From a virus, in the IMG/VR virus record IMGVR_UViG_3300017963_000016, positions 29,472-93,471 of that record: 64,000 nucleotides of DNA; one strand, written 5' to 3'. Made by a program: the position numbers and the translations under genes. Below, one piece after another: positions 1 to 64,000 of this stretch. How positions within the stretch are numbered: the stretch's first letter is position 1; the number at the start of each line of letters is the position of its first letter. The notes beneath the pieces are model-generated. The model was given only the letters and a program-made list of their open reading frames with translations, searched no databases and was not told the origin of the DNA.

Positions 1-453
1 ATGCTCCATATCTTCTAGCCTCTTCTTTTCTTTCTCCTTTTCAAGATTTCCAGCAAAATTAATATTATCTCCTATTTGATTTGGCTCTTCAGGTATTTTA
101 AGTTTATTATCTTCATAATGATAATCTAGCTCACTAAAATCAAGAAAGCCTAAATTTATCATTAGATCGAAAAACCTAAAAAATTCACTATAACTAGTAA
201 ATAATCTTAATCTTGAATCTTTTTTTATAAATGGGTCGATTTGATTAAATAGATTTCGATCTTCATTAAAGCTTAGAGGAGAAAATCCTAATTCAATATC
301 AGTCAATTTTTCTAATTTGCTTTTCAAGAGTTTGAGAAAAATCTTTAATGTTTTATTAGAAATTACTCCCATGTTTACCTGTAATTTATTAGCCTTTTTC
401 TGAATCGCTTTTTTACTTTCTGTTATTATTGATAATGTAGTCATACTTATCAT
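1..453 (-). CDS. Hypothetical protein, truncated by window start
   Basis: Open frame from ATG at 453 or 444 (MTTLSIITESKKAIQKK...) with GGAGG at 455-459; runs off the window without a stop; not in the ORF track. Confidence 0.65.
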   Translation of the reverse strand, partial: MISMTTLSIITESKKAIQKKANKLQVNMGVISNKTLKIFLKLLKSKLEKLTDIELGFSPLSFNEDRNLFNQIDPFIKKDSRLRLFTSYSEFFRFFDLMINLGFLDFSELDYHYEDNKLKIPEEPNQIGDNINFAGNLEKEKEKKRLEDMEH

Positions 454-520
454 TCCTCCATATTTTTTTATATTGTTTTGTTTTTTTTCTGTTTTTTTCT
501 ATTTTTAGTAGATTTGGATA

Positions 521-2740
521 TTAAAACCATTCTGTTATTTTTTTCTGAATATATTTCTTATTATCTCCTGTTCTCTTAGATAATAATTCATAAAACTTAT
601 TAAAAGTTCTATAATTGCTAGGTCTCCAGATTTTAAAGTTAAAACATTTCTTAAATAAAATCAACTGTTGATAACTCATCTTTTTATGATGTTGGCCATT
701 GATAAAATCATAAGCCATTTCTTTTGAAAAATGTTGCTTTATAAATTTAAATCTCTCTCTAAAACCTGGAAAATCTTTAAGATAGTTAATTGTTATCTCT
801 CTAAGATATATCATTGTAATTAATCTCATTGATTGAATACTCATTCTAATAAAAATGTTTAATTCTTTCAATTTTAATATAATATTCTCTATACGTTGTA
901 ATTTAGTGTTTTTACCAATACCTCTTAAATATCTATCAATAACCTCATGATCTTTAGTTTTGAATATTAAATCTTCATTATCTTGAAGTTTATAGACTAT
1001 CTGTTGGCTTATTCTCTGGATTTCATGATCAATATCTTGATAATAAGTGCCTTTAGGAGCCAATTCAATATTTTTTCTTTTAAATATTTTTTTCAATAAG
1101 AGTAATCTTTTAACTGTAAGATTTGAAATATTTGGCTTAATATCCTGGAGAAATAATTTAAATGTATTTTTATTTAATCCTTTCAAGATCATATCTACAT
1201 TATCTTTGAAATCTTTTGTTGTTAAATCTGTTTGATTATTCAAACAACTCATTAGTTTTAGAGGCAACTCTACATTACTAGTAAAGTTTGCTCTAAACTC
1301 TTTTATTTTAGGTTTTATTCTTTCCATTAGGTATTTATAATCTTGAAATGAGAAATTGAATTTAGTTAAAATCTTCAATGAGCCAATAGTCTTCATTGAT
1401 TTATGCTCTATGAGTTTAATTAATTTATCCATTAAAGGAATATTTGAAATTCCTCCTTTGGTTTTTTTATTATACTCCATTATAAGAGCCTCCATATATT
1501 TAGAGATAAAATATTCTGTATAAGGTCGATCTTCCCATTTTATTTTTTTAGATAAGAATTTAATAAAAATATAACTTAGAGGAAGATAAGAGATTTTAGT
1601 CATAATATAATCTTCCTGATCTATAAACTCCTTATCATTAAGAAAATCGTAAATGAAAGCCTCTAAATTTTTTTGCTTTTGAGTTGAGATTGTTTTTTTA
1701 GGCTCCTTAAATAATACATTTGTTTTATATCCAATTGTTTTTGATAATAATATATCATAAATTTTGAAAAGATCGTTTTGATGTAATTCCTCTAAAATTA
1801 TATCTTGGAGAATTGCTTTAAATTCTATTAAATCGAAAATCCATAGATAACCTTGAGTTATTAGGTAGCTCTGAGTAGAGAGAGTTGTTATACCTTCCAA
1901 GAATCCCTGCTTATCCTCAATAATCCTTTTAGCTATTTCCTCCTTAAATACTTTAATAGCCTTAGGCTCTCCTACATCTACTAATTTCTTTAGTAGAGGA
2001 AATGCTAAGTTCCTCCTTAAAAGCCTGGTATCAAAATCATGCTCATACCAGGCCTGGAGATTACTACAATGCCCCCAAAATTCAGTTGTTTTATCTAATT
2101 GTTTTTCCATTTTTATATGTAAATCAAATTGTTTATTATTTCCCTCATGTTTGCCAACATAAGCCTCAGCCATTTCATCAATAGAATTTAAGATTCTGTT
2201 GTTAGGAATTGTTTTTTTTGGATTCACAAATAATAGATATTTACATTGATTAAATAATTGATAAGCTCCTCCCTTATTCTTTATATATATATTGGTTTGG
2301 TTATCTTGGAGCCTTAGCTGAATAAATTTACCAATTTGAAATATAAGTTTTTCTTTTGGATTATCCCATTCAAAGTATATAAATCTATCATCTTTTGAGG
2401 GATGAGATTTATAATAATTAATAAATTTAATATAGCTTTCAAAACCCTGCTTTATGGCTAAATTATCCCATGTGTCAAAAGTGTTTGGGGAGACTGTTCT
2501 AATAGCCTCTGCTGTTGTTCTTGGCATATCCGTTAATCTGAAGTGTCGTTTTCCTGTAATTGATACATCAAATATAAACTCCCTACTTTTATCTTTATTT
2601 ACAATCCAGATATGAGCTATATCTCCAATTCCTAATTTATTACGATAATCATTCTTTCCTACAGCTCTAATACTATTTTTTAGCTCCCCTGAAATTAATT
2701 TTGGCTTTAACCAACTCATAAAAGATAATACCTGATTCAT
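521..2740 (-). CDS. ASCH/PUA-like domain fused to Lokiarchaeia-type 'EFWGHCSNLQAW' domain and helical tail
   Basis: N-term LSF...ISGELKNSIR...GD...A.KQGF (ASCH-like); middle FQIGKFIQLRL...CKYLL...SIDE...EFWGHCSNLQAWYEHDFDTRLLRRNLAFPLLKKL. Confidence 0.7.
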   Translation of the reverse strand: MNQVLSFMSWLKPKLISGELKNSIRAVGKNDYRNKLGIGDIAHIWIVNKDKSREFIFDVSITGKRHFRLTDMPRTTAEAIRTVSPNTFDTWDNLAIKQGFESYIKFINYYKSHPSKDDRFIYFEWDNPKEKLIFQIGKFIQLRLQDNQTNIYIKNKGGAYQLFNQCKYLLFVNPKKTIPNNRILNSIDEMAEAYVGKHEGNNKQFDLHIKMEKQLDKTTEFWGHCSNLQAWYEHDFDTRLLRRNLAFPLLKKLVDVGEPKAIKVFKEEIAKRIIEDKQGFLEGITTLSTQSYLITQGYLWIFDLIEFKAILQDIILEELHQNDLFKIYDILLSKTIGYKTNVLFKEPKKTISTQKQKNLEAFIYDFLNDKEFIDQEDYIMTKISYLPLSYIFIKFLSKKIKWEDRPYTEYFISKYMEALIMEYNKKTKGGISNIPLMDKLIKLIEHKSMKTIGSLKILTKFNFSFQDYKYLMERIKPKIKEFRANFTSNVELPLKLMSCLNNQTDLTTKDFKDNVDMILKGLNKNTFKLFLQDIKPNISNLTVKRLLLLKKIFKRKNIELAPKGTYYQDIDHEIQRISQQIVYKLQDNEDLIFKTKDHEVIDRYLRGIGKNTKLQRIENIILKLKELNIFIRMSIQSMRLITMIYLREITINYLKDFPGFRERFKFIKQHFSKEMAYDFINGQHHKKMSYQQLILFKKCFNFKIWRPSNYRTFNKFYELLSKRTGDNKKYIQKKITEWF

Positions 2741-3035
2741 AATCCTCTCCTTAATTTTTTTCTTTTAATAAATGAATTAGCATTATTCATAGCATTTAAA
2801 ATTCCCTTAGCTCCTCCAACTTTTAAAGTTGTTAGTAGTAATACCTTAGAGGCATTGATATAATCTTGATTATTTAGGAATTTGCTAAATAGCTTATTCA
2901 TTTTCTTTATTATTGGTAATCTTCTAGGTTTTTTAGGTATTACATACATTTAATCAATCTCCTTAAATTATATTCCTTTTTTTATCTTTGATTTCTCTTT
3001 TCTTATCTTTCTCTTCTAGTTTATTAATCCTTTTT

Positions 3036-3482
3036 TTAAGCTCCTCCATTAAACCCAACTCCACTATATATAATATTCCTCCTTATAAAATAATCTTGAA
3101 TAATTGGTATTATAGGCTTTATTTTTTGATTAAGCCTCATCCTCCAATTGTTTTTAATTAATAATTTTATTGTAAATCTATTTACCTCAGATAACCTATT
3201 ATCTTTAATCTCTTTTTTAAGTTTAGCTCCTGTTTCTTTTTCTGTATAGTCTATCATGCCATTCTCCAGGAGAATATAATTATCTCTTAATAAGAATGTA
3301 AATCCTGGAATAGAGGCTTGAATGATATAGCTTTCTTCAGTTAGTTTATTCATTGGTTTAATCTTATCTTTTAGATATGCTATAATATCTAATATAGGAG
3401 AGAAGTTTAAATGTTTAGAATCTAAGTATTCCAAGATTCTAAAATTCTTTAATGTAAGTAAATAATTTTTGTAATTAGTCAT
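3036..3482 (-). CDS. Winged-helix-like protein with long wing, paralog of 12268..12684
   Basis: Shared FLL..YILL.NG.I.Y...VN.FT.KL..KNNW motif. Confidence 0.55.
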   Translation of the reverse strand: MTNYKNYLLTLKNFRILEYLDSKHLNFSPILDIIAYLKDKIKPMNKLTEESYIIQASIPGFTFLLRDNYILLENGMIDYTEKETGAKLKKEIKDNRLSEVNRFTIKLLIKNNWRMRLNQKIKPIIPIIQDYFIRRNIIYSGVGFNGGA

Positions 3483-3753
3483 TATTAAATTGCTCCCTAA
3501 GTAGATTGATTAGTTTGTTCCTCTCCTTAATAACATTCTCTTTTGATATTTCTTGATCTTCAGCTTTTTTCTTTTCAGCCTCATAATCCTTATCTTCATA
3601 AAAATAATCTGGATTAGGTTTATATCCCATTATCATAATCCTCCTTATAGCTTTTCTTTTTTCTCCTTAATTTCCAATGCTTTTCACACATTAACTTATC
3701 TTTATATCTTTTTTCATTACAGCCTTTTATTATACATTTGTTTTGATTATTCA

Positions 3754-4488
3754 TTATAATCCCTCTTGAAATTGAGTTAAATCTTTAAATTTTGGTTTAC
3801 TTATTTCAATATTAAAAATATCATTCATATTCTTAATGAAAATTGGTTTGCCTCCATAACTAGGATGTTTAATATAAGTTATTTCAATATCAGGAATTTC
3901 ATTATTATCTTTCATTTCTGTTAAGCAATTAAAAGCAACTCTTCCTATACCATGAGCCTGAGTAAATTCAAATACTTCAAATAATTTCTGAATATATTTT
4001 TTTCCCTCTCTGATTTCTTTCTCATTTGGCTTTCTATTTGAATTAGGTAATAAATCGTGAGGATGAAAATTAAATGTATTGAACATTACACATTTCCAAA
4101 ATATCTCAGGGTTTTTTTCAAACCAAGAATAGACTATGGTAGCTGATCTCTCTTTTATTATTTTGCTCCTGGAAAGACTATATTCTGATCTATTCTTAGC
4201 AAATACTTTATGATGTTTTAGGATATAAGTGCTGGTAAATGGTATTCCTGAGTGTTTTAGGCCTGAATATCCTCCTGCTTCTCCTAATAATAAAATGGAG
4301 GCCTCATTATATAAGAGTTTTTTTAGATAGATATTTAGATTTTTATATTGAGGAGTTTTTATAATTAATCTTCCTGATCTATAAGGATTAAAAACAGTTT
4401 GAGTAGATTTTCTTAATGCTAGTGAAGTTAATAACTCATCTAATTCCCTTTCGATTACATCTCTTCTAATCCAATTCAATATACTCAC
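3754..4488 (-). CDS. Uracil-DNA glycosylase superfamily protein
   Basis: LLGEAGGYSG..HSGIPFTS, ERSATIV, FNFHPH...NRKP, GIGRVA, IKHPSYGG motifs. Confidence 0.85.
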   Translation of the reverse strand: MSILNWIRRDVIERELDELLTSLALRKSTQTVFNPYRSGRLIIKTPQYKNLNIYLKKLLYNEASILLLGEAGGYSGLKHSGIPFTSTYILKHHKVFAKNRSEYSLSRSKIIKERSATIVYSWFEKNPEIFWKCVMFNTFNFHPHDLLPNSNRKPNEKEIREGKKYIQKLFEVFEFTQAHGIGRVAFNCLTEMKDNNEIPDIEITYIKHPSYGGKPIFIKNMNDIFNIEISKPKFKDLTQFQEGL

Positions 4489-4706
4489 TTTCCTTTATTC
4501 TTTTCTTGTATTCTTTCTTACTTTCTTCCCATTTAGTCATATCATATAGAAAAGGATTCTTAAAGCATGGCTCTCCATGTCTTGCACATCCTCCTAATCC
4601 ATTATTTTTAACATTACTGAACATAGGACAATCAAGACAATCATACTTAAATCTAGGCTCCCATTCATATAAGAGCTTAAATGTTCTTATTTTTGGTAAT
4701 ATAGGC

Positions 4707-5303
4707 TTAATCAAACTCAACATTCTCTCCCTTATCAATTAATTTCTTTAAGCAATCACAACAAACTATTTTTCCAAATTTAATATTAAATAGCTGAAAT
4801 TTATCATTTGTTTTTTTTCTAATAGTATACAATAAATACACATAGAAAATATCTATAAGATTTTCTTTACATTGATTACAGTTGTTATTATAATACCAAT
4901 ATTTTATAAAATCTTTCTCTTGGATATTACATTGAAATTTGAAAAAACAATTAAAACATTGGCTATTAATATTTGGATTAAATAAATGATAGTTTAATTC
5001 AGAGAGTGGAGAGAAAGATTGGGAATAAAGTAGCTTATCATTAATTTCTCTCCAGGAGTATTCTATTTTTTTATTTAATTTCTTGTCATATTCATAGATT
5101 CTCTTAAATTCAGGATTATCAAATGAGAAATAATTTTTACAGATAAATTGGATATGGTTTAGAGGAAATATAAATTGTATCTCAGGAGTTATAAAAGTTC
5201 CTTTTAGGAATTTATTTAGATTTGATTCTATTCTTTCTAGGCTTTCCTTTTGATGTTTATAAAAGAACTGAGCCATTTCCTTTATTATCTCAATCTTAGC
5301 CAT
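4707..5303 (-). CDS. Cys-rich protein with CxxC...CCxC mini-domain
   Basis: CNQC ... IVCCDCL. Confidence 0.5.
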   Translation of the reverse strand: MAKIEIIKEMAQFFYKHQKESLERIESNLNKFLKGTFITPEIQFIFPLNHIQFICKNYFSFDNPEFKRIYEYDKKLNKKIEYSWREINDKLLYSQSFSPLSELNYHLFNPNINSQCFNCFFKFQCNIQEKDFIKYWYYNNNCNQCKENLIDIFYVYLLYTIRKKTNDKFQLFNIKFGKIVCCDCLKKLIDKGENVEFD

Positions 5304-5716
5304 TTTTATTTCCTCTTGGATAATCTTTTTGAGTTATTTCTGAAAAATCATTTAATTTTTCTGGTTTTGGAGATAACCATTTTCCTCCAATATTTACCAA
5401 ACAATAATCTTTCTTTTCTTCTATCTCAGAGTCTAAGGATAATGTTAGCTCAGCCTCCTCTCTTATTTCCTCTAGGGCCTTTTCAATTTTTTTGAAAGAT
5501 TTAAATAATTCTTTTCTTTCTGTTTTATCAAATTCTAATCTCTTTTCTAGAGATTCATGATAATCTTTTATTACATTATTCAATTCCTCTGGAGTTATAT
5601 CAAGAGATTGAGCAATTTGATTATGGCTTTCTTTTGATTTACTAATGAAATCGAATATATTTTCATATACTAATTCTGGTTTTTTCTTTTTCTCTTTTTT
5701 TGGTCTCCCTCTTTTC

Positions 5717-6688
5717 TTAGCCATTTTTATATTTCCTCCTTATATTATTTATTCGATCTTCTTTCTGCTGTTTCTCCCTCTTGATTCTCTCAATTTTCTG
5801 AGATAACTTTTCATTCCAAAATTTTACTTTATAACATCTAATTCCAAATAATAATTGAGATTTTGGAAATTTGAAAAAAATAGCAGGATCGGTTTTTTGA
5901 GTATAGAGAGTTATTTTAATTTTATCATAATCTTCATTGAATAGATTTACTATATTAGTCAAATGAGGATATAGATCATTTTTCATTAAACAATATCTAA
6001 AAGTATTATCTTTTCTATTATATTCATAAATAGTTATACCCTTAAGCTCTCTATAATAGCTCATTACTTCAGGTAATGTTTCTTCTTTTAATTTTTTAAA
6101 TTCGGTCCAGGAGAATTTTTTTTTAAAAATTAAATCACGAGCTTTATTTTTTTTAAAAGTGAAAATTATAGTTCCTGAGGAGTTTCTTAATAAGTTTGGC
6201 TCTTGGAAATAATATAGCTCAGGATTATTATTATAAAAAGGTCTTTTCTTATTATATTCTTTAGGATAATTCAGAAATAGACTTATTACAGGATTATTAA
6301 CAAATTTACAGAGCTTTTTAGAATTTCTAATACCTAATTGATTTCCCAATCTTAATAAAAACCCATCTTCATTTTCTAAAAGCCAATTAAAAGGCTCTTG
6401 AACTCTCTCCTGGAAATATTTTATTAAAACAAATAAAGCATTAAATCTTACTATGAAATTTGAATCAGAAATTAATAAATTTTCAAAAAGACTAAATAAG
6501 GATTTATCAATCTTGAAATCATTAGTAATAAATTCTTTTATACAAAACTCCCTAGCTTGAGAATATTGATATATCTCAGCCTCTTCTATGAAATAAGCTA
6601 GAGCCTCCTGATATTGATTTTGATCTAAGGCTCCTGATAAAAATCTTTCCTTAGTATTTTCAAATTTTTTAATAGGATTATGTATCAT
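5717..6688 (-). CDS. Protein with N-terminal HEAT-like helical domain of Lokiarchaeia type
   Basis: FSLFENLLISDSNFIVRFNA...EPFNWLLENE resembles N-termini of Loki LRR proteins (from recall). Confidence 0.5.
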   Translation of the reverse strand: MIHNPIKKFENTKERFLSGALDQNQYQEALAYFIEEAEIYQYSQAREFCIKEFITNDFKIDKSLFSLFENLLISDSNFIVRFNALFVLIKYFQERVQEPFNWLLENEDGFLLRLGNQLGIRNSKKLCKFVNNPVISLFLNYPKEYNKKRPFYNNNPELYYFQEPNLLRNSSGTIIFTFKKNKARDLIFKKKFSWTEFKKLKEETLPEVMSYYRELKGITIYEYNRKDNTFRYCLMKNDLYPHLTNIVNLFNEDYDKIKITLYTQKTDPAIFFKFPKSQLLFGIRCYKVKFWNEKLSQKIERIKREKQQKEDRINNIRRKYKNG

Positions 6689-8015
6689 TATTATTATTCC
6701 TCAGCTTTTCAAATTTCTTTTTAATGAATAAAAATCTACAATATTTTTCAATTATATTTTCTAATTTATCTGTTAATTCCCATTGGCTCCATTCCAAACA
6801 ATCTCCTCCATATTTATAGGCTCCACACTTTTTATCCTCATATTTATTACAGTTATGACAAATTATAGGAATTGTAAATTCATCAGGGAATCTAATTAAA
6901 GTAAATTCTCTAATATTATCCTCTATTCTAAAACAATTGCTTATAAGAAAATCTATATCTCTTAATTCAAAATCTAAATTGTTCATTTAATTTTCCTCAG
7001 TAATTTTCTACTAAATATATAATTTACAATCTCATCTATAATATTTACTCCTGGATTCATTATTTCTAGTTTGGTTATCATTTGTTTTAGTCTATATGTA
7101 AAATCGGTTTGCCTTTTATAGTAAGGTAATATATAGAAAAGCTCAGGATTAAGATTATATGTTGCTTTAATCTTAGAATTATATTTTGGCTTTTTTCCAG
7201 GAACTACATTACTCTCTAAGCTCCAATTATTTTTAGTAAGATAATCCAAAAAATCTTGATAAAAAAAATCCCCTGAGAAAAATATACATCTAAAACATTT
7301 TCTTGATTTTATTTTAGCTTTTTTGCCTGAATATAATCTAATAATTGAAAATCTTTTTTTATAGTAAACCCATAATTCTTTACATTCATAACAGTAATAT
7401 ATTTTCATTTTAATAGCTCCAATCAAATTCCTCAATATGTTTTTTTAACTTATCAATTTTCAATTGAAATTTTGACTTTTTTTTAATATCTTTTATTTTG
7501 GTTTTTATATTTGAAATATCTACTTTAATAACGTGAAGTTGAGCGATTATATTTCTAGGAGGAATCATTTTCTTTTCTCTATTGTAATTAAAAGCCTCCT
7601 CCTCATATTCCTCAATCTTTTTATCTATTGTATTAAATAGACTAAGCAAAAAGTTCTTAGATACTTCTATTTCAGTAAACTCATCTATTTGTTTTTTTTT
7701 TGCCATATCTTTAGCCTCTGGATTGTATTCTCTATTTAATATTTTTTAATTTGATTAATTTGATAAATGGTTTACAAAATGATAAGTGTCTAGATATAGA
7801 AGAAAATACATGATATGCATTAAATTGTTTTTTACATAAAGGACAATTATAGTTTTTATGTTTTGGATTATAATCGAAAGGTATTTGTTTACAAATTTCG
7901 ATTTTTAATTTGATTAGCTCAGGAGATTCTTTTATAATAACTCTATCTCTAAAACAATCCTTACAAAAAAATCTATAAAAGATTAATTTATTACAAATCT
8001 TACATTTAGCCATTA

Positions 8016-8528
8016 TTAGTTCACTTCCTCCCATTTATCTGAATGTGATTTTAATCCTTTAAAATTATCTGGTAATTCTCTTGAATGATATTTTCTACCT
8101 ATTTTATTTTTATTCCAATTTCTTTTCAATTGCTTATAATATTTTTTGAAAGTGTATTCTGATTTAACAGGATTTAGCAATTTAACAAAATCCTGCTTAA
8201 CCTCATCATAATAATATAATCCTATACCATTCTCCTGTAATTTCTTAATTTGTTTCTCATTGGGTTTTTTAGGTATTAATATTGAATTATAAGGAGTAAA
8301 AACTCTATTCCCTAAGGCTTGAGCAAAAACAGGCATAAAGCCTTTTATCTTAGCCTCAATTCCTATTAATCTATTTTTCTCTCTAATAACAATATCAATC
8401 TTACTTTTATGGTAAGGAAATCCAGGAGCTAATTCTAATTTATATTCGATTTTATTCTTTTCTAAGGATTTACAAAATTCTTTAATCAATTCAATTTCAT
8501 AATTAAATTCATTTAATTTTTCTGTCAA
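8016..8528 (-). CDS. PD-(D/E)XK nuclease-fold protein
   Basis: E...KIDIVI...IGIEAKIK...QA...GIGL motif. Confidence 0.7.
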   Translation of the reverse strand: MTEKLNEFNYEIELIKEFCKSLEKNKIEYKLELAPGFPYHKSKIDIVIREKNRLIGIEAKIKGFMPVFAQALGNRVFTPYNSILIPKKPNEKQIKKLQENGIGLYYYDEVKQDFVKLLNPVKSEYTFKKYYKQLKRNWNKNKIGRKYHSRELPDNFKGLKSHSDKWEEVN

Positions 8529-8800
8529 TTAAATCTCCTCCTGGTTTGTTTTTTCTTCTAGTTTTGAATTTATTAATTTTATCTTTACAATCATTACATA
8601 AAGGAATATTAGGGTCATCGGTTATTTGTTTATTACATTTCAGGCATAATTTCTTTCTAATCATTTTCTCCTCCTTTAATCTTTCATGGTAAAACCAATA
8701 GCAAAAATCACATATCCATTCATTATTGATCTTAATGAAAGCCTCATCTCCACATGAGCAAAAATCCATTTCCTCCCATTTATTCGATTCAAACTTAACT

Positions 8801-9457
8801 CTATTCATTAAGCTCATTTATTATTAGCCTCCAATAGATTTTATCAGTATTACCAGGAATTTTGAAAATCTTAAGATTTTTATACATTTTATCCAAGAGT
8901 ATATTTAACTCTTTTTTTGAATAAGTGAATTTGAAATCTTTTTTAATATCATGATATATCATTGTTAAACTCATAGGAATTTCATTTATTATAGATTTGG
9001 ATAAAACATGAGTAATAATTGATTGAGCAAAATTGTCTTTGTATAATTCTATTAAATCTATTTGATTAGCAAAACTTTCATAGGAAAGCTTTTCTTTTCT
9101 ATATCTCTTCAAATATTTTATTTCATTTGTTAATTTTCTAATCTTATCTGTTAATTTGCTTAGCTTTTTTTCTAAGCTAAGATTCTTCAGCCTAAATTTT
9201 TTGATTTCCTCAATACTATACTGTTCTTTTAGTTTTTTGTTTATTTTCTTCTTTCTTTCTATGGATATTTTTAATTTATTATTTTCAGTCTTCAATGCTC
9301 TTATCTCTCTCCTTAGTTTCACTACTTCCTCTACATTGTATCTCTCCCTAAGTCTTTTTATCTCATCCTCTCTTCCTTTTAATTTAGCTTTTAGTTCAGA
9401 GATTCTTTTGTATAGTTGGTTATTTTCCTGTATTAAATCTTCAATCTTTAGGCTCAC
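8801..9457 (-). CDS. Coiled-coil protein with C-terminal winged helix
   Basis: Long heptad region followed by SLTMIY...ELNILLDKM...IFK...YW. Confidence 0.45.
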   Translation of the reverse strand: MSLKIEDLIQENNQLYKRISELKAKLKGREDEIKRLRERYNVEEVVKLRREIRALKTENNKLKISIERKKKINKKLKEQYSIEEIKKFRLKNLSLEKKLSKLTDKIRKLTNEIKYLKRYRKEKLSYESFANQIDLIELYKDNFAQSIITHVLSKSIINEIPMSLTMIYHDIKKDFKFTYSKKELNILLDKMYKNLKIFKIPGNTDKIYWRLIINELNE

Positions 9458-9624
9458 TTCTGTTCCTCCTTTCTAATTTCCTCACATGCTGAATCAAAGG
9501 CCTCCATAATCTTAAGAGAATTATTAACAGCATTTTTTCCTTTAACTTTTAACTTCATTCTTCCCTCTGGATTTTCCATATCTACTCTTACTATTTTTTC
9601 TTGATTGGATTGTTTTTTAGCCAT

Positions 9625-10827
9625 TTAGAAAAACCTCTCTAATGTATTTTGATTTGAATCATGTATCATCTTAGGAACTTTAGAAATATCATAATTACAA
9701 ATAAAGTATTCTTGTTTATCCTCTTGATTATTGGCACTAGTACAATATTTCACTTCTTGAGGAATTATATGCCAATTTTTTAGGTCCTTAAATTCCTCCA
9801 GGTAAAATTTACATTCTCCTCCTATTGAAGTATTGAAATGAAATGGAGATTCTTTCATTATATTAATTAAATCGTAGTGATCATCAAGAGTAAATCTGTA
9901 TAATGTGTAATATTCTTCGGTATCTGGATAAGGAGGATCGGCATATACAAATACTTGTTTAGTAAGACCTTTCTTTTGATTAAGAGCTGTAAGGAGACTT
10001 TTATAGACTTTCCTGAAATCATAGCTAGTTAGATTCACATATCTTAATCTTTCAATAGCTTGAGGGTCGATCATTGTATAGAGGCCTCCATCAGCATTAG
10101 ATATAGGCCTGGTTGTTTTTGGATTAGTTCCTCTAAAGCTAGGGAATATTCTACTTATATTCTTATAATATTCAATAGATTCTTTTGTTTGATATTCTTT
10201 CATAACTGTTGGGAGAGTTGCTCCTCTATAATTCATATTAACTTCAATAGCAGGTTTAATACAATATTCTAAGGCTTGATTTCTCAATTGTTTATTTAAA
10301 TTTTTAATCATTTTAATTGTCTTTTTAATCTCAGGCTGTAAATCTATATTAAATTTAAAAAGCTCTCTCAATTGTCTTATATTCCATTTATATAAATTAA
10401 CTAAATCAAGATTGAAATAACCTAGAGCAATTTGTTTTATTAAATCATAATCATAACTCCCTGAGCCTCCAAAACCAATTCTATTCGAATAGAAAAAAAA
10501 GAAAGCCTGTTCAATTTTATTATGAGGTATAATCTTACCTTTTTTCATATCATTGAAAATCTTTTGAGAAATCAATCCTAATACTCCCTCTTTTAATGAA
10601 TCAAACTCTTGAGGGAAGTCTCTTATTACTTCAAAATAATTAATATAATTTGAATCTAAATCATTAAAACATTCATACTTATATGCTTTCTTTTTATTTA
10701 GCTCATAAACACATGATCCGCAAAAAAGACTAATGAAATAATCGTGAAAAGGAGTATGATTAACTAATTCCTTTCTTAGCCTGTATTTTCCTCCTACCTG
10801 GTTTATTCCTGGATTGATGTATCCCAT
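9625..10827 (-). CDS. DNA adenine methyltransferase, Dam/D12 class, with large insertion
   Basis: GGKYRL, LFCGS, FNDLD, YADPPY motifs. Confidence 0.85.
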   Translation of the reverse strand: MGYINPGINQVGGKYRLRKELVNHTPFHDYFISLFCGSCVYELNKKKAYKYECFNDLDSNYINYFEVIRDFPQEFDSLKEGVLGLISQKIFNDMKKGKIIPHNKIEQAFFFFYSNRIGFGGSGSYDYDLIKQIALGYFNLDLVNLYKWNIRQLRELFKFNIDLQPEIKKTIKMIKNLNKQLRNQALEYCIKPAIEVNMNYRGATLPTVMKEYQTKESIEYYKNISRIFPSFRGTNPKTTRPISNADGGLYTMIDPQAIERLRYVNLTSYDFRKVYKSLLTALNQKKGLTKQVFVYADPPYPDTEEYYTLYRFTLDDHYDLINIMKESPFHFNTSIGGECKFYLEEFKDLKNWHIIPQEVKYCTSANNQEDKQEYFICNYDISKVPKMIHDSNQNTLERFF

Positions 10828-10844
10828 TTCTTTCTTTTCCTCAT

Positions 10845-11132
10845 TTATTTTAAGTTTTTTATTTTATAATATGTAGTTTTTTTATTTCCAGAATAATTTA
10901 ATTTTCTCATAGCCTTAAGTAATCCTGCTTTATGGAATTGTCTTATGTAAACATAAACCTTTCCAAAAAGAGTTTTATTGAATTTATTAAATATTGAATA
11001 ATAAATATCTCCCATAGTAAATTCCCGATCTTGAAAATTATCGAATATCTCTTTTCTTATCCTTTCTTTCTCAGCCTTTCTATCTTTTTTATAGCCTCTC
11101 CACATCTTACCCCAATCAACTACTTTAGGCAT
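10845..11132 (-). CDS. Small winged-helix protein
   Basis: FTMGDIY...VYVYIRQFHKAGLLK...YYKI. Confidence 0.45.
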   Translation of the reverse strand: MPKVVDWGKMWRGYKKDRKAEKERIRKEIFDNFQDREFTMGDIYYSIFNKFNKTLFGKVYVYIRQFHKAGLLKAMRKLNYSGNKKTTYYKIKNLK

Positions 11133-11554
11133 AGTTATTACTCCTCCTCTTTTATTGTTTTTTTGTAAACCTGGTTATCAAAAACATCCTTTATCTCATA
11201 AGAAGTAAATATATTCATTGAATATCTTAAGATAATTGTATTAGTCTCTTTAGAGGATTGAGGATGTTGTTTTATCCCTGTAATTGAATCTCATCTCCAA
11301 TAATTTTTAGATAATTATAATAATATGGGTCTAGAACCTGAAATTTTGGATAATATATACCATTATAAAATTTATAAAATTTAGGATTAAGTTCTATTCG
11401 GTTATTTTCAATTCCCGGATTATTCCAGATTGATAAAATAAAAACCCTGTAAAAAACTCTAAGAGATAATTTAGCTTTTCTTTTAGTTTGAGTTTTTATG
11501 ATTGTATAAATTAACTTAAATGATAATTTGAATGATCTATTAATAAATTGTATT

Positions 11555-12265
11555 CTATTCATAATAATCCTCCTTATCAAACCATTTGTCTAATGTTAAA
11601 TTTAATTTCTCCCTTTCTTTCTCTAAATCATTTTGTTTATGAAAAAATGATCTTGTAATAGGAGAGAAATTATTTCCTGCTTTAAATATAGCGATTACTA
11701 AAGGGAATGTGGAGCAAGAGCCTGATTTTTTCTTTTTAGTAAGTTTAGTATAACAAGCCTCACATATTCTTTTCTTATTATAGTTTATTGATTTTTGGAT
11801 TAATACTTTACATAAGGAGCATTGGATAAGGAAATTAACTCTTCCCTTACAATATAGTATCATATAAGCTTTCATAATCCATTTATGCCAATATTTTGTA
11901 TCTGTTCTAGGAGGCAAAATCATTACTACTTTAGTATTTTCCTTTTGGCTTTCATTATAAGCTTTTTTAACCCACTCTCCCATTGCTGAATAAGGAGGAT
12001 TGAGGAATATATTATTTCCTCTCCAGGATTTTATTAACCCATTATCCTTTTTGGTAAAATGTTTTTTAGTTAAAGCATTTTCATCAGTGCTAGCAGGGTC
12101 TAAAGTAAACTTAAATTCAGGCTGTTTATTTGTATTCTGAGGAGGAAAAATTAAATTCATTTGTTTTTCTACTAATTCAAAAAACGGTTTTGGAGTTTGC
12201 CAATTATCCAATGAACTTTCATTCCTGGAGTAAAAACCAGGCTCCTCTTTTTTACTATTTAGCAT
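11555..12265 (-). CDS. Phage-type DNA N6-adenine methyltransferase with Zn-finger insert
   Basis: WQTP..FF, LDPAS...NA, DNGL..SW, FLNPPYS, PPRTDT.YWH, GRVNF; CxxC...CxxC insert. Confidence 0.9.
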   Translation of the reverse strand: MLNSKKEEPGFYSRNESSLDNWQTPKPFFELVEKQMNLIFPPQNTNKQPEFKFTLDPASTDENALTKKHFTKKDNGLIKSWRGNNIFLNPPYSAMGEWVKKAYNESQKENTKVVMILPPRTDTKYWHKWIMKAYMILYCKGRVNFLIQCSLCKVLIQKSINYNKKRICEACYTKLTKKKKSGSCSTFPLVIAIFKAGNNFSPITRSFFHKQNDLEKEREKLNLTLDKWFDKEDYYE

Positions 12266-12267
12266 AA

Positions 12268-12684
12268 TTATTCTAATCTCTTTATATTATAAAATTCTAT
12301 TAATATAGGTATTAAAGACTTAGCCTCTTCACTAATTTTTAATTTCCAATTGTTTTTAACGATTAATTTTAAGGTAAAATTATTTACATAAGGTAAGGTA
12401 TTATTTTCTATTGTTATTTTTTTAAACCTATTAGTATTTTTATTTAAATACTTTATCTCTCCATTCTTTAGCAGGATATATCTATTTTTCAAAAGGAAAG
12501 GAAAGGATTGTCTTAAACTAATCCTGAAATGTTTATCCTTTCTCTTAGGATTATAGATTTTTACCAGGAAATCTAAAATATCTTTAATTTTAACAAATTC
12601 CAATAAATCCTCTTGGAATAGATAAATCAATATTCTAGCCTGTCTAAAGGTTATTTTAAATAATTTAAGCATATCCTCCCTCAC
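12268..12684 (-). CDS. Winged-helix-like protein, paralog of 3036..3482
   Basis: ITFRQARILIYL start and shared C-terminal motif. Confidence 0.55.
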   Translation of the reverse strand: MREDMLKLFKITFRQARILIYLFQEDLLEFVKIKDILDFLVKIYNPKRKDKHFRISLRQSFPFLLKNRYILLKNGEIKYLNKNTNRFKKITIENNTLPYVNNFTLKLIVKNNWKLKISEEAKSLIPILIEFYNIKRLE

Positions 12685-13980
12685 TTACTAATTGGATTAT
12701 TATTTCTTTTGTGTATTCCCTCAAAAAAGTTCTTAGCCTCATATTTTAGGTATTCAGCTATTTTCTCTTTTTTATTCTCATATTTGCTTTTATTCTTTCT
12801 TATCATTAAAGTAATATTCCCAATCGTATAATCGTAATCAGGAGTTAGTTCATTTAATTCAAACCAAATACACATCTTTTTAGGTTTATCAATAAAATTA
12901 TCAATAAATTCCTCTGTTAATTCAAAATATTCTTGGAGAAATATTTCAAAATCTTCATAATTACCAATTACTAAAGTATATGAATCCTCAATCTTATTCA
13001 TATATCTATCTCCATTCCTTTTATGGAAAGCTAAGAATAATTCAAATTTTAAGAACATTTATTTATTCTCCTCCTTTAGCTTTTTAATCTCAGGAATGTT
13101 AGTATCTATTACTTCTTTTAGCAAGAATACATGACTATTATTGAGAAAATACATATTACTTTTCAATTCAGGGAATGTAATATCAAAATCAATTACAATT
13201 CCCTCTCCCTCTTCTATACATGAAAGAAAGTCATATTTACATTCTTTACTAAATCTTATCTCATAACAATTTAATTTTATGAAATAATAAGTATCCCATA
13301 AACTTAATTCCTTTATTTTTTCCTCTGCTATTGTCTCTTTAATTAGTCCAATAATCAAATCAGTTAAATAATTTGGTTTGTCATAGTTCTTTTTGAAAAG
13401 TTCACTACAGCTTGATATTTTATTCCTTAAAGGATGTTTTATTTTTTCAAATAGCTCCATTTTCATTCTATCCTCTTTTTAATTGGAAATTTTTTCTCAA
13501 TTTCATTATTGTAATATTCTGATAATTCTTTTCTTAATTTAGCAAATTTAGAATCATTATCTATTCTGATATTTTTATCCATAATAAGATTCATATAGAA
13601 ATGATTAAGAAAAATCTCAAATTCATGTAAAACACTAAAAGATTTTTCACATTTAAGATTCTTATAATTATCTTTATGGAATTTTATTCTCTCCTCTAAA
13701 TAATCAATAATATCCTCAAATTTAATCAATTCCTTAGGCATATTAAATCCTCTTAATGTTATTATCATTAAACTTATTTCCAACAGGCATTATCTTATTG
13801 ATTAACGTAATTGAAATAGAAGAGATATAAATTCCATTCTTTATAAATTTATAACAGCCATTATCAAATTCATAAGAGCTAGCCCAAATCTGAATAGGAA
13901 GTTCTATATTCTTTAGATAAACTAGATATTGATAAACTTTAGTTTGTTTTCTGTTTTTCTTGATTTTCTTGATTTTCATT

Positions 13981-14211
13981 TTAATCCTCTAATCTAATAC
14001 ATTCTCTTTTATCTATTAATCCCTGTTCTTTTAACTGAACTATGGCCTCTTTAAAATCCGAGCTTGAGAAAGATATATGCCATTTATCTTGTATCCTCTC
14101 TTCCAAATTATCTATTGGCCAAAACTCAGTATTATTTTTTGAGAAGATATCTGAAGTAAAAAAATCTAATATATCCTCCTTTAATCTCTCAATTACTTCC
14201 TCTTTTTTCAA
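13981..14211 (-). CDS. Small winged-helix protein
   Basis: FKEAIVQLKEQGLI...IRL. Confidence 0.45.
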   Translation of the reverse strand: MKKEEVIERLKEDILDFFTSDIFSKNNTEFWPIDNLEERIQDKWHISFSSSDFKEAIVQLKEQGLIDKRECIRLED

Positions 14212-16218
14212 TTTAATTTCCTCCTGGTATATGTATAATAATCTTTCTTTTGGGAAATTTATTTAGATATTTGTTTTGTAATATCAAGCATATACAGGGA
14301 TTAAACCCACATTTATTACATCCCATTTCTAAGCCTCCAATTTTTTAAATAAGTAATCTCTATAAGAAATATATCGGTTTAATAACCATTTATAGCTTTT
14401 AATAGTTGATAAAGTTGTTTTACTCTTACATTTTCGGTCTCTATAAAAAAATGTTTTTCTAGTTAATTCTCTTAAGATATTTTTTGTTTCTTGGAAAAAA
14501 TTATCATAAGTTATTTTTCTATAATACTTACATTTATATTTTCTCAGAAAGTTGCCAAACTCAGAGATTACCTTAGGAGATTTACAGCCTAAGCATATTA
14601 TCCCATCCTCATCAGGCTCAGGAGAGATATAATTATTACAGATAACACATAAACATTTAGGAAACATTACAGAATTACATTTTTCACATCTAATAAATCG
14701 ATCAATTCTTTTCACTTTACTCATAGTTAAATCCCATATTCTTTTTTTATAATTCTAATTAATTCTTGTATTAATTTATCTATATCAGAGCCATATACAC
14801 ACATAGAGCCAATAGGAGTAATTGGATATATATGTAATTCCCATAACTTATTCTCATTTATACAAATATCCTTATCATTCAATATAAAAACAAAATTCCT
14901 ATGTTCTTTATACTCCTCAAGATATTCTTTAACAGTTCTATGTTCAATCTTATGATCATTATAAGTAATTATTACATTACAGTATTTTTCTAATTCTTTT
15001 AACATAACTCTCAAATCCATTTACAGCTAGGATATTTAGCTTTTAATTTTTTATATTCCTCAGATTCTTTAAACCCTTTGGCAAAAAACCTGGTTTTGTT
15101 TAAAATTACTTTTATTAATTCATTCAATAGTTTTTCTTTAGTGAAATCCTTATAGACCTCATAAATTTCCAAAAGCTTTTCTTTTTTTAACTTCCTTAGC
15201 TCTCTTTTGTCGACAATCTTAATAAGCTCATCCCTTTCTTTTGTTGCTTTCTCATCTATCTCAAATGTAGAATAATCATTACAATCATTACATTTTTTTA
15301 CTCCTAAAAAACAATCTACATTTGAATTACTACAATCTTTTTTCATTTTGTTTTATTCCTCCACTAATTTAAAGATTTTTAATATTTCTTCATTGATACA
15401 ATATAAATCCTGCTCTTCAATAAGCTCCTGCTTATCTCCAAAAGCCTCAGTAAGAATATCCAGGATTTTTTTCTTTAATCCTTTTATTCCTTTATTCTTT
15501 TCCTCTTCTATTGATTTTAACATCTTATTAGCCTCAGCCATAATATCATTTAAATTCTTATCTAATATATTTTGATTTGCCTCAAATACAGCTTGAATAG
15601 AAATACATAAATCTCCAATGAGATGAATATCTAAAGGCTGTTTCTGAATTAGATTAATCCATAAAACTTTTGAAATAACAAAAAGCTCCTGGAACTTATT
15701 TTTGGAAATGTGAATTAAATTATTCCAATTAATTGTTGGTTTAGGCATATCTATCCTCTTTTATTATTGTTTGATTAAAATCCTCCATGTTTATTACATG
15801 GAAATTATTTGTTATTGGCTCATCCCTGATCTCAAATCCAATGGAATTGAAATAGTCTCTACATTTTCTAACATCATTTATTCGATTTTTAAAATAATTG
15901 GTAATTTCTGAGCTTGAAGAAAACAGTCTATTTTGATCTCTCTTAAAATTAAAAACAATAGAATACATATTAATCTCAACAGATTCTATGCCTCCAAAAT
16001 CAGCCTTATTTATATAAACATAATATTTTGGTCTTGGCCAATTATTTAGAATAATAGGTTTAAATTTAATTTCTTCATTATTGATTATTTTAGTTTTAAC
16101 TTTATATGAATCATTCTGTTTAATCGGTATATATTTATTAAGCCAATTAGGTATTGAATCTAATGGTAATCTAAAAGAAAGATTATGTATTTCATATTTC
16201 CCTAATTCCTTACTTAGT

Positions 16219-16542
16219 TTAGGCATATTTATCCCTCTTATATTTTATATTATATTTTTTTAATAAAGTTCTATATAGATTTTGCCATTCTTCTCTATGG
16301 AGTCTATTATCCTCATTATTCGGCAATAAAGCATGAGTAATTTCATGAATAAACCATTTTTTAATATCATTACTAGTTTTATCTAAATATATCAGCTTAA
16401 GATCATTTATACATTCATTCTCTCCTTTAATTTCCCATAATTCTAATTCCCAATCTTCTAAATTATTTTCTCTGCTTACAATTTCAATAAGTTTAATTAA
16501 ATCCTCTGATATATATTCTTGTTCTATATTCCTTATTTTCAA
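16219..16542 (-). CDS. SprT-like HExxH zinc metalloprotease minimal domain
   Basis: FIHEITHAL......H.EEW. Confidence 0.65.
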   Translation of the reverse strand: MKIRNIEQEYISEDLIKLIEIVSRENNLEDWELELWEIKGENECINDLKLIYLDKTSNDIKKWFIHEITHALLPNNEDNRLHREEWQNLYRTLLKKYNIKYKRDKYA

Positions 16543-16887
16543 TTCAATTCCCCCTTTTTTTTATAGATAAGTAAATCTCATAATAACTCTTAGGATTTCC
16601 AATTTCCATAGTTAAATTATTCTTCCTTAAGAATTTGGCTAATTTATCATATTGCTCTGAAAAGATAATAAATTCCTTAATAAATATTCTATTATCAATT
16701 ATTTGAATTGAATCTATATATCCCTTAAATGCTCTCTTGATAAATTCATTAACATTAATATCCTCATATATTTCCTGGAGATTATTTATTCTCCAATATT
16801 TTTTTAAAAACTTTTCTACCAATTCATCAGGTAATTTTTTCATCTTAATCCTCCTATTAAAAAAAATGAGGAGCAAAGCTCCTTTTA

Positions 16888-17394
16888 TTAAATTATACAT
16901 TGTTGAGGCTCCTGGATTGTAATTCCAAATTTAGATTTTATCTTTTTGATATTTAGAGTTTCTAAATCCTCTAACTCTAGCAAAATTACTTTGTCTAAAT
17001 GGCTTTTACATAGTCTTACTTTCCATGTTTCGCTAAAGCCATAAGGAAATCTACCAATTTCCTTACAGCCAATTACCTCACATTCATTAAGCTCTGAGTA
17101 AATATTATGCTCCACTAATAACCATTCTGGATTCTCATATCTAGGCTCATTGATTATTTTCTCTTGGAGATGTAATTCACATAACCAAACTTTATTGATT
17201 ACATCTAAGCCATAAATAGCAACTCCCTCATTTTTACAGTAAAAACAGCTAGGCTTATCAGGATTAGGCCCTAGCTCATCGGTCTCAGCCTCTCCAAACA
17301 TTAAACTATAATGCTTGGAGACTTTAGATTTATCCCTGATATTCAATTCTCTCTTACTCAGGCTTACTAATTCCCATTCCTCTATTGAATACAA
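16888..17394 (-). CDS. Protein with two Cys/His Zn-finger-like repeats
   Basis: CFYC...LCELH and CEVIGC...LCKSH. Confidence 0.45.
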   Translation of the reverse strand: MYSIEEWELVSLSKRELNIRDKSKVSKHYSLMFGEAETDELGPNPDKPSCFYCKNEGVAIYGLDVINKVWLCELHLQEKIINEPRYENPEWLLVEHNIYSELNECEVIGCKEIGRFPYGFSETWKVRLCKSHLDKVILLELEDLETLNIKKIKSKFGITIQEPQQCII

Positions 17395-17750
17395 ATTAAT
17401 TCCTCCAAATTATTTGTTTTGTTAATCTATAAGGTTTTATATATATCCTTTCTTCTTAAGAAAAGTATATAACTCCTCTATAAGACTTTCTATAGTTTTT
17501 TTAATATCTCTTATCTTTATTTCAGATATAGAGACTAACTTTTGTAAAACAGATTGATTTAAGGGAATTAAAACCTTAATTGGAGATAAATATTGCTCCA
17601 GGCTTATTCTCTTATTAGACTCTGTTATTACCGTTATATTATCACATTTAGTTAAAAGCTTTAGAGTATAAGCTAAGTTTATCTCTTTTACTTCTAACTC
17701 TTGGTTAAATTCATTCATACTTTTTATTTCAAACATGATTATTTAAACTT

Positions 17751-18071
17751 CTATTTTATTCTTGTTAATTCTGGAAATTCTTTAAACATCTTGTTTAATC
17801 CATTTTCTAACATCTTTAAAGGAGTTAATTTAATAAAACTAAAAATACACATATCCTGAGGAATCTTAAAAATTCCTCCATAAAAGATATAACTAATAAC
17901 AGCTCTTGTAAATCTCCCTGTATATTGTTTTTTATCAGGATTATATTCTCTTAAGCATATAAAATCTCCTTTCTTAAAATCCCGATCATTTAATCTAACT
18001 TCAAAAGTTTTATTATTTAGTTCAATCTCTTCATAATATATAGGCCATACTTTTAGTTCATGCTCAGCCAT
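17751..18071 (-). CDS. DUF3850 / ASCH-PUA domain protein
   Basis: HELKVWP.YY.....KTFEVRLNDRDFKKGD..LREY.....YTGR. Confidence 0.9.
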   Translation of the reverse strand: MAEHELKVWPIYYEEIELNNKTFEVRLNDRDFKKGDFICLREYNPDKKQYTGRFTRAVISYIFYGGIFKIPQDMCIFSFIKLTPLKMLENGLNKMFKEFPELTRIK

Positions 18072-18156
18072 GATTTTTTGCCTCCTGGTTTTTATCTTTA
18101 ATTTGATTTCCGAACATCCCCTTTCTTTTATCCCCTCTTGTTTTTTTTAGCATTAT

Positions 18157-18654
18157 TTATTCCTCCTGTTTATCTTTAGTTTTCTCTTCATTTAGTTCCT
18201 CAAGAGGAAATAATTTTAAATCCTCTCCATTCAGGATATGAGATTGAAATTTCTGCTTTCCTCCTGCTTTCTTATTTAAGTCAATTGGAGGAATGTGTAT
18301 CTCAAACATGCCTTTCCTAATAATTGCAGGAGAAAATTTCTCAGGCTCAGTAATTATCTCAATATAATCTTTCTGAGATAGCTCCTCAAGAATATCAAAA
18401 GCATATCTAATTAATTCTATATTAAAAATACTTTTTCCTGGTTTAGAGGTCTCAAAGTCTCCATAAAAGGAGCCTTCACTTCTAGGGCATAATAAAAGAG
18501 TATGTGTTTTATTTACTATAACTCCCTCCATTTCATAGAAAGTCTCTGATTTTATTCCCATGCCTATAAAATCCTCATTATCATTATTTAATAGGCTTAA
18601 AACATAAGTAATCATTTGTTTATCGAATCTAGGATATTTTTCATTTAAAGGCAT
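18157..18654 (-). CDS. Possible single sliding-clamp-fold domain protein
   Basis: FNIELIRYAF...IEI...SPAIIR....IHIPPI resembles beta-clamp/PCNA C-terminal pattern. Confidence 0.35.
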   Translation of the reverse strand: MPLNEKYPRFDKQMITYVLSLLNNDNEDFIGMGIKSETFYEMEGVIVNKTHTLLLCPRSEGSFYGDFETSKPGKSIFNIELIRYAFDILEELSQKDYIEIITEPEKFSPAIIRKGMFEIHIPPIDLNKKAGGKQKFQSHILNGEDLKLFPLEELNEEKTKDKQEE

Positions 18655-19235
18655 TAAATTTCCTCCAGAAATTCTTTTACATCTTTTATATTCTTTTTAT
18701 CAGTAAATAAGAAATCCTTTCCAACATTTTCTCTAAATCTAAGAAAGTATAGGCAAGATTGAGCAATATGATCGACTAATTGAGTAAGCTCTTGAAAATT
18801 CCCTAATTCCTGTTTATCCCAATCCACTAAGTTAAGCTTTTCATAGGTTATTTTGAATCTTTCTTTCAGATCATTTATATCTGTATTTTTCCAAGAATAA
18901 CCATTTTTTAGATGTTTATCTTTCAGCCTATTAACTATATAAAGGGATACTTTTCTAATTAACATCTCATAAATTCCATAGGTTTTATTATGTTTATCAA
19001 AAAATTCAGCCATTAAAGAATCTTCTAACAATCTTTCAAATTCATTATTGTATTGTTTTATTATTTCCTGAAATTCATGGATATTAAATTTAAACTCTTG
19101 GCCATGATGGTTTGATAAGATAATTTCTACTCTTCCTAAATAATTAATGTTTAGATTAATTCTGTAATCCATTTTTTTTCTCAGCCTCTTTTTTTATCTC
19201 CTAAGAGTTTAATAAATTAATTTCTTTTGGTTTTA

Positions 19236-20132
19236 TTATTTTAGCCATTTTTTTTTTTCTCCTGGTATTTTTTCTAAATTTATTCTAATATCTAATATGC
19301 TTTTGATAAATTCTGAAAGAAAATTATTAATTTTATTAATCTCTAATTTATCCTCAGGATTTCTAACTCCTGATTGAGTATCAATTGAAAAATTGATATT
19401 TCCTAATAATTTATAGATTTTCTTTATTTTCTTATAAATATTTGATTCGTTAAGTCCTCCCGCAAATCCAACATTATAATTAGAATGTAATCCATTATTG
19501 AAGACTTTTCTATAAATTTCTTGGTTTTTATCTAAATTAATTTCAGCTCCAAAACCTAAGGATTGATCAAAAAGAATATAATCGAAAACTTGATATTTTC
19601 TTACAAAATTTTTTAGATTGAAATTCTTATGATATTTTCTCCTGAATTGAAATATTATTTTTAATCCTGGAAATCTCTTTCTAATTTTTAAAATCTCTAA
19701 AGGATTAGGAGATTCTATATTTAGTTGGATTCCTCCAATTAGATTATTTAGATTTACTAATCTCTCTCTTAAGTCTATTGAATTAGCTGAAAATTCCCTC
19801 TGTTGTTTTAGAGGAATGGCTATTGGTAATTTCAATAATTCTGTTATTTCTTTAGAAAATGCCTGATTATTTTCTGTATAGTAATGAATTGTTTTGAATA
19901 TTGGTTTGTTAAATAAATAGATTAAATTATTATATAATTCTTCCAGAGTTGGTTTTTTCTTACTTTCTAAAGCATAATCCTCAGTTTTGAATTGGTAATT
20001 AACTAAATAACCTATCATTCCAAAATGGGAGAATTGGTTATCTAACAGATTGTAATATTTAAATTTCTTAAAAACAGCCTTAGTTTGACTAAGGGTTTTT
20101 ACTCCTGTTATACCTATATAATTTTGATTCAT
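19236..20132 (-). CDS. Phosphoribosylanthranilate isomerase-like TIM barrel
   Basis: YIGITGV, IQLN, ILFDQSLGFG, GFAGGLN..NI, IDTQSGVR. Confidence 0.75.
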   Translation of the reverse strand: MNQNYIGITGVKTLSQTKAVFKKFKYYNLLDNQFSHFGMIGYLVNYQFKTEDYALESKKKPTLEELYNNLIYLFNKPIFKTIHYYTENNQAFSKEITELLKLPIAIPLKQQREFSANSIDLRERLVNLNNLIGGIQLNIESPNPLEILKIRKRFPGLKIIFQFRRKYHKNFNLKNFVRKYQVFDYILFDQSLGFGAEINLDKNQEIYRKVFNNGLHSNYNVGFAGGLNESNIYKKIKKIYKLLGNINFSIDTQSGVRNPEDKLEINKINNFLSEFIKSILDIRINLEKIPGEKKKWLK

Positions 20133-21016
20133 ATCTCTATATCTACCTCTATTGAGTAAATTCTAAAAATTGGATTTTTGAGAATTTCTATTAAACAATC
20201 CCTGCAAACTAATTCTATTTTTTTTATTTCAGTTTTAATGGAATAATATTTTGTAATAAACATATCTGTTTGATTATGATTACAAATATTATATTCTGTA
20301 TTCTCCATTTCCATAAAGTTCTTTTTTCTTAACCATTCTATTGATCTCAATTTCCTCCCTCTTTTGTTTTAAAAAACTCATTAAACTTTATACAGGGTTT
20401 ATGATCTGAGTTTTTACCTGTAAGATTGTTATTTAATTTCTGAGAATATTTGGCTGAGCTTGTTATAAACATAAAACCCTCATCCTCAGTATAATATATT
20501 AGACAAACAAAATTATCTCTTTTCTCAAATCTCTGAGTTGGAATAAAACCATAAAAAACTATATAACCCTCTCCCTCAATTACTCTATCCCATTCGATTG
20601 GTATTCCTTTAGAAAAGGCCTCTATTTCCTCCAAAAGCCATTGCTCTAATTCTTTTAGTATATTACATTGCTTTCCTAAACTCTCTATACAAAAAAGATC
20701 ATCAATTACTACTCCCTTATGGGAGCAATTGGAATGTTTGTCTAAATACGGGCAATTTTTATAATTCATGGCCTAACTCCTGTTTTTTCAAAAAGGTCTA
20801 ATATTTTTACTCTATTTATATTAGTTAATTTATTAAGGAGTTTTACTGAAATTGATAAGTCTTTAAGCTCTTGAATTTTCTCCTGGTTAAAAACCTGATA
20901 TATATCATTAATATCATTAATAGAGATTTTTAAACATTCCAGGAAATCATAGTATCCTCCAAAACCAATTTTTCTTAGTAGATTGTCTAATTTATTCCAT
21001 TCTTCCTTATTTAACT

Positions 21017-21664
21017 TCATAGATCAAAATCTTCCTCCTCAGGATTATTCTCTAATTTTTTGAAAATTGTTAAAATTCTTTCTTGATGTTCTATAAGAAT
21101 GGGAGATTGATTGATTAAGCTCTTTAATCGGTTTTTCTTATTTTTCTTTCTAAAGCAATTACAACATAATATGTTATTTTCGATAGAGATTTTAAAATCA
21201 TACTTATTATCTTTTATTTTATTAAAGATTTCAAATATAAGAAATAATGCTGTTTGGCTATGTAATTTATCATTACATTTCATACAATAGTTATATTTCT
21301 CTGAAAAATCTTTAAATTCTTGATCATTGATTTTACAAACTATTTGGAATATACAATACTCACAATATCCTGAGGATAATGTTTCTATTTTATTGATTTC
21401 CTTTATATCTGAATTTGTTATGTTCAATTTCCCTTTAATTGAGTTTATACAATTATCTTTCATTTCAAAATGAAATTGCTCTATATAGTTTTGGCATTTT
21501 ATATAATCTTCCTCATCTATCTTTAATATTGGGAATATCTTATGATTTATATTGAGATTTTCTTTAATTAATTTTATTTTTCTCTCAGTTTCCTCTAATT
21601 GCTCATTATAGCTATAAATCATGGCCTCTTTTATGATATTTATTATTCTTTTCTTATCCCTCAT
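21017..21664 (-). CDS. Cys-rich protein with CxxC...CCxC mini-domain
   Basis: CMKC...ILCCNCF. Confidence 0.5.
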   Translation of the reverse strand: MRDKKRIINIIKEAMIYSYNEQLEETERKIKLIKENLNINHKIFPILKIDEEDYIKCQNYIEQFHFEMKDNCINSIKGKLNITNSDIKEINKIETLSSGYCEYCIFQIVCKINDQEFKDFSEKYNYCMKCNDKLHSQTALFLIFEIFNKIKDNKYDFKISIENNILCCNCFRKKNKKNRLKSLINQSPILIEHQERILTIFKKLENNPEEEDFDL

Positions 21665-21671
21665 CTTTATT

Positions 21672-22403
21672 TTATTCCTCCTTTATGTTATGCTCTACTT
21701 TATCAGGCTCAGCATTGGCTTTCTTTTTGAAAATGCCTGTATTTCTCTCATCTCCAAAAGAAATAACATTTTTAATCTTTTTTGAATAACTAGGATTTAT
21801 ATCTTCTTTTGAAAGTTCCTCTTTAAACTTCCTGGAATAGTAATCATTAAACTCCTCCTTACTAAGCTCTATTTCATGATCTAAATGATTATAAACATAT
21901 TTTCTTTCAAATAACACATTGAAGTTGGAGGAGCCATTTTTCAATTTCAAATAGCTGTAAAATTCCTTTCGATAATCAGAGCCTAAGAGTAATTGGAGGA
22001 TTATAATATCAACATTGGTAAAAATATTATCAGTATAAATATAGATGTGATACCCATGCTTAGTATCATAAACCTCTATATCTTTTACAGAAATACCTAA
22101 ATACTTTATAATCCAGGCTCTATTTAGAAATTCATTCAATTCATTCTCAGAATCTAAATCTAACTTAATAATTGGATTCTTTTGCTTTTCAAGAAAAAAC
22201 TCCAGGTAATTTATAATAATAATGGGTTTTTTTGTTTCATGATCATTTTTTTCCTGGTTCATAAAATTTGATTCATGAAATTTTGGTTTGAATTTTATTT
22301 CTATATCTTCTAAATCAGGGAATTGTTTTAGAATTGTTTGTTTAACCTCTCCCTGTAAATATTTCTCAATAACTCCTAATATAGTATTTTGAAAGCTCTC
22401 CAT
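21672..22403 (-). CDS. Possible minimal archaeo-eukaryotic primase (AEP)-like domain
   Basis: KLDLD, T.HGYHIYI, LLLGSD..KE motifs. Confidence 0.45.
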   Translation of the reverse strand: MESFQNTILGVIEKYLQGEVKQTILKQFPDLEDIEIKFKPKFHESNFMNQEKNDHETKKPIIIINYLEFFLEKQKNPIIKLDLDSENELNEFLNRAWIIKYLGISVKDIEVYDTKHGYHIYIYTDNIFTNVDIIILQLLLGSDYRKEFYSYLKLKNGSSNFNVLFERKYVYNHLDHEIELSKEEFNDYYSRKFKEELSKEDINPSYSKKIKNVISFGDERNTGIFKKKANAEPDKVEHNIKEE

Positions 22404-22413
22404 TTTTTTAACC

Positions 22414-23169
22414 TCATTGAATTAAATATGGTATATACTTTAATTTTAATTTAATATTTCTTAGCTCAGTTTGGATTTTCTGAATAAAGGCTTTTGTTTT
22501 TTCAGTTCCCGGATTATTTAGATTACATTTTTTAGTGTCAAACCCTAAATAAATTTTCTCAGGATTAATTTGTTTTATTAAATCGAAAAATTCTTCTAAA
22601 TCAAAATCTAGTATTGGCTCTATGGTTATCCTCTTCCTTTCATGTTCAATCTCCAGGAAGTCTTTAAATCTCTTTATTGGTAATGGAGCTTTTGATATTA
22701 AATCATATCCTTTTTTTTTAAACTCTTCAGGAACTTTAAAGTATTCTTTATCTCTATTAGTCTCAAGAGTAATGCCTAATACTGTATTCTGAGGAAAATC
22801 ATATTTATTAAAACATTCTGGAGCTTTTGATTGAAAAAAGAATGTTTTGGCTTGGAGTTTTTTAACTCTTTCTAAAATAATATTTATCCATAGCTCCTCT
22901 GAAAAATAAATATCAGAGGAGGAATTAACCCAAATAAACTGATCTCCACTAGTTCTAGGTAATGAATCAAATAATCTTTCATAGTGAAAGTGAGGCTCAT
23001 AGAGATAACATTTACTTTCTCCTAATTCTTGGTTTATATACCTACAGTTATGCCTCTGTCTTTTCATAGTCTTTTGAAATGATTTACTACAGTATAAACA
23101 ATCAAATTTACAGCCTATGCAAACATTCCATTGTTTTTTAGAATCTGAATACATATTATTCTCAGGCAT
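22414..23169 (-). CDS. DUF5131 (gp37/gp68-like) radical-SAM-related protein
   Basis: WNVCIGCKFDCLYC (CX3CX2C), SSDIYF, FQSKAP, GITLET, ITIEPI. Confidence 0.85.
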   Translation of the reverse strand: MPENNMYSDSKKQWNVCIGCKFDCLYCSKSFQKTMKRQRHNCRYINQELGESKCYLYEPHFHYERLFDSLPRTSGDQFIWVNSSSDIYFSEELWINIILERVKKLQAKTFFFQSKAPECFNKYDFPQNTVLGITLETNRDKEYFKVPEEFKKKGYDLISKAPLPIKRFKDFLEIEHERKRITIEPILDFDLEEFFDLIKQINPEKIYLGFDTKKCNLNNPGTEKTKAFIQKIQTELRNIKLKLKYIPYLIQ

Positions 23170-23377
23170 ATTTCTTACACTTCCTTATTTTTCTTTTTAT
23201 TTATTGAATCAAATTTACAGCCAATAATTACATTCCAATTTTTTAGTGAATCTGAATAAATATTTCCTATATATACTTTCTCAGGATTAATATTTTTTAT
23301 GTTGGATAGAACTTCCTCTAAATCAAAATCTAGTATTGGCTCTATGGTTATCCTCTTCCTTTCATGTTCAATCTCCA
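22595..23377. repeat. 61 bp exact direct repeat (22595-22655 and 23317-23377)
   Basis: TCTAAATCAAAATCTAG...TTCAATCTCCA is identical in both copies. Confidence 0.95.
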
Positions 23378-23618
23378 AGAGATCAATACGTTTACAGTTC
23401 AGGTATTGTTTTGTAAATAAATATAATAATATTGAAGTTAGATAAATAGTATTCAAAAACCAAAAATGATGAGGAGAATAATTCCAATTGAAAGCTTGAG
23501 AGGAATTTAATAAGTTAAATATCCATAGTAAAAGTATTAATAATTGAACACTAAACCATAAAAATAAGAATCCTAAGATTGTTAATTTGATTAATTCTTT
23601 TATCCTTTTACTAAGCAT
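23175..23618 (-). CDS. Two-TM protein fused to permuted fragments of the adjacent DUF5131 gene
   Basis: Two hydrophobic helices, then LEIEHERKRITIEPILDFDLEE...INPEK, then YSDS..WNV.IGCKFD. Confidence 0.6.
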   Translation of the reverse strand: MLSKRIKELIKLTILGFLFLWFSVQLLILLLWIFNLLNSSQAFNWNYSPHHFWFLNTIYLTSILLYLFTKQYLNCKRIDLLEIEHERKRITIEPILDFDLEEVLSNIKNINPEKVYIGNIYSDSLKNWNVIIGCKFDSINKKKNKEV

Positions 23619-24093
23619 TGGTCAATTTCCTCCCTTTACATTCCTTAATATGATCATCTAAACATTCATAACAAAATTTTTCCAGGCATTTTTCACAATT
23701 ATTCATACAGGCATTGCAAAAGTCTTCATAACAGTTTTGGCATGTTGCCATACCTAAACACTCATTACATATAGATTTCTTACAATGAGAGCATTTATTC
23801 TTATTTCCAGGATTAATATAGTTAGAGCAATAATTATTACTACAATAACCTAATAATTCTTGATATTGAATACACACTTCAGGAAGATTGAGTAAGTCTA
23901 TATATTCCCTAAGAATATTCTTTAAGGAATTAATTAAATTGGTATTTCTCTTCCTAAATATCTTATCCAAAAACTCACTCCTTAATTTACAGGAATTTTC
24001 CTGGTATTTCTTACAATTACCACATGAAAAGGGATTAAGATTGTTCTTAAAATCTTGACCTCCATTATTAACAAAAAATTTTAGATTAGGCAT
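23611..24093 (-). CDS. Multi-CxxC zinc-finger protein
   Basis: At least 7 CxxC pairs, mostly in the C-terminal half. Confidence 0.6.
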   Translation of the reverse strand: MPNLKFFVNNGGQDFKNNLNPFSCGNCKKYQENSCKLRSEFLDKIFRKRNTNLINSLKNILREYIDLLNLPEVCIQYQELLGYCSNNYCSNYINPGNKNKCSHCKKSICNECLGMATCQNCYEDFCNACMNNCEKCLEKFCYECLDDHIKECKGRKLTNA

Positions 24094-25949
24094 TGGCTAT
24101 TTCCTCCCTTAGCTCTTTAATTTTATTCATTTTATCTAAGGTTTCTTTTAATTCAGGAATAGTGTAGTATTTTAAATTATAAATCTTTTCACTATATCCC
24201 TTGTTTTTATTGTTATGCTTTTTAATTCTCCTCTCTGAAAGACTTAATAATTCTGTAAAAAGTTCATACTTACTAGGCTTTTTTGGTTTTGGAGAATAGT
24301 AATCTTTAAGGATTTGATATAACAGTTCTAATTTTGATTGATGTATGATAGTTGATATTCCATTAGAGCAACTTTCTATCTTTTGTCTCTCCTCATCTTT
24401 ATTCTTATATTTACCATTTAGAATTTCATTTTTCCTTTTTTCCAGATAAATAAGATAATCCTCTTCCTCTTTTATTAACCTCATTATTTCTTTTTTACCT
24501 AATGGCATGATTATCCTCCTTTTTGATTTTTATTTTATGTAAAATAATTCCAATGGATATTAGAATTATACCTAAGATAAATACTATAATCTCTGCTAAA
24601 GTATCTGGATAATTACAAAAACAATAATCATACTCATAATCTTTTGGAAAAATGGCCAATATACAAAAACAGCCAAATGTAAAGATTATATTCATGACTC
24701 CAAATAAAATTAAAATATTTCTATATTCCATTTGAATTATCAACTCCATAGATTTTATGATAATGCTCTATACTCATTTCTCCTTTAGCAACTTTTATAA
24801 AGTCTTTAAGTCTCTGAGTTATTGGAGATTTATTAGTTCCTTTACAGAATGGGCATTTCTCAACATTTATAGGAGCAAATATATATAATCTAAATTCAAT
24901 CTCCTTTTCATTCACTTTAAACCAATATAATTTACACTCAGAGCAATAATAAACCTGGTTTGAAATATTTGAGGAAATATGTTTATGTTTTTCCATTAAT
25001 CTAACATCTCCTTAATTTTATCTTCTAATCTCTCATCAATTATTTTATCTATTTTATTTAATGTTTTACACATCCTATTTAAGATATAGTCAAAACACTT
25101 ATCCTGCTTTCCTTTATTACATATATCATAAAATTTACATTTCCATTTTTTACTCATGGTAATTTCACTAAGATTTGGTTATTTTCTAATAATTTTAGCT
25201 TAATTGCTCTAGATTTATCTATAGTTGTATCAATACCAGGCATTTCATAGATTTTCTCAATAGCCTTATATACCTCAGGGTCGTAGATTCTGAGTAATCC
25301 ATTATTCTGAAATTTAACTTTCATTGTTTTTGGCCTCCTGGAATTTTATAGGCATATCTATCCTCTTTTGACTTATCAGAATATTTCTCCTCCAATGTTT
25401 TAATATTTAAAGCTAATTCATTTACATTTCTATTGAATACAAATTTAATACAAATGTTAAAATTTCCCTCTAATGAGGAGCCTGTGTATATACAAGATTC
25501 ATGCTTTAAATTAAAATAAGAGCAACAATAACAGCCTAAAAACTCAGTATGAAGTTTATTTCTTTTGAATCTTAAGGAAATTAATGAATCCACTATTATT
25601 AAGCCTATTAGCAATACTAAGATATAGCTATGAAATTCCATAAATAGCATTAAGGCTAAGATTACTATAAAAATAGTAATTACTATAAGGAAATTTTTAA
25701 TTTCTTTATTCTCTTCAAACTTCTTATTTCCATTTACCATTCTCATTATTTTATCCATTTCTTTCAGCTCCTTTTGATTTAATTACAAGAGGAAGAGCCT
25801 GGTAATCCAGGCTCTTTTCTTTCCTCTCTGAAAAAATACTCTCAATTTGGTTATTACTATGATTTTTTGATAATTGTTTACCTGAGACTTTCTTACTATA
25901 TTTAAAATAACAAATATCCAGGTATTCTTTCAATTTTTTAAATAATTTC

Positions 25950-26021
25950 ATTTCTTTCACTCCTATTGATAATTTCTTTCACTCCTATTGATAATTTCTT
26001 TCACTCCTATTGATAATTTCT
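25950..26021. repeat. Perfect 22 bp tandem repeat x3.3 (ATTTCTTTCACTCCTATTGATA)
   Basis: Copies at 25950, 25972, 25994 plus a partial copy; spans the junction of ORFs 25963..26226 and 25751..25960. Confidence 0.95.
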
Positions 26022-26222
26022 GATTTGATGTAAATTTATGAATATAAACTACTCTTAAATTATGCTCTTCCTTAATCATTTGAATAAGCTCTTGAATATC
26101 TAATTCCTCTAAAACCCTATCATGTATCATAACTGTTATATCAACTAACTTTAAATCCTCATCTAAAATTTGATCTGTTATTTCATTCTCTTCCCTAATT
26201 ATTATTTCATTCATTCTTTTTA

Positions 26223-26666
26223 TCAACTCTCCTGTTTTAATTTCTCAATAGAATTACATTGACAACAGTATAACTCAATATTCTCATTATTCCATAATTG
26301 AATCATATCCCTCACTTTTTCTCTATTAGAATCAATATATTTTACATTACTTAGGTAATATTCATAGAAATTAAGTATTTTATTACAATTAAAGCATAGT
26401 CCATATTTTATTTCTTTTAACTCTCTCTCAATGATTAGATTATCAATTATAGTATAAAGATAACTTTCAGGAACAGATAATTTATTGAAATTGCTTTTAA
26501 AAACACTAAAAATAATTACAGGGATTATAACAAAATCTATATAAAAAACAATTATAAAGAAATTAGGGAAATAATAAGAAAAAATAATTGATATATACAT
26601 TGAGAAAACCCATATAATATATAAAATAGGAATTAATATTTTTTCTTTCATTCTGTTGGCCTCCAA
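26223..26666 (-). CDS. Two-TM protein with Loki-type CxxC...LW...YCCxC domain
   Basis: CFNCNKILNFYEYY...QLWNNENIELYCCQC. Confidence 0.6.
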   Translation of the reverse strand: MEANRMKEKILIPILYIIWVFSMYISIIFSYYFPNFFIIVFYIDFVIIPVIIFSVFKSNFNKLSVPESYLYTIIDNLIIERELKEIKYGLCFNCNKILNFYEYYLSNVKYIDSNREKVRDMIQLWNNENIELYCCQCNSIEKLKQES

Positions 26667-27179
26667 TTATGATTACAACTATTACAATGATTATAATTGA
26701 GGATATCTAATCTCCCATCATTAAATTGCTGATCTTGATATTTTGAGATTATATTTACCGAATTACAGATAGGGCATTTCTCAAGAGAATCGGAGAGAGG
26801 CTTTTCAGCCTCTCCCCTGTGTTGCTCCTTTATATATGGGTTTTGTGGATTAGCCATATTCATTCCTCCTATTCAATTATTTCTTTCTTAATTTCAATTG
26901 TTTTTATTTCGTAATCGTGAATTTCTTGGTTTTTTATTAAAATATTTTCTAATTTTTCCAATACTTCTTTTATATCTTCATTCTTGAATGCTCTTTCATT
27001 ATTCATTGTTATATCAAGATTTATTATTATCTTACTATTTTCCATTTCTCTTTTCTCCCTCACTAATAGCATTTTTAATTAATTGACAAAAAGGCTCTTG
27101 GTTTAATTTAAAATGACAAACTTCTTTATATATATGATTTGGATTACAGTCTCCTCTACATAAGGCCTGGTTAAGTTTA

Positions 27180-27569
27180 CTAATCATTCTTATTTCTCAC
27201 TATCCTCTGATCTTGTAATGTAAAACCTAATTTCTCTGCTAAAATATGTAAATGATCATAAAACCAACTCTGAGAGCATTTCAAATATCTTAAAGTAAAT
27301 TCTATAGGAGTATGATCTGAAAATTCTAACATTCTTTCCATTCTTTCAATCATAACCTCTAAGGGAGGCTCCAGGTTTGATGAGGAGAGTTTTTCATTCC
27401 TCCAAGATTCAAATCTTTCTAATAATTTAAAAGTCTCAGGTATAGTAAAATAATTCTGAATACACTTTTCAAATACTTCCTCTTTTGTCCTCCCAAAAAA
27501 GCCAATTAACTCCTCAGCTAATTTAGAATAAATTGGTAATACTTTTATTTCAAATTTTTCTTTCTCCAT
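27180..27569 (-). CDS. RHH-like N-terminus plus winged-helix/PCI-like C-terminus
   Basis: GRTKEEVFEKCI; MERMLEFSD..PIE...L..S...F...L..LAEKLGFTL. Confidence 0.4.
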   Translation of the reverse strand: MEKEKFEIKVLPIYSKLAEELIGFFGRTKEEVFEKCIQNYFTIPETFKLLERFESWRNEKLSSSNLEPPLEVMIERMERMLEFSDHTPIEFTLRYLKCSQSWFYDHLHILAEKLGFTLQDQRIVRNKND

Positions 27570-28277
27570 TTTAATCCTCTTTTAATATATTATATTCAAA
27601 TCCACATATAAAGCAAATAATGGAATGTTCTAAGGTTAAGGGATAATGCCTTTCTTCTGAATTACAACTAGGGCATTTTGGATTTAATTCTCTAATCCTT
27701 TTTTCAGTTTTTATAGCAATAGGATGAGAAAATAGTAAACCATGTATTTCATTAGTGTTTAAAGAAATTTGATGATCAATAATTAATACAAATTGAAGTT
27801 GATCAAGAGAAATCTCAGGATTTTTATTAACATAATCGAATAAGAAATCTCTTAGCTCTTTTGTTATTTTAGGATGAGAGGCTTGATTTATTTTTTCATG
27901 TATCTTTCTAATATCTTTTACTCCTTTCATTGAAGTATATTCTAAAACTTCTATATTAGCTGTCTCATATTTCTTTTCATTATCATTTGGATATTTATTA
28001 TATAATTCAGGCATTTCATCCCATGAGTGATCTGCTTTAAGTAAAATCTCAGCAATATCTCTCCATTTATTTCTTATAAATGTGTAATCTATGTTATCTT
28101 TATTATATTCGGTATTAAGCTGATTTCCTAATTTAAGGGATTCAATGTATTTACCAAGCATATTATATAATTCTTTTAGATCAATTGTTTTATCTAATTT
28201 TAATAATAAATATTCAGGCTCTTTTTTTCTCAAAATAGCTCCTTGATTAACAAATTCTTTTTGATTACTCATTTTAC

Positions 28278-28745
28278 CTAAACCTCAAAAAAGTTATTCT
28301 CTATTATTTTTCTTGTTTGTTTAATCTTTTCTTCTAATCTTTCTGGATTTTCTATTAGATAATCTTCTTTCTTTAGATTCCCAATAAAATTGTTTAGATC
28401 ACTTTCTTTAATATGCTCCGCTATGTTTTTAGAACTCCAGAGTAATGATCTAAGAGTATAGCTTAAAGCTTTTGTAATAGTATTTACTTCCTCTTCATAT
28501 CTTATATTATTATAGAAATGAAAATTACAGAATGGGCAAAACATCCAGGCCATTGATTCCTCATTATTTTCTATTCCCTTATCATAGTAAACCCAATTTC
28601 CAAACAAACCCTGAACTTTAAGAAAGATATGGTTATAGCTTGTATAATTGGAATAGAATTTAATTTTCTTTTCTTTATATAATATCTCTAAATTACTACA
28701 GCAAAAGAAAATCCAATTTCCTTTCTCATCCTTATCTATTTTCAA
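28278..28745 (-). CDS. CC...CPFC Cys-domain protein
   Basis: FFCCSNL...FCPFC. Confidence 0.45.
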   Translation of the reverse strand: MKIDKDEKGNWIFFCCSNLEILYKEKKIKFYSNYTSYNHIFLKVQGLFGNWVYYDKGIENNEESMAWMFCPFCNFHFYNNIRYEEEVNTITKALSYTLRSLLWSSKNIAEHIKESDLNNFIGNLKKEDYLIENPERLEEKIKQTRKIIENNFFEV

Positions 28746-29419
28746 AACAACTCATCCTCATACTCTTCTATTAATTTAGTATTACAATATATACAATTTA
28801 CCAAAGGAAATAGGCCATAAAATTCCTCAGGGTCGTAAACCTCTCCTGTTATTATATTTCCAACTTTCTTAGGAATAACAGCATGGTTATAAGATAACTC
28901 ATAAACATCATTACAGTTATAATATTGAGGAGCATTACTCAGAGTGAAAAAACCTAATAATGTTGCTTTCTCTAAATCCTTACAGCAGAATTTATATTTA
29001 TTTAAATGAATTAATTGCTCCTGAGAAAAATATTTAATATTAAAGTTGGCTCCAGGCTCATTATTATAATTGATATTTTTTAAATCAAATTCAAATTTAG
29101 TTGGTTTAAAGCAAAAACAACACTTATCAATTACCAAAGAATAATAATCAGAATCCTTTTGATAAGGCTCTAAATTAAATTGCTCTAAACTAATTTCTGG
29201 AAATGGCTCTAAATTCTTTTCAAGAATGGATTTTGGAATAAAATGATTTATAACAATCTTACTATTCCTTATAGTTAAGAGGCCTCTTATAACTGAATCA
29301 TATAGCTCATAACAGCAAAACTTAATATTTTCCTGAATAAAATAAGCTATAGCTTTCAAAATATCCTGCTGATCAAACTTACAATCCATTAACCAATTTA
29401 TTTTTCCTGTATTATTCAT
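28742..29419 (-). CDS. Protein with two tandem CC...CxxC domains
   Basis: KFCCYEL...CCFC and KFCCKDL...CIYC. Confidence 0.5.
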   Translation of the reverse strand: MNNTGKINWLMDCKFDQQDILKAIAYFIQENIKFCCYELYDSVIRGLLTIRNSKIVINHFIPKSILEKNLEPFPEISLEQFNLEPYQKDSDYYSLVIDKCCFCFKPTKFEFDLKNINYNNEPGANFNIKYFSQEQLIHLNKYKFCCKDLEKATLLGFFTLSNAPQYYNCNDVYELSYNHAVIPKKVGNIITGEVYDPEEFYGLFPLVNCIYCNTKLIEEYEDELF

Positions 29420-29677
29420 AATAAACTATTGAATATGTTAATTAGTATCTTATTATGTTCTGGTATTTTAATATCATTTTCATTAAACTTTTTTAAAAAC
29501 TCATCTTGAATCTCTTTTACTTCCTCTCTGAATGAAAACATTTGCTCTTTAGTGAGTAATGTTTCAGCTCTTTTCATCATATCTGATAATATTTTGATAT
29601 TATTAGAATCTGGAAAGAATAAAATCTCCTGCTTTAACATCATTTCTAAATGTTCTTTTATTGCTTTAATTATTTGG

Positions 29678-30112
29678 TTATTCATATTCCTCACTTAAAT
29701 CAATTATATCTAAAGCATTTTTTATACAAATTATTTTTATAGGCTCATAATCATAGTTCTTTTGAACTTCTTTTATACAGTCTAATATAGTAGAAAATGT
29801 TTTGATTACATCAGTAAATATTATATATGGAGCTTTAACTCTCCCATCAATTATAGTTTTAAGCTCTGGATTATAATGATATACAATAATCTTATCTTGG
29901 ATTAATTGAGTAATGGCCATTCCTATCTTGCCAATACTTATTATTACTAAATCCTCAAAAATATCCTTAGCAATTAAAAACTCCCTCTTTAATAATTCAG
30001 CAATTTTTAATTTATCTTCAGGAGTAATTTTTTCAAAATTATAATATTGATCTGTTTTTAATCCTGAACTTAGTTGTATTTTTCCATTTATAGTATATTT
30101 GTCAATATCCAT
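29678..30112 (-). CDS. Orotate phosphoribosyltransferase-like PRTase (degenerate)
   Basis: G.IQLSSG..TD.YYN; IIFTDVIKTFST resembles the VDDVxTTG PRPP loop. Confidence 0.65.
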   Translation of the reverse strand: MDIDKYTINGKIQLSSGLKTDQYYNFEKITPEDKLKIAELLKREFLIAKDIFEDLVIISIGKIGMAITQLIQDKIIVYHYNPELKTIIDGRVKAPYIIFTDVIKTFSTILDCIKEVQKNYDYEPIKIICIKNALDIIDLSEEYE

Positions 30113-30417
30113 GATTATCTCCTCTATTTTAATTTAAATTCTTTTTTACATGAATTACATGAATAAGTATTTTCACTTTTATAGGTAATACTCTGAGATT
30201 TACAATGAATACAATTTAAGCTTTTTTGATATTCAATTTTTATAGTAAATACTTCTTTCTCTTTTGAAATATTAACATTAATCCCTAAACCTTGTTTTAT
30301 TCCTTTAATAGAATATTTAGATAATTTATTTAGTTTAAATCTTTTATCTGATTCTAAAGCCTTTTTTATTAGGTCAGCTAGATATATTATTTCCTCCTCT
30401 ATCCATTCTAACATCTT

Positions 30418-31377
30418 TTATTCCTCCTGAATAAACTCCATTAAATTAAATTTATTATTATTTACTCCATTAATTTCTAAAGCTAACTGATAAGAGAAAT
30501 ATGGAGGAACTGAATTTCCGATCATCTTATACTGATTTGTAAGGCTCCCGGATATTTTATATGAATCAGGGAATGTTTGGATTCTCATTAATTCTCTAGG
30601 TGTAAATCTCCTGAGATTTACTTTTCTTTCTTCCTCACTTTCCAGGCTTAAATTGATATTTTGATTTCTCCTGATCAATTTAAAGTCATCTTTTGTTGTT
30701 ATAGTTCTACATGGCTCATCAAGAATTTGCTCTCCATGTTTAGTATAGAAAGAATCTTTTACTTCAGAGTCTCTTGGGATAAGTCTCTTATTTAATTTAT
30801 CTGAGTATTCTTGAGGAGGCATATCCCTTAAGGCTTTTCTAACAATATTCCATTTATGAATCTTATTTCCAAATAGATCAATTCCTCCTAGTTTTGAATG
30901 AGTTGGTTTTAATCTTTTGAAAGCTCCTGAGAAAGCTCTAACTCTGAATTGAGGAATAGCATAATTAACAAGATCATACTCAGCTATTATTGGGATTGTT
31001 ATATTGAATGTTCCTCTTTTTAGTAATGGAATTATTTGGGATACATTTTCCATTATCCAATATTTAGGCTTAATTACCTCAATCCATTTAAGAAATACTT
31101 TAACTAACTCCATTCCCTTATCTTTAAGGCTCCTGAAATTTGCTATTGATAACTCCTTACATGGAGGAGAGCCTATAATGAAATCAATCTTATCTCCTAA
31201 GAAATCATAGGGATTAAGCTCTCTAATATCAGCCAATATAAACTCAGAATCAATATTATCAGTATAAGACTTTTTTACAAATTTCCAATTGTCAATAGCA
31301 TATAATATTTTAAATCCTGCTTTTATGAATCCCAATGAAAAGCCTCCCATTCCTGAAAATAAATCTATTCCATTCAT
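30418..31377 (-). CDS. DNA (cytosine-5) methyltransferase
   Basis: DLFSGMGG, GSPPC, MENV, Q.RVR, RIQTFP, IGNSVPP. Confidence 0.93.
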   Translation of the reverse strand: MNGIDLFSGMGGFSLGFIKAGFKILYAIDNWKFVKKSYTDNIDSEFILADIRELNPYDFLGDKIDFIIGSPPCKELSIANFRSLKDKGMELVKVFLKWIEVIKPKYWIMENVSQIIPLLKRGTFNITIPIIAEYDLVNYAIPQFRVRAFSGAFKRLKPTHSKLGGIDLFGNKIHKWNIVRKALRDMPPQEYSDKLNKRLIPRDSEVKDSFYTKHGEQILDEPCRTITTKDDFKLIRRNQNINLSLESEEERKVNLRRFTPRELMRIQTFPDSYKISGSLTNQYKMIGNSVPPYFSYQLALEINGVNNNKFNLMEFIQEE

Positions 31378-32912
31378 TCTATTTTTATATTATATTTATT
31401 TGCTAATTCTAATAATGGTTTTAATTCTTTTTTTAATTGTTTTTTCCATTGCCTCTGTTGTTTTTCAGGCAGAAATATTCTCTCATTACAATCTTTAATG
31501 TATATTTGCTTTTCTTTAATTTTTCTAATTAAATCAGGAGTAAAATATTTTATATCCTGGATTGAAATTATTTTAAAGTTTTCTTTTAACTCTATTATTT
31601 TGTTTTTACCTACTCTCAAGCAATCCTCAAGAGAGCTTAAATGAGATTCTAAGCATTGAGCATTTTCCTTATCTATAAAATTGGCCATTACTCTTAAAGC
31701 TTTAAAGCTTACATTCATAGAGTCGAAAAGGAAATCCATTAATCCCTCAAAATCCTCAATTGTTTTTATTTCAGGCATATTTCATTCACTCCTTAGTATT
31801 TAACTTTAAGCTCCTCCCTTAATTTTAAATGTAATGATAATTGATCAATTAATTTAAGATGTTGTTTATTCATTCTTTCTAATTGAGTATAAGTATTAGT
31901 TAAATCATTAAATTGTTTCTTTAGCTCTTTAAACTCAGGATGATCTTCATAGATAATCATTGGTTTTATGTAATCATTAACTTTTAAGCGTAATATATAT
32001 ATATATATAAATGTTTTATAGCCTCCTCCATTGTCGCAAAATACTCCATAGCCAAATGACTTAACCTCTTCTTTAGCCTCTCTCCAATATTCCCAAAACC
32101 AATTAAAGAACTCTCCCTCAGATAACCATTCAACAACATCTTTCCTACCATAATACCATCTAATGACTGATGTATTACCTCTTCTGATATATTCTTGAAT
32201 AGCCATAACCTTTAATCTTTCAGCTCTGCTTTCTAAAGAAAGTATTTGAACATCTGAAATAAATGGCCTGGATTCAGTAATTATTATTCCTCCTCCTTTA
32301 GTTTTATTAAGTGTAGTTCCTCAAGAATGTTCATATCAATTAGCATATCTTTTGTTTTATTAGTTAAGTCTAATGAGAATCCTTTTTCTGTTGCTCTCTC
32401 AAAAAGCAACTCTCTTGAAATACTACATTGCTTTTCTCTTAGAAAGGAAAGAAGATCATTCATTATCATTTCCATTTCTTTATTATCTCTCAGTTTATTT
32501 TCAAGAGACTCTTCTTTAATATCTATAAAGTATCTTAAGAATTCCATTATCAATTTTGCTCTCTCACGATCTAAGATTATCTCATTCAGATATTTCTTTT
32601 TTCTAAACCAAGATCGTTTATAGATTGTTAATGATACCTCATCAAAATCTTTTAGATATTCAAATCTGAGAATTTCACATAAACAGGAACATTCAATAAA
32701 TATTTTAGGCTCAGCCATTTTAATTTCCTCCTCCAAAATTAATTATTGTAATTACTATAGTAAGCATAATTAATTGAATAATGAATAATATTACTAAAAA
32801 GAAAAAAAAGAACTTAGAGAATGAATTATTATCAAAGTCTTTGCTGTAATCTATTCCAAAAAATACTATTCCAAAAAAATTGATTATTAAAGCTAGTATA
32901 ATAAAAATCATT

Positions 32913-33866
32913 TTAACAATTAGCCTCCTGTCTTTGTTCTAAATATTCTTTTACACATTTTCTATTTCTTGAATCTCTTAATTCTAAAAACTCCTCCCAT
33001 GTTTTACTCCAAAATACACTCTTAAGATTAACCCATCTATGTAGTGCTTTCTGATAATGATCATCTTTATTATAAGGCATAACATAAGGGTCAATTCTGT
33101 ATTTCTTAAGAAAGTTTATTCTACTCATATCCTCTGATTCAGTTGTATTAAAACCAATTAGAACATAAAACATCATATTACCAAATTTGAATCCTGCTTT
33201 CTCTAGTATATGGAGCTTTTCCTCAATAGTAGATTCTAATCTTGGGTCGTCAAAAGCAAATCTAATTTGTTTACCAGGCCACATTTTAATTTTATAAAGT
33301 AATTTAGCATTATCATTATTTATTAATCTTATATCTAATCCCTGAGTAAAGTCAATCCTCTTTTTAGACTCTTTTAGTTTTTGTAATTCCTTAATATGAT
33401 CTTCATAAGCTAAAATATTATTATCTAATAGTAATACCTTATCTTGATCTTTTGTAAACTCACTTAGATCGGCATTCTTCTTGATAAAATTTTCTTTTTG
33501 AGGAACTATACAAAACTTACATTTTCTTATACAGCCTCTTGTAATAAAACCCATACTATAATCTAGATTGTTATATAGTGAGTAATCTGGATATAGATGT
33601 TCAATAGATTCAGGTAAATCTTTTCTAATAACATTTCCATTAGAATCTCTAAAGCCTGAGCCTCCTTTAATCATATCAGCTCTTAAATAATTATCATTAA
33701 GGTTTGGATATGTGAAAATTTTAGAGGCGTATATCTTATCATAAAAATTATGGAATAAAGGAGAATACCAGGATACAATATCTCCTTTCTGCTTATGATA
33801 AGAGCTTAATTTCATAAGAGCTAAGTTTGGTATTTTAGAATCTACATTGAATAGAGCAACTTTCAT
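32913..33866 (-). CDS. Radical SAM protein of phage type
   Basis: PNLALMKLS.YHK, PDYSLY, TRGCIRKCKFC (CX3CX2C), DNNIL, QGLDIRL, YVLIGF. Confidence 0.88.
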   Translation of the reverse strand: MKVALFNVDSKIPNLALMKLSSYHKQKGDIVSWYSPLFHNFYDKIYASKIFTYPNLNDNYLRADMIKGGSGFRDSNGNVIRKDLPESIEHLYPDYSLYNNLDYSMGFITRGCIRKCKFCIVPQKENFIKKNADLSEFTKDQDKVLLLDNNILAYEDHIKELQKLKESKKRIDFTQGLDIRLINNDNAKLLYKIKMWPGKQIRFAFDDPRLESTIEEKLHILEKAGFKFGNMMFYVLIGFNTTESEDMSRINFLKKYRIDPYVMPYNKDDHYQKALHRWVNLKSVFWSKTWEEFLELRDSRNRKCVKEYLEQRQEANC

Positions 33867-34193
33867 TTATGAATTGGCCTCCTGGATTATTGTAAGTAAT
33901 GATTTCCCTAATTCAGTTATTTTTAATTTAATATTACCATTCTCATTTATTTTATTTTTAAAATTCTTCATAAGGAAATTAACTTCTTTTATTTTTTGAT
34001 TTATTGAAATGAATCTTTTATCCTGGAGTTTACTTAATACATGGAATAAAGCAACAGGAGACCTTAAAGTTATATCATTCTTAAAGTCTAACCATAATCT
34101 CACTATAGATTGTTCTCCTCCTTTATTTAATCTTTTTAAAACCTTAGTCATGTTTTTACCAATAGTTAAGCAAATTCTAGAATCTTCACACAT
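33867..34193 (-). CDS. Winged-helix protein with long wing
   Basis: VLSKLQDKRFI...KITELGK. Confidence 0.55.
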   Translation of the reverse strand: MCEDSRICLTIGKNMTKVLKRLNKGGEQSIVRLWLDFKNDITLRSPVALFHVLSKLQDKRFISINQKIKEVNFLMKNFKNKINENGNIKLKITELGKSLLTIIQEANS

Positions 34194-34440
34194 TACTATT
34201 CCTCATCAGAGATAAGTATTAATTTTTTTAAATCTAATTCCAGGTATTCTTTTTTAGTAATTTTTTTTACTGAATATTCTATTCCTGGACCATAATTTTT
34301 TTTTAGATATTCTTCAAATTTTCTAAGTTGTTTTTCTGAATAAAAAATAAAACCCTCTACCTCTCTATCTGAGTATTTCAATATAGGGATTGAGAGAGCT
34401 TGGCATTCATTAGGTTTTAATAGATATATTTGTATACTCA

Positions 34441-35058
34441 TTAATCCTCATCTTCCTCATCAGTTGTAATTCTAGGAGCAAATATAAAGTTATATTTATC
34501 ATTCAGAATAATTAAGGGAGCCTTAGGAGAAAAGAAAATATTATGAGGAGCTTTTATCAATTCAAATGATTTATCTATAATAGCTTTTTTATATTGTTGT
34601 TCATTTGAATCCGAAATTCCATAAAGAACAGCCTCATTAACTCCTTTTTTCTTTTTTGTTATTTTATTATCTATCAATTGATCATTTACAGGAATTGATT
34701 TCAAATCTTCTTTCTTTATTTCTTGAAAATTTCTTTTCCAGAGTTTTTCTAAGTCTTTAATGTTAACTATCTCAGTTGTTATTCCAAGAAGTCTCCTAGA
34801 GTCAATTGCCCATGTATATCCATAAACTTCCTGAATATGAAAATCCTCCAATACTAATTTATAATATTCTTTCTTTGCCTCCTCAAGCTTTTCACAATCA
34901 GATTGAGAATTACCACAATCAATATAATTACCACAACAATCACATTTAGTTTTTGAACAGATATTATTACAGTAATTATCCTCTCCAAAAGCCTCATCTC
35001 TGTAATAAGCAAAATGATTGTTTAACATTTCTAAGTCTATATCCATTTTAATTCTCAA
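34441..35058 (-). CDS. Cys-cluster protein with PCNA-like C-terminus, paralog 1 of 3
   Basis: YC...C...CDCCG...C....C; ends FFSPKAPLII...FIFAPRITTDEEDED. Confidence 0.55.
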   Translation of the reverse strand: MRIKMDIDLEMLNNHFAYYRDEAFGEDNYCNNICSKTKCDCCGNYIDCGNSQSDCEKLEEAKKEYYKLVLEDFHIQEVYGYTWAIDSRRLLGITTEIVNIKDLEKLWKRNFQEIKKEDLKSIPVNDQLIDNKITKKKKGVNEAVLYGISDSNEQQYKKAIIDKSFELIKAPHNIFFSPKAPLIILNDKYNFIFAPRITTDEEDED

Positions 35059-35603
35059 CCCTCTGTCTCATGGCTTATTCTATAAGCAATGAGTATTGTA
35101 TAATGTTTATCTTTGATTATTAAAGGAGTCTCAGGAGAAAAATAAATTTTGTAAGGAGCATTAATTAATTTTAAACAAGAATCAATCAGTCTTTTTTTGT
35201 ATTGAGTTTTTGAATCTGGAATTTCATAAAGCTCAGGAATTATTTTAGGTATTAGCTTTAGATCAGATTTCTTTATTTCCTGAAATACTTTATTCCATAA
35301 TACTTTATAATGTTGTATATCAATAATCTTATCTGTAATAGCAACAATCCTCTCAGAATTAGTAGCCATATCAAACCCATGTATTTTCTTAACTATGAAA
35401 TTCTCAGTAATTAATTTCTCATATTTTTTCTTAGCCTCTTGTAGTATCCCGCATGTTCTAGGATCATTTTCGCAATCTATTCTTGATCCACAACAATCAC
35501 AAACACATTCATTGCAATTGTAATCACAATAATATTCAGCAGAAAAACTTTCCTCCCTATAATAAGCAAAATGATTGTTTAATATTTCTAAGTCTATATC
35601 CAT
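35055..35603 (-). CDS. Cys-cluster protein, paralog 2 of 3
   Basis: Near-identical MDIDLE.LNNHFAYYR start; ends YFSPETPLII...LIAYRI. Confidence 0.55.
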   Translation of the reverse strand: MDIDLEILNNHFAYYREESFSAEYYCDYNCNECVCDCCGSRIDCENDPRTCGILQEAKKKYEKLITENFIVKKIHGFDMATNSERIVAITDKIIDIQHYKVLWNKVFQEIKKSDLKLIPKIIPELYEIPDSKTQYKKRLIDSCLKLINAPYKIYFSPETPLIIKDKHYTILIAYRISHETEG

Positions 35604-35604
35604 A

Positions 35605-36180
35605 TTAACTTTCAGCCTCCTCCTTATCAGGATATTTAGGAGATATTATAATGCTATATTTTTTATCTTGAATAATCATGGGTCTTTCAGGAGCAAAAAG
35701 AATTTTGGGATTTTTAATTAAGTTAAAAGAAGAATCTATTACTCTTTTAAGAAAGGAGTGTTTATTTTCTGGGATTTCATATTCTTTAGGTATTACTCCC
35801 TCTTTCTCAATGAATACAGATTTATTAATCTCTAAGTATTGAGTTTTAAATCTTTTATTAAGGTATTCTGTATTAATCTCCTCTGAGCTTTCCCATATAC
35901 CAAAATAATGAGAGATGTTGATAGCCATATCAAAACCATAGATATTTTCGATATTAAATACTTCTATTACTTTCTTCTCATATTTCTTCTTATATTGCTC
36001 CTCAGCCTCTTTAAGTTCAGAGCAATCAGATTGGGTAATCTCACATCCAGAATAATTACCACAACATTCACATTCATGATAACGATCTCCACATTCATTA
36101 TCACAATACTCCTCCTTATCAAATTCCTCCTCTTTGAAATAAGAAAAGGCTTGGCCTAACATTTTTAAATCTAATGGCAT
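35605..36180 (-). CDS. Cys-cluster protein, paralog 3 of 3
   Basis: CECCG cluster; ends FAPERPMII...IISPK. Confidence 0.55.
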   Translation of the reverse strand: MPLDLKMLGQAFSYFKEEEFDKEEYCDNECGDRYHECECCGNYSGCEITQSDCSELKEAEEQYKKKYEKKVIEVFNIENIYGFDMAINISHYFGIWESSEEINTEYLNKRFKTQYLEINKSVFIEKEGVIPKEYEIPENKHSFLKRVIDSSFNLIKNPKILFAPERPMIIQDKKYSIIISPKYPDKEEAES

Positions 36181-36439
36181 ATTGATCTATTCCTCCTTAA
36201 TAGATTTTAAAAGTTTAATAAGATAATCTTTCTCTCCTGTTAGAATTTGTTTTTCAATGAGAGATTTGATTAGACTTCCTAAGCTACCTATTCTTCCTGA
36301 GAAATCATAATCTTGAATATATGTAGTTATCAATTCCTCAAAATCAGAACAATGAAATATTAGATTAGGTTTTGTTAATTCCTTATCGAATATTATTACA
36401 TAAGGCTGATCTTTCTCTTTAATGATTTTTAATTTCATA

Positions 36440-36838
36440 TTACTCCTCCAATTTTAAGATTACTTCTTTTAATATTTTTCTATGGCATTTATTCTTATCC
36501 TTACAATAGCAAATCAGGTAAACATCTTTCTCTTTTGCCATTTGTTTTAATTCAGCCATTCTTGAAATCTTTTTACTGTTATTCATTAATTCTTCAACGT
36601 ATAGTTTTGAATACTCTTTAAAATTCATTAGAGGATTCTTACTCCCATCTTTTTTCTTTTCAACTCCTGCTCTAATCTTTAATTCTTTACTAGGTGCTAG
36701 CAGATTATAATTATTCACATATTCAAAATGAGGCTCAGGATATTTTTTTTTAGAGAGTAAATCGAAAAGGATAAGAGCTTTATTAATTGCTCTTATTGTT
36801 TTTAGTTTACCTAAATAACAATCAATCTTTATTGGCAT
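36440..36838 (-). CDS. DUF488 family protein
   Basis: LAPSKEL...Y..EL...VYLICYC.....CHR.IL. Confidence 0.8.
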   Translation of the reverse strand: MPIKIDCYLGKLKTIRAINKALILFDLLSKKKYPEPHFEYVNNYNLLAPSKELKIRAGVEKKKDGSKNPLMNFKEYSKLYVEELMNNSKKISRMAELKQMAKEKDVYLICYCKDKNKCHRKILKEVILKLEE

Positions 36839-38008
36839 GATTAATCCTCCATTTCAGATAATTTCATATCTAAATAAGAATCCAATATTACCTCTTTGAA
36901 TAAATCTGAATTATTAAATAAATCTTGAATAAGGCTCTGAATTTGAGCATATAACTTATCTATAATTCTTTTTTGCTCTTCTGTAAAATCTATAAACATT
37001 GTTTTTCTAACTTTTGCTATTTCATTATTCATTATATGTTTTTGCTCTTCAGTAATATCATTGTATTTACTTAGCCTCCCTTTATAATAACCATAACCGT
37101 TTATGGCTCCTAGCTTTGATGAGCCTTTGGTATCAATCTCATTTTCCAGATAATCAAAATTATATTGGAAAATTCTTTTTTCAATTGTCTTTAATAGTTT
37201 GTCTTTTAATTGATTAGCATTATCAACACTAACAAGCTGAACTAATTTTAATTCAAATATATATTCCTGCTTTTTAAATTCCTTTCCCATATTATTATTC
37301 CTCCAATTACCTAATTAATAAATCTGTTATTTTTATATCTTCTGAGATTAGAATAACTCTTCCCAAACAAAATGAGCAATTAAGAAATCTCTCATCCTTT
37401 TTAATTTGCTCCTCTAAATCCTTTGGTATCTCCCTTTCAAAACAACCATTAAGGCATTTTGCTCTCATCTTAAGCCTCCAGGATTTTTGATAAAAGATAT
37501 ATTAAAACATAAAAACCTAATAAACCTAAATAAATGAAATATCCTATTAAAGCATAGATAATTAAATCCTCAGAGATTAGTATTGCTCCGATTATACCTG
37601 TAAAAGCAAATACCATTCCAATTAAAACAACTGTAATATTCAGTAAGCTAAACCAAACAGGCTCCTCTAATTTAATTCCCATCTTTTTTAGCCTCCTGAT
37701 TAAAACAATATCTTTTGAAAATTAAATAATAATATAATAAAGCAATAATCCATAATCCAATTGTTATTAATAATGTTAATGGAATATTATTCATTCTAAT
37801 TTATTTCCTCCTGGTAATACTCCTGCTAAAAAGCCTTTATTCAAATCCATAATATCTTTTATTTTATTATCTTCAATATGAGCTATAATTGGATTATGAT
37901 CATTTTGACAAAAAAAAATAAAATCCTTTTCTGTAATATCAGATTGAGAATTACAAACTTTACAAATGATCTTATTATCTTTTAATTCAACAGGAATAAT
38001 TTTCTCAT

Positions 38009-38215
38009 TCAAGAATCCTCAACTCCTTTATTCTCTGATTTCTTAGTATAGAGCATTACAAAATGCCTTAGGGCTGTTTTGACTAAATCAGCATTAGAAG
38101 AACAATTAATATTAAATTGATTTTTCATTACATCATTTAAAGTTATTAAAAAAGACTTACTTAGCTTTATGTTAGTAATTTCCTTTTCTTTAGTATCCTC
38201 TGTCATTTTAATCAA
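38009..38215 (-). CDS. Ribbon-helix-helix-like regulator, first gene of the long operon-like block
   Basis: TNIKLSK....LN......SSNADLVKTALRHF. Confidence 0.55.
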   Translation of the reverse strand: MIKMTEDTKEKEITNIKLSKSFLITLNDVMKNQFNINCSSNADLVKTALRHFVMLYTKKSENKGVEDS

Positions 38216-38334
38216 ATCAGAATAGATATTTTTTTTTTACAATATATGAAGAGGAGATATTCTTATTTAACTACGATCCCCTGATGGATTAGTAATGATC
38301 TTTCTGAGGATTGGAAAAAAAATCAAAGAATAAT

Positions 38335-38509
38335 AAACATCCCCTCCCTTTTATACCCTCCTGGTTTTTGGGCATTTTTTCGGGAGTCTATCCAGGAGTT
38401 GAATACAAGCTTTCTTAATCCCTCCTGTATTTACCTGTTTTTACTATCCCTGAGCCTTTTCCATTGATCTTTCAATGGCCAAAAAATCTCTACATATAAT
38501 GGGATGTTT
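38335..38509 (-). ncRNA. Predicted structured RNA (closing helix, three hairpins, possible pseudoknot), family unknown
   Basis: Complementary pairs 38335-43/38501-09, 38461-67/38472-78, 38402-09/38424-31, 38358-64/38392-98; G.U pairs work only on the minus strand. Confidence 0.5.
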
Positions 38510-38662
38510 TAACCCCCTGCGGTTTTTTCACAATTTCATACTTCATATACCAGGATAACATTCAAAATCATTAACGATTTAGCCTATAAATTAAGAAGAA
38601 TTATATTTTCAGAAATTAAATGGGATGACTTTACAGAGCTTTAGGTGTTAGCCTATGGGGAG

Positions 38663-38738
38663 ATAAAACTTCACATTTTATAAAAACTTATCAAAACTTT
38701 AATAACATATAAAAACTCAAACAAAAACATATAAAAAC
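38663..38738 (-). promoter_or_regulatory. Candidate promoter or iteron zone upstream of the long block
   Basis: AACATATAAAAAC at 38704 and 38726 (22 bp apart) plus further AAAAC tracts; reads TTTTTATAT (TATA-like) on the minus strand. Confidence 0.45.
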
Positions 38739-39010
38739 GTAAATTTTAGAGCCTGAAATTTTTGCTATGGTAAATTTATATTGAAAAAATCAAATTTGCT
38801 CTAAAAATTATGTTTAATTTGATTTTCTCTGAGATAAGGTTAATTATTAATAATATTAGTTTAAAGAGGATTGTAGGAAATTAGTTCTATTCAGCTCCCG
38901 GATAATTTTAAGGAATTTTTATCTCAAGAGATAATTTGAAAGCATTAAATCTCTTTAGCTGATTAGATTTATTTATAAAAACTATATTATAAAATTTTAA
39001 TCTGGAGTTT

Positions 39011-39280
39011 TTATTTGATATTCCATTCCTTTTTGACTTTTCTTTTAAGATCATTAACATCATTAGCATAAATATAAAATAATCTCTCAGATAACATTTT
39101 TGGAGTTTTAACAAATCCAAAATACAAATATTTTCCCTTTCTTTTATCTTCTGATTCTCTTCTAGCTAATTTTGTTATAGTATATTTACTAGTTTTTATA
39201 TCTTTTAAATCAATAGTCTCAGGATAAATTTTTCCAGGCATGATTATAATTAGATCAATGAATTTAATAAATTTGATCAA
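39011..39280 (-). CDS. Small basic protein, 3-beta/1-alpha DNA-binding-like family
   Basis: YIYANDVNDLKRKV motif shared with 56318, 58342 and 59547. Confidence 0.4.
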   Translation of the reverse strand: MIKFIKFIDLIIIMPGKIYPETIDLKDIKTSKYTITKLARRESEDKRKGKYLYFGFVKTPKMLSERLFYIYANDVNDLKRKVKKEWNIK

Positions 39281-39335
39281 ATACAGGAGAATTATTTAAT
39301 AAATCAAATAAAAAAAAATTCGATATTTAGTTTTA

Positions 39336-39752
39336 TTATGTTTTTCTTGATCTCTGCTTTTTTCCTATTCCATAGGCTTGTTTAACACTCTCTCCCATAG
39401 ATTCTAAAGCAATCCAACTGTTAAGAATATCTATTATGCCTAATATAATAAGAGCAAACTCAGAAATCCCTATTTGAATAACAGCATAATAAAACATAAA
39501 AATCATTCCTATTATAGCTAAGCCAACATTAATAAATACTCCTAAGGCTCTTGTTTTTCTCAAGAAAGCAAAATTGAAGATATCTATAAAGAGAATCCCA
39601 ATAGATAACCAGATTAACCATATAATCTCTGGATTGAAAAATAGAGAATTTTCTTTTAGATGTAAGTAATAATGGAGCCAAATTCCTGAGATAGCTAATA
39701 ACATATTTATTAACATTGAAGTATTGAAAATAAATGTATTTTTTACTTTCAT
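39336..39752 (-). CDS. Four-TM membrane protein
   Basis: Four hydrophobic helices and a basic tail. Confidence 0.7.
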   Translation of the reverse strand: MKVKNTFIFNTSMLINMLLAISGIWLHYYLHLKENSLFFNPEIIWLIWLSIGILFIDIFNFAFLRKTRALGVFINVGLAIIGMIFMFYYAVIQIGISEFALIILGIIDILNSWIALESMGESVKQAYGIGKKQRSRKT

Positions 39753-40441
39753 GCTTATAATTTATATTTTTGTTTTAATAAATTGTTCTATTAGATCAAA
39801 AATATGGGCGGTGTTAACTAAAAAAGAAAAAAAATAAATCCTGATTAGTCTTTAGTTCCTGTAGAGCTGATAGATAATATTCTTTTTAATTCTACAGCAG
39901 ATAATCTCAATACCTCTTCGGCTTTTTTAATCTTTCTAACTAATTCCTTATCCTTTTGGTAAATTAAATGATTCTCATTTAGTTTATCAACTCTAACAGC
40001 TATGGCAATCTGTTTATCCAGGATTTCTCTTAATAATTGATGTATATTATTGAACTGAGCAACAGTTTTAGTTCTTTTTAGCCTCTTAATTCTTTCTTCC
40101 CAACTTTCTCCCTCAATCAATTTTCTAGGCATAATATTAATTTGACTTTTCTTGTATTAAAAACTTAGGTTATATGGCTCCAAATCATTAATTTATCAGA
40201 GTAAAAATTTTTTTAAAGGAATATGATTACTTATTATTTGGTTATGAAAGTCAAAATTATCCTGGATTTATTTGAATTTAATTCAAATTCAGAGTCTAAT
40301 TGTCTTTTGGTTAAGAGATTATTCCCAATAGTCTCTCTGAATTTCAACCCTTACTCCCCCTATCTATTTTAGCATAGTTTCTATGAATTTTGATAATCAT
40401 AACTTAGCTATTTATTTAAAATAAATAAAAAAAAGAGAAAT

Positions 40442-40753
40442 TTATATTATAGTAAAGATATTGAACTTATTTTTTTTATTACTCCCGATTTCATTAGCAG
40501 GATTATGTTTTGAAGTTGCTAGATTCATTATTCCTGAGGGAGTAAGCCTAGCTGAATATTCCTTTATTTGTCTAGCCTTTTTTAGTTCAATATACTTAGT
40601 TGGCTGAAGTTTGAATAATGTATTGATTACTTGTTGATCTGTTTTTCCCAACTTCTTAGCAATCCTATTTACATTAACCCATTCAGTTCTATTCACTTTA
40701 GAGGCTGTGGAAAAAAGAGCCTCCAATGTTTTATATTGATTTAAACTAAGCAT
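40442..40753 (-). CDS. Winged-helix (MarR-like) protein
   Basis: LSLNQYKTL...IAKKLG...VINTLFKL...ARLTPSG. Confidence 0.7.
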   Translation of the reverse strand: MLSLNQYKTLEALFSTASKVNRTEWVNVNRIAKKLGKTDQQVINTLFKLQPTKYIELKKARQIKEYSARLTPSGIMNLATSKHNPANEIGSNKKNKFNIFTII

Positions 40754-41304
40754 AGAATCAACTAACTATTTTAAATTTAATTAGGATTATCAGGTATTTA
40801 TATTATAAGCTTTTATCCCATTGAACAAATCTTCTTTTAACATCATTTCTATTATTAAGTTTATCCCTATATTCCAGATCATCTCCAAAATAAACATAAT
40901 TCCCATTTTGAAGAGATTTTAACATCATATCAATCTCCCATTTATGATATGAATGTTTATACTTCTTTAACCATAATTCTAAGTTTTTCTTAGTTCTAAT
41001 CTCAATTACATAAAGATCATAAGTCTTATCTATATATCTCCATTTAAAGATTCTATGATCTCCTTTAAACAGAAATATTTTATATTTTCCTTTAAGAGCC
41101 ATGAATAATAATTTATTTTACTTTAATATAAAATTACAGGAGAAAGAAAAAAAATTGTTTAAACTCTCCTGGAGCTTAAACATTATTTAATTTTAAAATA
41201 TTCATATCCTCCAAATAACTAATTTATTTTAATATATTTAATTTTTCAGGTCCTGTAATAATTATTTTAAAAAAGACAGGATAATTATATTTTAGGAAAT
41301 AACT

Positions 41305-41976
41305 CTATTTAATGATAGGTTTAAATTCTTTAGAGGCTGTAGAGTAATCCCTAATTCCTCTGCTAGGAATTTTAGCAATTATCTTAAATGGATAATTTGC
41401 TTTAGCATTGGCTTTTGTTAAGATTTTATAATGATGTTGGCCTCCAATATAGTAAATATTTTTTCTTTTTGGATTGTCTTTCTTTAGATTAATTAGGAAT
41501 TGGCTCAGCCTGTCAATAAATATTTGTTTTTCAGCTTTTGTAAGAAGTTTTGGAGGATAATTATAATCAGGCATATCGTCTTCAATAGAATAAGGAATGG
41601 CTGTTAAAGGCTCTGAAATAATTATTTTAGTAAATCTCTTATCTCTAGTTATTACACTGAGGAATTGATGTGATGTTGATTGAGAGATTTTCTTTTTTCC
41701 ATATTTACAACGTGTCTTTCTAGCTGAGGCACATGGGAGAAATACAATTGGTTTTTGATTATCTGGATTATAGGCTAAGAGCTTTTTGTTAAACCAATTA
41801 GTATTAGACTCAGTTAAGAATGAGGCATTAAAGGGTTTATCAACTTCAGGTTTTTTACCTGTTTTAATATATTGAATGAGTTGAGCCTTATTCATTTTGG
41901 ATATTCCTGTTAATTTTTTCTTTTTAGCAATCTCAATAAGCTCTGATTTAAGCATATCTTCATATTTTTTAGCCAT
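41305..41976 (-). CDS. Rho-N/HeH domain fused to DUF5591 (archaeosine synthase ArcS-like) domain
   Basis: KSELIEIAKKKKLTGISKMNKAQLI; FLPCASARK, SQSTSHQF, ISEPL..IP, YNYPP. Confidence 0.7.
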   Translation of the reverse strand: MAKKYEDMLKSELIEIAKKKKLTGISKMNKAQLIQYIKTGKKPEVDKPFNASFLTESNTNWFNKKLLAYNPDNQKPIVFLPCASARKTRCKYGKKKISQSTSHQFLSVITRDKRFTKIIISEPLTAIPYSIEDDMPDYNYPPKLLTKAEKQIFIDRLSQFLINLKKDNPKRKNIYYIGGQHHYKILTKANAKANYPFKIIAKIPSRGIRDYSTASKEFKPIIK

Positions 41977-42362
41977 ATTATCTCAACTTTTTGATATTCT
42001 CAATTTTATATTTTTTCATATTAAATAAGTGTATAAGTTATTTGTTTTTCTTTCCAGGTTTGTTTATCTCTATATTTTTCAGTAATAGTAATTTTACCTT
42101 GTTTTATTTTGAAAGTATAACTCCTGGATACTCCAGAGGATTGAGTTAAGTAAGATGTTTTGCCTGTATAGAATGTTTTTTCGATATCCTCTCCTTTCTT
42201 TGCCATTGCTAAGATTTTCTCAATTACATCAGGCTTTCTATACTCATTATACCTGCTGTTTGTCCAATGTAATATTTTGTTAAGATTTGTTTTATTAAGC
42301 TTTAGTTTAGGCATATTAAAATTCTCTTGATAATTTCTATTAAAAATAATACTCTTTTTCTT

Positions 42363-43211
42363 TTATTTATAATTGTTGAATATAAAATTATCTAATGGGA
42401 GAGGCTTTTTAATTCTTAATCTCATATTTGAAATTAATAACTCTTTTACCAATTGATGTTTAGAATTAATTTGATGTTTAGTTAAATTCTCATAAACATA
42501 GCAAAAAGAGAATCTTTCTTTTATAGCTTCAGAATAATTTATTGTCATAATCCATTTTGCTCTTTTAAGTTGCTCTACTAAATAGAAAAATTTTTTATGA
42601 TCAAAATTTCTATGTAAGCCTCCATTTTTCCCATAGAGATTTGATAATTTATTATTAGTATAAGGAGGATCGAAATAATAGAAAATTCCAAGATGATCTT
42701 CTAATAATTCACTATAATCTTGATTAAATAATTGGGTATTAATAAAGGGAGATTTATATTCCCTTATTTTCAGAATAGATTTAATAGTAAAATGATCTTT
42801 AAATGATTTTTCAGAATATCCACTATTTAAAGCAATTCCATTAAAACCAATTCTGCTGAGGATAAAATATCTTGAGGCCTTTATTAATGAATTAGAATCA
42901 GGATTGAAAAGCTCTTTTTTACATTTCAAAAAAAGTTCCTTTCCAGATTTATATTTCTCTTTTAGCCTTAAAATCTCCTTAATTAAATCTTCATTGGAAT
43001 TAATTAGAGTATACCAAAAACAATAGAGATTTGTATTAATATCATTCAAGATTGAGGGAATTTTATTATGCTTCCTTAATTGGAAAAAAACAGAGCCTCC
43101 TCCCAAAAATAGTTCCCTATATTCTTTCATATCTTTTGGAAAGTGATTTACTAGACTTTTAGCCATGAGGCTTTTGCCTCCAGGATACCTTAATACTGAT
43201 TTAGATTTCAT
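42363..43211 (-). CDS. DNA adenine methyltransferase, Dam/D12 class
   Basis: LRYPGGKS, ELFLGGGSV, LNDIN, FDPPY, ELLISN. Confidence 0.92.
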   Translation of the reverse strand: MKSKSVLRYPGGKSLMAKSLVNHFPKDMKEYRELFLGGGSVFFQLRKHNKIPSILNDINTNLYCFWYTLINSNEDLIKEILRLKEKYKSGKELFLKCKKELFNPDSNSLIKASRYFILSRIGFNGIALNSGYSEKSFKDHFTIKSILKIREYKSPFINTQLFNQDYSELLEDHLGIFYYFDPPYTNNKLSNLYGKNGGLHRNFDHKKFFYLVEQLKRAKWIMTINYSEAIKERFSFCYVYENLTKHQINSKHQLVKELLISNMRLRIKKPLPLDNFIFNNYK

Positions 43212-43239
43212 AGTTAGTCATTCATTTCCAGGATTATTA

Positions 43240-43650
43240 TCAAATCCTGAATCCTCCTCCTCTTCTTTTTAATGCTTTCTGAAATTCCTCTTCATTAAAA
43301 ACATCATTTCTAAAACTGATATTATCAGCTCTCTCAAATACTCCAGGTATTTTTTTTCTAGCTTTAAGAACTTTAAATCTTACGGGCCTGGATTTCTCCA
43401 CTTCTATATATCCTAAATCTCTTAGATTTCTGATATATTTATTTATATTAGTTTTATTAACTCCTGTAGTATCAGCAATATCTTGATAAGTAAACCAGGT
43501 TTCTTTAGGAAATCTATTAATTATAAAATAAGCTAAATTAGTTTTATAAGGATTTCCCATTTTATTGCTAGAAAGTCTTTTAAATAATTCTTCAGCAGAA
43601 TTAAAGTTATTTTTCTCTAATTCACTCATTTTTATCTTTATAACAGTCAA
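43240..43650 (-). CDS. Winged-helix transcription regulator
   Basis: TYQDIADTTGVNKTNINKYIRNLRDLGYIEV. Confidence 0.8.
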   Translation of the reverse strand: MTVIKIKMSELEKNNFNSAEELFKRLSSNKMGNPYKTNLAYFIINRFPKETWFTYQDIADTTGVNKTNINKYIRNLRDLGYIEVEKSRPVRFKVLKARKKIPGVFERADNISFRNDVFNEEEFQKALKRRGGGFRI

Positions 43651-43997
43651 TGATATTTTCTCTCTCCATATTCTAATTCTTTTTTATCCATTTGGATTTT
43701 ATTTAAATCTTTATAATAATAACCAACTCCTTTCCATGTATATTTATCCTTAACATAGAGCCTGGTTTTATTTCTATAGATTTCCTTTAGAATAGTTAAA
43801 TCCTTATCTATAATTGTAGAATAACATTTCTTACAATAATAACCAACAGCTTTCCAGGAGCCTTTAAATTTTATATATAATCTGTTCATTGAATAAGCAT
43901 TATATCTAGCCTGAAGGCCTGAGCCTGAAGTATACAAATAATAACATTTTTCACATTTTCTGGATTGCTTTTTGCCTGTTGCTATTTTCTTTGCCAT
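43647..43997 (-). CDS. Zn-ribbon protein with internal duplication
   Basis: RLYIK....WKAVGYY and RLYVK....WKGVGYY; two CxxC. Confidence 0.55.
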   Translation of the reverse strand: MAKKIATGKKQSRKCEKCYYLYTSGSGLQARYNAYSMNRLYIKFKGSWKAVGYYCKKCYSTIIDKDLTILKEIYRNKTRLYVKDKYTWKGVGYYYKDLNKIQMDKKELEYGERKYH

Positions 43998-44144
43998 AAT
44001 TAAATATGATCTTAAGGATTTAAAAATTTATAGTATACTAAACTTATCATTATTTTCATCATTCATCATTCCAGGTAATGAGTTGGTAAAATTCTGGTAA
44101 GATCAGATTTCTATAGAAATCTATAGTTTTCTCAGGTTTGGAAA

Positions 44145-44230
44145 AATCGATCACTAGTCGTAAAATTTTTAGAGGAGAAAATATTTTAAATGAATCCTAT
44201 AATGTTTTGGAGGCTCCATGTATTCAAAAT
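44145..44230. repeat. 86 bp intergenic direct repeat, copy 1
   Basis: 80/86 identical to 54469-54554. Confidence 0.95.
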
Positions 44231-44291
44231 GCTAAGTTAGTCATTCAATATATTTTTTAATTTCGGTCCAGGAAAAAAATAAAAAATTTTT

Positions 44292-45020
44292 TTAAATGGC
44301 TCCAGGATATGCTGTTTGTCTTTTTTTTCTTCTAGTTCTAATAATAAGAAATCCAATTAAAACACTCATAATTGAAAAGACAAATATAGATATGAGAATA
44401 AAAAGAAGATCACTCTCTGCAATTGAAAAGTCTCCAAAAGTTATTAACTCCTCTTCTATTATGGTTATTCCTGAAGTAAAATCTACTCCAATTTTTTGAG
44501 GAGCTAATTCTTTTAATTCTTTCCTATAAGATATTATTTCAAAATTATTAATATTAAATGGTATTCCAATTGAGATTAATAAATTTCCCTCATGTAATGA
44601 TACATACGATTGTTTTGATATAATAAAGAAAGGCTCTGAACTCCCATTTGATTGTATTTTCAAATCATATCCCTCTATTTTACTGAAATCTGTAAAATCT
44701 TTAAACTCTAATTTATCAGGGTCAAAAAAGATATAGAAAATAAATAGATATTTGTCAAAATCTTCTTTTTTTAAATCATATTTGAAATCAATATGGAGAT
44801 TATAAGCCATAGTTGAGTAGTGTCTAATAATATCAATATTCTCATAGCCAATTTGAACATTCTCAGTTTTGAGATTTCCAAAATATTCGATTACATCATT
44901 CTGAGTATCAGTTCTTATATCTACAATTGGAGGAGGAGGCATTTCAGCTTTAGAAATTCCAACAAATATATTAAGAGTTATAAGAATTAGAAGAGTAAGA
45001 AATATTTTATTAGTTTTCAT
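44292..45020 (-). CDS. Secreted, C-terminally membrane-anchored surface protein
   Basis: Signal peptide, beta-rich ectodomain, C-terminal TM helix followed by RTRRKKR. Confidence 0.75.
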   Translation of the reverse strand: MKTNKIFLTLLILITLNIFVGISKAEMPPPPIVDIRTDTQNDVIEYFGNLKTENVQIGYENIDIIRHYSTMAYNLHIDFKYDLKKEDFDKYLFIFYIFFDPDKLEFKDFTDFSKIEGYDLKIQSNGSSEPFFIISKQSYVSLHEGNLLISIGIPFNINNFEIISYRKELKELAPQKIGVDFTSGITIIEEELITFGDFSIAESDLLFILISIFVFSIMSVLIGFLIIRTRRKKRQTAYPGAI

Positions 45021-45117
45021 AATATAAAATTAGGCTTAGTTTAATTTAAGTTATAAGTAAAAAAAAAGAAATTAATGAGAGAGTTTTATTTCAATTTTTA
45101 ATAAAAAAGGAAAAAAA

Positions 45118-45600
45118 TTATTTTAATACATAAACTTGAACTCTATTTTTTCCAAAAGACTTAGAGGCCATTACTTTAAGTTTAGATAACGGTATATTAT
45201 TTTCTTTTGAATATTCTTTTACAAATCTCTCAGCCTCTCCTTTAGCCTGTAATCCAGGAGAGCTATATGATTTCAAGAGGCTTTTGATCTTTCTTCCCTT
45301 TAAATTAATATACATATCCTCCCAAATCTTACCTGCGATAATCCCATCATTATATAGAGTATAACATTGGAGTTTTGTATTTTTACAGCCAATATACTCA
45401 ACTAGACCTCTATTGTTCAATCCTTTCAAGATATTATACAGGGATTTTCTTTCCTTACTCACATCTAATTTATTTACTTTTGATAATATTTGTTTATGAG
45501 TTAAGGGTTTTTCAGCCTTATATAAAACTCTTAATACTAGGGCCTCCACACTTCCTATTGAAAAGGAGCCTGGATACTTATACCATAGAATCTTATACAT
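45118..45600 (-). CDS. Winged-helix protein
   Basis: VLRVLY...PLTHKQI...LYNILKGLNNRGLVE...YTL...G. Confidence 0.7.
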   Translation of the reverse strand: MYKILWYKYPGSFSIGSVEALVLRVLYKAEKPLTHKQILSKVNKLDVSKERKSLYNILKGLNNRGLVEYIGCKNTKLQCYTLYNDGIIAGKIWEDMYINLKGRKIKSLLKSYSSPGLQAKGEAERFVKEYSKENNIPLSKLKVMASKSFGKNRVQVYVLK

Positions 45601-45689
45601 TTTTTATAAACCAATTTAATTTAATTGATTAATATATTATTTATTAAATTAATAAATTTCATGCTAAAAAAAGAAAAAAAAGAAAGGAT

Positions 45690-45938
45690 TTATTTTAAAG
45701 CTCTTACTTTATTGAGAAATTCATTATGAGGAATCCTTTTTTTCTTATCAGGGTCGATTTCGTTTAAATGTCTCCCTGTTGTATTTCCCCATTGGTTTTC
45801 AGAGATAAGTAATTTATTCCCTTTTTTAACAGCAACTAAAGTCTTATAGCTAAAAAAGAATCTAAATCCATTTATCCTCACTTCATTAAAATTTGGTTTA
45901 ATAGGATTAATCTCAGGTATACCTACCATTATTTTCAC
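45690..45938 (-). CDS. Conserved small phage-type protein
   Basis: FSYKTLVA......WGNTTGRHLN motif recalled from phage hypothetical proteins. Confidence 0.5.
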   Translation of the reverse strand: MKIMVGIPEINPIKPNFNEVRINGFRFFFSYKTLVAVKKGNKLLISENQWGNTTGRHLNEIDPDKKKRIPHNEFLNKVRALK

Positions 45939-46019
45939 TAATAATTTTTTTAATTAAAGTATTATTTTAGTTTTATTTTAATATTTAGATAAATAAAAAG
46001 AAAATTAAAGATTGAGTAT

Positions 46020-46370
46020 TTATTGAATATTGTATTTTCTCATGTTTTTCTCAACAAAATATCCCATACTAGCTATCATAGGCATTTTAGTAATAGTATT
46101 GAATATTATAGTTGTATCATAAGTATCTCCTTTATTTATATATAGAGCAACTATATCTCCATAATAACCTCTTCTAAATGATGAGCCTCTAATAGCCTCC
46201 ACTCCATAGCCTCCAATTAACTTGTTTATTCTTTTAAGCATAACTTCAGCTTTAGCTCCTGATACTTTTCTGATTTTGGATAACAATAAATCTATCTCTT
46301 TAGCCTCTTCTTTTGAAATACTGAATACTTGTAATAATCTTTTTTGCCTTTCATATCCCATAAAGTTCAC
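46020..46370 (-). CDS. Conserved phage-type hypothetical protein
   Basis: GYGVEAI...YINKGDTYDTTI motif. Confidence 0.5.
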   Translation of the reverse strand: MNFMGYERQKRLLQVFSISKEEAKEIDLLLSKIRKVSGAKAEVMLKRINKLIGGYGVEAIRGSSFRRGYYGDIVALYINKGDTYDTTIIFNTITKMPMIASMGYFVEKNMRKYNIQ

Positions 46371-46984
46371 TTAATTTTGTTTTAATTAATAATGAGATTA
46401 AGTTCTATTTTAGTTTTAAGATCAATTGATTAATTAGTATACTAAATAAAAGTTATACCAGGAAATGATCAATTTGTTTTGGATTGAGGAGATTATATTG
46501 GTTTAATCTTTATTCTTTTACTCAATTCCTTAGCAATTTTCTGAGATTTTAATAATGATTGAATCATAATCCTGGCCTGTTTTTTATCTTTCTCAAACCT
46601 AAATGAATATTCATTCGGCAATAATCCAAAAATATTATCTACTTTTTTAACAAAATCATCTAGGAATTTCTTAGTATATACAGGAGATTTAGTATCAACA
46701 ACAATATTCATAATAATATTATATCAATCTTAGATTAAAGTTTTTTTATTTAAAAAAAAAAGAAAAAAAAATTAATTAGTGATTATATCTCTTATCTTCT
46801 AAAATCTCATCAATTTGTTTAATTAATGGCTCCCTGATTTTAGGAGAGGCTTGTTTAATTAAACCTCTCCTATAAACTTTAAGCATTTCAAGAAAAACCT
46901 TATCAGTTATTTTATCATAGGTTAATCCATGCTGTTTAATAAGAGCTATACTTATCTCTATATGAGATATTTTCAAACTATATA

Positions 46985-47338
46985 CTACCATTCTTTAAAT
47001 CCCTCTAGATTGTTTTTAAATACTCTTCTTTTCAAATATACCAAAACCTGATATAATTCTACTCCTTTTGGAGTAAGCTGAATCTGTTTTTCATGATCAT
47101 TCAGTTTAAAGATTCTGATTAGTTGCTCTTGGAGGAGAATATCTTTATTTCTAATAAACATATTCTTATTTCCGATATTATCTAATCTTGTATAGAATGA
47201 AGAGTAAGGCAAACAATTAACCCATTCCTGAGGAGGCCTTTCCTCAGGATTATTATTACTCTCATCTATCCAATCTTTAAGAATATCTAATATTTTCCAA
47301 AAGCCTATTTTTTTGAAGAGCTGATGTAATTTTTTCAT
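46985..47338 (-). CDS. Winged-helix protein
   Basis: LLQEQLIRI...IQLTPKGVELY. Confidence 0.6.
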   Translation of the reverse strand: MKKLHQLFKKIGFWKILDILKDWIDESNNNPEERPPQEWVNCLPYSSFYTRLDNIGNKNMFIRNKDILLQEQLIRIFKLNDHEKQIQLTPKGVELYQVLVYLKRRVFKNNLEGFKEW

Positions 47339-47361
47339 AATTTTTCCTCCATTTCTATTTA

Positions 47362-48114
47362 TTATAAGGTATTATTTCTTATTATATTATCTGAAATAAT
47401 CTTTAAGTTCTTTTTTGTTAAAATATACTCCTTAGGGTTTAGACCTGAATTTTCATAATCCTGTTTAAATTTTTTTATTTTATCTTGATAAGTATGAAAT
47501 ATCTTAGGCTCCTCATATCTTAATTTATTATCGAATACTTTTTCTAATCCCTTTTGAGTTATACTATAATAATATTCTGATAACTCAAAGTTAGTCTTAA
47601 AAGCTAAGCCATTACTTATTAAATCCTCTAGGATACCTCTTATTTTATTATAAGGGATTATAATATCATGGCATTGGAATAAATAGCTTTTAATTCTAGA
47701 GATAGTTATCTCATCACTATCATAACTTAGGCCATAGTTTTCTGTAAATGGGAATTTTCTGAAAAATCTTATCTTAATCCAGGTTTTATGTAATTTCCTC
47801 TTCTTATAATTAAACCAAACAAAATATAATTGTTTTAAAATAATTTCATGTAAATCCTGGTTTAATCTATTAATAAACTTAAACTCTCTCTGAGCTTTTA
47901 ATAATGAGCTTAATTTCTGAAAGTTAAAACATTTTTCCTTGAAATAGGTTTTTATCTCATTAATACTCTTAGTATGAAATCTAATATCAAAATTATAAGT
48001 CTTTTTATCTTTAAAATCCTGGAATTTAATTTCTATTAAATAATAATCTTTAGCTTTTCTAATATTAAAAAAATGAATATTATTAAAAAAAAAGTTAGTT
48101 TTTAATTCTTTCAT
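47362..48114 (-). CDS. Protein with C-terminal winged helix
   Basis: IRGILEDLISNGL......YYSITQKG. Confidence 0.5.
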   Translation of the reverse strand: MKELKTNFFFNNIHFFNIRKAKDYYLIEIKFQDFKDKKTYNFDIRFHTKSINEIKTYFKEKCFNFQKLSSLLKAQREFKFINRLNQDLHEIILKQLYFVWFNYKKRKLHKTWIKIRFFRKFPFTENYGLSYDSDEITISRIKSYLFQCHDIIIPYNKIRGILEDLISNGLAFKTNFELSEYYYSITQKGLEKVFDNKLRYEEPKIFHTYQDKIKKFKQDYENSGLNPKEYILTKKNLKIISDNIIRNNTL

Positions 48115-49872
48115 ATAATATAAGCCTCCTTTTAATTGCTCCTTTCATACCAATAATTTTCTATTAATTCAAATAGGTTTTTAGCAACTAATTCACGATC
48201 ATCTTGGTTTAGCTCATCTAATAGGCCTAAGTCCTCTATAAAATCAGTAATTCCATCAAAAAAATAGACTAATAGATCAGGTTTATCAGATAGATCAATA
48301 TTGTATACATCTTTAATCTCTCTTTTAATGCTTTCAATATCCTTATCCAAATTTTTCATTTAATTTCTCAGCTCCAAAAATCCATATTGTAATTTTTGAT
48401 AAATTCGGCAACTATAAATCTTAGCTTATTCTCATCATTAATTAATTCTGAAATCCAGGAATGAAGAGTTTTAGTAAAAGCATTATTTTTATTAGATTCT
48501 AAAGTCTCTTTAAATTTTTTCTGTAAATCAGGCTCTAAAGAAAAGTGAAATCCTGCTATGGTATCTATGAATCCTCCAATTTTAATTAAGCAATCTCTAA
48601 AACCATGTAAATAACCTTTTTTAAACCATTTTTCAGTTGTTTTTGCCATTTTATTTTACCTCAAAGTTTATTATATATTTTTGATATTTTTCCATAAATT
48701 CTTTCGGCTTAGACTCATTTTCTAAGCATTCCTCAGGAAGTAATGATTTTATAATTATTAAGGCTTTTTTAGATATTTGTGTTAAACACTTTTCGCAAAT
48801 AAAGAAAATCTCTTTAATTTTAAAGTAATCCTTATCAGAGCAAATATCCTCTGTTTTATAGTATCTTAGTAAATGGCTCTCACATAGCTTTTGGTTTTTT
48901 AATTGCTCTTCTTTATCCTCCAGGCTAAATCCTAATGTAGATTTAAATCTTTTCATAAGTCTCTCATAATAATCAGCATAGCATGGATAGGCTTTATTTG
49001 GATATTCATGTTGGCATTTGAATAATCTACTAGGCTTTTCTGATGAGAAATCCTTATTGCTAATCTCCTCATCTTCCTCAGGAGATACAAAAGAATCATA
49101 AGCCTCTCCTAAAAAATCTTTATAGAAATCTGATTGTTTTACTGAAGTATGTAAATCAAAATACATTTGATTAGCCATTTTAATAATTTTATCTAGGCTC
49201 CCTTTCTCAACTACTATACTCTCTCCATAATGAACATTTTTTTTAAATAAGTTAAATTCCTGCTGTTGAGTATGTTTATTGAAATATGTAAAAGAGGAAA
49301 TCCTATTCTCCATTATATCCATGACTAATTCAAATTCATTAGTTATAAAGTTCCTCCAGATTTTTAGCCTATGGTTTGGTAATCCATGCTTTTCTTGGCT
49401 TACTTTTGGAATCCAGGCATAAAGATCATATTCTAACATGCTATAACCAGGATGATCTAAATCCTCTGAAAAAAATTCATGTTCACATATATAAGACTTC
49501 ATGTGTGAGCCTCCATTTCATCTATTATATCGAAGATTTTGGATAATAAATCTTTATTTGGTTGTTTATATTTATTATCTTGGATAATCATTGGTCTTTC
49601 TTTTGCCTTTATGATTCTTACTAAATGCTTATCAAATTGCTTGGTAAAAGGTATCATTTTACTCATTTGCTTCTCAGATAATAGTAGAAATCCCTTAGTA
49701 ATTCCTTTTTTGATTAATTCTATGGATAATCTTTCCTTATTTATTTTTTCCATGATAAACTTAGTTTGAATGTTGATTTCTAACTCTATTTTTTCTATTA
49801 CTTTTGTTTGATTATTTTCCATAATTTTTTCCTCCCTGTTTGATTATTTTGTTTATTCAAATTTTTATTTAG

Positions 49873-49914
49873 AATCGAAATGATTTTTCTTTTCAGGCTA
49901 ATCGAATTGGTTAA
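49873..49914. promoter_or_regulatory. Paired AATCGAAWTGRTT boxes 27 bp apart, copy 1
   Basis: Boxes at 49873 and 49900, upstream of 49499..49822. Confidence 0.7.
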
Positions 49915-50480
49915 GCCTATAGAAAAGAAAAAAAAAGTCATTGATATTTCCTCCTTAGATGTGGTTATCCTCAAAATTAGGGCAATCGAAAAGAGGATGA
50001 GGCTCTACATGAAAATATTTATCATAATCTTGCTTTTCTGATTTATATTTATTATAAATCATTTTCCATTCTGAAATCTGATTCATTATTATATCAATCT
50101 CATCAGTTAATTCTTCCTGAGTTGGCTCCTTAACTTCAATTAATACCTTCTCTTCAGGATGTTGCTTATAATATTCCTCTAGCTCTTTAAACTCATCCTC
50201 ATCAATATCAAATTCCACATGGCCATTGACAAAATCTATTAGTTCCTGTTCAGATTTTTGCTCCTCTTCTTTTACCAACTCTGGATTGAATAGTTTTTCT
50301 AACTCATAGGCTAATATACTTAGTTGCTCCTCAAAATTCCCTATAGTCATTTCAATACATCCCTGTAAACTATTGAAATAAATATCGTGCCGATCAAATG
50401 CCTTTCCTAATACTTCTAAAACTTCCTTATCCATGATAATATTCCTCCTTATTTTTTGATTTATTCTTTTTTTATATTCA

Positions 50481-50522
50481 AATCGAAATGATTTTCCCTT
50501 TCAGAGCAATCGAAATGATTAA
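50481..50522. promoter_or_regulatory. Paired AATCGAAATGATT boxes 27 bp apart, copy 2
   Basis: Boxes at 50481 and 50508, upstream of 49955..50434. Confidence 0.7.
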
Positions 50523-51439
50523 TCTCTTTAGAAATAGGAAAAAAACAATTTTATTCATTTTATTAGCCTCCATTTGCTATTTGAACTATTCTTTTAACAT
50601 CCTTTATATATGTGAGCTGAGCCTTAGTAAGATTGCCATTTCTCTTAATCCATTCAGTAAATACTCTAAAGATTTTATTTCTCTCTGATAATGTAAAAAG
50701 TTCAATAGATATTTCATGTTTGGAGAGAAATTCAGCAAGATTACCAATAAAAATAATACTCCCTGCTGATAATTCTGTGAATTTTATAATATTTCTAAAA
50801 TATTCTATTCTTTCGTTTTTATGATTTAAATCAGCTCTTAACTCAGATATTTCTTTTCTTAATCTTTCGATCTCTTTATTTTGAGTATGTTGATCTATTA
50901 TTGTATTTTCTTTATACAATTTTTCTTTCTCAAAAATCTCACGATCAATCAAATTTACTATTTTCTCAAGATCATCAAAAAAGCTAAGCTCATTATCTTC
51001 TACTTTAGATTTTATTGAATCTATTTTCTCTTTTCTTGTCTTTCCAACAAATATCATATCATTCTTGATTATTCTGAGAGTTTTTTTATCAGATTGGGAA
51101 ATTCCTCTCATTTTAATCATATAATTGACAATTTGTTTTAATAATAAATCTGATCGGTTATAAAAAGGATTCTCAAAAATATAATCTCCCTTTCTTTTCA
51201 AGAAATCAACGATCTTATTTACAATTCCCATTTTATAAGTCCTCCTGATTTTTTTCAATATAGAACATAAAGAAGTCAATTTCATTAAGCCATATTCCTT
51301 TAATATGCTTTTCGGCATAAGGCCTGGTATATCCAAAATTCTTTACAAAACTCTTGATTGCTCTCTCTTTTAGTTCTATATAAATATGCTCTGGAATTAA
51401 ACCATTTATTTCATTCATTTTATATCATTCCTCCTTAAA

Positions 51440-52009
51440 TTAAAAAAAAGATGTAATTAATTTGTTTATTTGTTTAGTTTTTTGCTCTTTGGTATCCTCT
51501 TGATTTAAGTGTTTATAACATAATGGGCATAAGCATATTTGAGAGTTGCCTGGAAAGTTTTTCTTATCAAGAATGTGAAATGTATTTCCTGGAGCCATAA
51601 CAATATTACAGGTTAAACATCTCACTACTTTATTTGTTCTAATTTTCCAGAAAGCATAATCAATTTCACATTTAGGACAATGAGCAAAAATCCATTGTCT
51701 TTCTTTAAAGCCTTTAATAAACATGCCTCCCTCATGTTTGAAATGTTCTAAAGGGTCTAGGAGGCTTTTACAACTAGGACAATTCCTTTTAGAGTTTTTT
51801 TGATAAAAAGATAAGGGAGGATATTCATTTACCTCTCTTATTCCCTTATCTAATATCATATCAATAAGCTCTTGATAAGGATTTGCTAGCTTTTTCCAAC
51901 ATATCGGGCCTAGTCCTCTAGATATTGATTTAGGGTCGGATAAGGGTTTACCACAACATCGGCAAAAACAAGAGACTACCGTATTATTCATATTTTCCAT
52001 AATGATCAT
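51440..52009 (-). CDS. DUF6011 Zn-finger protein with extra Zn ribbons
   Basis: CRCCGKPLSDPKSISRGLGPICWKK plus further CxxC pairs. Confidence 0.85.
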   Translation of the reverse strand: MIIMENMNNTVVSCFCRCCGKPLSDPKSISRGLGPICWKKLANPYQELIDMILDKGIREVNEYPPLSFYQKNSKRNCPSCKSLLDPLEHFKHEGGMFIKGFKERQWIFAHCPKCEIDYAFWKIRTNKVVRCLTCNIVMAPGNTFHILDKKNFPGNSQICLCPLCYKHLNQEDTKEQKTKQINKLITSFF

Positions 52010-52012
52010 TTT

Positions 52013-52063
52013 ATATTATTTCTAATAATATTATTTCCAATAATATATTATTTCCAATAATAT
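52013..52063. repeat. 17 bp tandem quasi-palindromic repeat x3 (ATATTATTTCCAATAAT)
   Basis: Copies at 52013 (degenerate), 52028 and 52045. Confidence 0.85.
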
Positions 52064-52147
52064 ATAAATATATCTCTCCTCTAAAAAAGGCTGTAGTATT
52101 AAAATAACTTTAAAATTACTAAGTATTAGTTAGTCATTCAATTCCAG

Positions 52148-52195
52148 GAAAAAAAGAAAAAATTGGTAGAATAATTAAAAAAGAAAAGAAAAAAA
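52148..52195 (-). terminator. Oligo-T archaeal-type terminator (representative)
   Basis: TTTTTTCTTTTCTTTTT directly after the stop of 52196..52498; similar tracts near 39820, 40425, 45105, 45667, 46752, 49920 and 55120. Confidence 0.6.
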
Positions 52196-53897
52196 TTATC
52201 TAATTAATAAGCCATCCTCTATATTTTGCCAAACCAGGTATCTTTTTCTTAATTTTTCTCCTTTTGGAGATTCAGAAATTCTCTCCATTGTTAATTTATT
52301 TACATTGTTTAAGGTTTGATAAAAGCTTTTTTTAATAGCTACTACTTTTCCGTTTAGTTTATAGCCTTTCTTTAGAGGCCTCCATAATGTTCCTAATTTA
52401 GTATTGATAGTATAATGATCATCCTGGATTAAAATATCTCCAATTTCTAGCAGAGGCTTTTTTTGTCTATTATATCCTGAGATTGTTATAGTTTTCATAA
52501 AGAATCTTATCCTTTCATTTTGTTTAAGGCTTTATTTAAAGTTTCAATACAGATATTCAGAACAGGATAACCCAATTCAGCAGGAGTGTGAACATAAGGC
52601 TCTTTTCTTGGTCTTTTAGACTTTCCTAAAAGATCATAAAGCTCCTCTAACTCTTCTTTACTGAGAGATTTTAGCTTTTTATCTACTCTTTTCAATTCAG
52701 CTAAATTAGTTTGTTTTCCTGAATACCAACATCTATATTTTACTTTTTTAGGCATGAATAATATTTAGATTTCAAGAATTTAAAATTTAAGTTATCAGGA
52801 TTTTAAGAAAATGTTTTGAATAGTTTGATCATTTATTTGTATCACTCTCCTGCTATACAATATCCATTTTCTAGTTTCAATAATCCTTTTTTAATTAAAA
52901 TTAATGATATATCTCTGATTTCTTGCTCACTATATCTTGAAAAATATTCCTTTATTTCATAGAATTTAACTCTCTTTCTCATTTTCACAAATGTAATCAT
53001 ATTATTCTCAGTTAAAATAATTATTATCACATCATTTAATCTTCTATTTTAATCTTGGAATAAAAAGAATTACAGCTTTAGTTCCTTCATTTAGGCTCAT
53101 ATATCCATTTATCTTTACATTTCTTAATCTCTAATCCTGAGGATATAATTTTGGCTTTTTTAGAATCATTTTTGTCAATAAGAATCCTTTTTTTCCTCCC
53201 AAATTCTATTAAAGGCTCATTCTTCATTCTTATATATATTTGAACAGTTTGAGATAATTTTTCAGGCAATTTTTTACCATTTTTCTATTTTTATTATCAA
53301 ATCAATCAAATTGCTTTTTTTTAGTGTATTCAGATTTTCCTTTAGGTTTTTCTCAAAATCGGGTTTAGCTAGGAAGAAAGGAGAAAAGGATAATACTTTA
53401 GATTTGTTTTGATAAATTAGGTTTATCAATTCTTCTTTCTTGTAATTCTTATTGAGGAAGTTTTTTCTAACTTCAATATTTTTCTTTCTAGCCTCCTCAA
53501 CTATCCCTTTTTTAAATTCCGTTTTTACCATTGAATACACTTTATTTAGTAATTTTCTTATCTTTAAGCTCTTTTGGTAAATTAAGCCAAAAATTAGTTA
53601 TTCTACTCCTCATTTTATCTAATGCTTTCTTTATAGCATTTAGCTCTGCTTTTCTTGTTTTATTCAAAAGTTTTACAACAGGAGTTAGTTCATTATTTGC
53701 TGAATTAACTCCACTAAGAGCTTTATTTATTTGATCTGTTATATCAGGCATAATTACTCATTTAAATTATTTTAATCTAAATAATATTTTCATTAACTTT
53801 TATTTAATTCTTAGGTAATATTACGATAATATTTAGATATAGCTATTTATTCGTAAAACTGAAATTTCACGAAGATAAAATAAAAAAAATAGAGAGA

Positions 53898-54320
53898 TTA
53901 TCTCTTTTCTACATAAGCATAATTATATCCTTTTAATTTAACCAATTCTACTTTCTTGAACTTATGCTTTATCTGATATAATTCTCTTCCTTTTTGCCAA
54001 TATATTTTCTCCCAAATATCCTCTTTATAGAGTTTTTTATCGGTTTTGATATATCTAAGAGCATTTTTATAACTAAAAGTATACACTTCATTACCGATTA
54101 ACCAAATTCTCTTAGGTTTTAAACCCATTCTTTTAATTTTATCTCTAGTTGTTAAGATAAAATCTAATCTCTCTGATTTTGATAAATTACTGCTTACTTT
54201 TATGCCTTTTTCACTAGCATATAATTTCAATTGTCTACTAGTTAATTTATCTAATTCTCTCTTTGTTATTTTTGGGAGAGGCATCTTCATTGTTTTACTA
54301 AAAATCTCAAAATCAGCCAT
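53898..54320 (-). CDS. Rho-N/HeH-like domain protein
   Basis: ELDKLTSRQLKLYASEKGIKVSSNLSKSERLDFI. Confidence 0.6.
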   Translation of the reverse strand: MADFEIFSKTMKMPLPKITKRELDKLTSRQLKLYASEKGIKVSSNLSKSERLDFILTTRDKIKRMGLKPKRIWLIGNEVYTFSYKNALRYIKTDKKLYKEDIWEKIYWQKGRELYQIKHKFKKVELVKLKGYNYAYVEKR

Positions 54321-54468
54321 ATTTAATAATTTGTTTTTCTTTTATAAAAATTTGATGTAATTTCTAAACTAATAACCTTTTTATCATAACAATATGAGCA
54401 TGAAAGCCTCTTACTCAAAACTATCGTTTTGGTAAAATCCCTAAGAGTAAATATATAATATTCAAATC

Positions 54469-54554
54469 AATCGATCACTAGTCGTAAAATTTTCAGAGGA
54501 GAAAATTTTTAAAATGAATTTTATAATGTTTTGGAGGCTCCAGGTATTCAAAAT
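54469..54554. repeat. 86 bp intergenic direct repeat, copy 2
   Basis: 80/86 identical to 44145-44230. Confidence 0.95.
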
Positions 54555-55050
54555 CAACCTTTTATCCTGGAAATCAGGATATTAAAAATGATCAAATCTG
54601 AACATAAAATTTTGTCCCGGATAAATTGAATGATCAAATATGATCATTAGTTCTAAAACCTGAGGATTTGAAGTATACCAAATAAAAGTTTTACCAGATA
54701 TTTTCATTTTTCAGGTCCTGTTATCAAGAATTGATGAAATTTTTTAATAACGGTTTTGAGTTAAAATATTTAATAAATTTCTCATAACTCTCAGGAGTTT
54801 TAATAATTATGCTGAGGCCTTTCCTCTGGGCATTTAAAACAATTCCTGCAATTCTTTCAGCCTCTTTTGATGAGAATGGTATTGGATTAGGAAATAGTTT
54901 ATCATAACATTCTAAACAATAGATTTCAGAGGCAAAAAAATTTATTCTAAAAGCATGATGTTTTTCTAGTAATCCTTTCTCTATCCCATTTCCTTTATTA
55001 CAATCTAGATTAGAACATATAATTTTACCATTAATTATTCTTATAGGCAT

Positions 55051-55086
55051 ATAATTTTACTAGAATCAATCTATATAAGTTTTAGG
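55051..55086 (-). promoter_or_regulatory. Archaeal TATA promoter for a short-leader transcript (representative)
   Basis: Minus strand AAAACTTATATAG about 21-30 nt before ATG 55050 with no SD; similar geometry at 39752, 40132, 41102, 43997, 46711, 52755 and 54320. Confidence 0.55.
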
Positions 55087-55149
55087 CTATTTATATTCTC
55101 AGGATAATTTTTAGGGTCCTAAAAAAATAAAAAAAAATAAAAAATTTAA

Positions 55150-56001
55150 TTAAGGCTTTGAGCCTCTTTGTCTTGATTTCTTTTTTGGTTTGGCTCCCTT
55201 TTTTGCTCTTCTATTATATCTTATAAATGCTAATCCTGTAATAAGGCCTATTAAAACAACTCCTCCAAATGTTATTATTCCCATTGTTATAATATAAGTA
55301 TAATCTTGTTTAACCTGTATTAACACATGGTCAAAATATAGCTCAAAATCAGCTCCATAATTGAGTTTTATCCAAACTAATTCAATATTTAAGCAATTGC
55401 TCTCATCCCTCTCAGTAAAATCCTTATGTATAATTTCTTTCTTTTCAAAATTGAATGTTATTTCATCATTCCTAGAACTCCATAAGGAATTTTCAGCTAT
55501 ATCGTCTTTGCTATCTTGATCTTCTATAGAAGAATTATAGAATACTAACTCATCAATTAGATTATCATGGAAATCTAAAGCTATGTAGAATTTCTTATCA
55601 ATTTGGTTTCTTAAAAGAAGTATGAAATCTGTTGTGGTTTGATTTAATACAAGATCATCTCTCAATTTCATATCTATTTCAATTTCATCCTTATCCTCTT
55701 TAAATTTCAGCTCTGATATATCAACATCTTTAGGTTTTGATTTAATTTGTTTTTCCTCAGGATTATCAATTTTGTAATGAATTATCTCTAATAGATCATC
55801 GAAATTATCTATATCCCATTCATAAGGCCATATAATTTCCTCTAATAATGAGATAATTAATAATGGATTTATTTTATGTATATCCTCCTCATTATCCTTA
55901 ATTATAATATCTAGGTCTTCTGATTCTTCAGCATAAACAATTGGAATAGATAGGGAGATTAAGATCAAAAAGAGAAAAGCCATAGGTTTGTATGCTTTCA
56001 T
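55150..56001 (-). CDS. Secreted, acidic, C-terminally anchored surface protein
   Basis: Signal peptide, D/E-rich ectodomain, TM helix, K/R-rich tail. Confidence 0.75.
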   Translation of the reverse strand: MKAYKPMAFLFLILISLSIPIVYAEESEDLDIIIKDNEEDIHKINPLLIISLLEEIIWPYEWDIDNFDDLLEIIHYKIDNPEEKQIKSKPKDVDISELKFKEDKDEIEIDMKLRDDLVLNQTTTDFILLLRNQIDKKFYIALDFHDNLIDELVFYNSSIEDQDSKDDIAENSLWSSRNDEITFNFEKKEIIHKDFTERDESNCLNIELVWIKLNYGADFELYFDHVLIQVKQDYTYIITMGIITFGGVVLIGLITGLAFIRYNRRAKKGAKPKKKSRQRGSKP

Positions 56002-57389
56002 TTTTCTAAAATATTTTTTTCAATAGATTATTAGCTATAAATACCATTATTGAATTAATAAAGTTTAAGAAAAAAATTAAAGAAGTAATAATTACTCTTT
56101 TACTCTTTTATGTAGATTTTCTAATTCTAATATTGCTAGGCCTATATTCTTATAGATTTTTGATATACTCTGATTATCCTTTTTATATTTAAATGGAAAA
56201 CCTTTGAATAGAAAAGAGTCTTGAAGTTTATCTAAGTTCCTTTTCATTTTATATATCTCATTTGAAAACTCTACTTTCTTCTTATTATCTTTTAAAATTG
56301 GTTTTTTTTGGCTTATATTATTTCAGCTCCTTAAAATCTTTAAACCATTGTATTCTGATCATGACTTTCTCTTGTAAGTCTTTCAGGTTAAAAGCATAGA
56401 CTTTTCTAACTCCATGATTATAACCATTAATCCATAGATTAAAAGCATAATATATTTTTCCATTAGCCTCTTTTACCTTATGAATCTTATCCAATTTAAT
56501 TTTCATATTGAAAATTAATGGTTTATTCAATTTTTTTAATTTTTCTTCAGGCATGATTAAGGAATAAAAGATTATTTTTTATGGTTTTTTTTTTCTTGTT
56601 TAATCTGTTTTTGGAGTTGATTCCAATAAATAGGAGGCCTCCAATACAATATGTAATTTGAGCCTTATAATTTTTATTTATTTGTTTTGTTAAGATATTC
56701 CCATTATTCTTACACTCATAACAGGCTATACATTTCTTTCCATTTAATATAAATGAGCTAGTAGTTCTCCTAACTTCCTTATTATTCTTATTGATCTTCT
56801 TATTACAAAATGAGCATTTTGGCATTATCTATTATCCTTAATTTCTTTAAGTAAATCTGTAAAGATAACTTTATGATTAGAGATATGTATAAGTATTTTG
56901 CCTAAATTCTGTATATCTTTTATACGGTTTATATTCCTATTTAATTTGCGAATTTCTTTCTCCATTGAATTGAGATTATTTAATGAAGATTTTATAATGT
57001 TTAATGATTCTAATTTTTTATCAGGGTTTTTCAGAATTTTTTTCTTAGGCATATTAAACCTCTTTAAAATAAAAAAAAAATAATATTAAAAAGTCATTCC
57101 AATTAGTATAGCTCTTAGAAATTCATTTATTTCACTTGCAGTTCCTGAAGTAAGAGGATCGCCTGATAAAACCCACTTCTCCTTTCCTCCTGGTTTGAAG
57201 TTGTATTGATCGATATATTTCCTACCATATCTCTGTCCTAGCATTAGTCTCCTTTTTGAGCCTTTCTTAGCTAATCTGTTGTTTATACTTTCAAATTTTT
57301 TCTCTAACTCTTTAATAGTTATTCTTGGCATAATTATTTCCTTTTAGTTTTATATTAAAATTAGTTTAAAGGATATAAATAAATTAGGT

Positions 57390-57800
57390 TTATCCCATCA
57401 ATTTATCGAAAATAAGCATACTAGGTAATACTATCAATATTACTACTCCAATTATCTCTAAAGATTGATTTAATGCCATTCCTATTATATAGACTTCAAT
57501 AATAGAGATTGTAATAACTATTGAGGAAGTGTAGAAATCTGATAAATTGTTATATCTAAGAGCATAAATGTATAACAGAATTATCAATAATACTAAGAAT
57601 CCAATGATTACTAAATAGCCTGATATGGTCTCAATCTCTAATGTTGGGGATTGGAAAATACCAACACTCAATAAACCTCCTACTATAGAATCAATACTAG
57701 TTTTAAGCAGAATTTTATTACGGTTAACTTTCTCCCTTTCTCCTGGTTTTTTTCCAGGTTTATTTTCTTTTCTCCTAGATTTCTTTTTATCATTATCCAT
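57390..57800 (-). CDS. Four-TM membrane protein
   Basis: Basic N-terminus followed by four hydrophobic helices. Confidence 0.65.
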   Translation of the reverse strand: MDNDKKKSRRKENKPGKKPGEREKVNRNKILLKTSIDSIVGGLLSVGIFQSPTLEIETISGYLVIIGFLVLLIILLYIYALRYNNLSDFYTSSIVITISIIEVYIIGMALNQSLEIIGVVILIVLPSMLIFDKLMG

Positions 57801-58027
57801 TAATCTAAATCAGCTCTATTCTGTAATCTATTTAACAAACCAATTATTTTGTTATATTCATTCTCAATTTTCTGAACTGTTGCCTGATCTTGTTTAAATT
57901 TAAAGGCTTTTCTTAAAATTTTAGTTGATTTGATAATATCTCCTAATGGTTTTTTTATATTATCTTGGATATGATCTGATATTGAGTAAGCCTTTCCTGA
58001 ATATTTATCTTCTAATATCTTTCCCAT
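57800..58027 (-). CDS. Small helical protein, paralog of 58029..58328
   Basis: MGKILED.YS..YS ... L.NRA. Confidence 0.55.
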   Translation of the reverse strand: MGKILEDKYSGKAYSISDHIQDNIKKPLGDIIKSTKILRKAFKFKQDQATVQKIENEYNKIIGLLNRLQNRADLD

Positions 58028-58028
58028 T

Positions 58029-58328
58029 TTATTGGTCTTCTTTTGCTCTATTTTTTAAGGATATTAATTTGACTTTTAGTTTTGCTAAATTCTTCATAGA
58101 TTTAGATAAGTCATTATAGAGATTAAAGGCTTGATTCTGTAGTTCCTTATCTTTCTGGAGCTTAAATATATCTCCTATTAATACATTTTTATTATCATTG
58201 AAGATATTGTAAATACCTTTAGCTTGGTTATTACTTATAGAGCTTAATCCATTTAAGAGTTTATCAATATCGTTAATTATTTTTGAATAAACGTGTTTTG
58301 AATAATAATCCTTTAATATTTTTCCCAT
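58029..58328 (-). CDS. Small helical protein, paralog of 57800..58027
   Basis: MGKILKD.YS..YS ... LKNRA. Confidence 0.55.
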   Translation of the reverse strand: MGKILKDYYSKHVYSKIINDIDKLLNGLSSISNNQAKGIYNIFNDNKNVLIGDIFKLQKDKELQNQAFNLYNDLSKSMKNLAKLKVKLISLKNRAKEDQ

Positions 58329-60193
58329 ATTAATTATCTCTTTATTTTAATAAATTGATTAATTTATTTTTTAGTTCTTCAATATTATTAGCCTCAATAG
58401 TTAGATATTTTTCTATTCTCTCACTACCGTATTTAGTTGGTTTCCAGATTTCATTTATTTGATAAACAGTCTTATTATCTTTCTTAGTTTTTGTAATGCC
58501 TCTTATAGAATATCCATTAAGCTTAAAGTTTGCTATCTTACCTTTTTTCTTCTTTTTGATTGTTTTGACTTCCCAATTTATTAAATTATTCAAATCCTTT
58601 ACAGTTTTAATCTGATCAGGTCTTACCCAATCCTCAAACTCAGTTCCCGTTTTGAGATTCTTAATATTAACATAGATAAGCCATTGATTTCCATATTTTC
58701 TTTTCTGTATTCTATTTATAACAAAATCCTTTTTCTGATATTTATATTGACTTGGCATATAATCCCTCTTTAAAATCTAATCAATTTTTATTTTATCAGC
58801 TCTACTAACAAAATCCTCTAATAATTTAATAGCCTCATTAACATTAGCACTAGCCTTAAATAATAAAGTGTAATCTTTTTTAAATTTCATAGAGATAATT
58901 CCTACTCTAATATCTTTCTGGAGGCTTTTTAGTTTTTTAATTACTTCTATTTTCTTTTGAATTATTGATTGCTTTCTTTCTTCTTTAGTTGCCATAATTA
59001 CTTTACCTGTTTGTTTTTTCTGTTTATTTTATGATTAAAAAAAATTAATCCTTAGAGGATACTACTCTTGATATTAAGTCTTTAAGGATTTGTTTATTAG
59101 AATTTAGATTTTTATTGAACTTATCAGCCTTAGCTATATCTGTTTTATATTTCCAGGTTTTTTGGTCTCCTAGCTGTGGAATATTATTTAATTGTTTTAA
59201 CATATCTTGTAATGTGTAAATTGTTGCGTTGGCCTCAAATCTTTTACTCTTAACTAATACTGAGGATTCATGTTGTTTGAAATAGAAATTTACTACAGGT
59301 TTGCCATTATGTTCAGATTTATCCATTTTAACTATGAATCCCTTTCTTAGAAGATCATTTTTTCGATCTTGAATCAGGGGAGAATCGCCTGGAAAGTTTT
59401 TGAAAGGTCTATATAATCTAAAAGTCTTTTCAGTTCCTTTATGAATAAATTTCTTCTTATCTGGAGGCTCCATAATAAACTATTTTTTTTTTTAAAATTA
59501 AATAAAAATAAGATTTTGAAAATAAAAAGATTAGGTTTGATTTAGATTAAAATATACCTGTTGGATATAATTGATCTTTTAGCTTTTTAATTATAATGTC
59601 TTGAACTATAGATTTTAAATTTGATTTAGAGGAGGCATTTAATATTACTTTTTTCTTGTTTATTTTTTTGCCATTTACAAATAAATCAAATTTGTATTCT
59701 GTTGGTCTCACTCTTCCCGCATATATTGGGATTTCTCTGATTATATTCTTAATCTCTATTTTCAATCCAAATCTAATATCGGTTATAGCTTTTTCGCTCA
59801 TTTTATTTTTGCTCCTAGTTTTTTTATATTGAATTAGCCTGGAAAAAAAAATTAAAATATTTTAAATTATTTATATGGCTTATCTAAGTAATCGTCTCCC
59901 CAAACAACCCATTTTTTTTCTTCCTGGAGATATACTACGTTAGTATGGTTATCATATCCATATATTTGTTTAGTGAAGTAAAAGCCTGTAAGTCTCCCTG
60001 TCTTTCCTTTAACAGATTGTTTCTCTCTATTCTTTCTAACAAATATATTTCTCCTGCCAACTGATCTAACTAATTGATTTGTTTGATAAGCCTCTATTGT
60101 TTTGACTAATTCTGTTATTATCCAATTGCCTCTAGATTTTTCTAATTTTTCTAAAATTTTCTCTTGATTTGTTATTCTTCCCATTTTTTTCAC

Positions 60194-60481
60194 TTAATTA
60201 TTTTTTTTGAAGATTAGATTTTTTTCTTTAATAAATTTCTCAGTAATAGTATATGAAGTTCCTCCTATATGATTTTTGAAAGTCTTTACATAACCTTTCT
60301 GTCTTAGTTCTAGGAGGTGTTTTTTTATGATCTTTTCATTTATATTAACTCCATGTTTACCATAAATAGTTGAGTTAATAAAGGATAAATCAGTGAAAAC
60401 GTATTGATAATTATCCTCTAATATCAAGAGGATTCTTTTCTTATTTTTACTCATAATGAACTTTTCTGAAATGATTACCAA
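60194..60481 (-). CDS. Winged-helix protein
   Basis: RILLIL...IKKHLLELRQKGYVK.....YTITEK. Confidence 0.65.
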   Translation of the reverse strand: MVIISEKFIMSKNKKRILLILEDNYQYVFTDLSFINSTIYGKHGVNINEKIIKKHLLELRQKGYVKTFKNHIGGTSYTITEKFIKEKNLIFKKNN

Positions 60482-61006
60482 CTCATTTATTCAATTAAAA
60501 TATTACCTGTATTATTTCTTTCAATTAATTGTCTTAGTTTAATATTAGCCTTATTCAAAAGAGATTGTATCTCTGAATTTAAATTTTGATCTTTTATATT
60601 TACAAAATTATCCTGGATAAGAGATAATCTAGTCATTTCAGCATTAATATTTTTCATTACACTTAAAATTTTAATATTGAATTGTTTTTTGGTTATTTTC
60701 TTCATTTTAAATCCTCATAAATATCTAATTGATTCAAAATTATCAATATCCTTAGCAGAAATAGTCTTTTTATTAAGAGTCCTCATAAATCTGTCTAATT
60801 TAAATATTTCTCTGAGAAATGAATCCTTACTCAAAATTCTTTTTGATGTTAGGCCATTACCAATTGCGATAATTAAAGTTTTGGTATTCTCATTATTAAT
60901 TCTATATCCCTCATCATTCAGATATTTTTTTACTCCTGAGATTGTTATACCAATTTTCTTTTTATAGAAAGCAACTTCCTTATCTTTTTTAGTTTTTTTA
61001 GCCATT

Positions 61007-61432
61007 TTACTTTCCTCCTTTCTTTTTAGCCTTAACCTCAGCTTTTTTCTGCTTTTTAATTATTTTGGCTTTTTGTTTTAAGACTAATGCTAAACTCTGC
61101 TTTTCTGAGGAAAGATCACTCTTGTATTGGGAGACTTCCTGGTTTAATTGTTTAATCTCCTCTCTTTTAGCTATAATTTCAATGTATATTTCATCAGGCT
61201 CCTTAGCTAATCTTCCTAGCTCAGATTTATCCTGAGCAATATCATCTTGTAATTTGCTGGTTAATCTCTTCTTAGTAAATCTCCAATCTGAAAGTTTGCT
61301 AGCCTCTATTCTTTTTGCTCTTGCTAATCTTTCTAATCTATTTGTAAGCTTTTTCTCAATGCCTCTAATAGTTGATTTGATGGCTTTCTCTTGATTTGTA
61401 AGGTTTTGTATAGTTATTTTTTGTTTTGCCAT
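61007..61432 (-). CDS. Basic coiled-coil protein
   Basis: Continuous heptads with a Lys-rich tail. Confidence 0.55.
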   Translation of the reverse strand: MAKQKITIQNLTNQEKAIKSTIRGIEKKLTNRLERLARAKRIEASKLSDWRFTKKRLTSKLQDDIAQDKSELGRLAKEPDEIYIEIIAKREEIKQLNQEVSQYKSDLSSEKQSLALVLKQKAKIIKKQKKAEVKAKKKGGK

Positions 61433-61501
61433 AATAACACTTTTTTTTATTTTTATTATAGATAATGATTAGTTTAGTAAGTATAAAAAAATTAGGTTAA
61501 A

Positions 61502-61762
61502 CTATTTCAATAACTTATATACTCTTTTACCTCTTGATGTAATGAAATATTTTCCTTTAGATAGTTTTATATCTCCTTTCCTCATTAGAAAGTTAAATCT
61601 TTTCTTAGCATTTTCATTAGAGATTGAGTAAAAGTCATCTTGGGAGACTATTTCTTTAAAAGTATAACCAACTCTAGGATTATTTTTTGCTTGATAATAT
61701 AGTTCCTCTAAAATTATTTTATCAATAATCCAATATCCTGATATATCTATTTTTTTTGACAA
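61502..61762 (-). CDS. Winged-helix protein
   Basis: RFNFLMRKGDIK....YFITSRGK. Confidence 0.65.
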   Translation of the reverse strand: MSKKIDISGYWIIDKIILEELYYQAKNNPRVGYTFKEIVSQDDFYSISNENAKKRFNFLMRKGDIKLSKGKYFITSRGKRVYKLLK

Positions 61763-63015
61763 TTAAATCCCTTTAATTTTTTAATTAAATAAGTATTAGA
61801 TTCAGTATATAAAAAAATTAGGTTTGAGTCAATATTTCTTTTAGAATCACTAATAGCCTTTTCTTTTATTATTAAAATACCTATACAGAAAATAGCAAAT
61901 GAATAGAAATACTAGCATAGTTATTAATCCCTCAATGCTAATTAATTCTGCTGTTATAACAGTTGATAATCCAATATCAGAGAGAAAGTCTAAATTACCT
62001 GCTATTAGATAATATACACTAAGAAATACCATAAGGCCTAGAATAACAGTAATTCCTAGAAAAATTACAGTTCCTAAAGAATATACTAATTTTTTTTGAT
62101 TACCACTCCAATTTCTAGGGTTTAATCTCCTGCTTTGATAACCACTCATGTTTTATCAATAAAAAGTTTTTTTTTAAATAAAAAATAGAATATGAAAATA
62201 AAAAGATTAGGTTTAATTCTTAATTAACTTCAGGATCGATGTTTAAGGCTTTTAGGGGAGTTTTAGTTAAAGCAGGTTTAAAGATAAAATGTTTAAATCC
62301 TAATTGAGTTGGGAAATTATGACTAGGTGTTTTTTGAGGAATCCATGCTAGTAAATATATTCTTCCAGGATACCTTATTTTTCCAATATAGAATTGAACT
62401 TTCCCTGTTTTACCTTTATACTTTACATCTTTAGCCAAAATGGATTTATATCTATAAGTTCCTGAGTTAATTAATCCTGAGTATTTGCTATAATCTATAT
62501 TTGCTATTCCTGAAATCTTTAGCTTTTGTTTTATTTTATTGTTGATAATAGGTAATATAAATTCCTTAGCAAATTTCATAGTTTCTTTAATATCCTTATC
62601 GAATTGCTCTCTAGAACTCATTTCACTCACTTATTTTCTTCTTGGTTTTCTTAAATCATATTTCTTTATTTTGGCCTTAGTATCTAATAATTTCCCATCT
62701 AACTTTATAGAAATAGCTAAGGTTCTATATTCTTTCTTTACTAACTGAAAAACAGCATATCCATTTAAAGTTCTAAAAGATTTCATTTTAGCACTCTGAG
62801 GAAAATCTTTTTTAACACTTTCAATCCCTTTTAATGAGGCTGATTTGCTAGAATAGAATCTATAAAGACTCCAGGCATAAGTTCTACCTAAAACCCATAA
62901 TTGATTTTTCCATAAATAAACTTCAGAGATGGGAGTTATTTTTCTTGGTCCAGGCATATTAATCATTTTAAATTTTCTAATTAATACATTATTTTACAAA
63001 AATAAAAAGATTAAG

Positions 63016-63714
63016 TTAAAAATTTAATCCAAAATAAATGAATAAAAAGCCTATTCCAATGCCTATTATTCCCATAATAACATCTTGGATAATATTAGGT
63101 AATGGCTCTGATATGAATTTGGTATAGGAGCCTGTTATTTGATATTTTTTATTAAACATTCGATTAGCCATTTCAAAAGTAAATTCTATAAATTCAAATA
63201 ATAAAACAAAAAGAAAAGTAATCCAGATTGATTCTTGAGAAAAAACTAGTGTCAAGAATTGGGATATACTTTTAACCTCAGGAAGAGAAATCTCAAAATC
63301 AAAAATAACTATTGTATAAAAATAGAAAGCTAAGCCTCCTGCTAAATGGCTCCATATATCTATAGCTTTCCAGGAGGCAAAAAAACTATTAGCCTCAGGC
63401 CTTTTGAATAATCCTTTCCTCATTCCTGATACTTGAATCATTACAAAAATCCAGAAAAACACATTAGCCTCTTGATAATACTTGTTTTCTGTGTTTGAAT
63501 AGAAGAAAATAATTATTCCTAATAAAACCAAGATTATGTAAAGGGAGATATACCATATATTCTTATGAGCTGAACTATGAAAAACTTTAGGCTCTCTTCT
63601 TTTTTTTTTCCTCCTGGAATTATTATTACTTTTAATTCTATTCAGCTCCTGGATAATTTTAAGAATGAATAAATGGATTATTTTCTTCCCATATATCTTG
63701 ATAAATAAATTCAA
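63016..63714 (-). CDS. Multi-TM protein with D.W.H...E..E...D motif (DUF2238/VanZ-like putative membrane hydrolase)
   Basis: DIWSHLAGG, LFEFIEF, EPLPNIIQDVIMG within TM helices. Confidence 0.55.
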   Translation of the reverse strand: MNLFIKIYGKKIIHLFILKIIQELNRIKSNNNSRRKKKRREPKVFHSSAHKNIWYISLYIILVLLGIIIFFYSNTENKYYQEANVFFWIFVMIQVSGMRKGLFKRPEANSFFASWKAIDIWSHLAGGLAFYFYTIVIFDFEISLPEVKSISQFLTLVFSQESIWITFLFVLLFEFIEFTFEMANRMFNKKYQITGSYTKFISEPLPNIIQDVIMGIIGIGIGFLFIYFGLNF

Positions 63715-64000
63715 TTAAACAATTCAGCAGATCATCTTTAAAATCTTTAAAATATGAAAGATTAAAGCAATCCCAATCCAGAAATAACTCTTTATAAGAA
63801 AAGATAATATCGGTTATCACTTTTATAATTTCAGGTAGATCATTTTTTATAGCCTCATCATATAGAATTGCTAAACTCATAGGAAAAATCTTAATTTCAT
63901 TCTCTATTTCTAAGTCTATAATTTTTATCAATATTCCTTTAAACTCTACATTCTTTAATGGTTTTCCCTTAAGCATAGTCTTAGAGAAATATTGTAAAGC

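What the first reader, a model, noticed from the sequence alone, without database searches (positions are those of the whole stretch)
1..64000. Segment of a very large virus or extrachromosomal element of Asgard (Lokiarchaeia-like) archaea
Seen: about 130 ORFs on one strand for 64 kb, very low GC, no housekeeping genes, phage-like accessory genes, TATA/oligo-T signals. Recalled: four unrelated domain types that I associate with Lokiarchaeia proteomes (521..2740, 5717..6688, 26223..26666 family, 27180..27569). Inference: structural and replication modules lie outside the window, so the element exceeds 64 kb. Long single-strand coding with perfect tandem repeats is reminiscent of Borg-like elements, but the implied host is different.
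Basis: partly seen in the sequence, partly recalled or inferred. Interest (0 to 1): 0.85.

Follow-up and report, generated by a model that had tools for sequence, protein, structure and literature searches.

The report
Circular 93-kb Asgard archaeal mobile element
The window is two thirds of a complete, circular 93-kb virus-like element that most likely lives in Lokiarchaeia-type Asgard archaea, has no recognisable capsid, tail or polymerase genes, and so probably belongs to an undescribed lineage of archaeal mobile elements.

Summary
The window has 135 minus-strand ORFs, 25-28% GC, no tRNA, rRNA or housekeeping genes, DNA-methylase-type accessory genes and oligo-T signals after genes.

The window is bases 29472-93471 of a 93,471-bp IMG/VR virus record with a 123-bp terminal repeat. 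That repeat lies inside a gene, so the replicon is circular or concatemeric, not linear.

The Asgard link is supported by homology:
- Residues 132-313 of the 739-aa protein are a domain found in more than 1000 proteins. Every named one is Asgard.
- The 129-aa protein has full-length homologues in 54 of 301 Asgard genomes, all in the class of a Lokiarchaeota MAG.

No CRISPR or physical host link was obtained.

The Borg analogy fails: the element is circular and the window holds one perfect tandem repeat.

No capsid, portal, terminase, polymerase or integrase was found anywhere. The rest of the genome holds a membrane-protein module and the element's single P-loop protein, a RecA-like ATPase fused to an Hjc-type nuclease. 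That protein defines a family of about 141 sequences, present in 29 of 400 Asgard genomes.

Best reading: a new lineage of Asgard virus or plasmid, probably membrane-enveloped.

The parts
1..64000 (-). 68% of a 93,471-bp element (record bases 29472-93471). It holds 135 co-oriented ORFs with a median length of 116 aa.
521..2740 (-). 739-aa protein (P0001). Residues 132-313 are an uncharacterised domain found so far only in Asgard archaea, with the core motif EFWGHCSNLQAW...RNLAFPLLK. In host genomes this domain is fused to LRR, Ras/Arf GTPase or TPR modules. The N- and C-terminal parts are shared only with one 73-kb relative.
27180..27569 (-). 129-aa protein (P0004). It is a homologue of a roughly 124-156-aa protein that gave one match per genome in 54 of 301 sampled Asgard genomes, all in the class of MAG Loki_b31.
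26223..26666 (-). 147-aa protein (P0003) with two transmembrane helices and a C-terminal zinc ribbon. The ribbon has weak matches (E 3e-6 to 1e-3) in 22 of 301 Asgard genomes.
5717..6688 (-). 323-aa ORFan (P0002). It has no Pfam family and no homologue in the word-indexed search of 5.8 billion proteins.
30418..31377 (-). C5 cytosine DNA methyltransferase.
   Evidence: PF00145, 2.6e-46; TIGR00675
42363..43211 (-). Dam-type (D12 class) N6-adenine DNA methyltransferase with a DPPY motif.
11555..12265 (-). Phage-type N6-adenine DNA methyltransferase (PF05869) with an NPPY motif.
9625..10827 (-). 400-aa protein with an N-terminal D12-class methyltransferase domain and a DPPY motif.
32913..33866 (-). 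Radical-SAM protein with CX3CX2C at residue 112.
   Evidence: PF04055, 1.1e-5, below Pfam's cut-off. One search lists one window ORF matching phrog_9298 (radical SAM, 3.5e-82); that this is the ORF is my assignment, not stated in the tally.
41305..41976 (-). 223-aa protein with a DUF5591 domain (the C-terminal domain of archaeosine synthase).
   Evidence: One search lists one window ORF weakly matching NF040592 ArcS (4.1e-5); that this is the ORF is my assignment, not stated in the tally.
22414..23618 (-). A DUF5131-like protein (with a CX3CX2C motif) and a neighbouring partial paralogue.
34441..36180 (-). Three tandem paralogues (205, 182 and 191 aa; 37-46% identical) of unknown function.
15741..16226 (-). 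161-aa paralogue (58% identity over 141 aa) of part of the 473-aa zinc-ribbon, winged-helix and coiled-coil protein encoded just outside the window (record 27976-29397).
44292..45020 (-). Membrane protein with a hydrophobic segment at each end (residues 4 and 198 of 242), read as a signal peptide plus C-terminal anchor (type I layout).
55150..56001 (-). Membrane protein with a hydrophobic segment at each end (residues 3 and 235 of 283), read as a signal peptide plus C-terminal anchor (type I layout).
25950..26021 (.). The only perfect tandem repeat in the window (22 nt x 3.3 copies), straddling the boundary of two ORFs.
38216..38907 (.). The largest non-coding gap in the window (692 nt, 29% GC). 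It separates a region of small genes with their own upstream gaps (38-64 kb) from a tightly packed block led by Shine-Dalgarno motifs (1-38 kb).
63659..64000 (-). C-terminal 113 codons of a 151-aa ORF that is whole only when the record is circularised. It starts at record base 237.
63878..64000 (.). One copy of the 123-bp direct terminal repeat. It lies inside the coding sequence of the junction-spanning ORF.

Best explanation
The window is 64 kb of a complete, circular (or circularly permuted) extrachromosomal element of about 93.3 kb. The element comes from marine sediment, and its host is most probably an Asgard archaeon of the class Lokiarchaeia (Promethearchaeia). It is not a head-tailed virus and not a Borg.

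Shown:
- All genes run in one direction.
- The window carries two parts. The first (38-64 kb) is a region of small genes with their own upstream gaps and oligo-T stops. The second (1-38 kb) is a Shine-Dalgarno-coupled block rich in DNA-modification enzymes (four methyltransferases, radical SAM), zinc-ribbon and winged-helix proteins, and host-derived Asgard genes.
- The remaining 29.5 kb holds a 17-kb module of membrane proteins. These include signal-peptide plus C-terminal-anchor (type I layout) proteins, multi-pass proteins including an Rce1-like protease, and small proteins with basic N-terminal tails.
- That module is followed by the element's only P-loop protein, a RecA-like ATPase fused to an Hjc-type (PD-(D/E)XK) nuclease.
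- The same order (membrane module, then ATPase-nuclease) recurs in a 73-kb relative and in a 36-kb contig of an Asgard MAG.

Inferred:
- The membrane module builds a lipid-enveloped particle or vesicle that carries the DNA between cells.
- The ATPase-nuclease resolves branched or concatemeric replication products into unit genomes and may drive them into the particle.
- Replication relies on host enzymes recruited by the element's DNA-binding proteins.
- The methyltransferases protect the DNA from host restriction.

I cannot settle whether it is a true virus or a vesicle-type or other plasmid.
For: Complete record and topology:
- The IMG/VR virus record is 93,471 bp, has direct terminal repeats, and CheckV rates it 100% complete. 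The repeat is an exact 123 bp.
- After circularisation a 151-aa ORF spans the junction, with the repeat inside it.
- A 14,392-nt contig from a different assembler (Logan), built from public runs flagged as possible sources of this DNA, runs 9.2 kb past record base 1.
- In the 73-kb relative, homologues of genes from both ends of our record lie next to the ATPase gene.

Asgard link:
- The P0001 domain matches 1016 proteins. All named ones are Promethearchaeota, Loki-, Heimdall-, Hod-, Thor- or Helarchaeota.
- A pattern scan of 185,579 prokaryote species gave 431 confirmed loci. Most of the 79 kept are titled as Asgard (Promethearchaeota and related candidate phyla); the rest are 'uncultured archaeon' bins with no phylum given.
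- The domain is recognisable at the DNA level (up to 76% identity) in well over 100 of 400 Asgard genomes.
- P0004 has full-length homologues in 54 of 301 Asgard genomes. All fall among the handles that the class-level search around Loki_b31 returned. The ESM Atlas's nearest clusters are Promethearchaeota.
- The ATPase-nuclease family is present in 29 of 400 Asgard genomes. Its one taxon-named member is from Candidatus Harpocratesius, family Promethearchaeaceae.
- Loci fetched from Asgard genomes of that class have 25-30% GC, against 26.7% for the element.
- Public runs holding the DNA are labelled sediment metagenome and seawater metagenome; the second lies in a study with marine-sediment runs.

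Not a tailed virus:
- Pfam and PHROG scans of all 176 ORFs found no capsid, portal, terminase, tail, polymerase, helicase or integrase.
- No ORF carries a canonical Walker A motif. The only P-loop is NKSGLGKS in the 609-aa protein.

ATPase-nuclease:
- The AF2 model has mean pLDDT 90.5.
- Residues 493-608 match Hjc resolvases (Z 10.7, rmsd 2.4 A over 102 residues; Foldseek probability 1.0).
- Residues 30-311 match RecA/Rad51 (Z about 9 over 160-179 residues).
- K102, S103, D214, E215 and K542 are invariant, and P524, D525, S540 and E561 nearly invariant, across 54 family members.

Module conservation:
- Protein identities with the 73-kb relative across the membrane module and ATPase gene range from 26% to 71%; the three genes at the ATPase end are 64-71% identical.
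- The gene order is the same in G147:C265.
Against: - There is no CRISPR-spacer match, Hi-C link or co-abundance evidence for the host. The link rests on homology of a few genes, which could have been acquired horizontally.
- No virion protein is identified, so 'virus' rests on IMG/VR's automatic call and on the membrane module.
- Divergent capsid proteins have been missed before in Asgard viruses. The HK97-fold capsid gene of Fenrir was first overlooked (PMC13700489).
- The roles proposed for the membrane module and for the ATPase-nuclease are inference from architecture and conservation only.
- No replication protein is identified.
Confidence: 0.62

Rival explanations
1. It is a non-viral plasmid (extrachromosomal element) of an Asgard archaeon that never forms its own particle. 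On this reading the membrane proteins are cargo or surface-remodelling genes, and the ATPase-nuclease serves plasmid multimer resolution or maintenance.
For: - No capsid or packaging genes were found.
- The topology is circular.
- A multimer-resolving nuclease fits plasmid maintenance.
- Gu et al. [quoted passage not shown]
- The ATPase family also occurs on chromosome-sized Asgard contigs.
Against: - No partition ATPase, replication initiator, conjugation ATPase or integrase was found. The genome has only one P-loop protein.
- The membrane module plus ATPase is the best-conserved and syntenic part among relatives, as expected of a morphogenesis or transfer core rather than cargo.
- Strict one-strand coding and the abundance of tiny ORFs and anti-restriction methylases are more virus-like.
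- IMG/VR's pipeline classed it as a virus.
Confidence: 0.25
2. It is a head-tailed virus (Caudoviricetes) of Asgard archaea whose structural proteins are too divergent for profile searches.
For: - All large Asgard viruses known so far (up to 117.5 kb) are head-tailed.
- Capsid genes were overlooked at first in Fenrir.
- The size matches NMV1, a 96.6-kb myovirus.
Against: - No PHROG or Pfam structural hit in 176 ORFs.
- Only 14 ORFs are 300 aa or longer. The longest are accounted for as the Asgard-domain protein, methylases, membrane proteins or the ATPase-nuclease, leaving nothing of portal or tape-measure size unexplained.
- The single P-loop protein carries an Hjc-type nuclease, not the RNase-H-type nuclease of large terminases.
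- Seventeen kb are taken up by membrane proteins.
Confidence: 0.07
3. It is a phage or plasmid of a low-GC bacterium, or of a non-Asgard archaeon, that picked up a few Asgard genes.
For: - GGAGG-type ribosome-binding sites precede 54% of the close-packed genes, and such sites are used in bacteria too.
- The methylases and the PAPS reductase have many phage relatives.
- There is no CRISPR link to Asgard.
Against: - Three unrelated gene families point to Asgard genomes. One of them is restricted to a single Asgard class among the genomes sampled.
- tblastn of the two signature proteins found no match in 50,697 phage records. The ATPase also found none in 72,556 plasmids.
- Oligo-T runs directly after stop codons fit archaeal termination.
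- The closest structural matches of the nuclease domain are archaeal and archaeal-virus Hjc proteins.
Confidence: 0.05
4. It is a Borg-like element.
For: Long single-strand coding and one perfect tandem repeat.
Against: - It is circular or concatemeric, not linear with long inverted terminal repeats.
- It is 93 kb.
- It has one perfect repeat array in 64 kb rather than pervasive arrays.
- It has no metabolic cargo.
- Its gene affinities are Asgard.
Confidence: 0.01

Closest known systems
Complete circular Asgard CRISPR-targeted elements without a recognisable capsid gene (Gu et al. 2026, PMC13700489)
   Same: Asgard-linked, circular, lacking a major capsid protein, and unclear whether virus or plasmid.
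   Different: Those were linked to hosts by spacers and six carry integrases. This element has no spacer link and no integrase. Sequence relatedness could not be checked because their sequences and supplements were not available here.
Head-tailed Asgard viruses (Verdandiviridae, Fenrir, Skoll, Jinchivirus, NMV1)
   Same: Same host phylum, overlapping genome size (up to 117.5 kb; NMV1 is 96.6 kb), and multiple DNA methyltransferases (JinchiV2 has three).
   Different: This element shows no HK97 capsid, portal, terminase or tail genes. tblastn of the two signature proteins found no match in GenBank phage and archaeal-virus records.
Membrane-vesicle type archaeal elements: Pleolipoviridae and plasmid-vesicle elements such as pR1SE (from my own knowledge, not tested here)
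   Same: No capsid. A conserved block of a spike-like type I membrane protein, small membrane proteins and one NTPase, on a circular dsDNA replicon.
   Different: Those are haloarchaeal and 7-50 kb.
Archaeal Holliday-junction resolvase Hjc, including the copies in rod-shaped viruses (for example SSRV1 and SIRV)
   Same: The C-terminal 115 residues of the 609-aa protein have the Hjc fold (Z 10.7), with conserved acidic and lysine positions.
   Different: Here the domain is fused to a RecA-like P-loop ATPase with a long helical hairpin inserted after Walker A. Neither Pfam nor PHROGs holds this architecture.
Borgs of Methanoperedens
   Same: Archaeal extrachromosomal DNA with long same-strand gene runs.
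   Different: Borgs are linear with inverted terminal repeats, 0.6-1 Mb long, have pervasive perfect tandem repeats and carry metabolic cargo. None of these features is met here.

Membership tests
Caudoviricetes (head-tailed viruses) | HK97-fold major capsid protein | tested here: inconclusive
   No Pfam or PHROG capsid family in any of the 176 ORFs. Structure prediction was possible for one protein only, so a very divergent capsid protein cannot be excluded.
Caudoviricetes (head-tailed viruses) | Large terminase: ATPase with an RNase-H-like nuclease | tested here: not met
   The only P-loop protein in the genome has an Hjc-type PD-(D/E)XK nuclease domain. There is no terminase family hit.
Caudoviricetes (head-tailed viruses) | Portal and tail proteins | tested here: inconclusive
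   No family hit. Among the 14 ORFs of 300 aa or more, none is left unexplained at portal or tape-measure size. No fold search was made for these proteins.
Borg elements | Linear genome with long inverted terminal repeats | tested here: not met
   A 123-bp direct repeat lies inside a gene, and another assembler's contig runs through the record's end.
Borg elements | Pervasive perfect tandem repeats | tested here: not met
   One perfect array in 64 kb.
Asgard archaeal mobile element (host assignment) | Genes whose homologues are confined to Asgard genomes | tested here: met
   The P0001 domain and P0004 meet this. The ATPase family is also present in 29 of 400 Asgard genomes, but whether it is confined to Asgard was not tested.
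Asgard archaeal mobile element (host assignment) | CRISPR spacer match from an Asgard array | tested here: inconclusive
   DNA searches of 400 and 151 Asgard genomes with 40 kb of the window gave only AT-rich chance matches, and no repeat arrays lay at the seven hit sites checked. The tool scores only two candidates per genome, and the other 53 kb of the record was not searched.
Hjc-type resolvase (C-terminal domain of the 609-aa protein, outside the window) | Hjc / PD-(D/E)XK fold with conserved acidic and lysine residues | tested here: met
   Z 10.7, rmsd 2.4 A over 102 residues to 1ob8_A. K542 is invariant, and P524, D525, S540 and E561 are nearly invariant in 54 members. Activity was not tested.
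Conjugative plasmid | VirB4- or TraG-type transfer ATPases | tested here: not met
   The genome has no second P-loop protein and no such family hit.
Temperate or integrative element | Integrase and a tRNA attachment site | tested here: not met
   No integrase family hit and no tRNA in the record.

The most novel reading that the evidence does not exclude
The element is the genome of a new lineage of capsid-less, membrane-enveloped viruses of Lokiarchaeia, and would be the largest non-tailed archaeal virus genome known. On this reading, about a dozen membrane proteins with basic tails wrap the DNA directly. A RecA-like ATPase fused to an Hjc nuclease does the work that a terminase does in tailed viruses, cutting and loading unit genomes. 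Relatives of this lineage would be widespread, partly integrated, in Asgard genomes.
Probability: 0.3. Interest if true: 0.8.

Novelty: new variant of a known kind. Interest (0 to 1): 0.6.

Why it matters
[quoted passage not shown] All large Asgard viruses described so far are head-tailed.

A complete 93-kb circular element would add a lineage of Asgard mobile elements if the reading is right. It has no known hallmark genes.

It also carries host-derived Asgard domains of the kind fused to small GTPases and LRR proteins. These could be tools for manipulating host signalling or membrane processes.

The ATPase-nuclease family gives a practical marker for finding more such elements and their integrated copies.

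Tried and rejected
Spacer hunt:
- The genome search with 20-kb DNA queries against 400 and 151 Asgard genomes.
- The first search was swamped by the Asgard domain. The second gave only low-complexity AT-rich matches.
- No repeat arrays lay at the seven hit sites checked.
- The method scores two candidates per genome and is not a real spacer search.

Related records:
- IMG/VR scans with P0001, A1 and A5 found nothing.
- tblastn of the ATPase and of P0001 against 50,697 phage records, and of the ATPase against PLSDB, gave no match.
- The earlier-findings look-up for look-alike stretches in other genomes gave nothing.

Structure and PDB searches:
- The first AF2 run of the ATPase with a two-sequence alignment failed (pLDDT 40). 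It worked with 54 sequences.
- PDB sequence searches of the 472-aa and 562-aa membrane proteins and of the 473-aa zinc-ribbon protein gave nothing significant. The AspA winged-helix hit at E 0.15 is not evidence.

Other blanks:
- The junction-spanning ORF, which another first-stage note called a longin domain, has no Pfam hit on either half.
- No RNA holder was listed among public runs.
Its record is not held by the genome search.
- The supplements of PMC13700489 are not held, and no paper mentions the relative's scaffold id.

Full report
**What the window is.** The 64-kb window is bases 29472-93471 of a single-contig IMG/VR virus record of 93,471 bp. IMG/VR classes the record as having direct terminal repeats, and CheckV rates it 100% complete. 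I confirmed an exact 123-bp direct repeat at the two ends and a genome GC of 26.7%.

**Check of the observation.**
- The window has 166 ORFs of 60 aa or more. After removing nested frames, 135 lie on the minus strand. The figure is 176 in the whole record, with 87% coding density.
- GC is 25-28% throughout, and GC skew is uniformly negative with no turning point.
- There are no tRNAs in the window or the rest of the record and no Rfam family.
- Median protein length in the window is 116 aa. Ninety-nine of the 135 proteins are 150 aa or shorter.
- Pfam, PHROG and NCBIfam scans of all 135 window ORFs found no housekeeping genes.
- What they did find:
  - a C5 methyltransferase (30418-31377);
  - two D12/Dam-type methyltransferases (9625-10827, 42363-43211);
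  - a phage-type N6A methyltransferase (11555-12265);
  - a radical-SAM protein (32913-33866);
  - DUF3850, DUF488, DUF6011, DUF5131 and a DUF5591/ArcS-like protein (41305-41976);
  - several winged-helix regulators.
- Runs of seven or more T on the coding strand follow the stop codon within 40 nt in 34% of intergenic gaps, against 3% at random.
- GGAGG-like motifs precede 54% of close-packed genes, against a 10% background.
- Only one perfect tandem repeat exists, at 25950-26021.

**Topology.**
- If one copy of the 123-bp repeat is removed and the ends are joined, a 151-aa ORF runs across the junction. It goes from record base 237 down to 1, then from 93348 down to 93130, and the repeat lies inside its coding sequence.
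- A 14,392-nt contig from a different assembler (Logan) covers record bases 1-3000 and continues 9.2 kb beyond base 1. It was built from public runs flagged as possible sources of this DNA.
- In the only close relative, a 73,241-bp metagenome contig (Ga0180433_10000412, 27% GC), homologues of genes from both ends of our record lie next to the ATPase gene.
- The replicon is thus circular, or circularly permuted and concatemeric. It is not linear with special ends.

**Host.**
- Residues 132-313 of the 739-aa protein at 521-2740 match 1016 proteins at E <= 0.001. Every one that carries an organism name is from Asgard archaea. There the domain is fused to leucine-rich repeats, Ras/Arf GTPases or TPR repeats.
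- A degenerate-pattern scan of one genome for each of 185,579 prokaryotic species found 431 confirmed loci. Most of the 79 kept are titled as Asgard (Promethearchaeota and related candidate phyla); the rest are 'uncultured archaeon' bins with no phylum given.
- The domain core is even detectable at the DNA level, at up to 76% identity, in well over 100 of 400 Asgard genomes.
- The 129-aa protein at 27180-27569 has full-length homologues, with one match per genome, in 54 of 301 sampled Asgard genomes. All 54 fall among the handles that the class-level search around MAG Loki_b31 returned. The ESM Atlas independently puts it nearest to Promethearchaeota-only clusters.
- The zinc ribbon of the protein at 26223-26666 has only weak matches.
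- The protein at 5717-6688 has no homologue at all.
- Loci fetched from genomes of that class have 25-30% GC.
- The DNA occurs in runs labelled sediment metagenome and seawater metagenome; the second lies in a study that also has marine-sediment runs.
- I obtained no CRISPR or physical link. My two DNA searches of Asgard genomes yielded only AT-rich chance matches.

**What kind of element.**
- Scans of the 41 ORFs outside the window found two PAPS-reductase-family proteins, an Rce1-like membrane protease and winged-helix proteins. They found no capsid, portal, terminase, tail, polymerase, primase, helicase, partition or integrase family.
- Record bases 3.5-20 kb are a module of membrane proteins. 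Eighteen of the 28 ORFs in the first 20 kb have predicted transmembrane helices. The module includes:
  - proteins with a signal peptide and a C-terminal anchor (562 aa and 282 aa);
  - a 62%-identical pair of 315 and 317 aa;
  - multi-pass proteins;
  - many small proteins with long basic N-terminal tails.
- No ORF in the element has a canonical Walker A motif. The single P-loop is NKSGLGKS in the 609-aa protein at record bases 1114-2943.

**The ATPase-nuclease.**
- The word-indexed search found only one relative (64% identity, on the 73-kb contig).
- An exhaustive HMMER search of 1.84 billion representatives found 141 proteins at E <= 0.001, mostly 530-620 aa.
- In an alignment of 54 members, K102 and S103 (Walker A), D214 and E215 (Walker B) and K542 are invariant. 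P524, D525, S540 and E561 are nearly so.
- The query matched no Pfam family, and other members gave only weak hits to generic AAA/STAND ATPase and unrelated families. The protein matched no PHROG either.
- With that alignment AlphaFold2 gave a model with mean pLDDT 90.5.
- Residues 493-608 superpose on archaeal Holliday-junction resolvase Hjc (Z 10.7, rmsd 2.4 A, 102 residues; Foldseek probability 1.0). The best viral match is the Hjc of a Saccharolobus rod-shaped virus.
- Residues 30-311 resemble RecA/Rad51, and more weakly RuvB, a conjugation coupling protein and Zot (Z 7.8-9.0).
- A long helical hairpin (about residues 102-186) is inserted after Walker A.
- A profile of the family matches 29 of 400 Asgard genomes, some on contigs of 1 Mb or more.
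- The one taxon-named member is from Candidatus Harpocratesius, family Promethearchaeaceae.

**Conserved core.**
- The 73-kb relative shares the membrane module and the ATPase in the same order. Protein identities across that stretch range from 26% to 71%; the three genes at the ATPase end are 64-71% identical. The Asgard-domain protein is only 34% identical.
- A 36-kb contig of an Asgard MAG (G147:C265) shows the same order. It runs from large membrane proteins with a signal peptide and C-terminal anchor, through multi-pass proteins including the Rce1-like one and a 192-aa protein, to the ATPase-nuclease and then very basic proteins.
- That contig also holds a MiaB/RimO-family gene (E 9e-33 to RimO). 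This hints that the copy sits in or beside host DNA.

**Interpretation.**
- Shown: a complete, circular or permuted, one-strand-coded 93-kb element. Its gene affinities are with Lokiarchaeia-class Asgard archaea. It lacks the detectable hallmark genes of tailed viruses. Its conserved core is a membrane-protein module plus an ATPase-Hjc fusion.
- Inferred:
  - The membrane module forms an enveloped particle or vesicle.
  - The ATPase-nuclease resolves replication intermediates and perhaps loads DNA.
  - Host enzymes replicate the element.
  - The four methyltransferases and other modification genes in the window protect it from restriction.
- I put about 0.6 on 'new lineage of Asgard virus-like element with a membrane-based transmission module'. 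I put about 0.25 on a non-viral plasmid, under 0.1 on a cryptic tailed virus, about 0.05 on a non-Asgard host, and essentially nothing on a Borg-like element.

**Comparison with what is known.**
- Published Asgard viruses range from about 9 to 117.5 kb, and the large ones are head-tailed.
- The nearest published category is the set of nine complete circular, CRISPR-targeted Asgard elements without a recognisable capsid gene in Gu et al. 2026. I could not compare sequences with them.
- tblastn of the Asgard-domain protein found no match in 50,697 GenBank phage and archaeal-virus records. The ATPase found none there or in PLSDB.
- The record itself is public in IMG/VR, but I found no paper describing it or its relative.

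Noticed in passing
window 63659-64000 plus record bases 1-237 (L002:1-237): A 151-aa ORF is whole only across the joined ends, and the 123-bp terminal repeat is coding sequence. Another first-stage note calls this ORF a longin domain. Neither half has a Pfam hit.
   Followed up: partly
record bases 1114-2943 (L002:1117-2943, outside the window): A RecA-like ATPase with a roughly 85-residue helical hairpin inserted after Walker A, a helical middle part and a C-terminal Hjc-type nuclease.
   Followed up: yes
G147:C265 (L111 and L112): A 36-kb contig of an Asgard MAG holds the same module order (membrane proteins, then ATPase-nuclease). It also holds a MiaB/RimO-like gene and a zinc-ribbon protein that looks TFB-like by eye. 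The zinc-ribbon protein had no PDB hit. This may be an integrated relative.
   Followed up: partly
Asgard genomes, homologues of P0004: In at least eleven MAGs the homologue lies 25.3-26.6 kb from the start of its contig. This suggests a conserved host neighbourhood that ends at a recurrent assembly break.
   Followed up: no
window 25950-26021: A perfect 22-nt x 3.3 tandem repeat. Its period is not a multiple of three, and it overlaps the end of one ORF and the start of the next.
   Followed up: no
window 41305-41976 and 32913-33866; record bases 24535-27351: A DUF5591/ArcS-like protein, a radical-SAM protein and two PAPS-reductase (PP-loop) proteins occur together. This could be a base-modification route of the archaeosine or 7-deazaguanine kind. 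No transglycosylase was seen.
   Followed up: no
window 59474-59540 and 62150-62215: The motif TAATCTTTTTATTTTC recurs about 55 nt upstream of two unrelated small genes, like a shared promoter element.
   Followed up: no
record bases 3500-20000 (outside the window): About a dozen otherwise unrelated membrane proteins begin with long basic tails containing (S/T)RRK-like motifs ahead of the first transmembrane helix. The same kind of tail appears in window proteins at 57390-57800, 61850-62149 and 63016-63714.
   Followed up: partly
public runs X1 and X2: Both runs give a contig of exactly 14,392 nt over the same place, at depths of 12.5 and 12.1. They are probably one data set filed twice, so they do not count as independent occurrences.
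   Followed up: no

Follow-up and report, generated by a model that had tools for sequence, protein, structure and literature searches.

A 175-nt stretch of non-coding DNA in the genome of a probably archaeal virus is a genuine candidate for a new virus-encoded structured small RNA, a view that its predicted fold, its base composition and the grammar of the surrounding signals support. The reading that we put forward, tentatively and with somewhat less than even confidence, is that this stretch forms the core of a small gene of its own, which would encode a structured non-coding RNA of ~200-260 nt. The sequence-only reading that first described the locus had left four identities side by side (antitermination leader, riboswitch, ribozyme or independent non-coding RNA), and our results lean to the last of these and away from a leader of the operon. 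The window analysed here is a stretch of 64,000 nucleotides corresponding to bases 29472-93471 of the IMG/VR record, and positions refer to the window unless stated otherwise (Table 1).

Table 1. Features of the candidate RNA locus and of the start of the adjoining 87-gene block, in window coordinates.
Feature	Position	Strand	Description
First gene of block A	38009-38206	-	65 aa from ATG; small protein
A/T-only box, predicted promoter of first block-A gene	38226-38239	-	14 nt, -33 to -20 from ATG 38206
T8 run, putative terminator of the RNA	38315-38322	-	12 nt past P1 3' arm, 99 nt before next start
Core of candidate RNA	38335-38509	-	175 nt, stem-closed four-way junction, predicted
P1 3' arm (GGGAUGUUU)	38335-38343	-	retained in all longer folds
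Hairpin H4	38344-38386	-	CUCCC/GGGAG plus inner stem; pair probabilities 0.97-1.0
Hairpin H3	38393-38427	-	CAGGAG/CUCCUG plus inner stem; pair probabilities 0.96-0.98; supersedes two hand-drawn helices
Hairpin H2	38452-38490	-	GAG/CUC, U-run with AAAAGG, CCAUUGA/UCAAUGG, 4-nt loop
P1 5' arm (AAACAUCCC)	38501-38509	-	pairs with 38335-38343
Two A/T-only boxes, candidate TATA elements for the RNA	38585-38594 and 38599-38609	-	virus's own promoter grammar
Phased repeats, ~six, period ~10	38678-38738	-	units like GTTTTTATAA / GTTTTTATAT, T-tracts; Tandem Repeats Finder

Composition and predicted fold of the locus

The candidate lies in the largest gap between minus-strand ORFs of the window (38216-38907, 692 nt), as had been noted before, and neither strand of this gap contains an ORF of at least 40 aa with a start codon. 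Its GC content of 0.40 exceeds the intergenic mean (0.26, sd 0.046) by ~3 sd, and all 12 of the top-GC intergenic 175-nt windows of the genome are located in the same gap, in agreement with the earlier description of this site as the GC-richest intergenic one. GC-rich islands are a mark of RNA genes in AT-rich archaeal genomes, and finding structured RNAs in this way is an approach reportedly taken by Klein, Misulovin and Eddy in 2002. A genome search showed that the candidate is not a repeat, and the cumulative GC skew has no turning point at its position.

On the minus (gene) strand, the core has a minimum free energy (MFE) of -50.8 kcal/mol, whereas 200 dinucleotide shuffles average -34.1 kcal/mol (z -4.42) and none of the 200 folds as well, so the shuffle test that the sequence-only reading had named beforehand came out in favour of the fold. 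The structure favoured by these predictions is a P1-closed four-way junction, the core of which stays the same when flanks are added. About half of the fold that had been drawn by hand is retained in it: P1 is recovered with pair probabilities of 0.9-1.0 for eight of its nine pairs (0.52 for the outermost), and the long hairpin H2 occurs in both the MFE and the centroid structures, with inner-stem pair probabilities of 0.83-1.0. The two other hand-drawn helices, AAUACAGG/CUUGUAUU and CUCCUGG/CCAGGAG, occur in the ensemble with probabilities of only 0.02 and 0.00, respectively, and the complete hand fold reaches -38.6 kcal/mol, compared with -50.8 kcal/mol for the MFE. In the latter, CUCCUG pairs with an upstream CAGGAG and thereby closes H3, while the pairing of CUCCC with GGGAG, formerly drawn as a pseudoknot, is an ordinary helix that closes H4. 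The 3' arm of H4 contains the Shine-Dalgarno-like sequence AGGAGGG. The argument that the fold is specific to the coding strand turned out to be weak, since the plus strand yields -39.7 kcal/mol (z -2.41) and the resulting difference of 11 kcal/mol is matched by 9% of genome windows on this G-rich strand.

An RNALfold scan with z-scores, covering both strands of the whole genome, returned 138 loci of at least 100 nt, 11 of them non-coding. The candidate (z -6.19) ranks fourth among all loci and first among the non-coding ones, the next of which scores -4.88. Three coding loci surpass it with the best scores of the genome (-6.6 to -6.8); they are found at 25673-25861, 47124-47304 and -1364 to -1165, and because each scores on both strands they are probably DNA-level inverted repeats. 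If these three loci are taken as the background, ~0.4 hits this good are expected in the 10.6 kb of non-coding DNA, so that the predicted fold alone is suggestive, no more, and not decisive.

In another reading, the locus encodes no functional RNA at all and its good fold arose by chance. The GC-rich patch would then act at the level of DNA, either through binding sites where two modules meet or within an origin or a regulatory region beside the phased T-tract repeats, or it would be the decayed start of a former gene. We hold this explanation to be a real possibility, a little less likely than a separate RNA gene. The comparable or better z-scores of the three coding loci speak for it, as does the plus strand, which too folds better than its shuffles. 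The 3' part of the element in addition resembles a typical ribosome-site region of this virus, 13 of 13 nt in H4 being identical to that of the gene at 18071, and a 5-codon ORF follows. The phased T-tract repeats lie 170 nt upstream of the candidate, a similar motif, inverted, is present in another gap (genome ~25894-25953, before the PAPS-reductase-like gene), and neither a homologue nor a paralogue of the candidate was detected. However, a chance fold accounts less readily for the coincidence of the top non-coding fold with the top intergenic GC peak, for a P1-closed architecture that is stable in each context folded, and for a T8 run just past the closing stem. The GC skew, which does not turn at this position, likewise counts against the absence of an RNA. 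We favour a separate RNA gene on the strength of the shuffle z-score, the first rank among non-coding loci and the flank-stable core, and because the locus is the single intergenic GC peak, contains no ORF and no tRNA, and is not repeated.

Some further observations concern the same gap. A 28-codon ORF on the minus strand (38289-38375), which starts with ATGCC like many genes here, shares sequence with the 3' half of the fold as well as with the T8 run. Positions 38885-38907 match positions 63636-63658 directly in 22 of 23 nt, both being non-coding spots, 25 kb apart. We found two DNA sequencing runs that contain the virus and no RNA sequencing run that contains the locus. In both DNA runs a 5,699-nt Logan contig begins exactly at 38502, within the P1 5' arm, and contig coverage of 38042-38509 is almost nil; the contig break may reflect a graph branch caused by strain variation, or a filter artefact. 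No sequence variants were seen in the contigs of four DNA runs, which leave the candidate almost uncovered.

Flanking signals and the 87-gene block

The genome is divided into three parts that differ in the spacing of their genes. Block B (38908-64000) comprises 57 genes, between which the gaps have a median of 49 nt and contain 23 runs of at least seven Ts. Block A (window ~-1600 to 38215, minus strand; genome ~27870-67686) packs 87 ORFs into 39.8 kb; the gaps have a median of -2.5 nt, non-coding DNA amounts to only 650 nt, and there is not a single intergenic run of at least six Ts. It looks like one giant operon-like unit with the candidate at its head, in keeping with the ~38 kb operon-like block of ~90 coupled ORFs reported earlier. 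In the left 27.8 kb, gaps and T-runs are present again, so that block A is flanked by many short units ending in T-runs. The gene strand carries 66 runs of at least seven Ts, more than half of which (36) are found in the non-coding 11% of the genome, mostly 0-40 nt past a stop codon. Archaeal RNA polymerase terminates at oligo-T (PMC2253867, PMC8716108), and the T-runs after stop codons have the appearance that its terminators should have.

Among 27 leaderless-type genes that follow gaps, we observed a common A/T zone devoid of G between -33 and -21 relative to the ATG, which is by its position a predicted TATA box at leaderless distance. The first gene of block A, for which no significant family was found (the only Pfam hit, DUF7579, has an E-value of 0.029, below the cut-off), lacks a Shine-Dalgarno sequence, whereas genes inside the block have one, with GGAGG 8-10 nt 5' of the ATG. 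The A/T-only box in front of this first gene is one of only seven A/T-only runs in the 692-nt gap and implies a start at ~38205, right beside the ATG at 38206; block A therefore appears, as far as its sequence signals tell, to start downstream of the candidate RNA, although a further start upstream of it may exist. For the RNA itself, the two upstream A/T boxes suggest starts near 38562 and 38577, which are 50-70 nt upstream of P1, and when the fold is extended that far the overall z-score drops to -1.5. The spacings of the T8 run, both from P1 and to the next start, are those of the virus's other inter-unit T-runs. These promoter and terminator calls consist of A/T boxes and T-runs within a 74% A+T genome.

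The position of the element directly 5' of a 39.8-kb block of 87 overlapping genes, devoid of intergenic runs of six or more Ts, agrees with another reading, namely that the structure is the cis-acting 5' leader of this block and that transcription starts upstream of it. Such a leader might control read-through at the T8 run, which lies between the fold and the first gene, by acting as an attenuator, in a riboswitch-like manner or through antitermination like that of HK022 put and conAn2, or it might serve ribosome loading via its Shine-Dalgarno-like segments. The 11 runs of at least seven Ts and 113 runs of at least five Ts inside the genes of block A would fit a leader, CUCCUGG has two possible CAGGAG partners, and RNA elements heading long operons are found in bacterial mobile elements (PMC9378689, PMC8191782). 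However, the other two blocks have T-runs within genes at an equal or higher density (10 and 9 runs of at least seven Ts in 21 kb and 23 kb, respectively), and since such runs are no rarer there, special antitermination is not called for. The alternative pairing is moreover 12 kcal/mol worse, with a probability of ~0, and the first gene, unlike the block-internal ones, combines an A/T box of its own at leaderless distance with the lack of a Shine-Dalgarno sequence. We consider a leader unlikely, and prefer a separate gene to it because the T8 run follows P1 at 12 nt and the first block-A gene has its own predicted leaderless-type promoter.

A particular form of the leader reading would make the element an archaeal counterpart of put/conAn-type antitermination, either helping RNA polymerase past the T8 run and the 113 tracts of at least five Ts or gating entry into the 87-gene unit; this we regard as highly improbable. 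We know of no RNA-based antitermination in archaea.

If the candidate is a separate gene, as we prefer, the RNA would be transcribed from the same strand as the protein genes, starting from an A/T-box promoter at ~38585-38609, would fold between 38335 and 38509 as a P1-closed four-way junction, and would have its 3' end at the T8 run, after which the 87-gene block would begin at a leaderless-type promoter of its own. We picture such an RNA as acting in trans, for instance by binding a protein or serving as a decoy early in infection, and the exposed purine-rich AGGAGGG, the CUCC-type segments and the A-rich junction strands would be its working surfaces. Several of the observations given here count against a separate gene, namely the three coding loci with better z-scores, the ordinary strand asymmetry, the reliance on A/T-based signals in an A+T-rich genome and the low z-score of the extended fold, and to these is added the outcome of the homology searches, in which no homologue was found.

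Known RNA families and the search for relatives

The earlier statement that the element matches no known family stands: Rfam 15 gave no match that reached its gathering score anywhere in the window, and no family was matched at E-values up to 10 around the locus, where the best hit on the correct strand, the ylbH leader, scored 14.7 bits (E 2.6) when its gathering score is 50. The families covered by this comparison include riboswitches, ribozymes, RNase P, SRP, sno-like RNAs, GOLLD/ROOL/HEARO and others. Nothing supports a riboswitch or a ribozyme in particular. Seen as an expression platform, the locus would place the T8 run 12 nt past P1 in front of a gene that has no Shine-Dalgarno sequence and has its own predicted promoter. 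The processive antitermination RNAs of the put, EAR and conAn2 type likewise show no sequence or structure homology to the candidate in Rfam.

Other identities were considered and rejected. ARAGORN detected no tRNA gene or tmRNA in the whole window, and no tRNA-clan hit was obtained at E-values up to 10, which sets aside a tRNA, a tmRNA or a tRNA-derived attachment site. A circular RNA flanked by a bulge-helix-bulge (BHB) motif was discarded in turn, because the two ends do not form the canonical BHB, with its 3-nt bulges at a distance of 4 bp: the internal loops of the extended closing stem are symmetric (2x3 and 3x3). A permissive scan for the motif returned 94 non-specific hits, none of them convincing at the ends. 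As an antisense RNA acting in trans against the virus's 178 translation start regions, the candidate forms a best duplex of -31.2 kcal/mol, which is equalled by seven of 87 shuffled RNAs. An apparent second copy of the 3' arm at 18113-18146 falls in a small basic ORF.

H2 also contains AUUGAAAG, which we take to be the usual 8-nt 5' tag of archaeal crRNAs, and the element might on that account be a solitary mimic of a CRISPR repeat, that is, an RNA anti-CRISPR or the remnant of a mini-array. Beyond this 8-nt match nothing speaks for such a mimic, and we give it hardly any credence. A second repeat copy is absent at the locus. A pattern of 11 nt ending in ATTGAAAG, occurring twice 45-75 nt apart, was searched in 185,579 species genomes, a collection from which the host's arrays could be absent, and was found only in bacterial arrays and in one protein repeat; in the one bacterial array that was inspected, a Spirulina locus, the repeat shares only those 11 nt with the virus.

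The searches for relatives of the RNA and of its neighbourhood gave little. A 20-nt hairpin pattern had no match in IMG/VR, and blastn of 3 kb had none among GenBank phages. The covariance model R1, built from a single sequence, revealed no paralogue in the virus and nothing in a virus of 19% GC; its 13.8-bit hit in L065 was dismissed, as it lies inside a coding region. The neighbouring 149-aa protein is an ORFan among 5.8 billion proteins. Relatives of the DUF5591 protein were found at 25 metagenome loci and in the 19% GC virus, and these have at most one other gene in common with our virus and no similar RNA; the DUF5591-bearing loci are elements unrelated to it.

Relatives were found for two hallmark proteins. 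The 562-aa spike-like protein, which is encoded in the GC-richest coding region (L002:17329-19017, minus strand), has 20 relatives, which are 29-42% identical to it and are encoded by contigs as long as 81.7 kb. The 609-aa ATPase-nuclease (L002:1114-2943, minus strand), whose gene adjoins the terminal repeat at the left genome end, contains a Walker-type ATPase and, towards its C-terminus, a PD...SCK nuclease-like motif, and is by these features a candidate terminase-like protein; it has 128 relatives among 1.84 billion representatives. None of the relatives of either protein occurs in IMG/VR or among GenBank phages, and the 562-aa protein marks an undescribed virus group without IMG/VR members. 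The closest relative of the virus is a 73,259-nt metagenome contig encoding P0027 and also P0040, the closest relative of the ATPase-nuclease with 64% identity. Contigs of roughly 68.9, 63.1 and 81.7 kb encode the further relatives P0021/P0043, P0023 and P0032, respectively.

The virus, its probable host and known systems

The virus record represents a complete genome of 93,471 bp with 26.7% GC (~74% A+T) and 123-bp direct terminal repeats. Coding sequence, nearly all of it on the minus strand, makes up ~89% of the genome, the remaining 11% being non-coding. No Pfam or PHROG structural family matched its large proteins. The DUF5591 neighbour of the candidate is a member of archaea-only families and clusters, weak winged-helix matches are of the TrmB and HTH_45 type, and the 562-aa spike-like protein has, among its 20 relatives, one that is assigned to a Heimdallarchaeota MAG; on these grounds the host of the virus, as far as it can be read from the sequence, is probably archaeal, with a hint only of Asgard archaea. 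That the promoter- and terminator-like signals of the locus are of archaeal type and so fit the probable host domain is a further reason for our preference for a separate RNA gene.

The virus also encodes a DUF5591 (archaeosine-synthase-type) domain fused to a Rho_N/SAP-like N-terminus, a radical-SAM-like protein, a PAPS-reductase-like protein, one C5 methylase and three N6-adenine methylases. These scattered genes (window 41305-41976, 32913-33866, 30418-31377, 42363-43211, 9625-10827 and 11555-12265, and L003:9536-10858) possibly constitute a DNA-modification toolkit.

With the orphan small RNAs of archaea and their viruses that were found as GC islands, the candidate shares a GC island in AT-rich non-coding DNA, a stable stem-closed fold without a known family, promoter-like A/T boxes and an oligo-T end; those RNAs were confirmed by northern blots or conservation, whereas the candidate is known here from its sequence alone. 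HK022 put (PMC9378689) and conAn2 (PMC8191782) resemble it in that they are structured RNAs of mobile elements, placed in front of a very long block of genes on one strand and followed closely by a terminator-like signal. However, put consists of two stem-loops in ~70 nt and acts on bacterial RNA polymerase (PMC9378689), both systems are bacterial, the candidate has no sequence or Rfam similarity to them and, unlike in these systems, the 87-gene block seems to have a promoter downstream of the structure.

To our knowledge, almost all that is known of viruses of Asgard-type archaea comes from metagenomes, and none of these viruses has had a structured RNA assigned to it. Should the fold of the candidate be a product of chance, the locus would still contain the promoters for an operon-like block that is among the longest seen in an archaeal virus. 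Were the antitermination reading true, the element would be the first case of an archaeal virus controlling transcription by means of an RNA. If the candidate is real, a small RNA gene located between many short units and a single 87-gene block would mark the switch point of the virus's expression programme.
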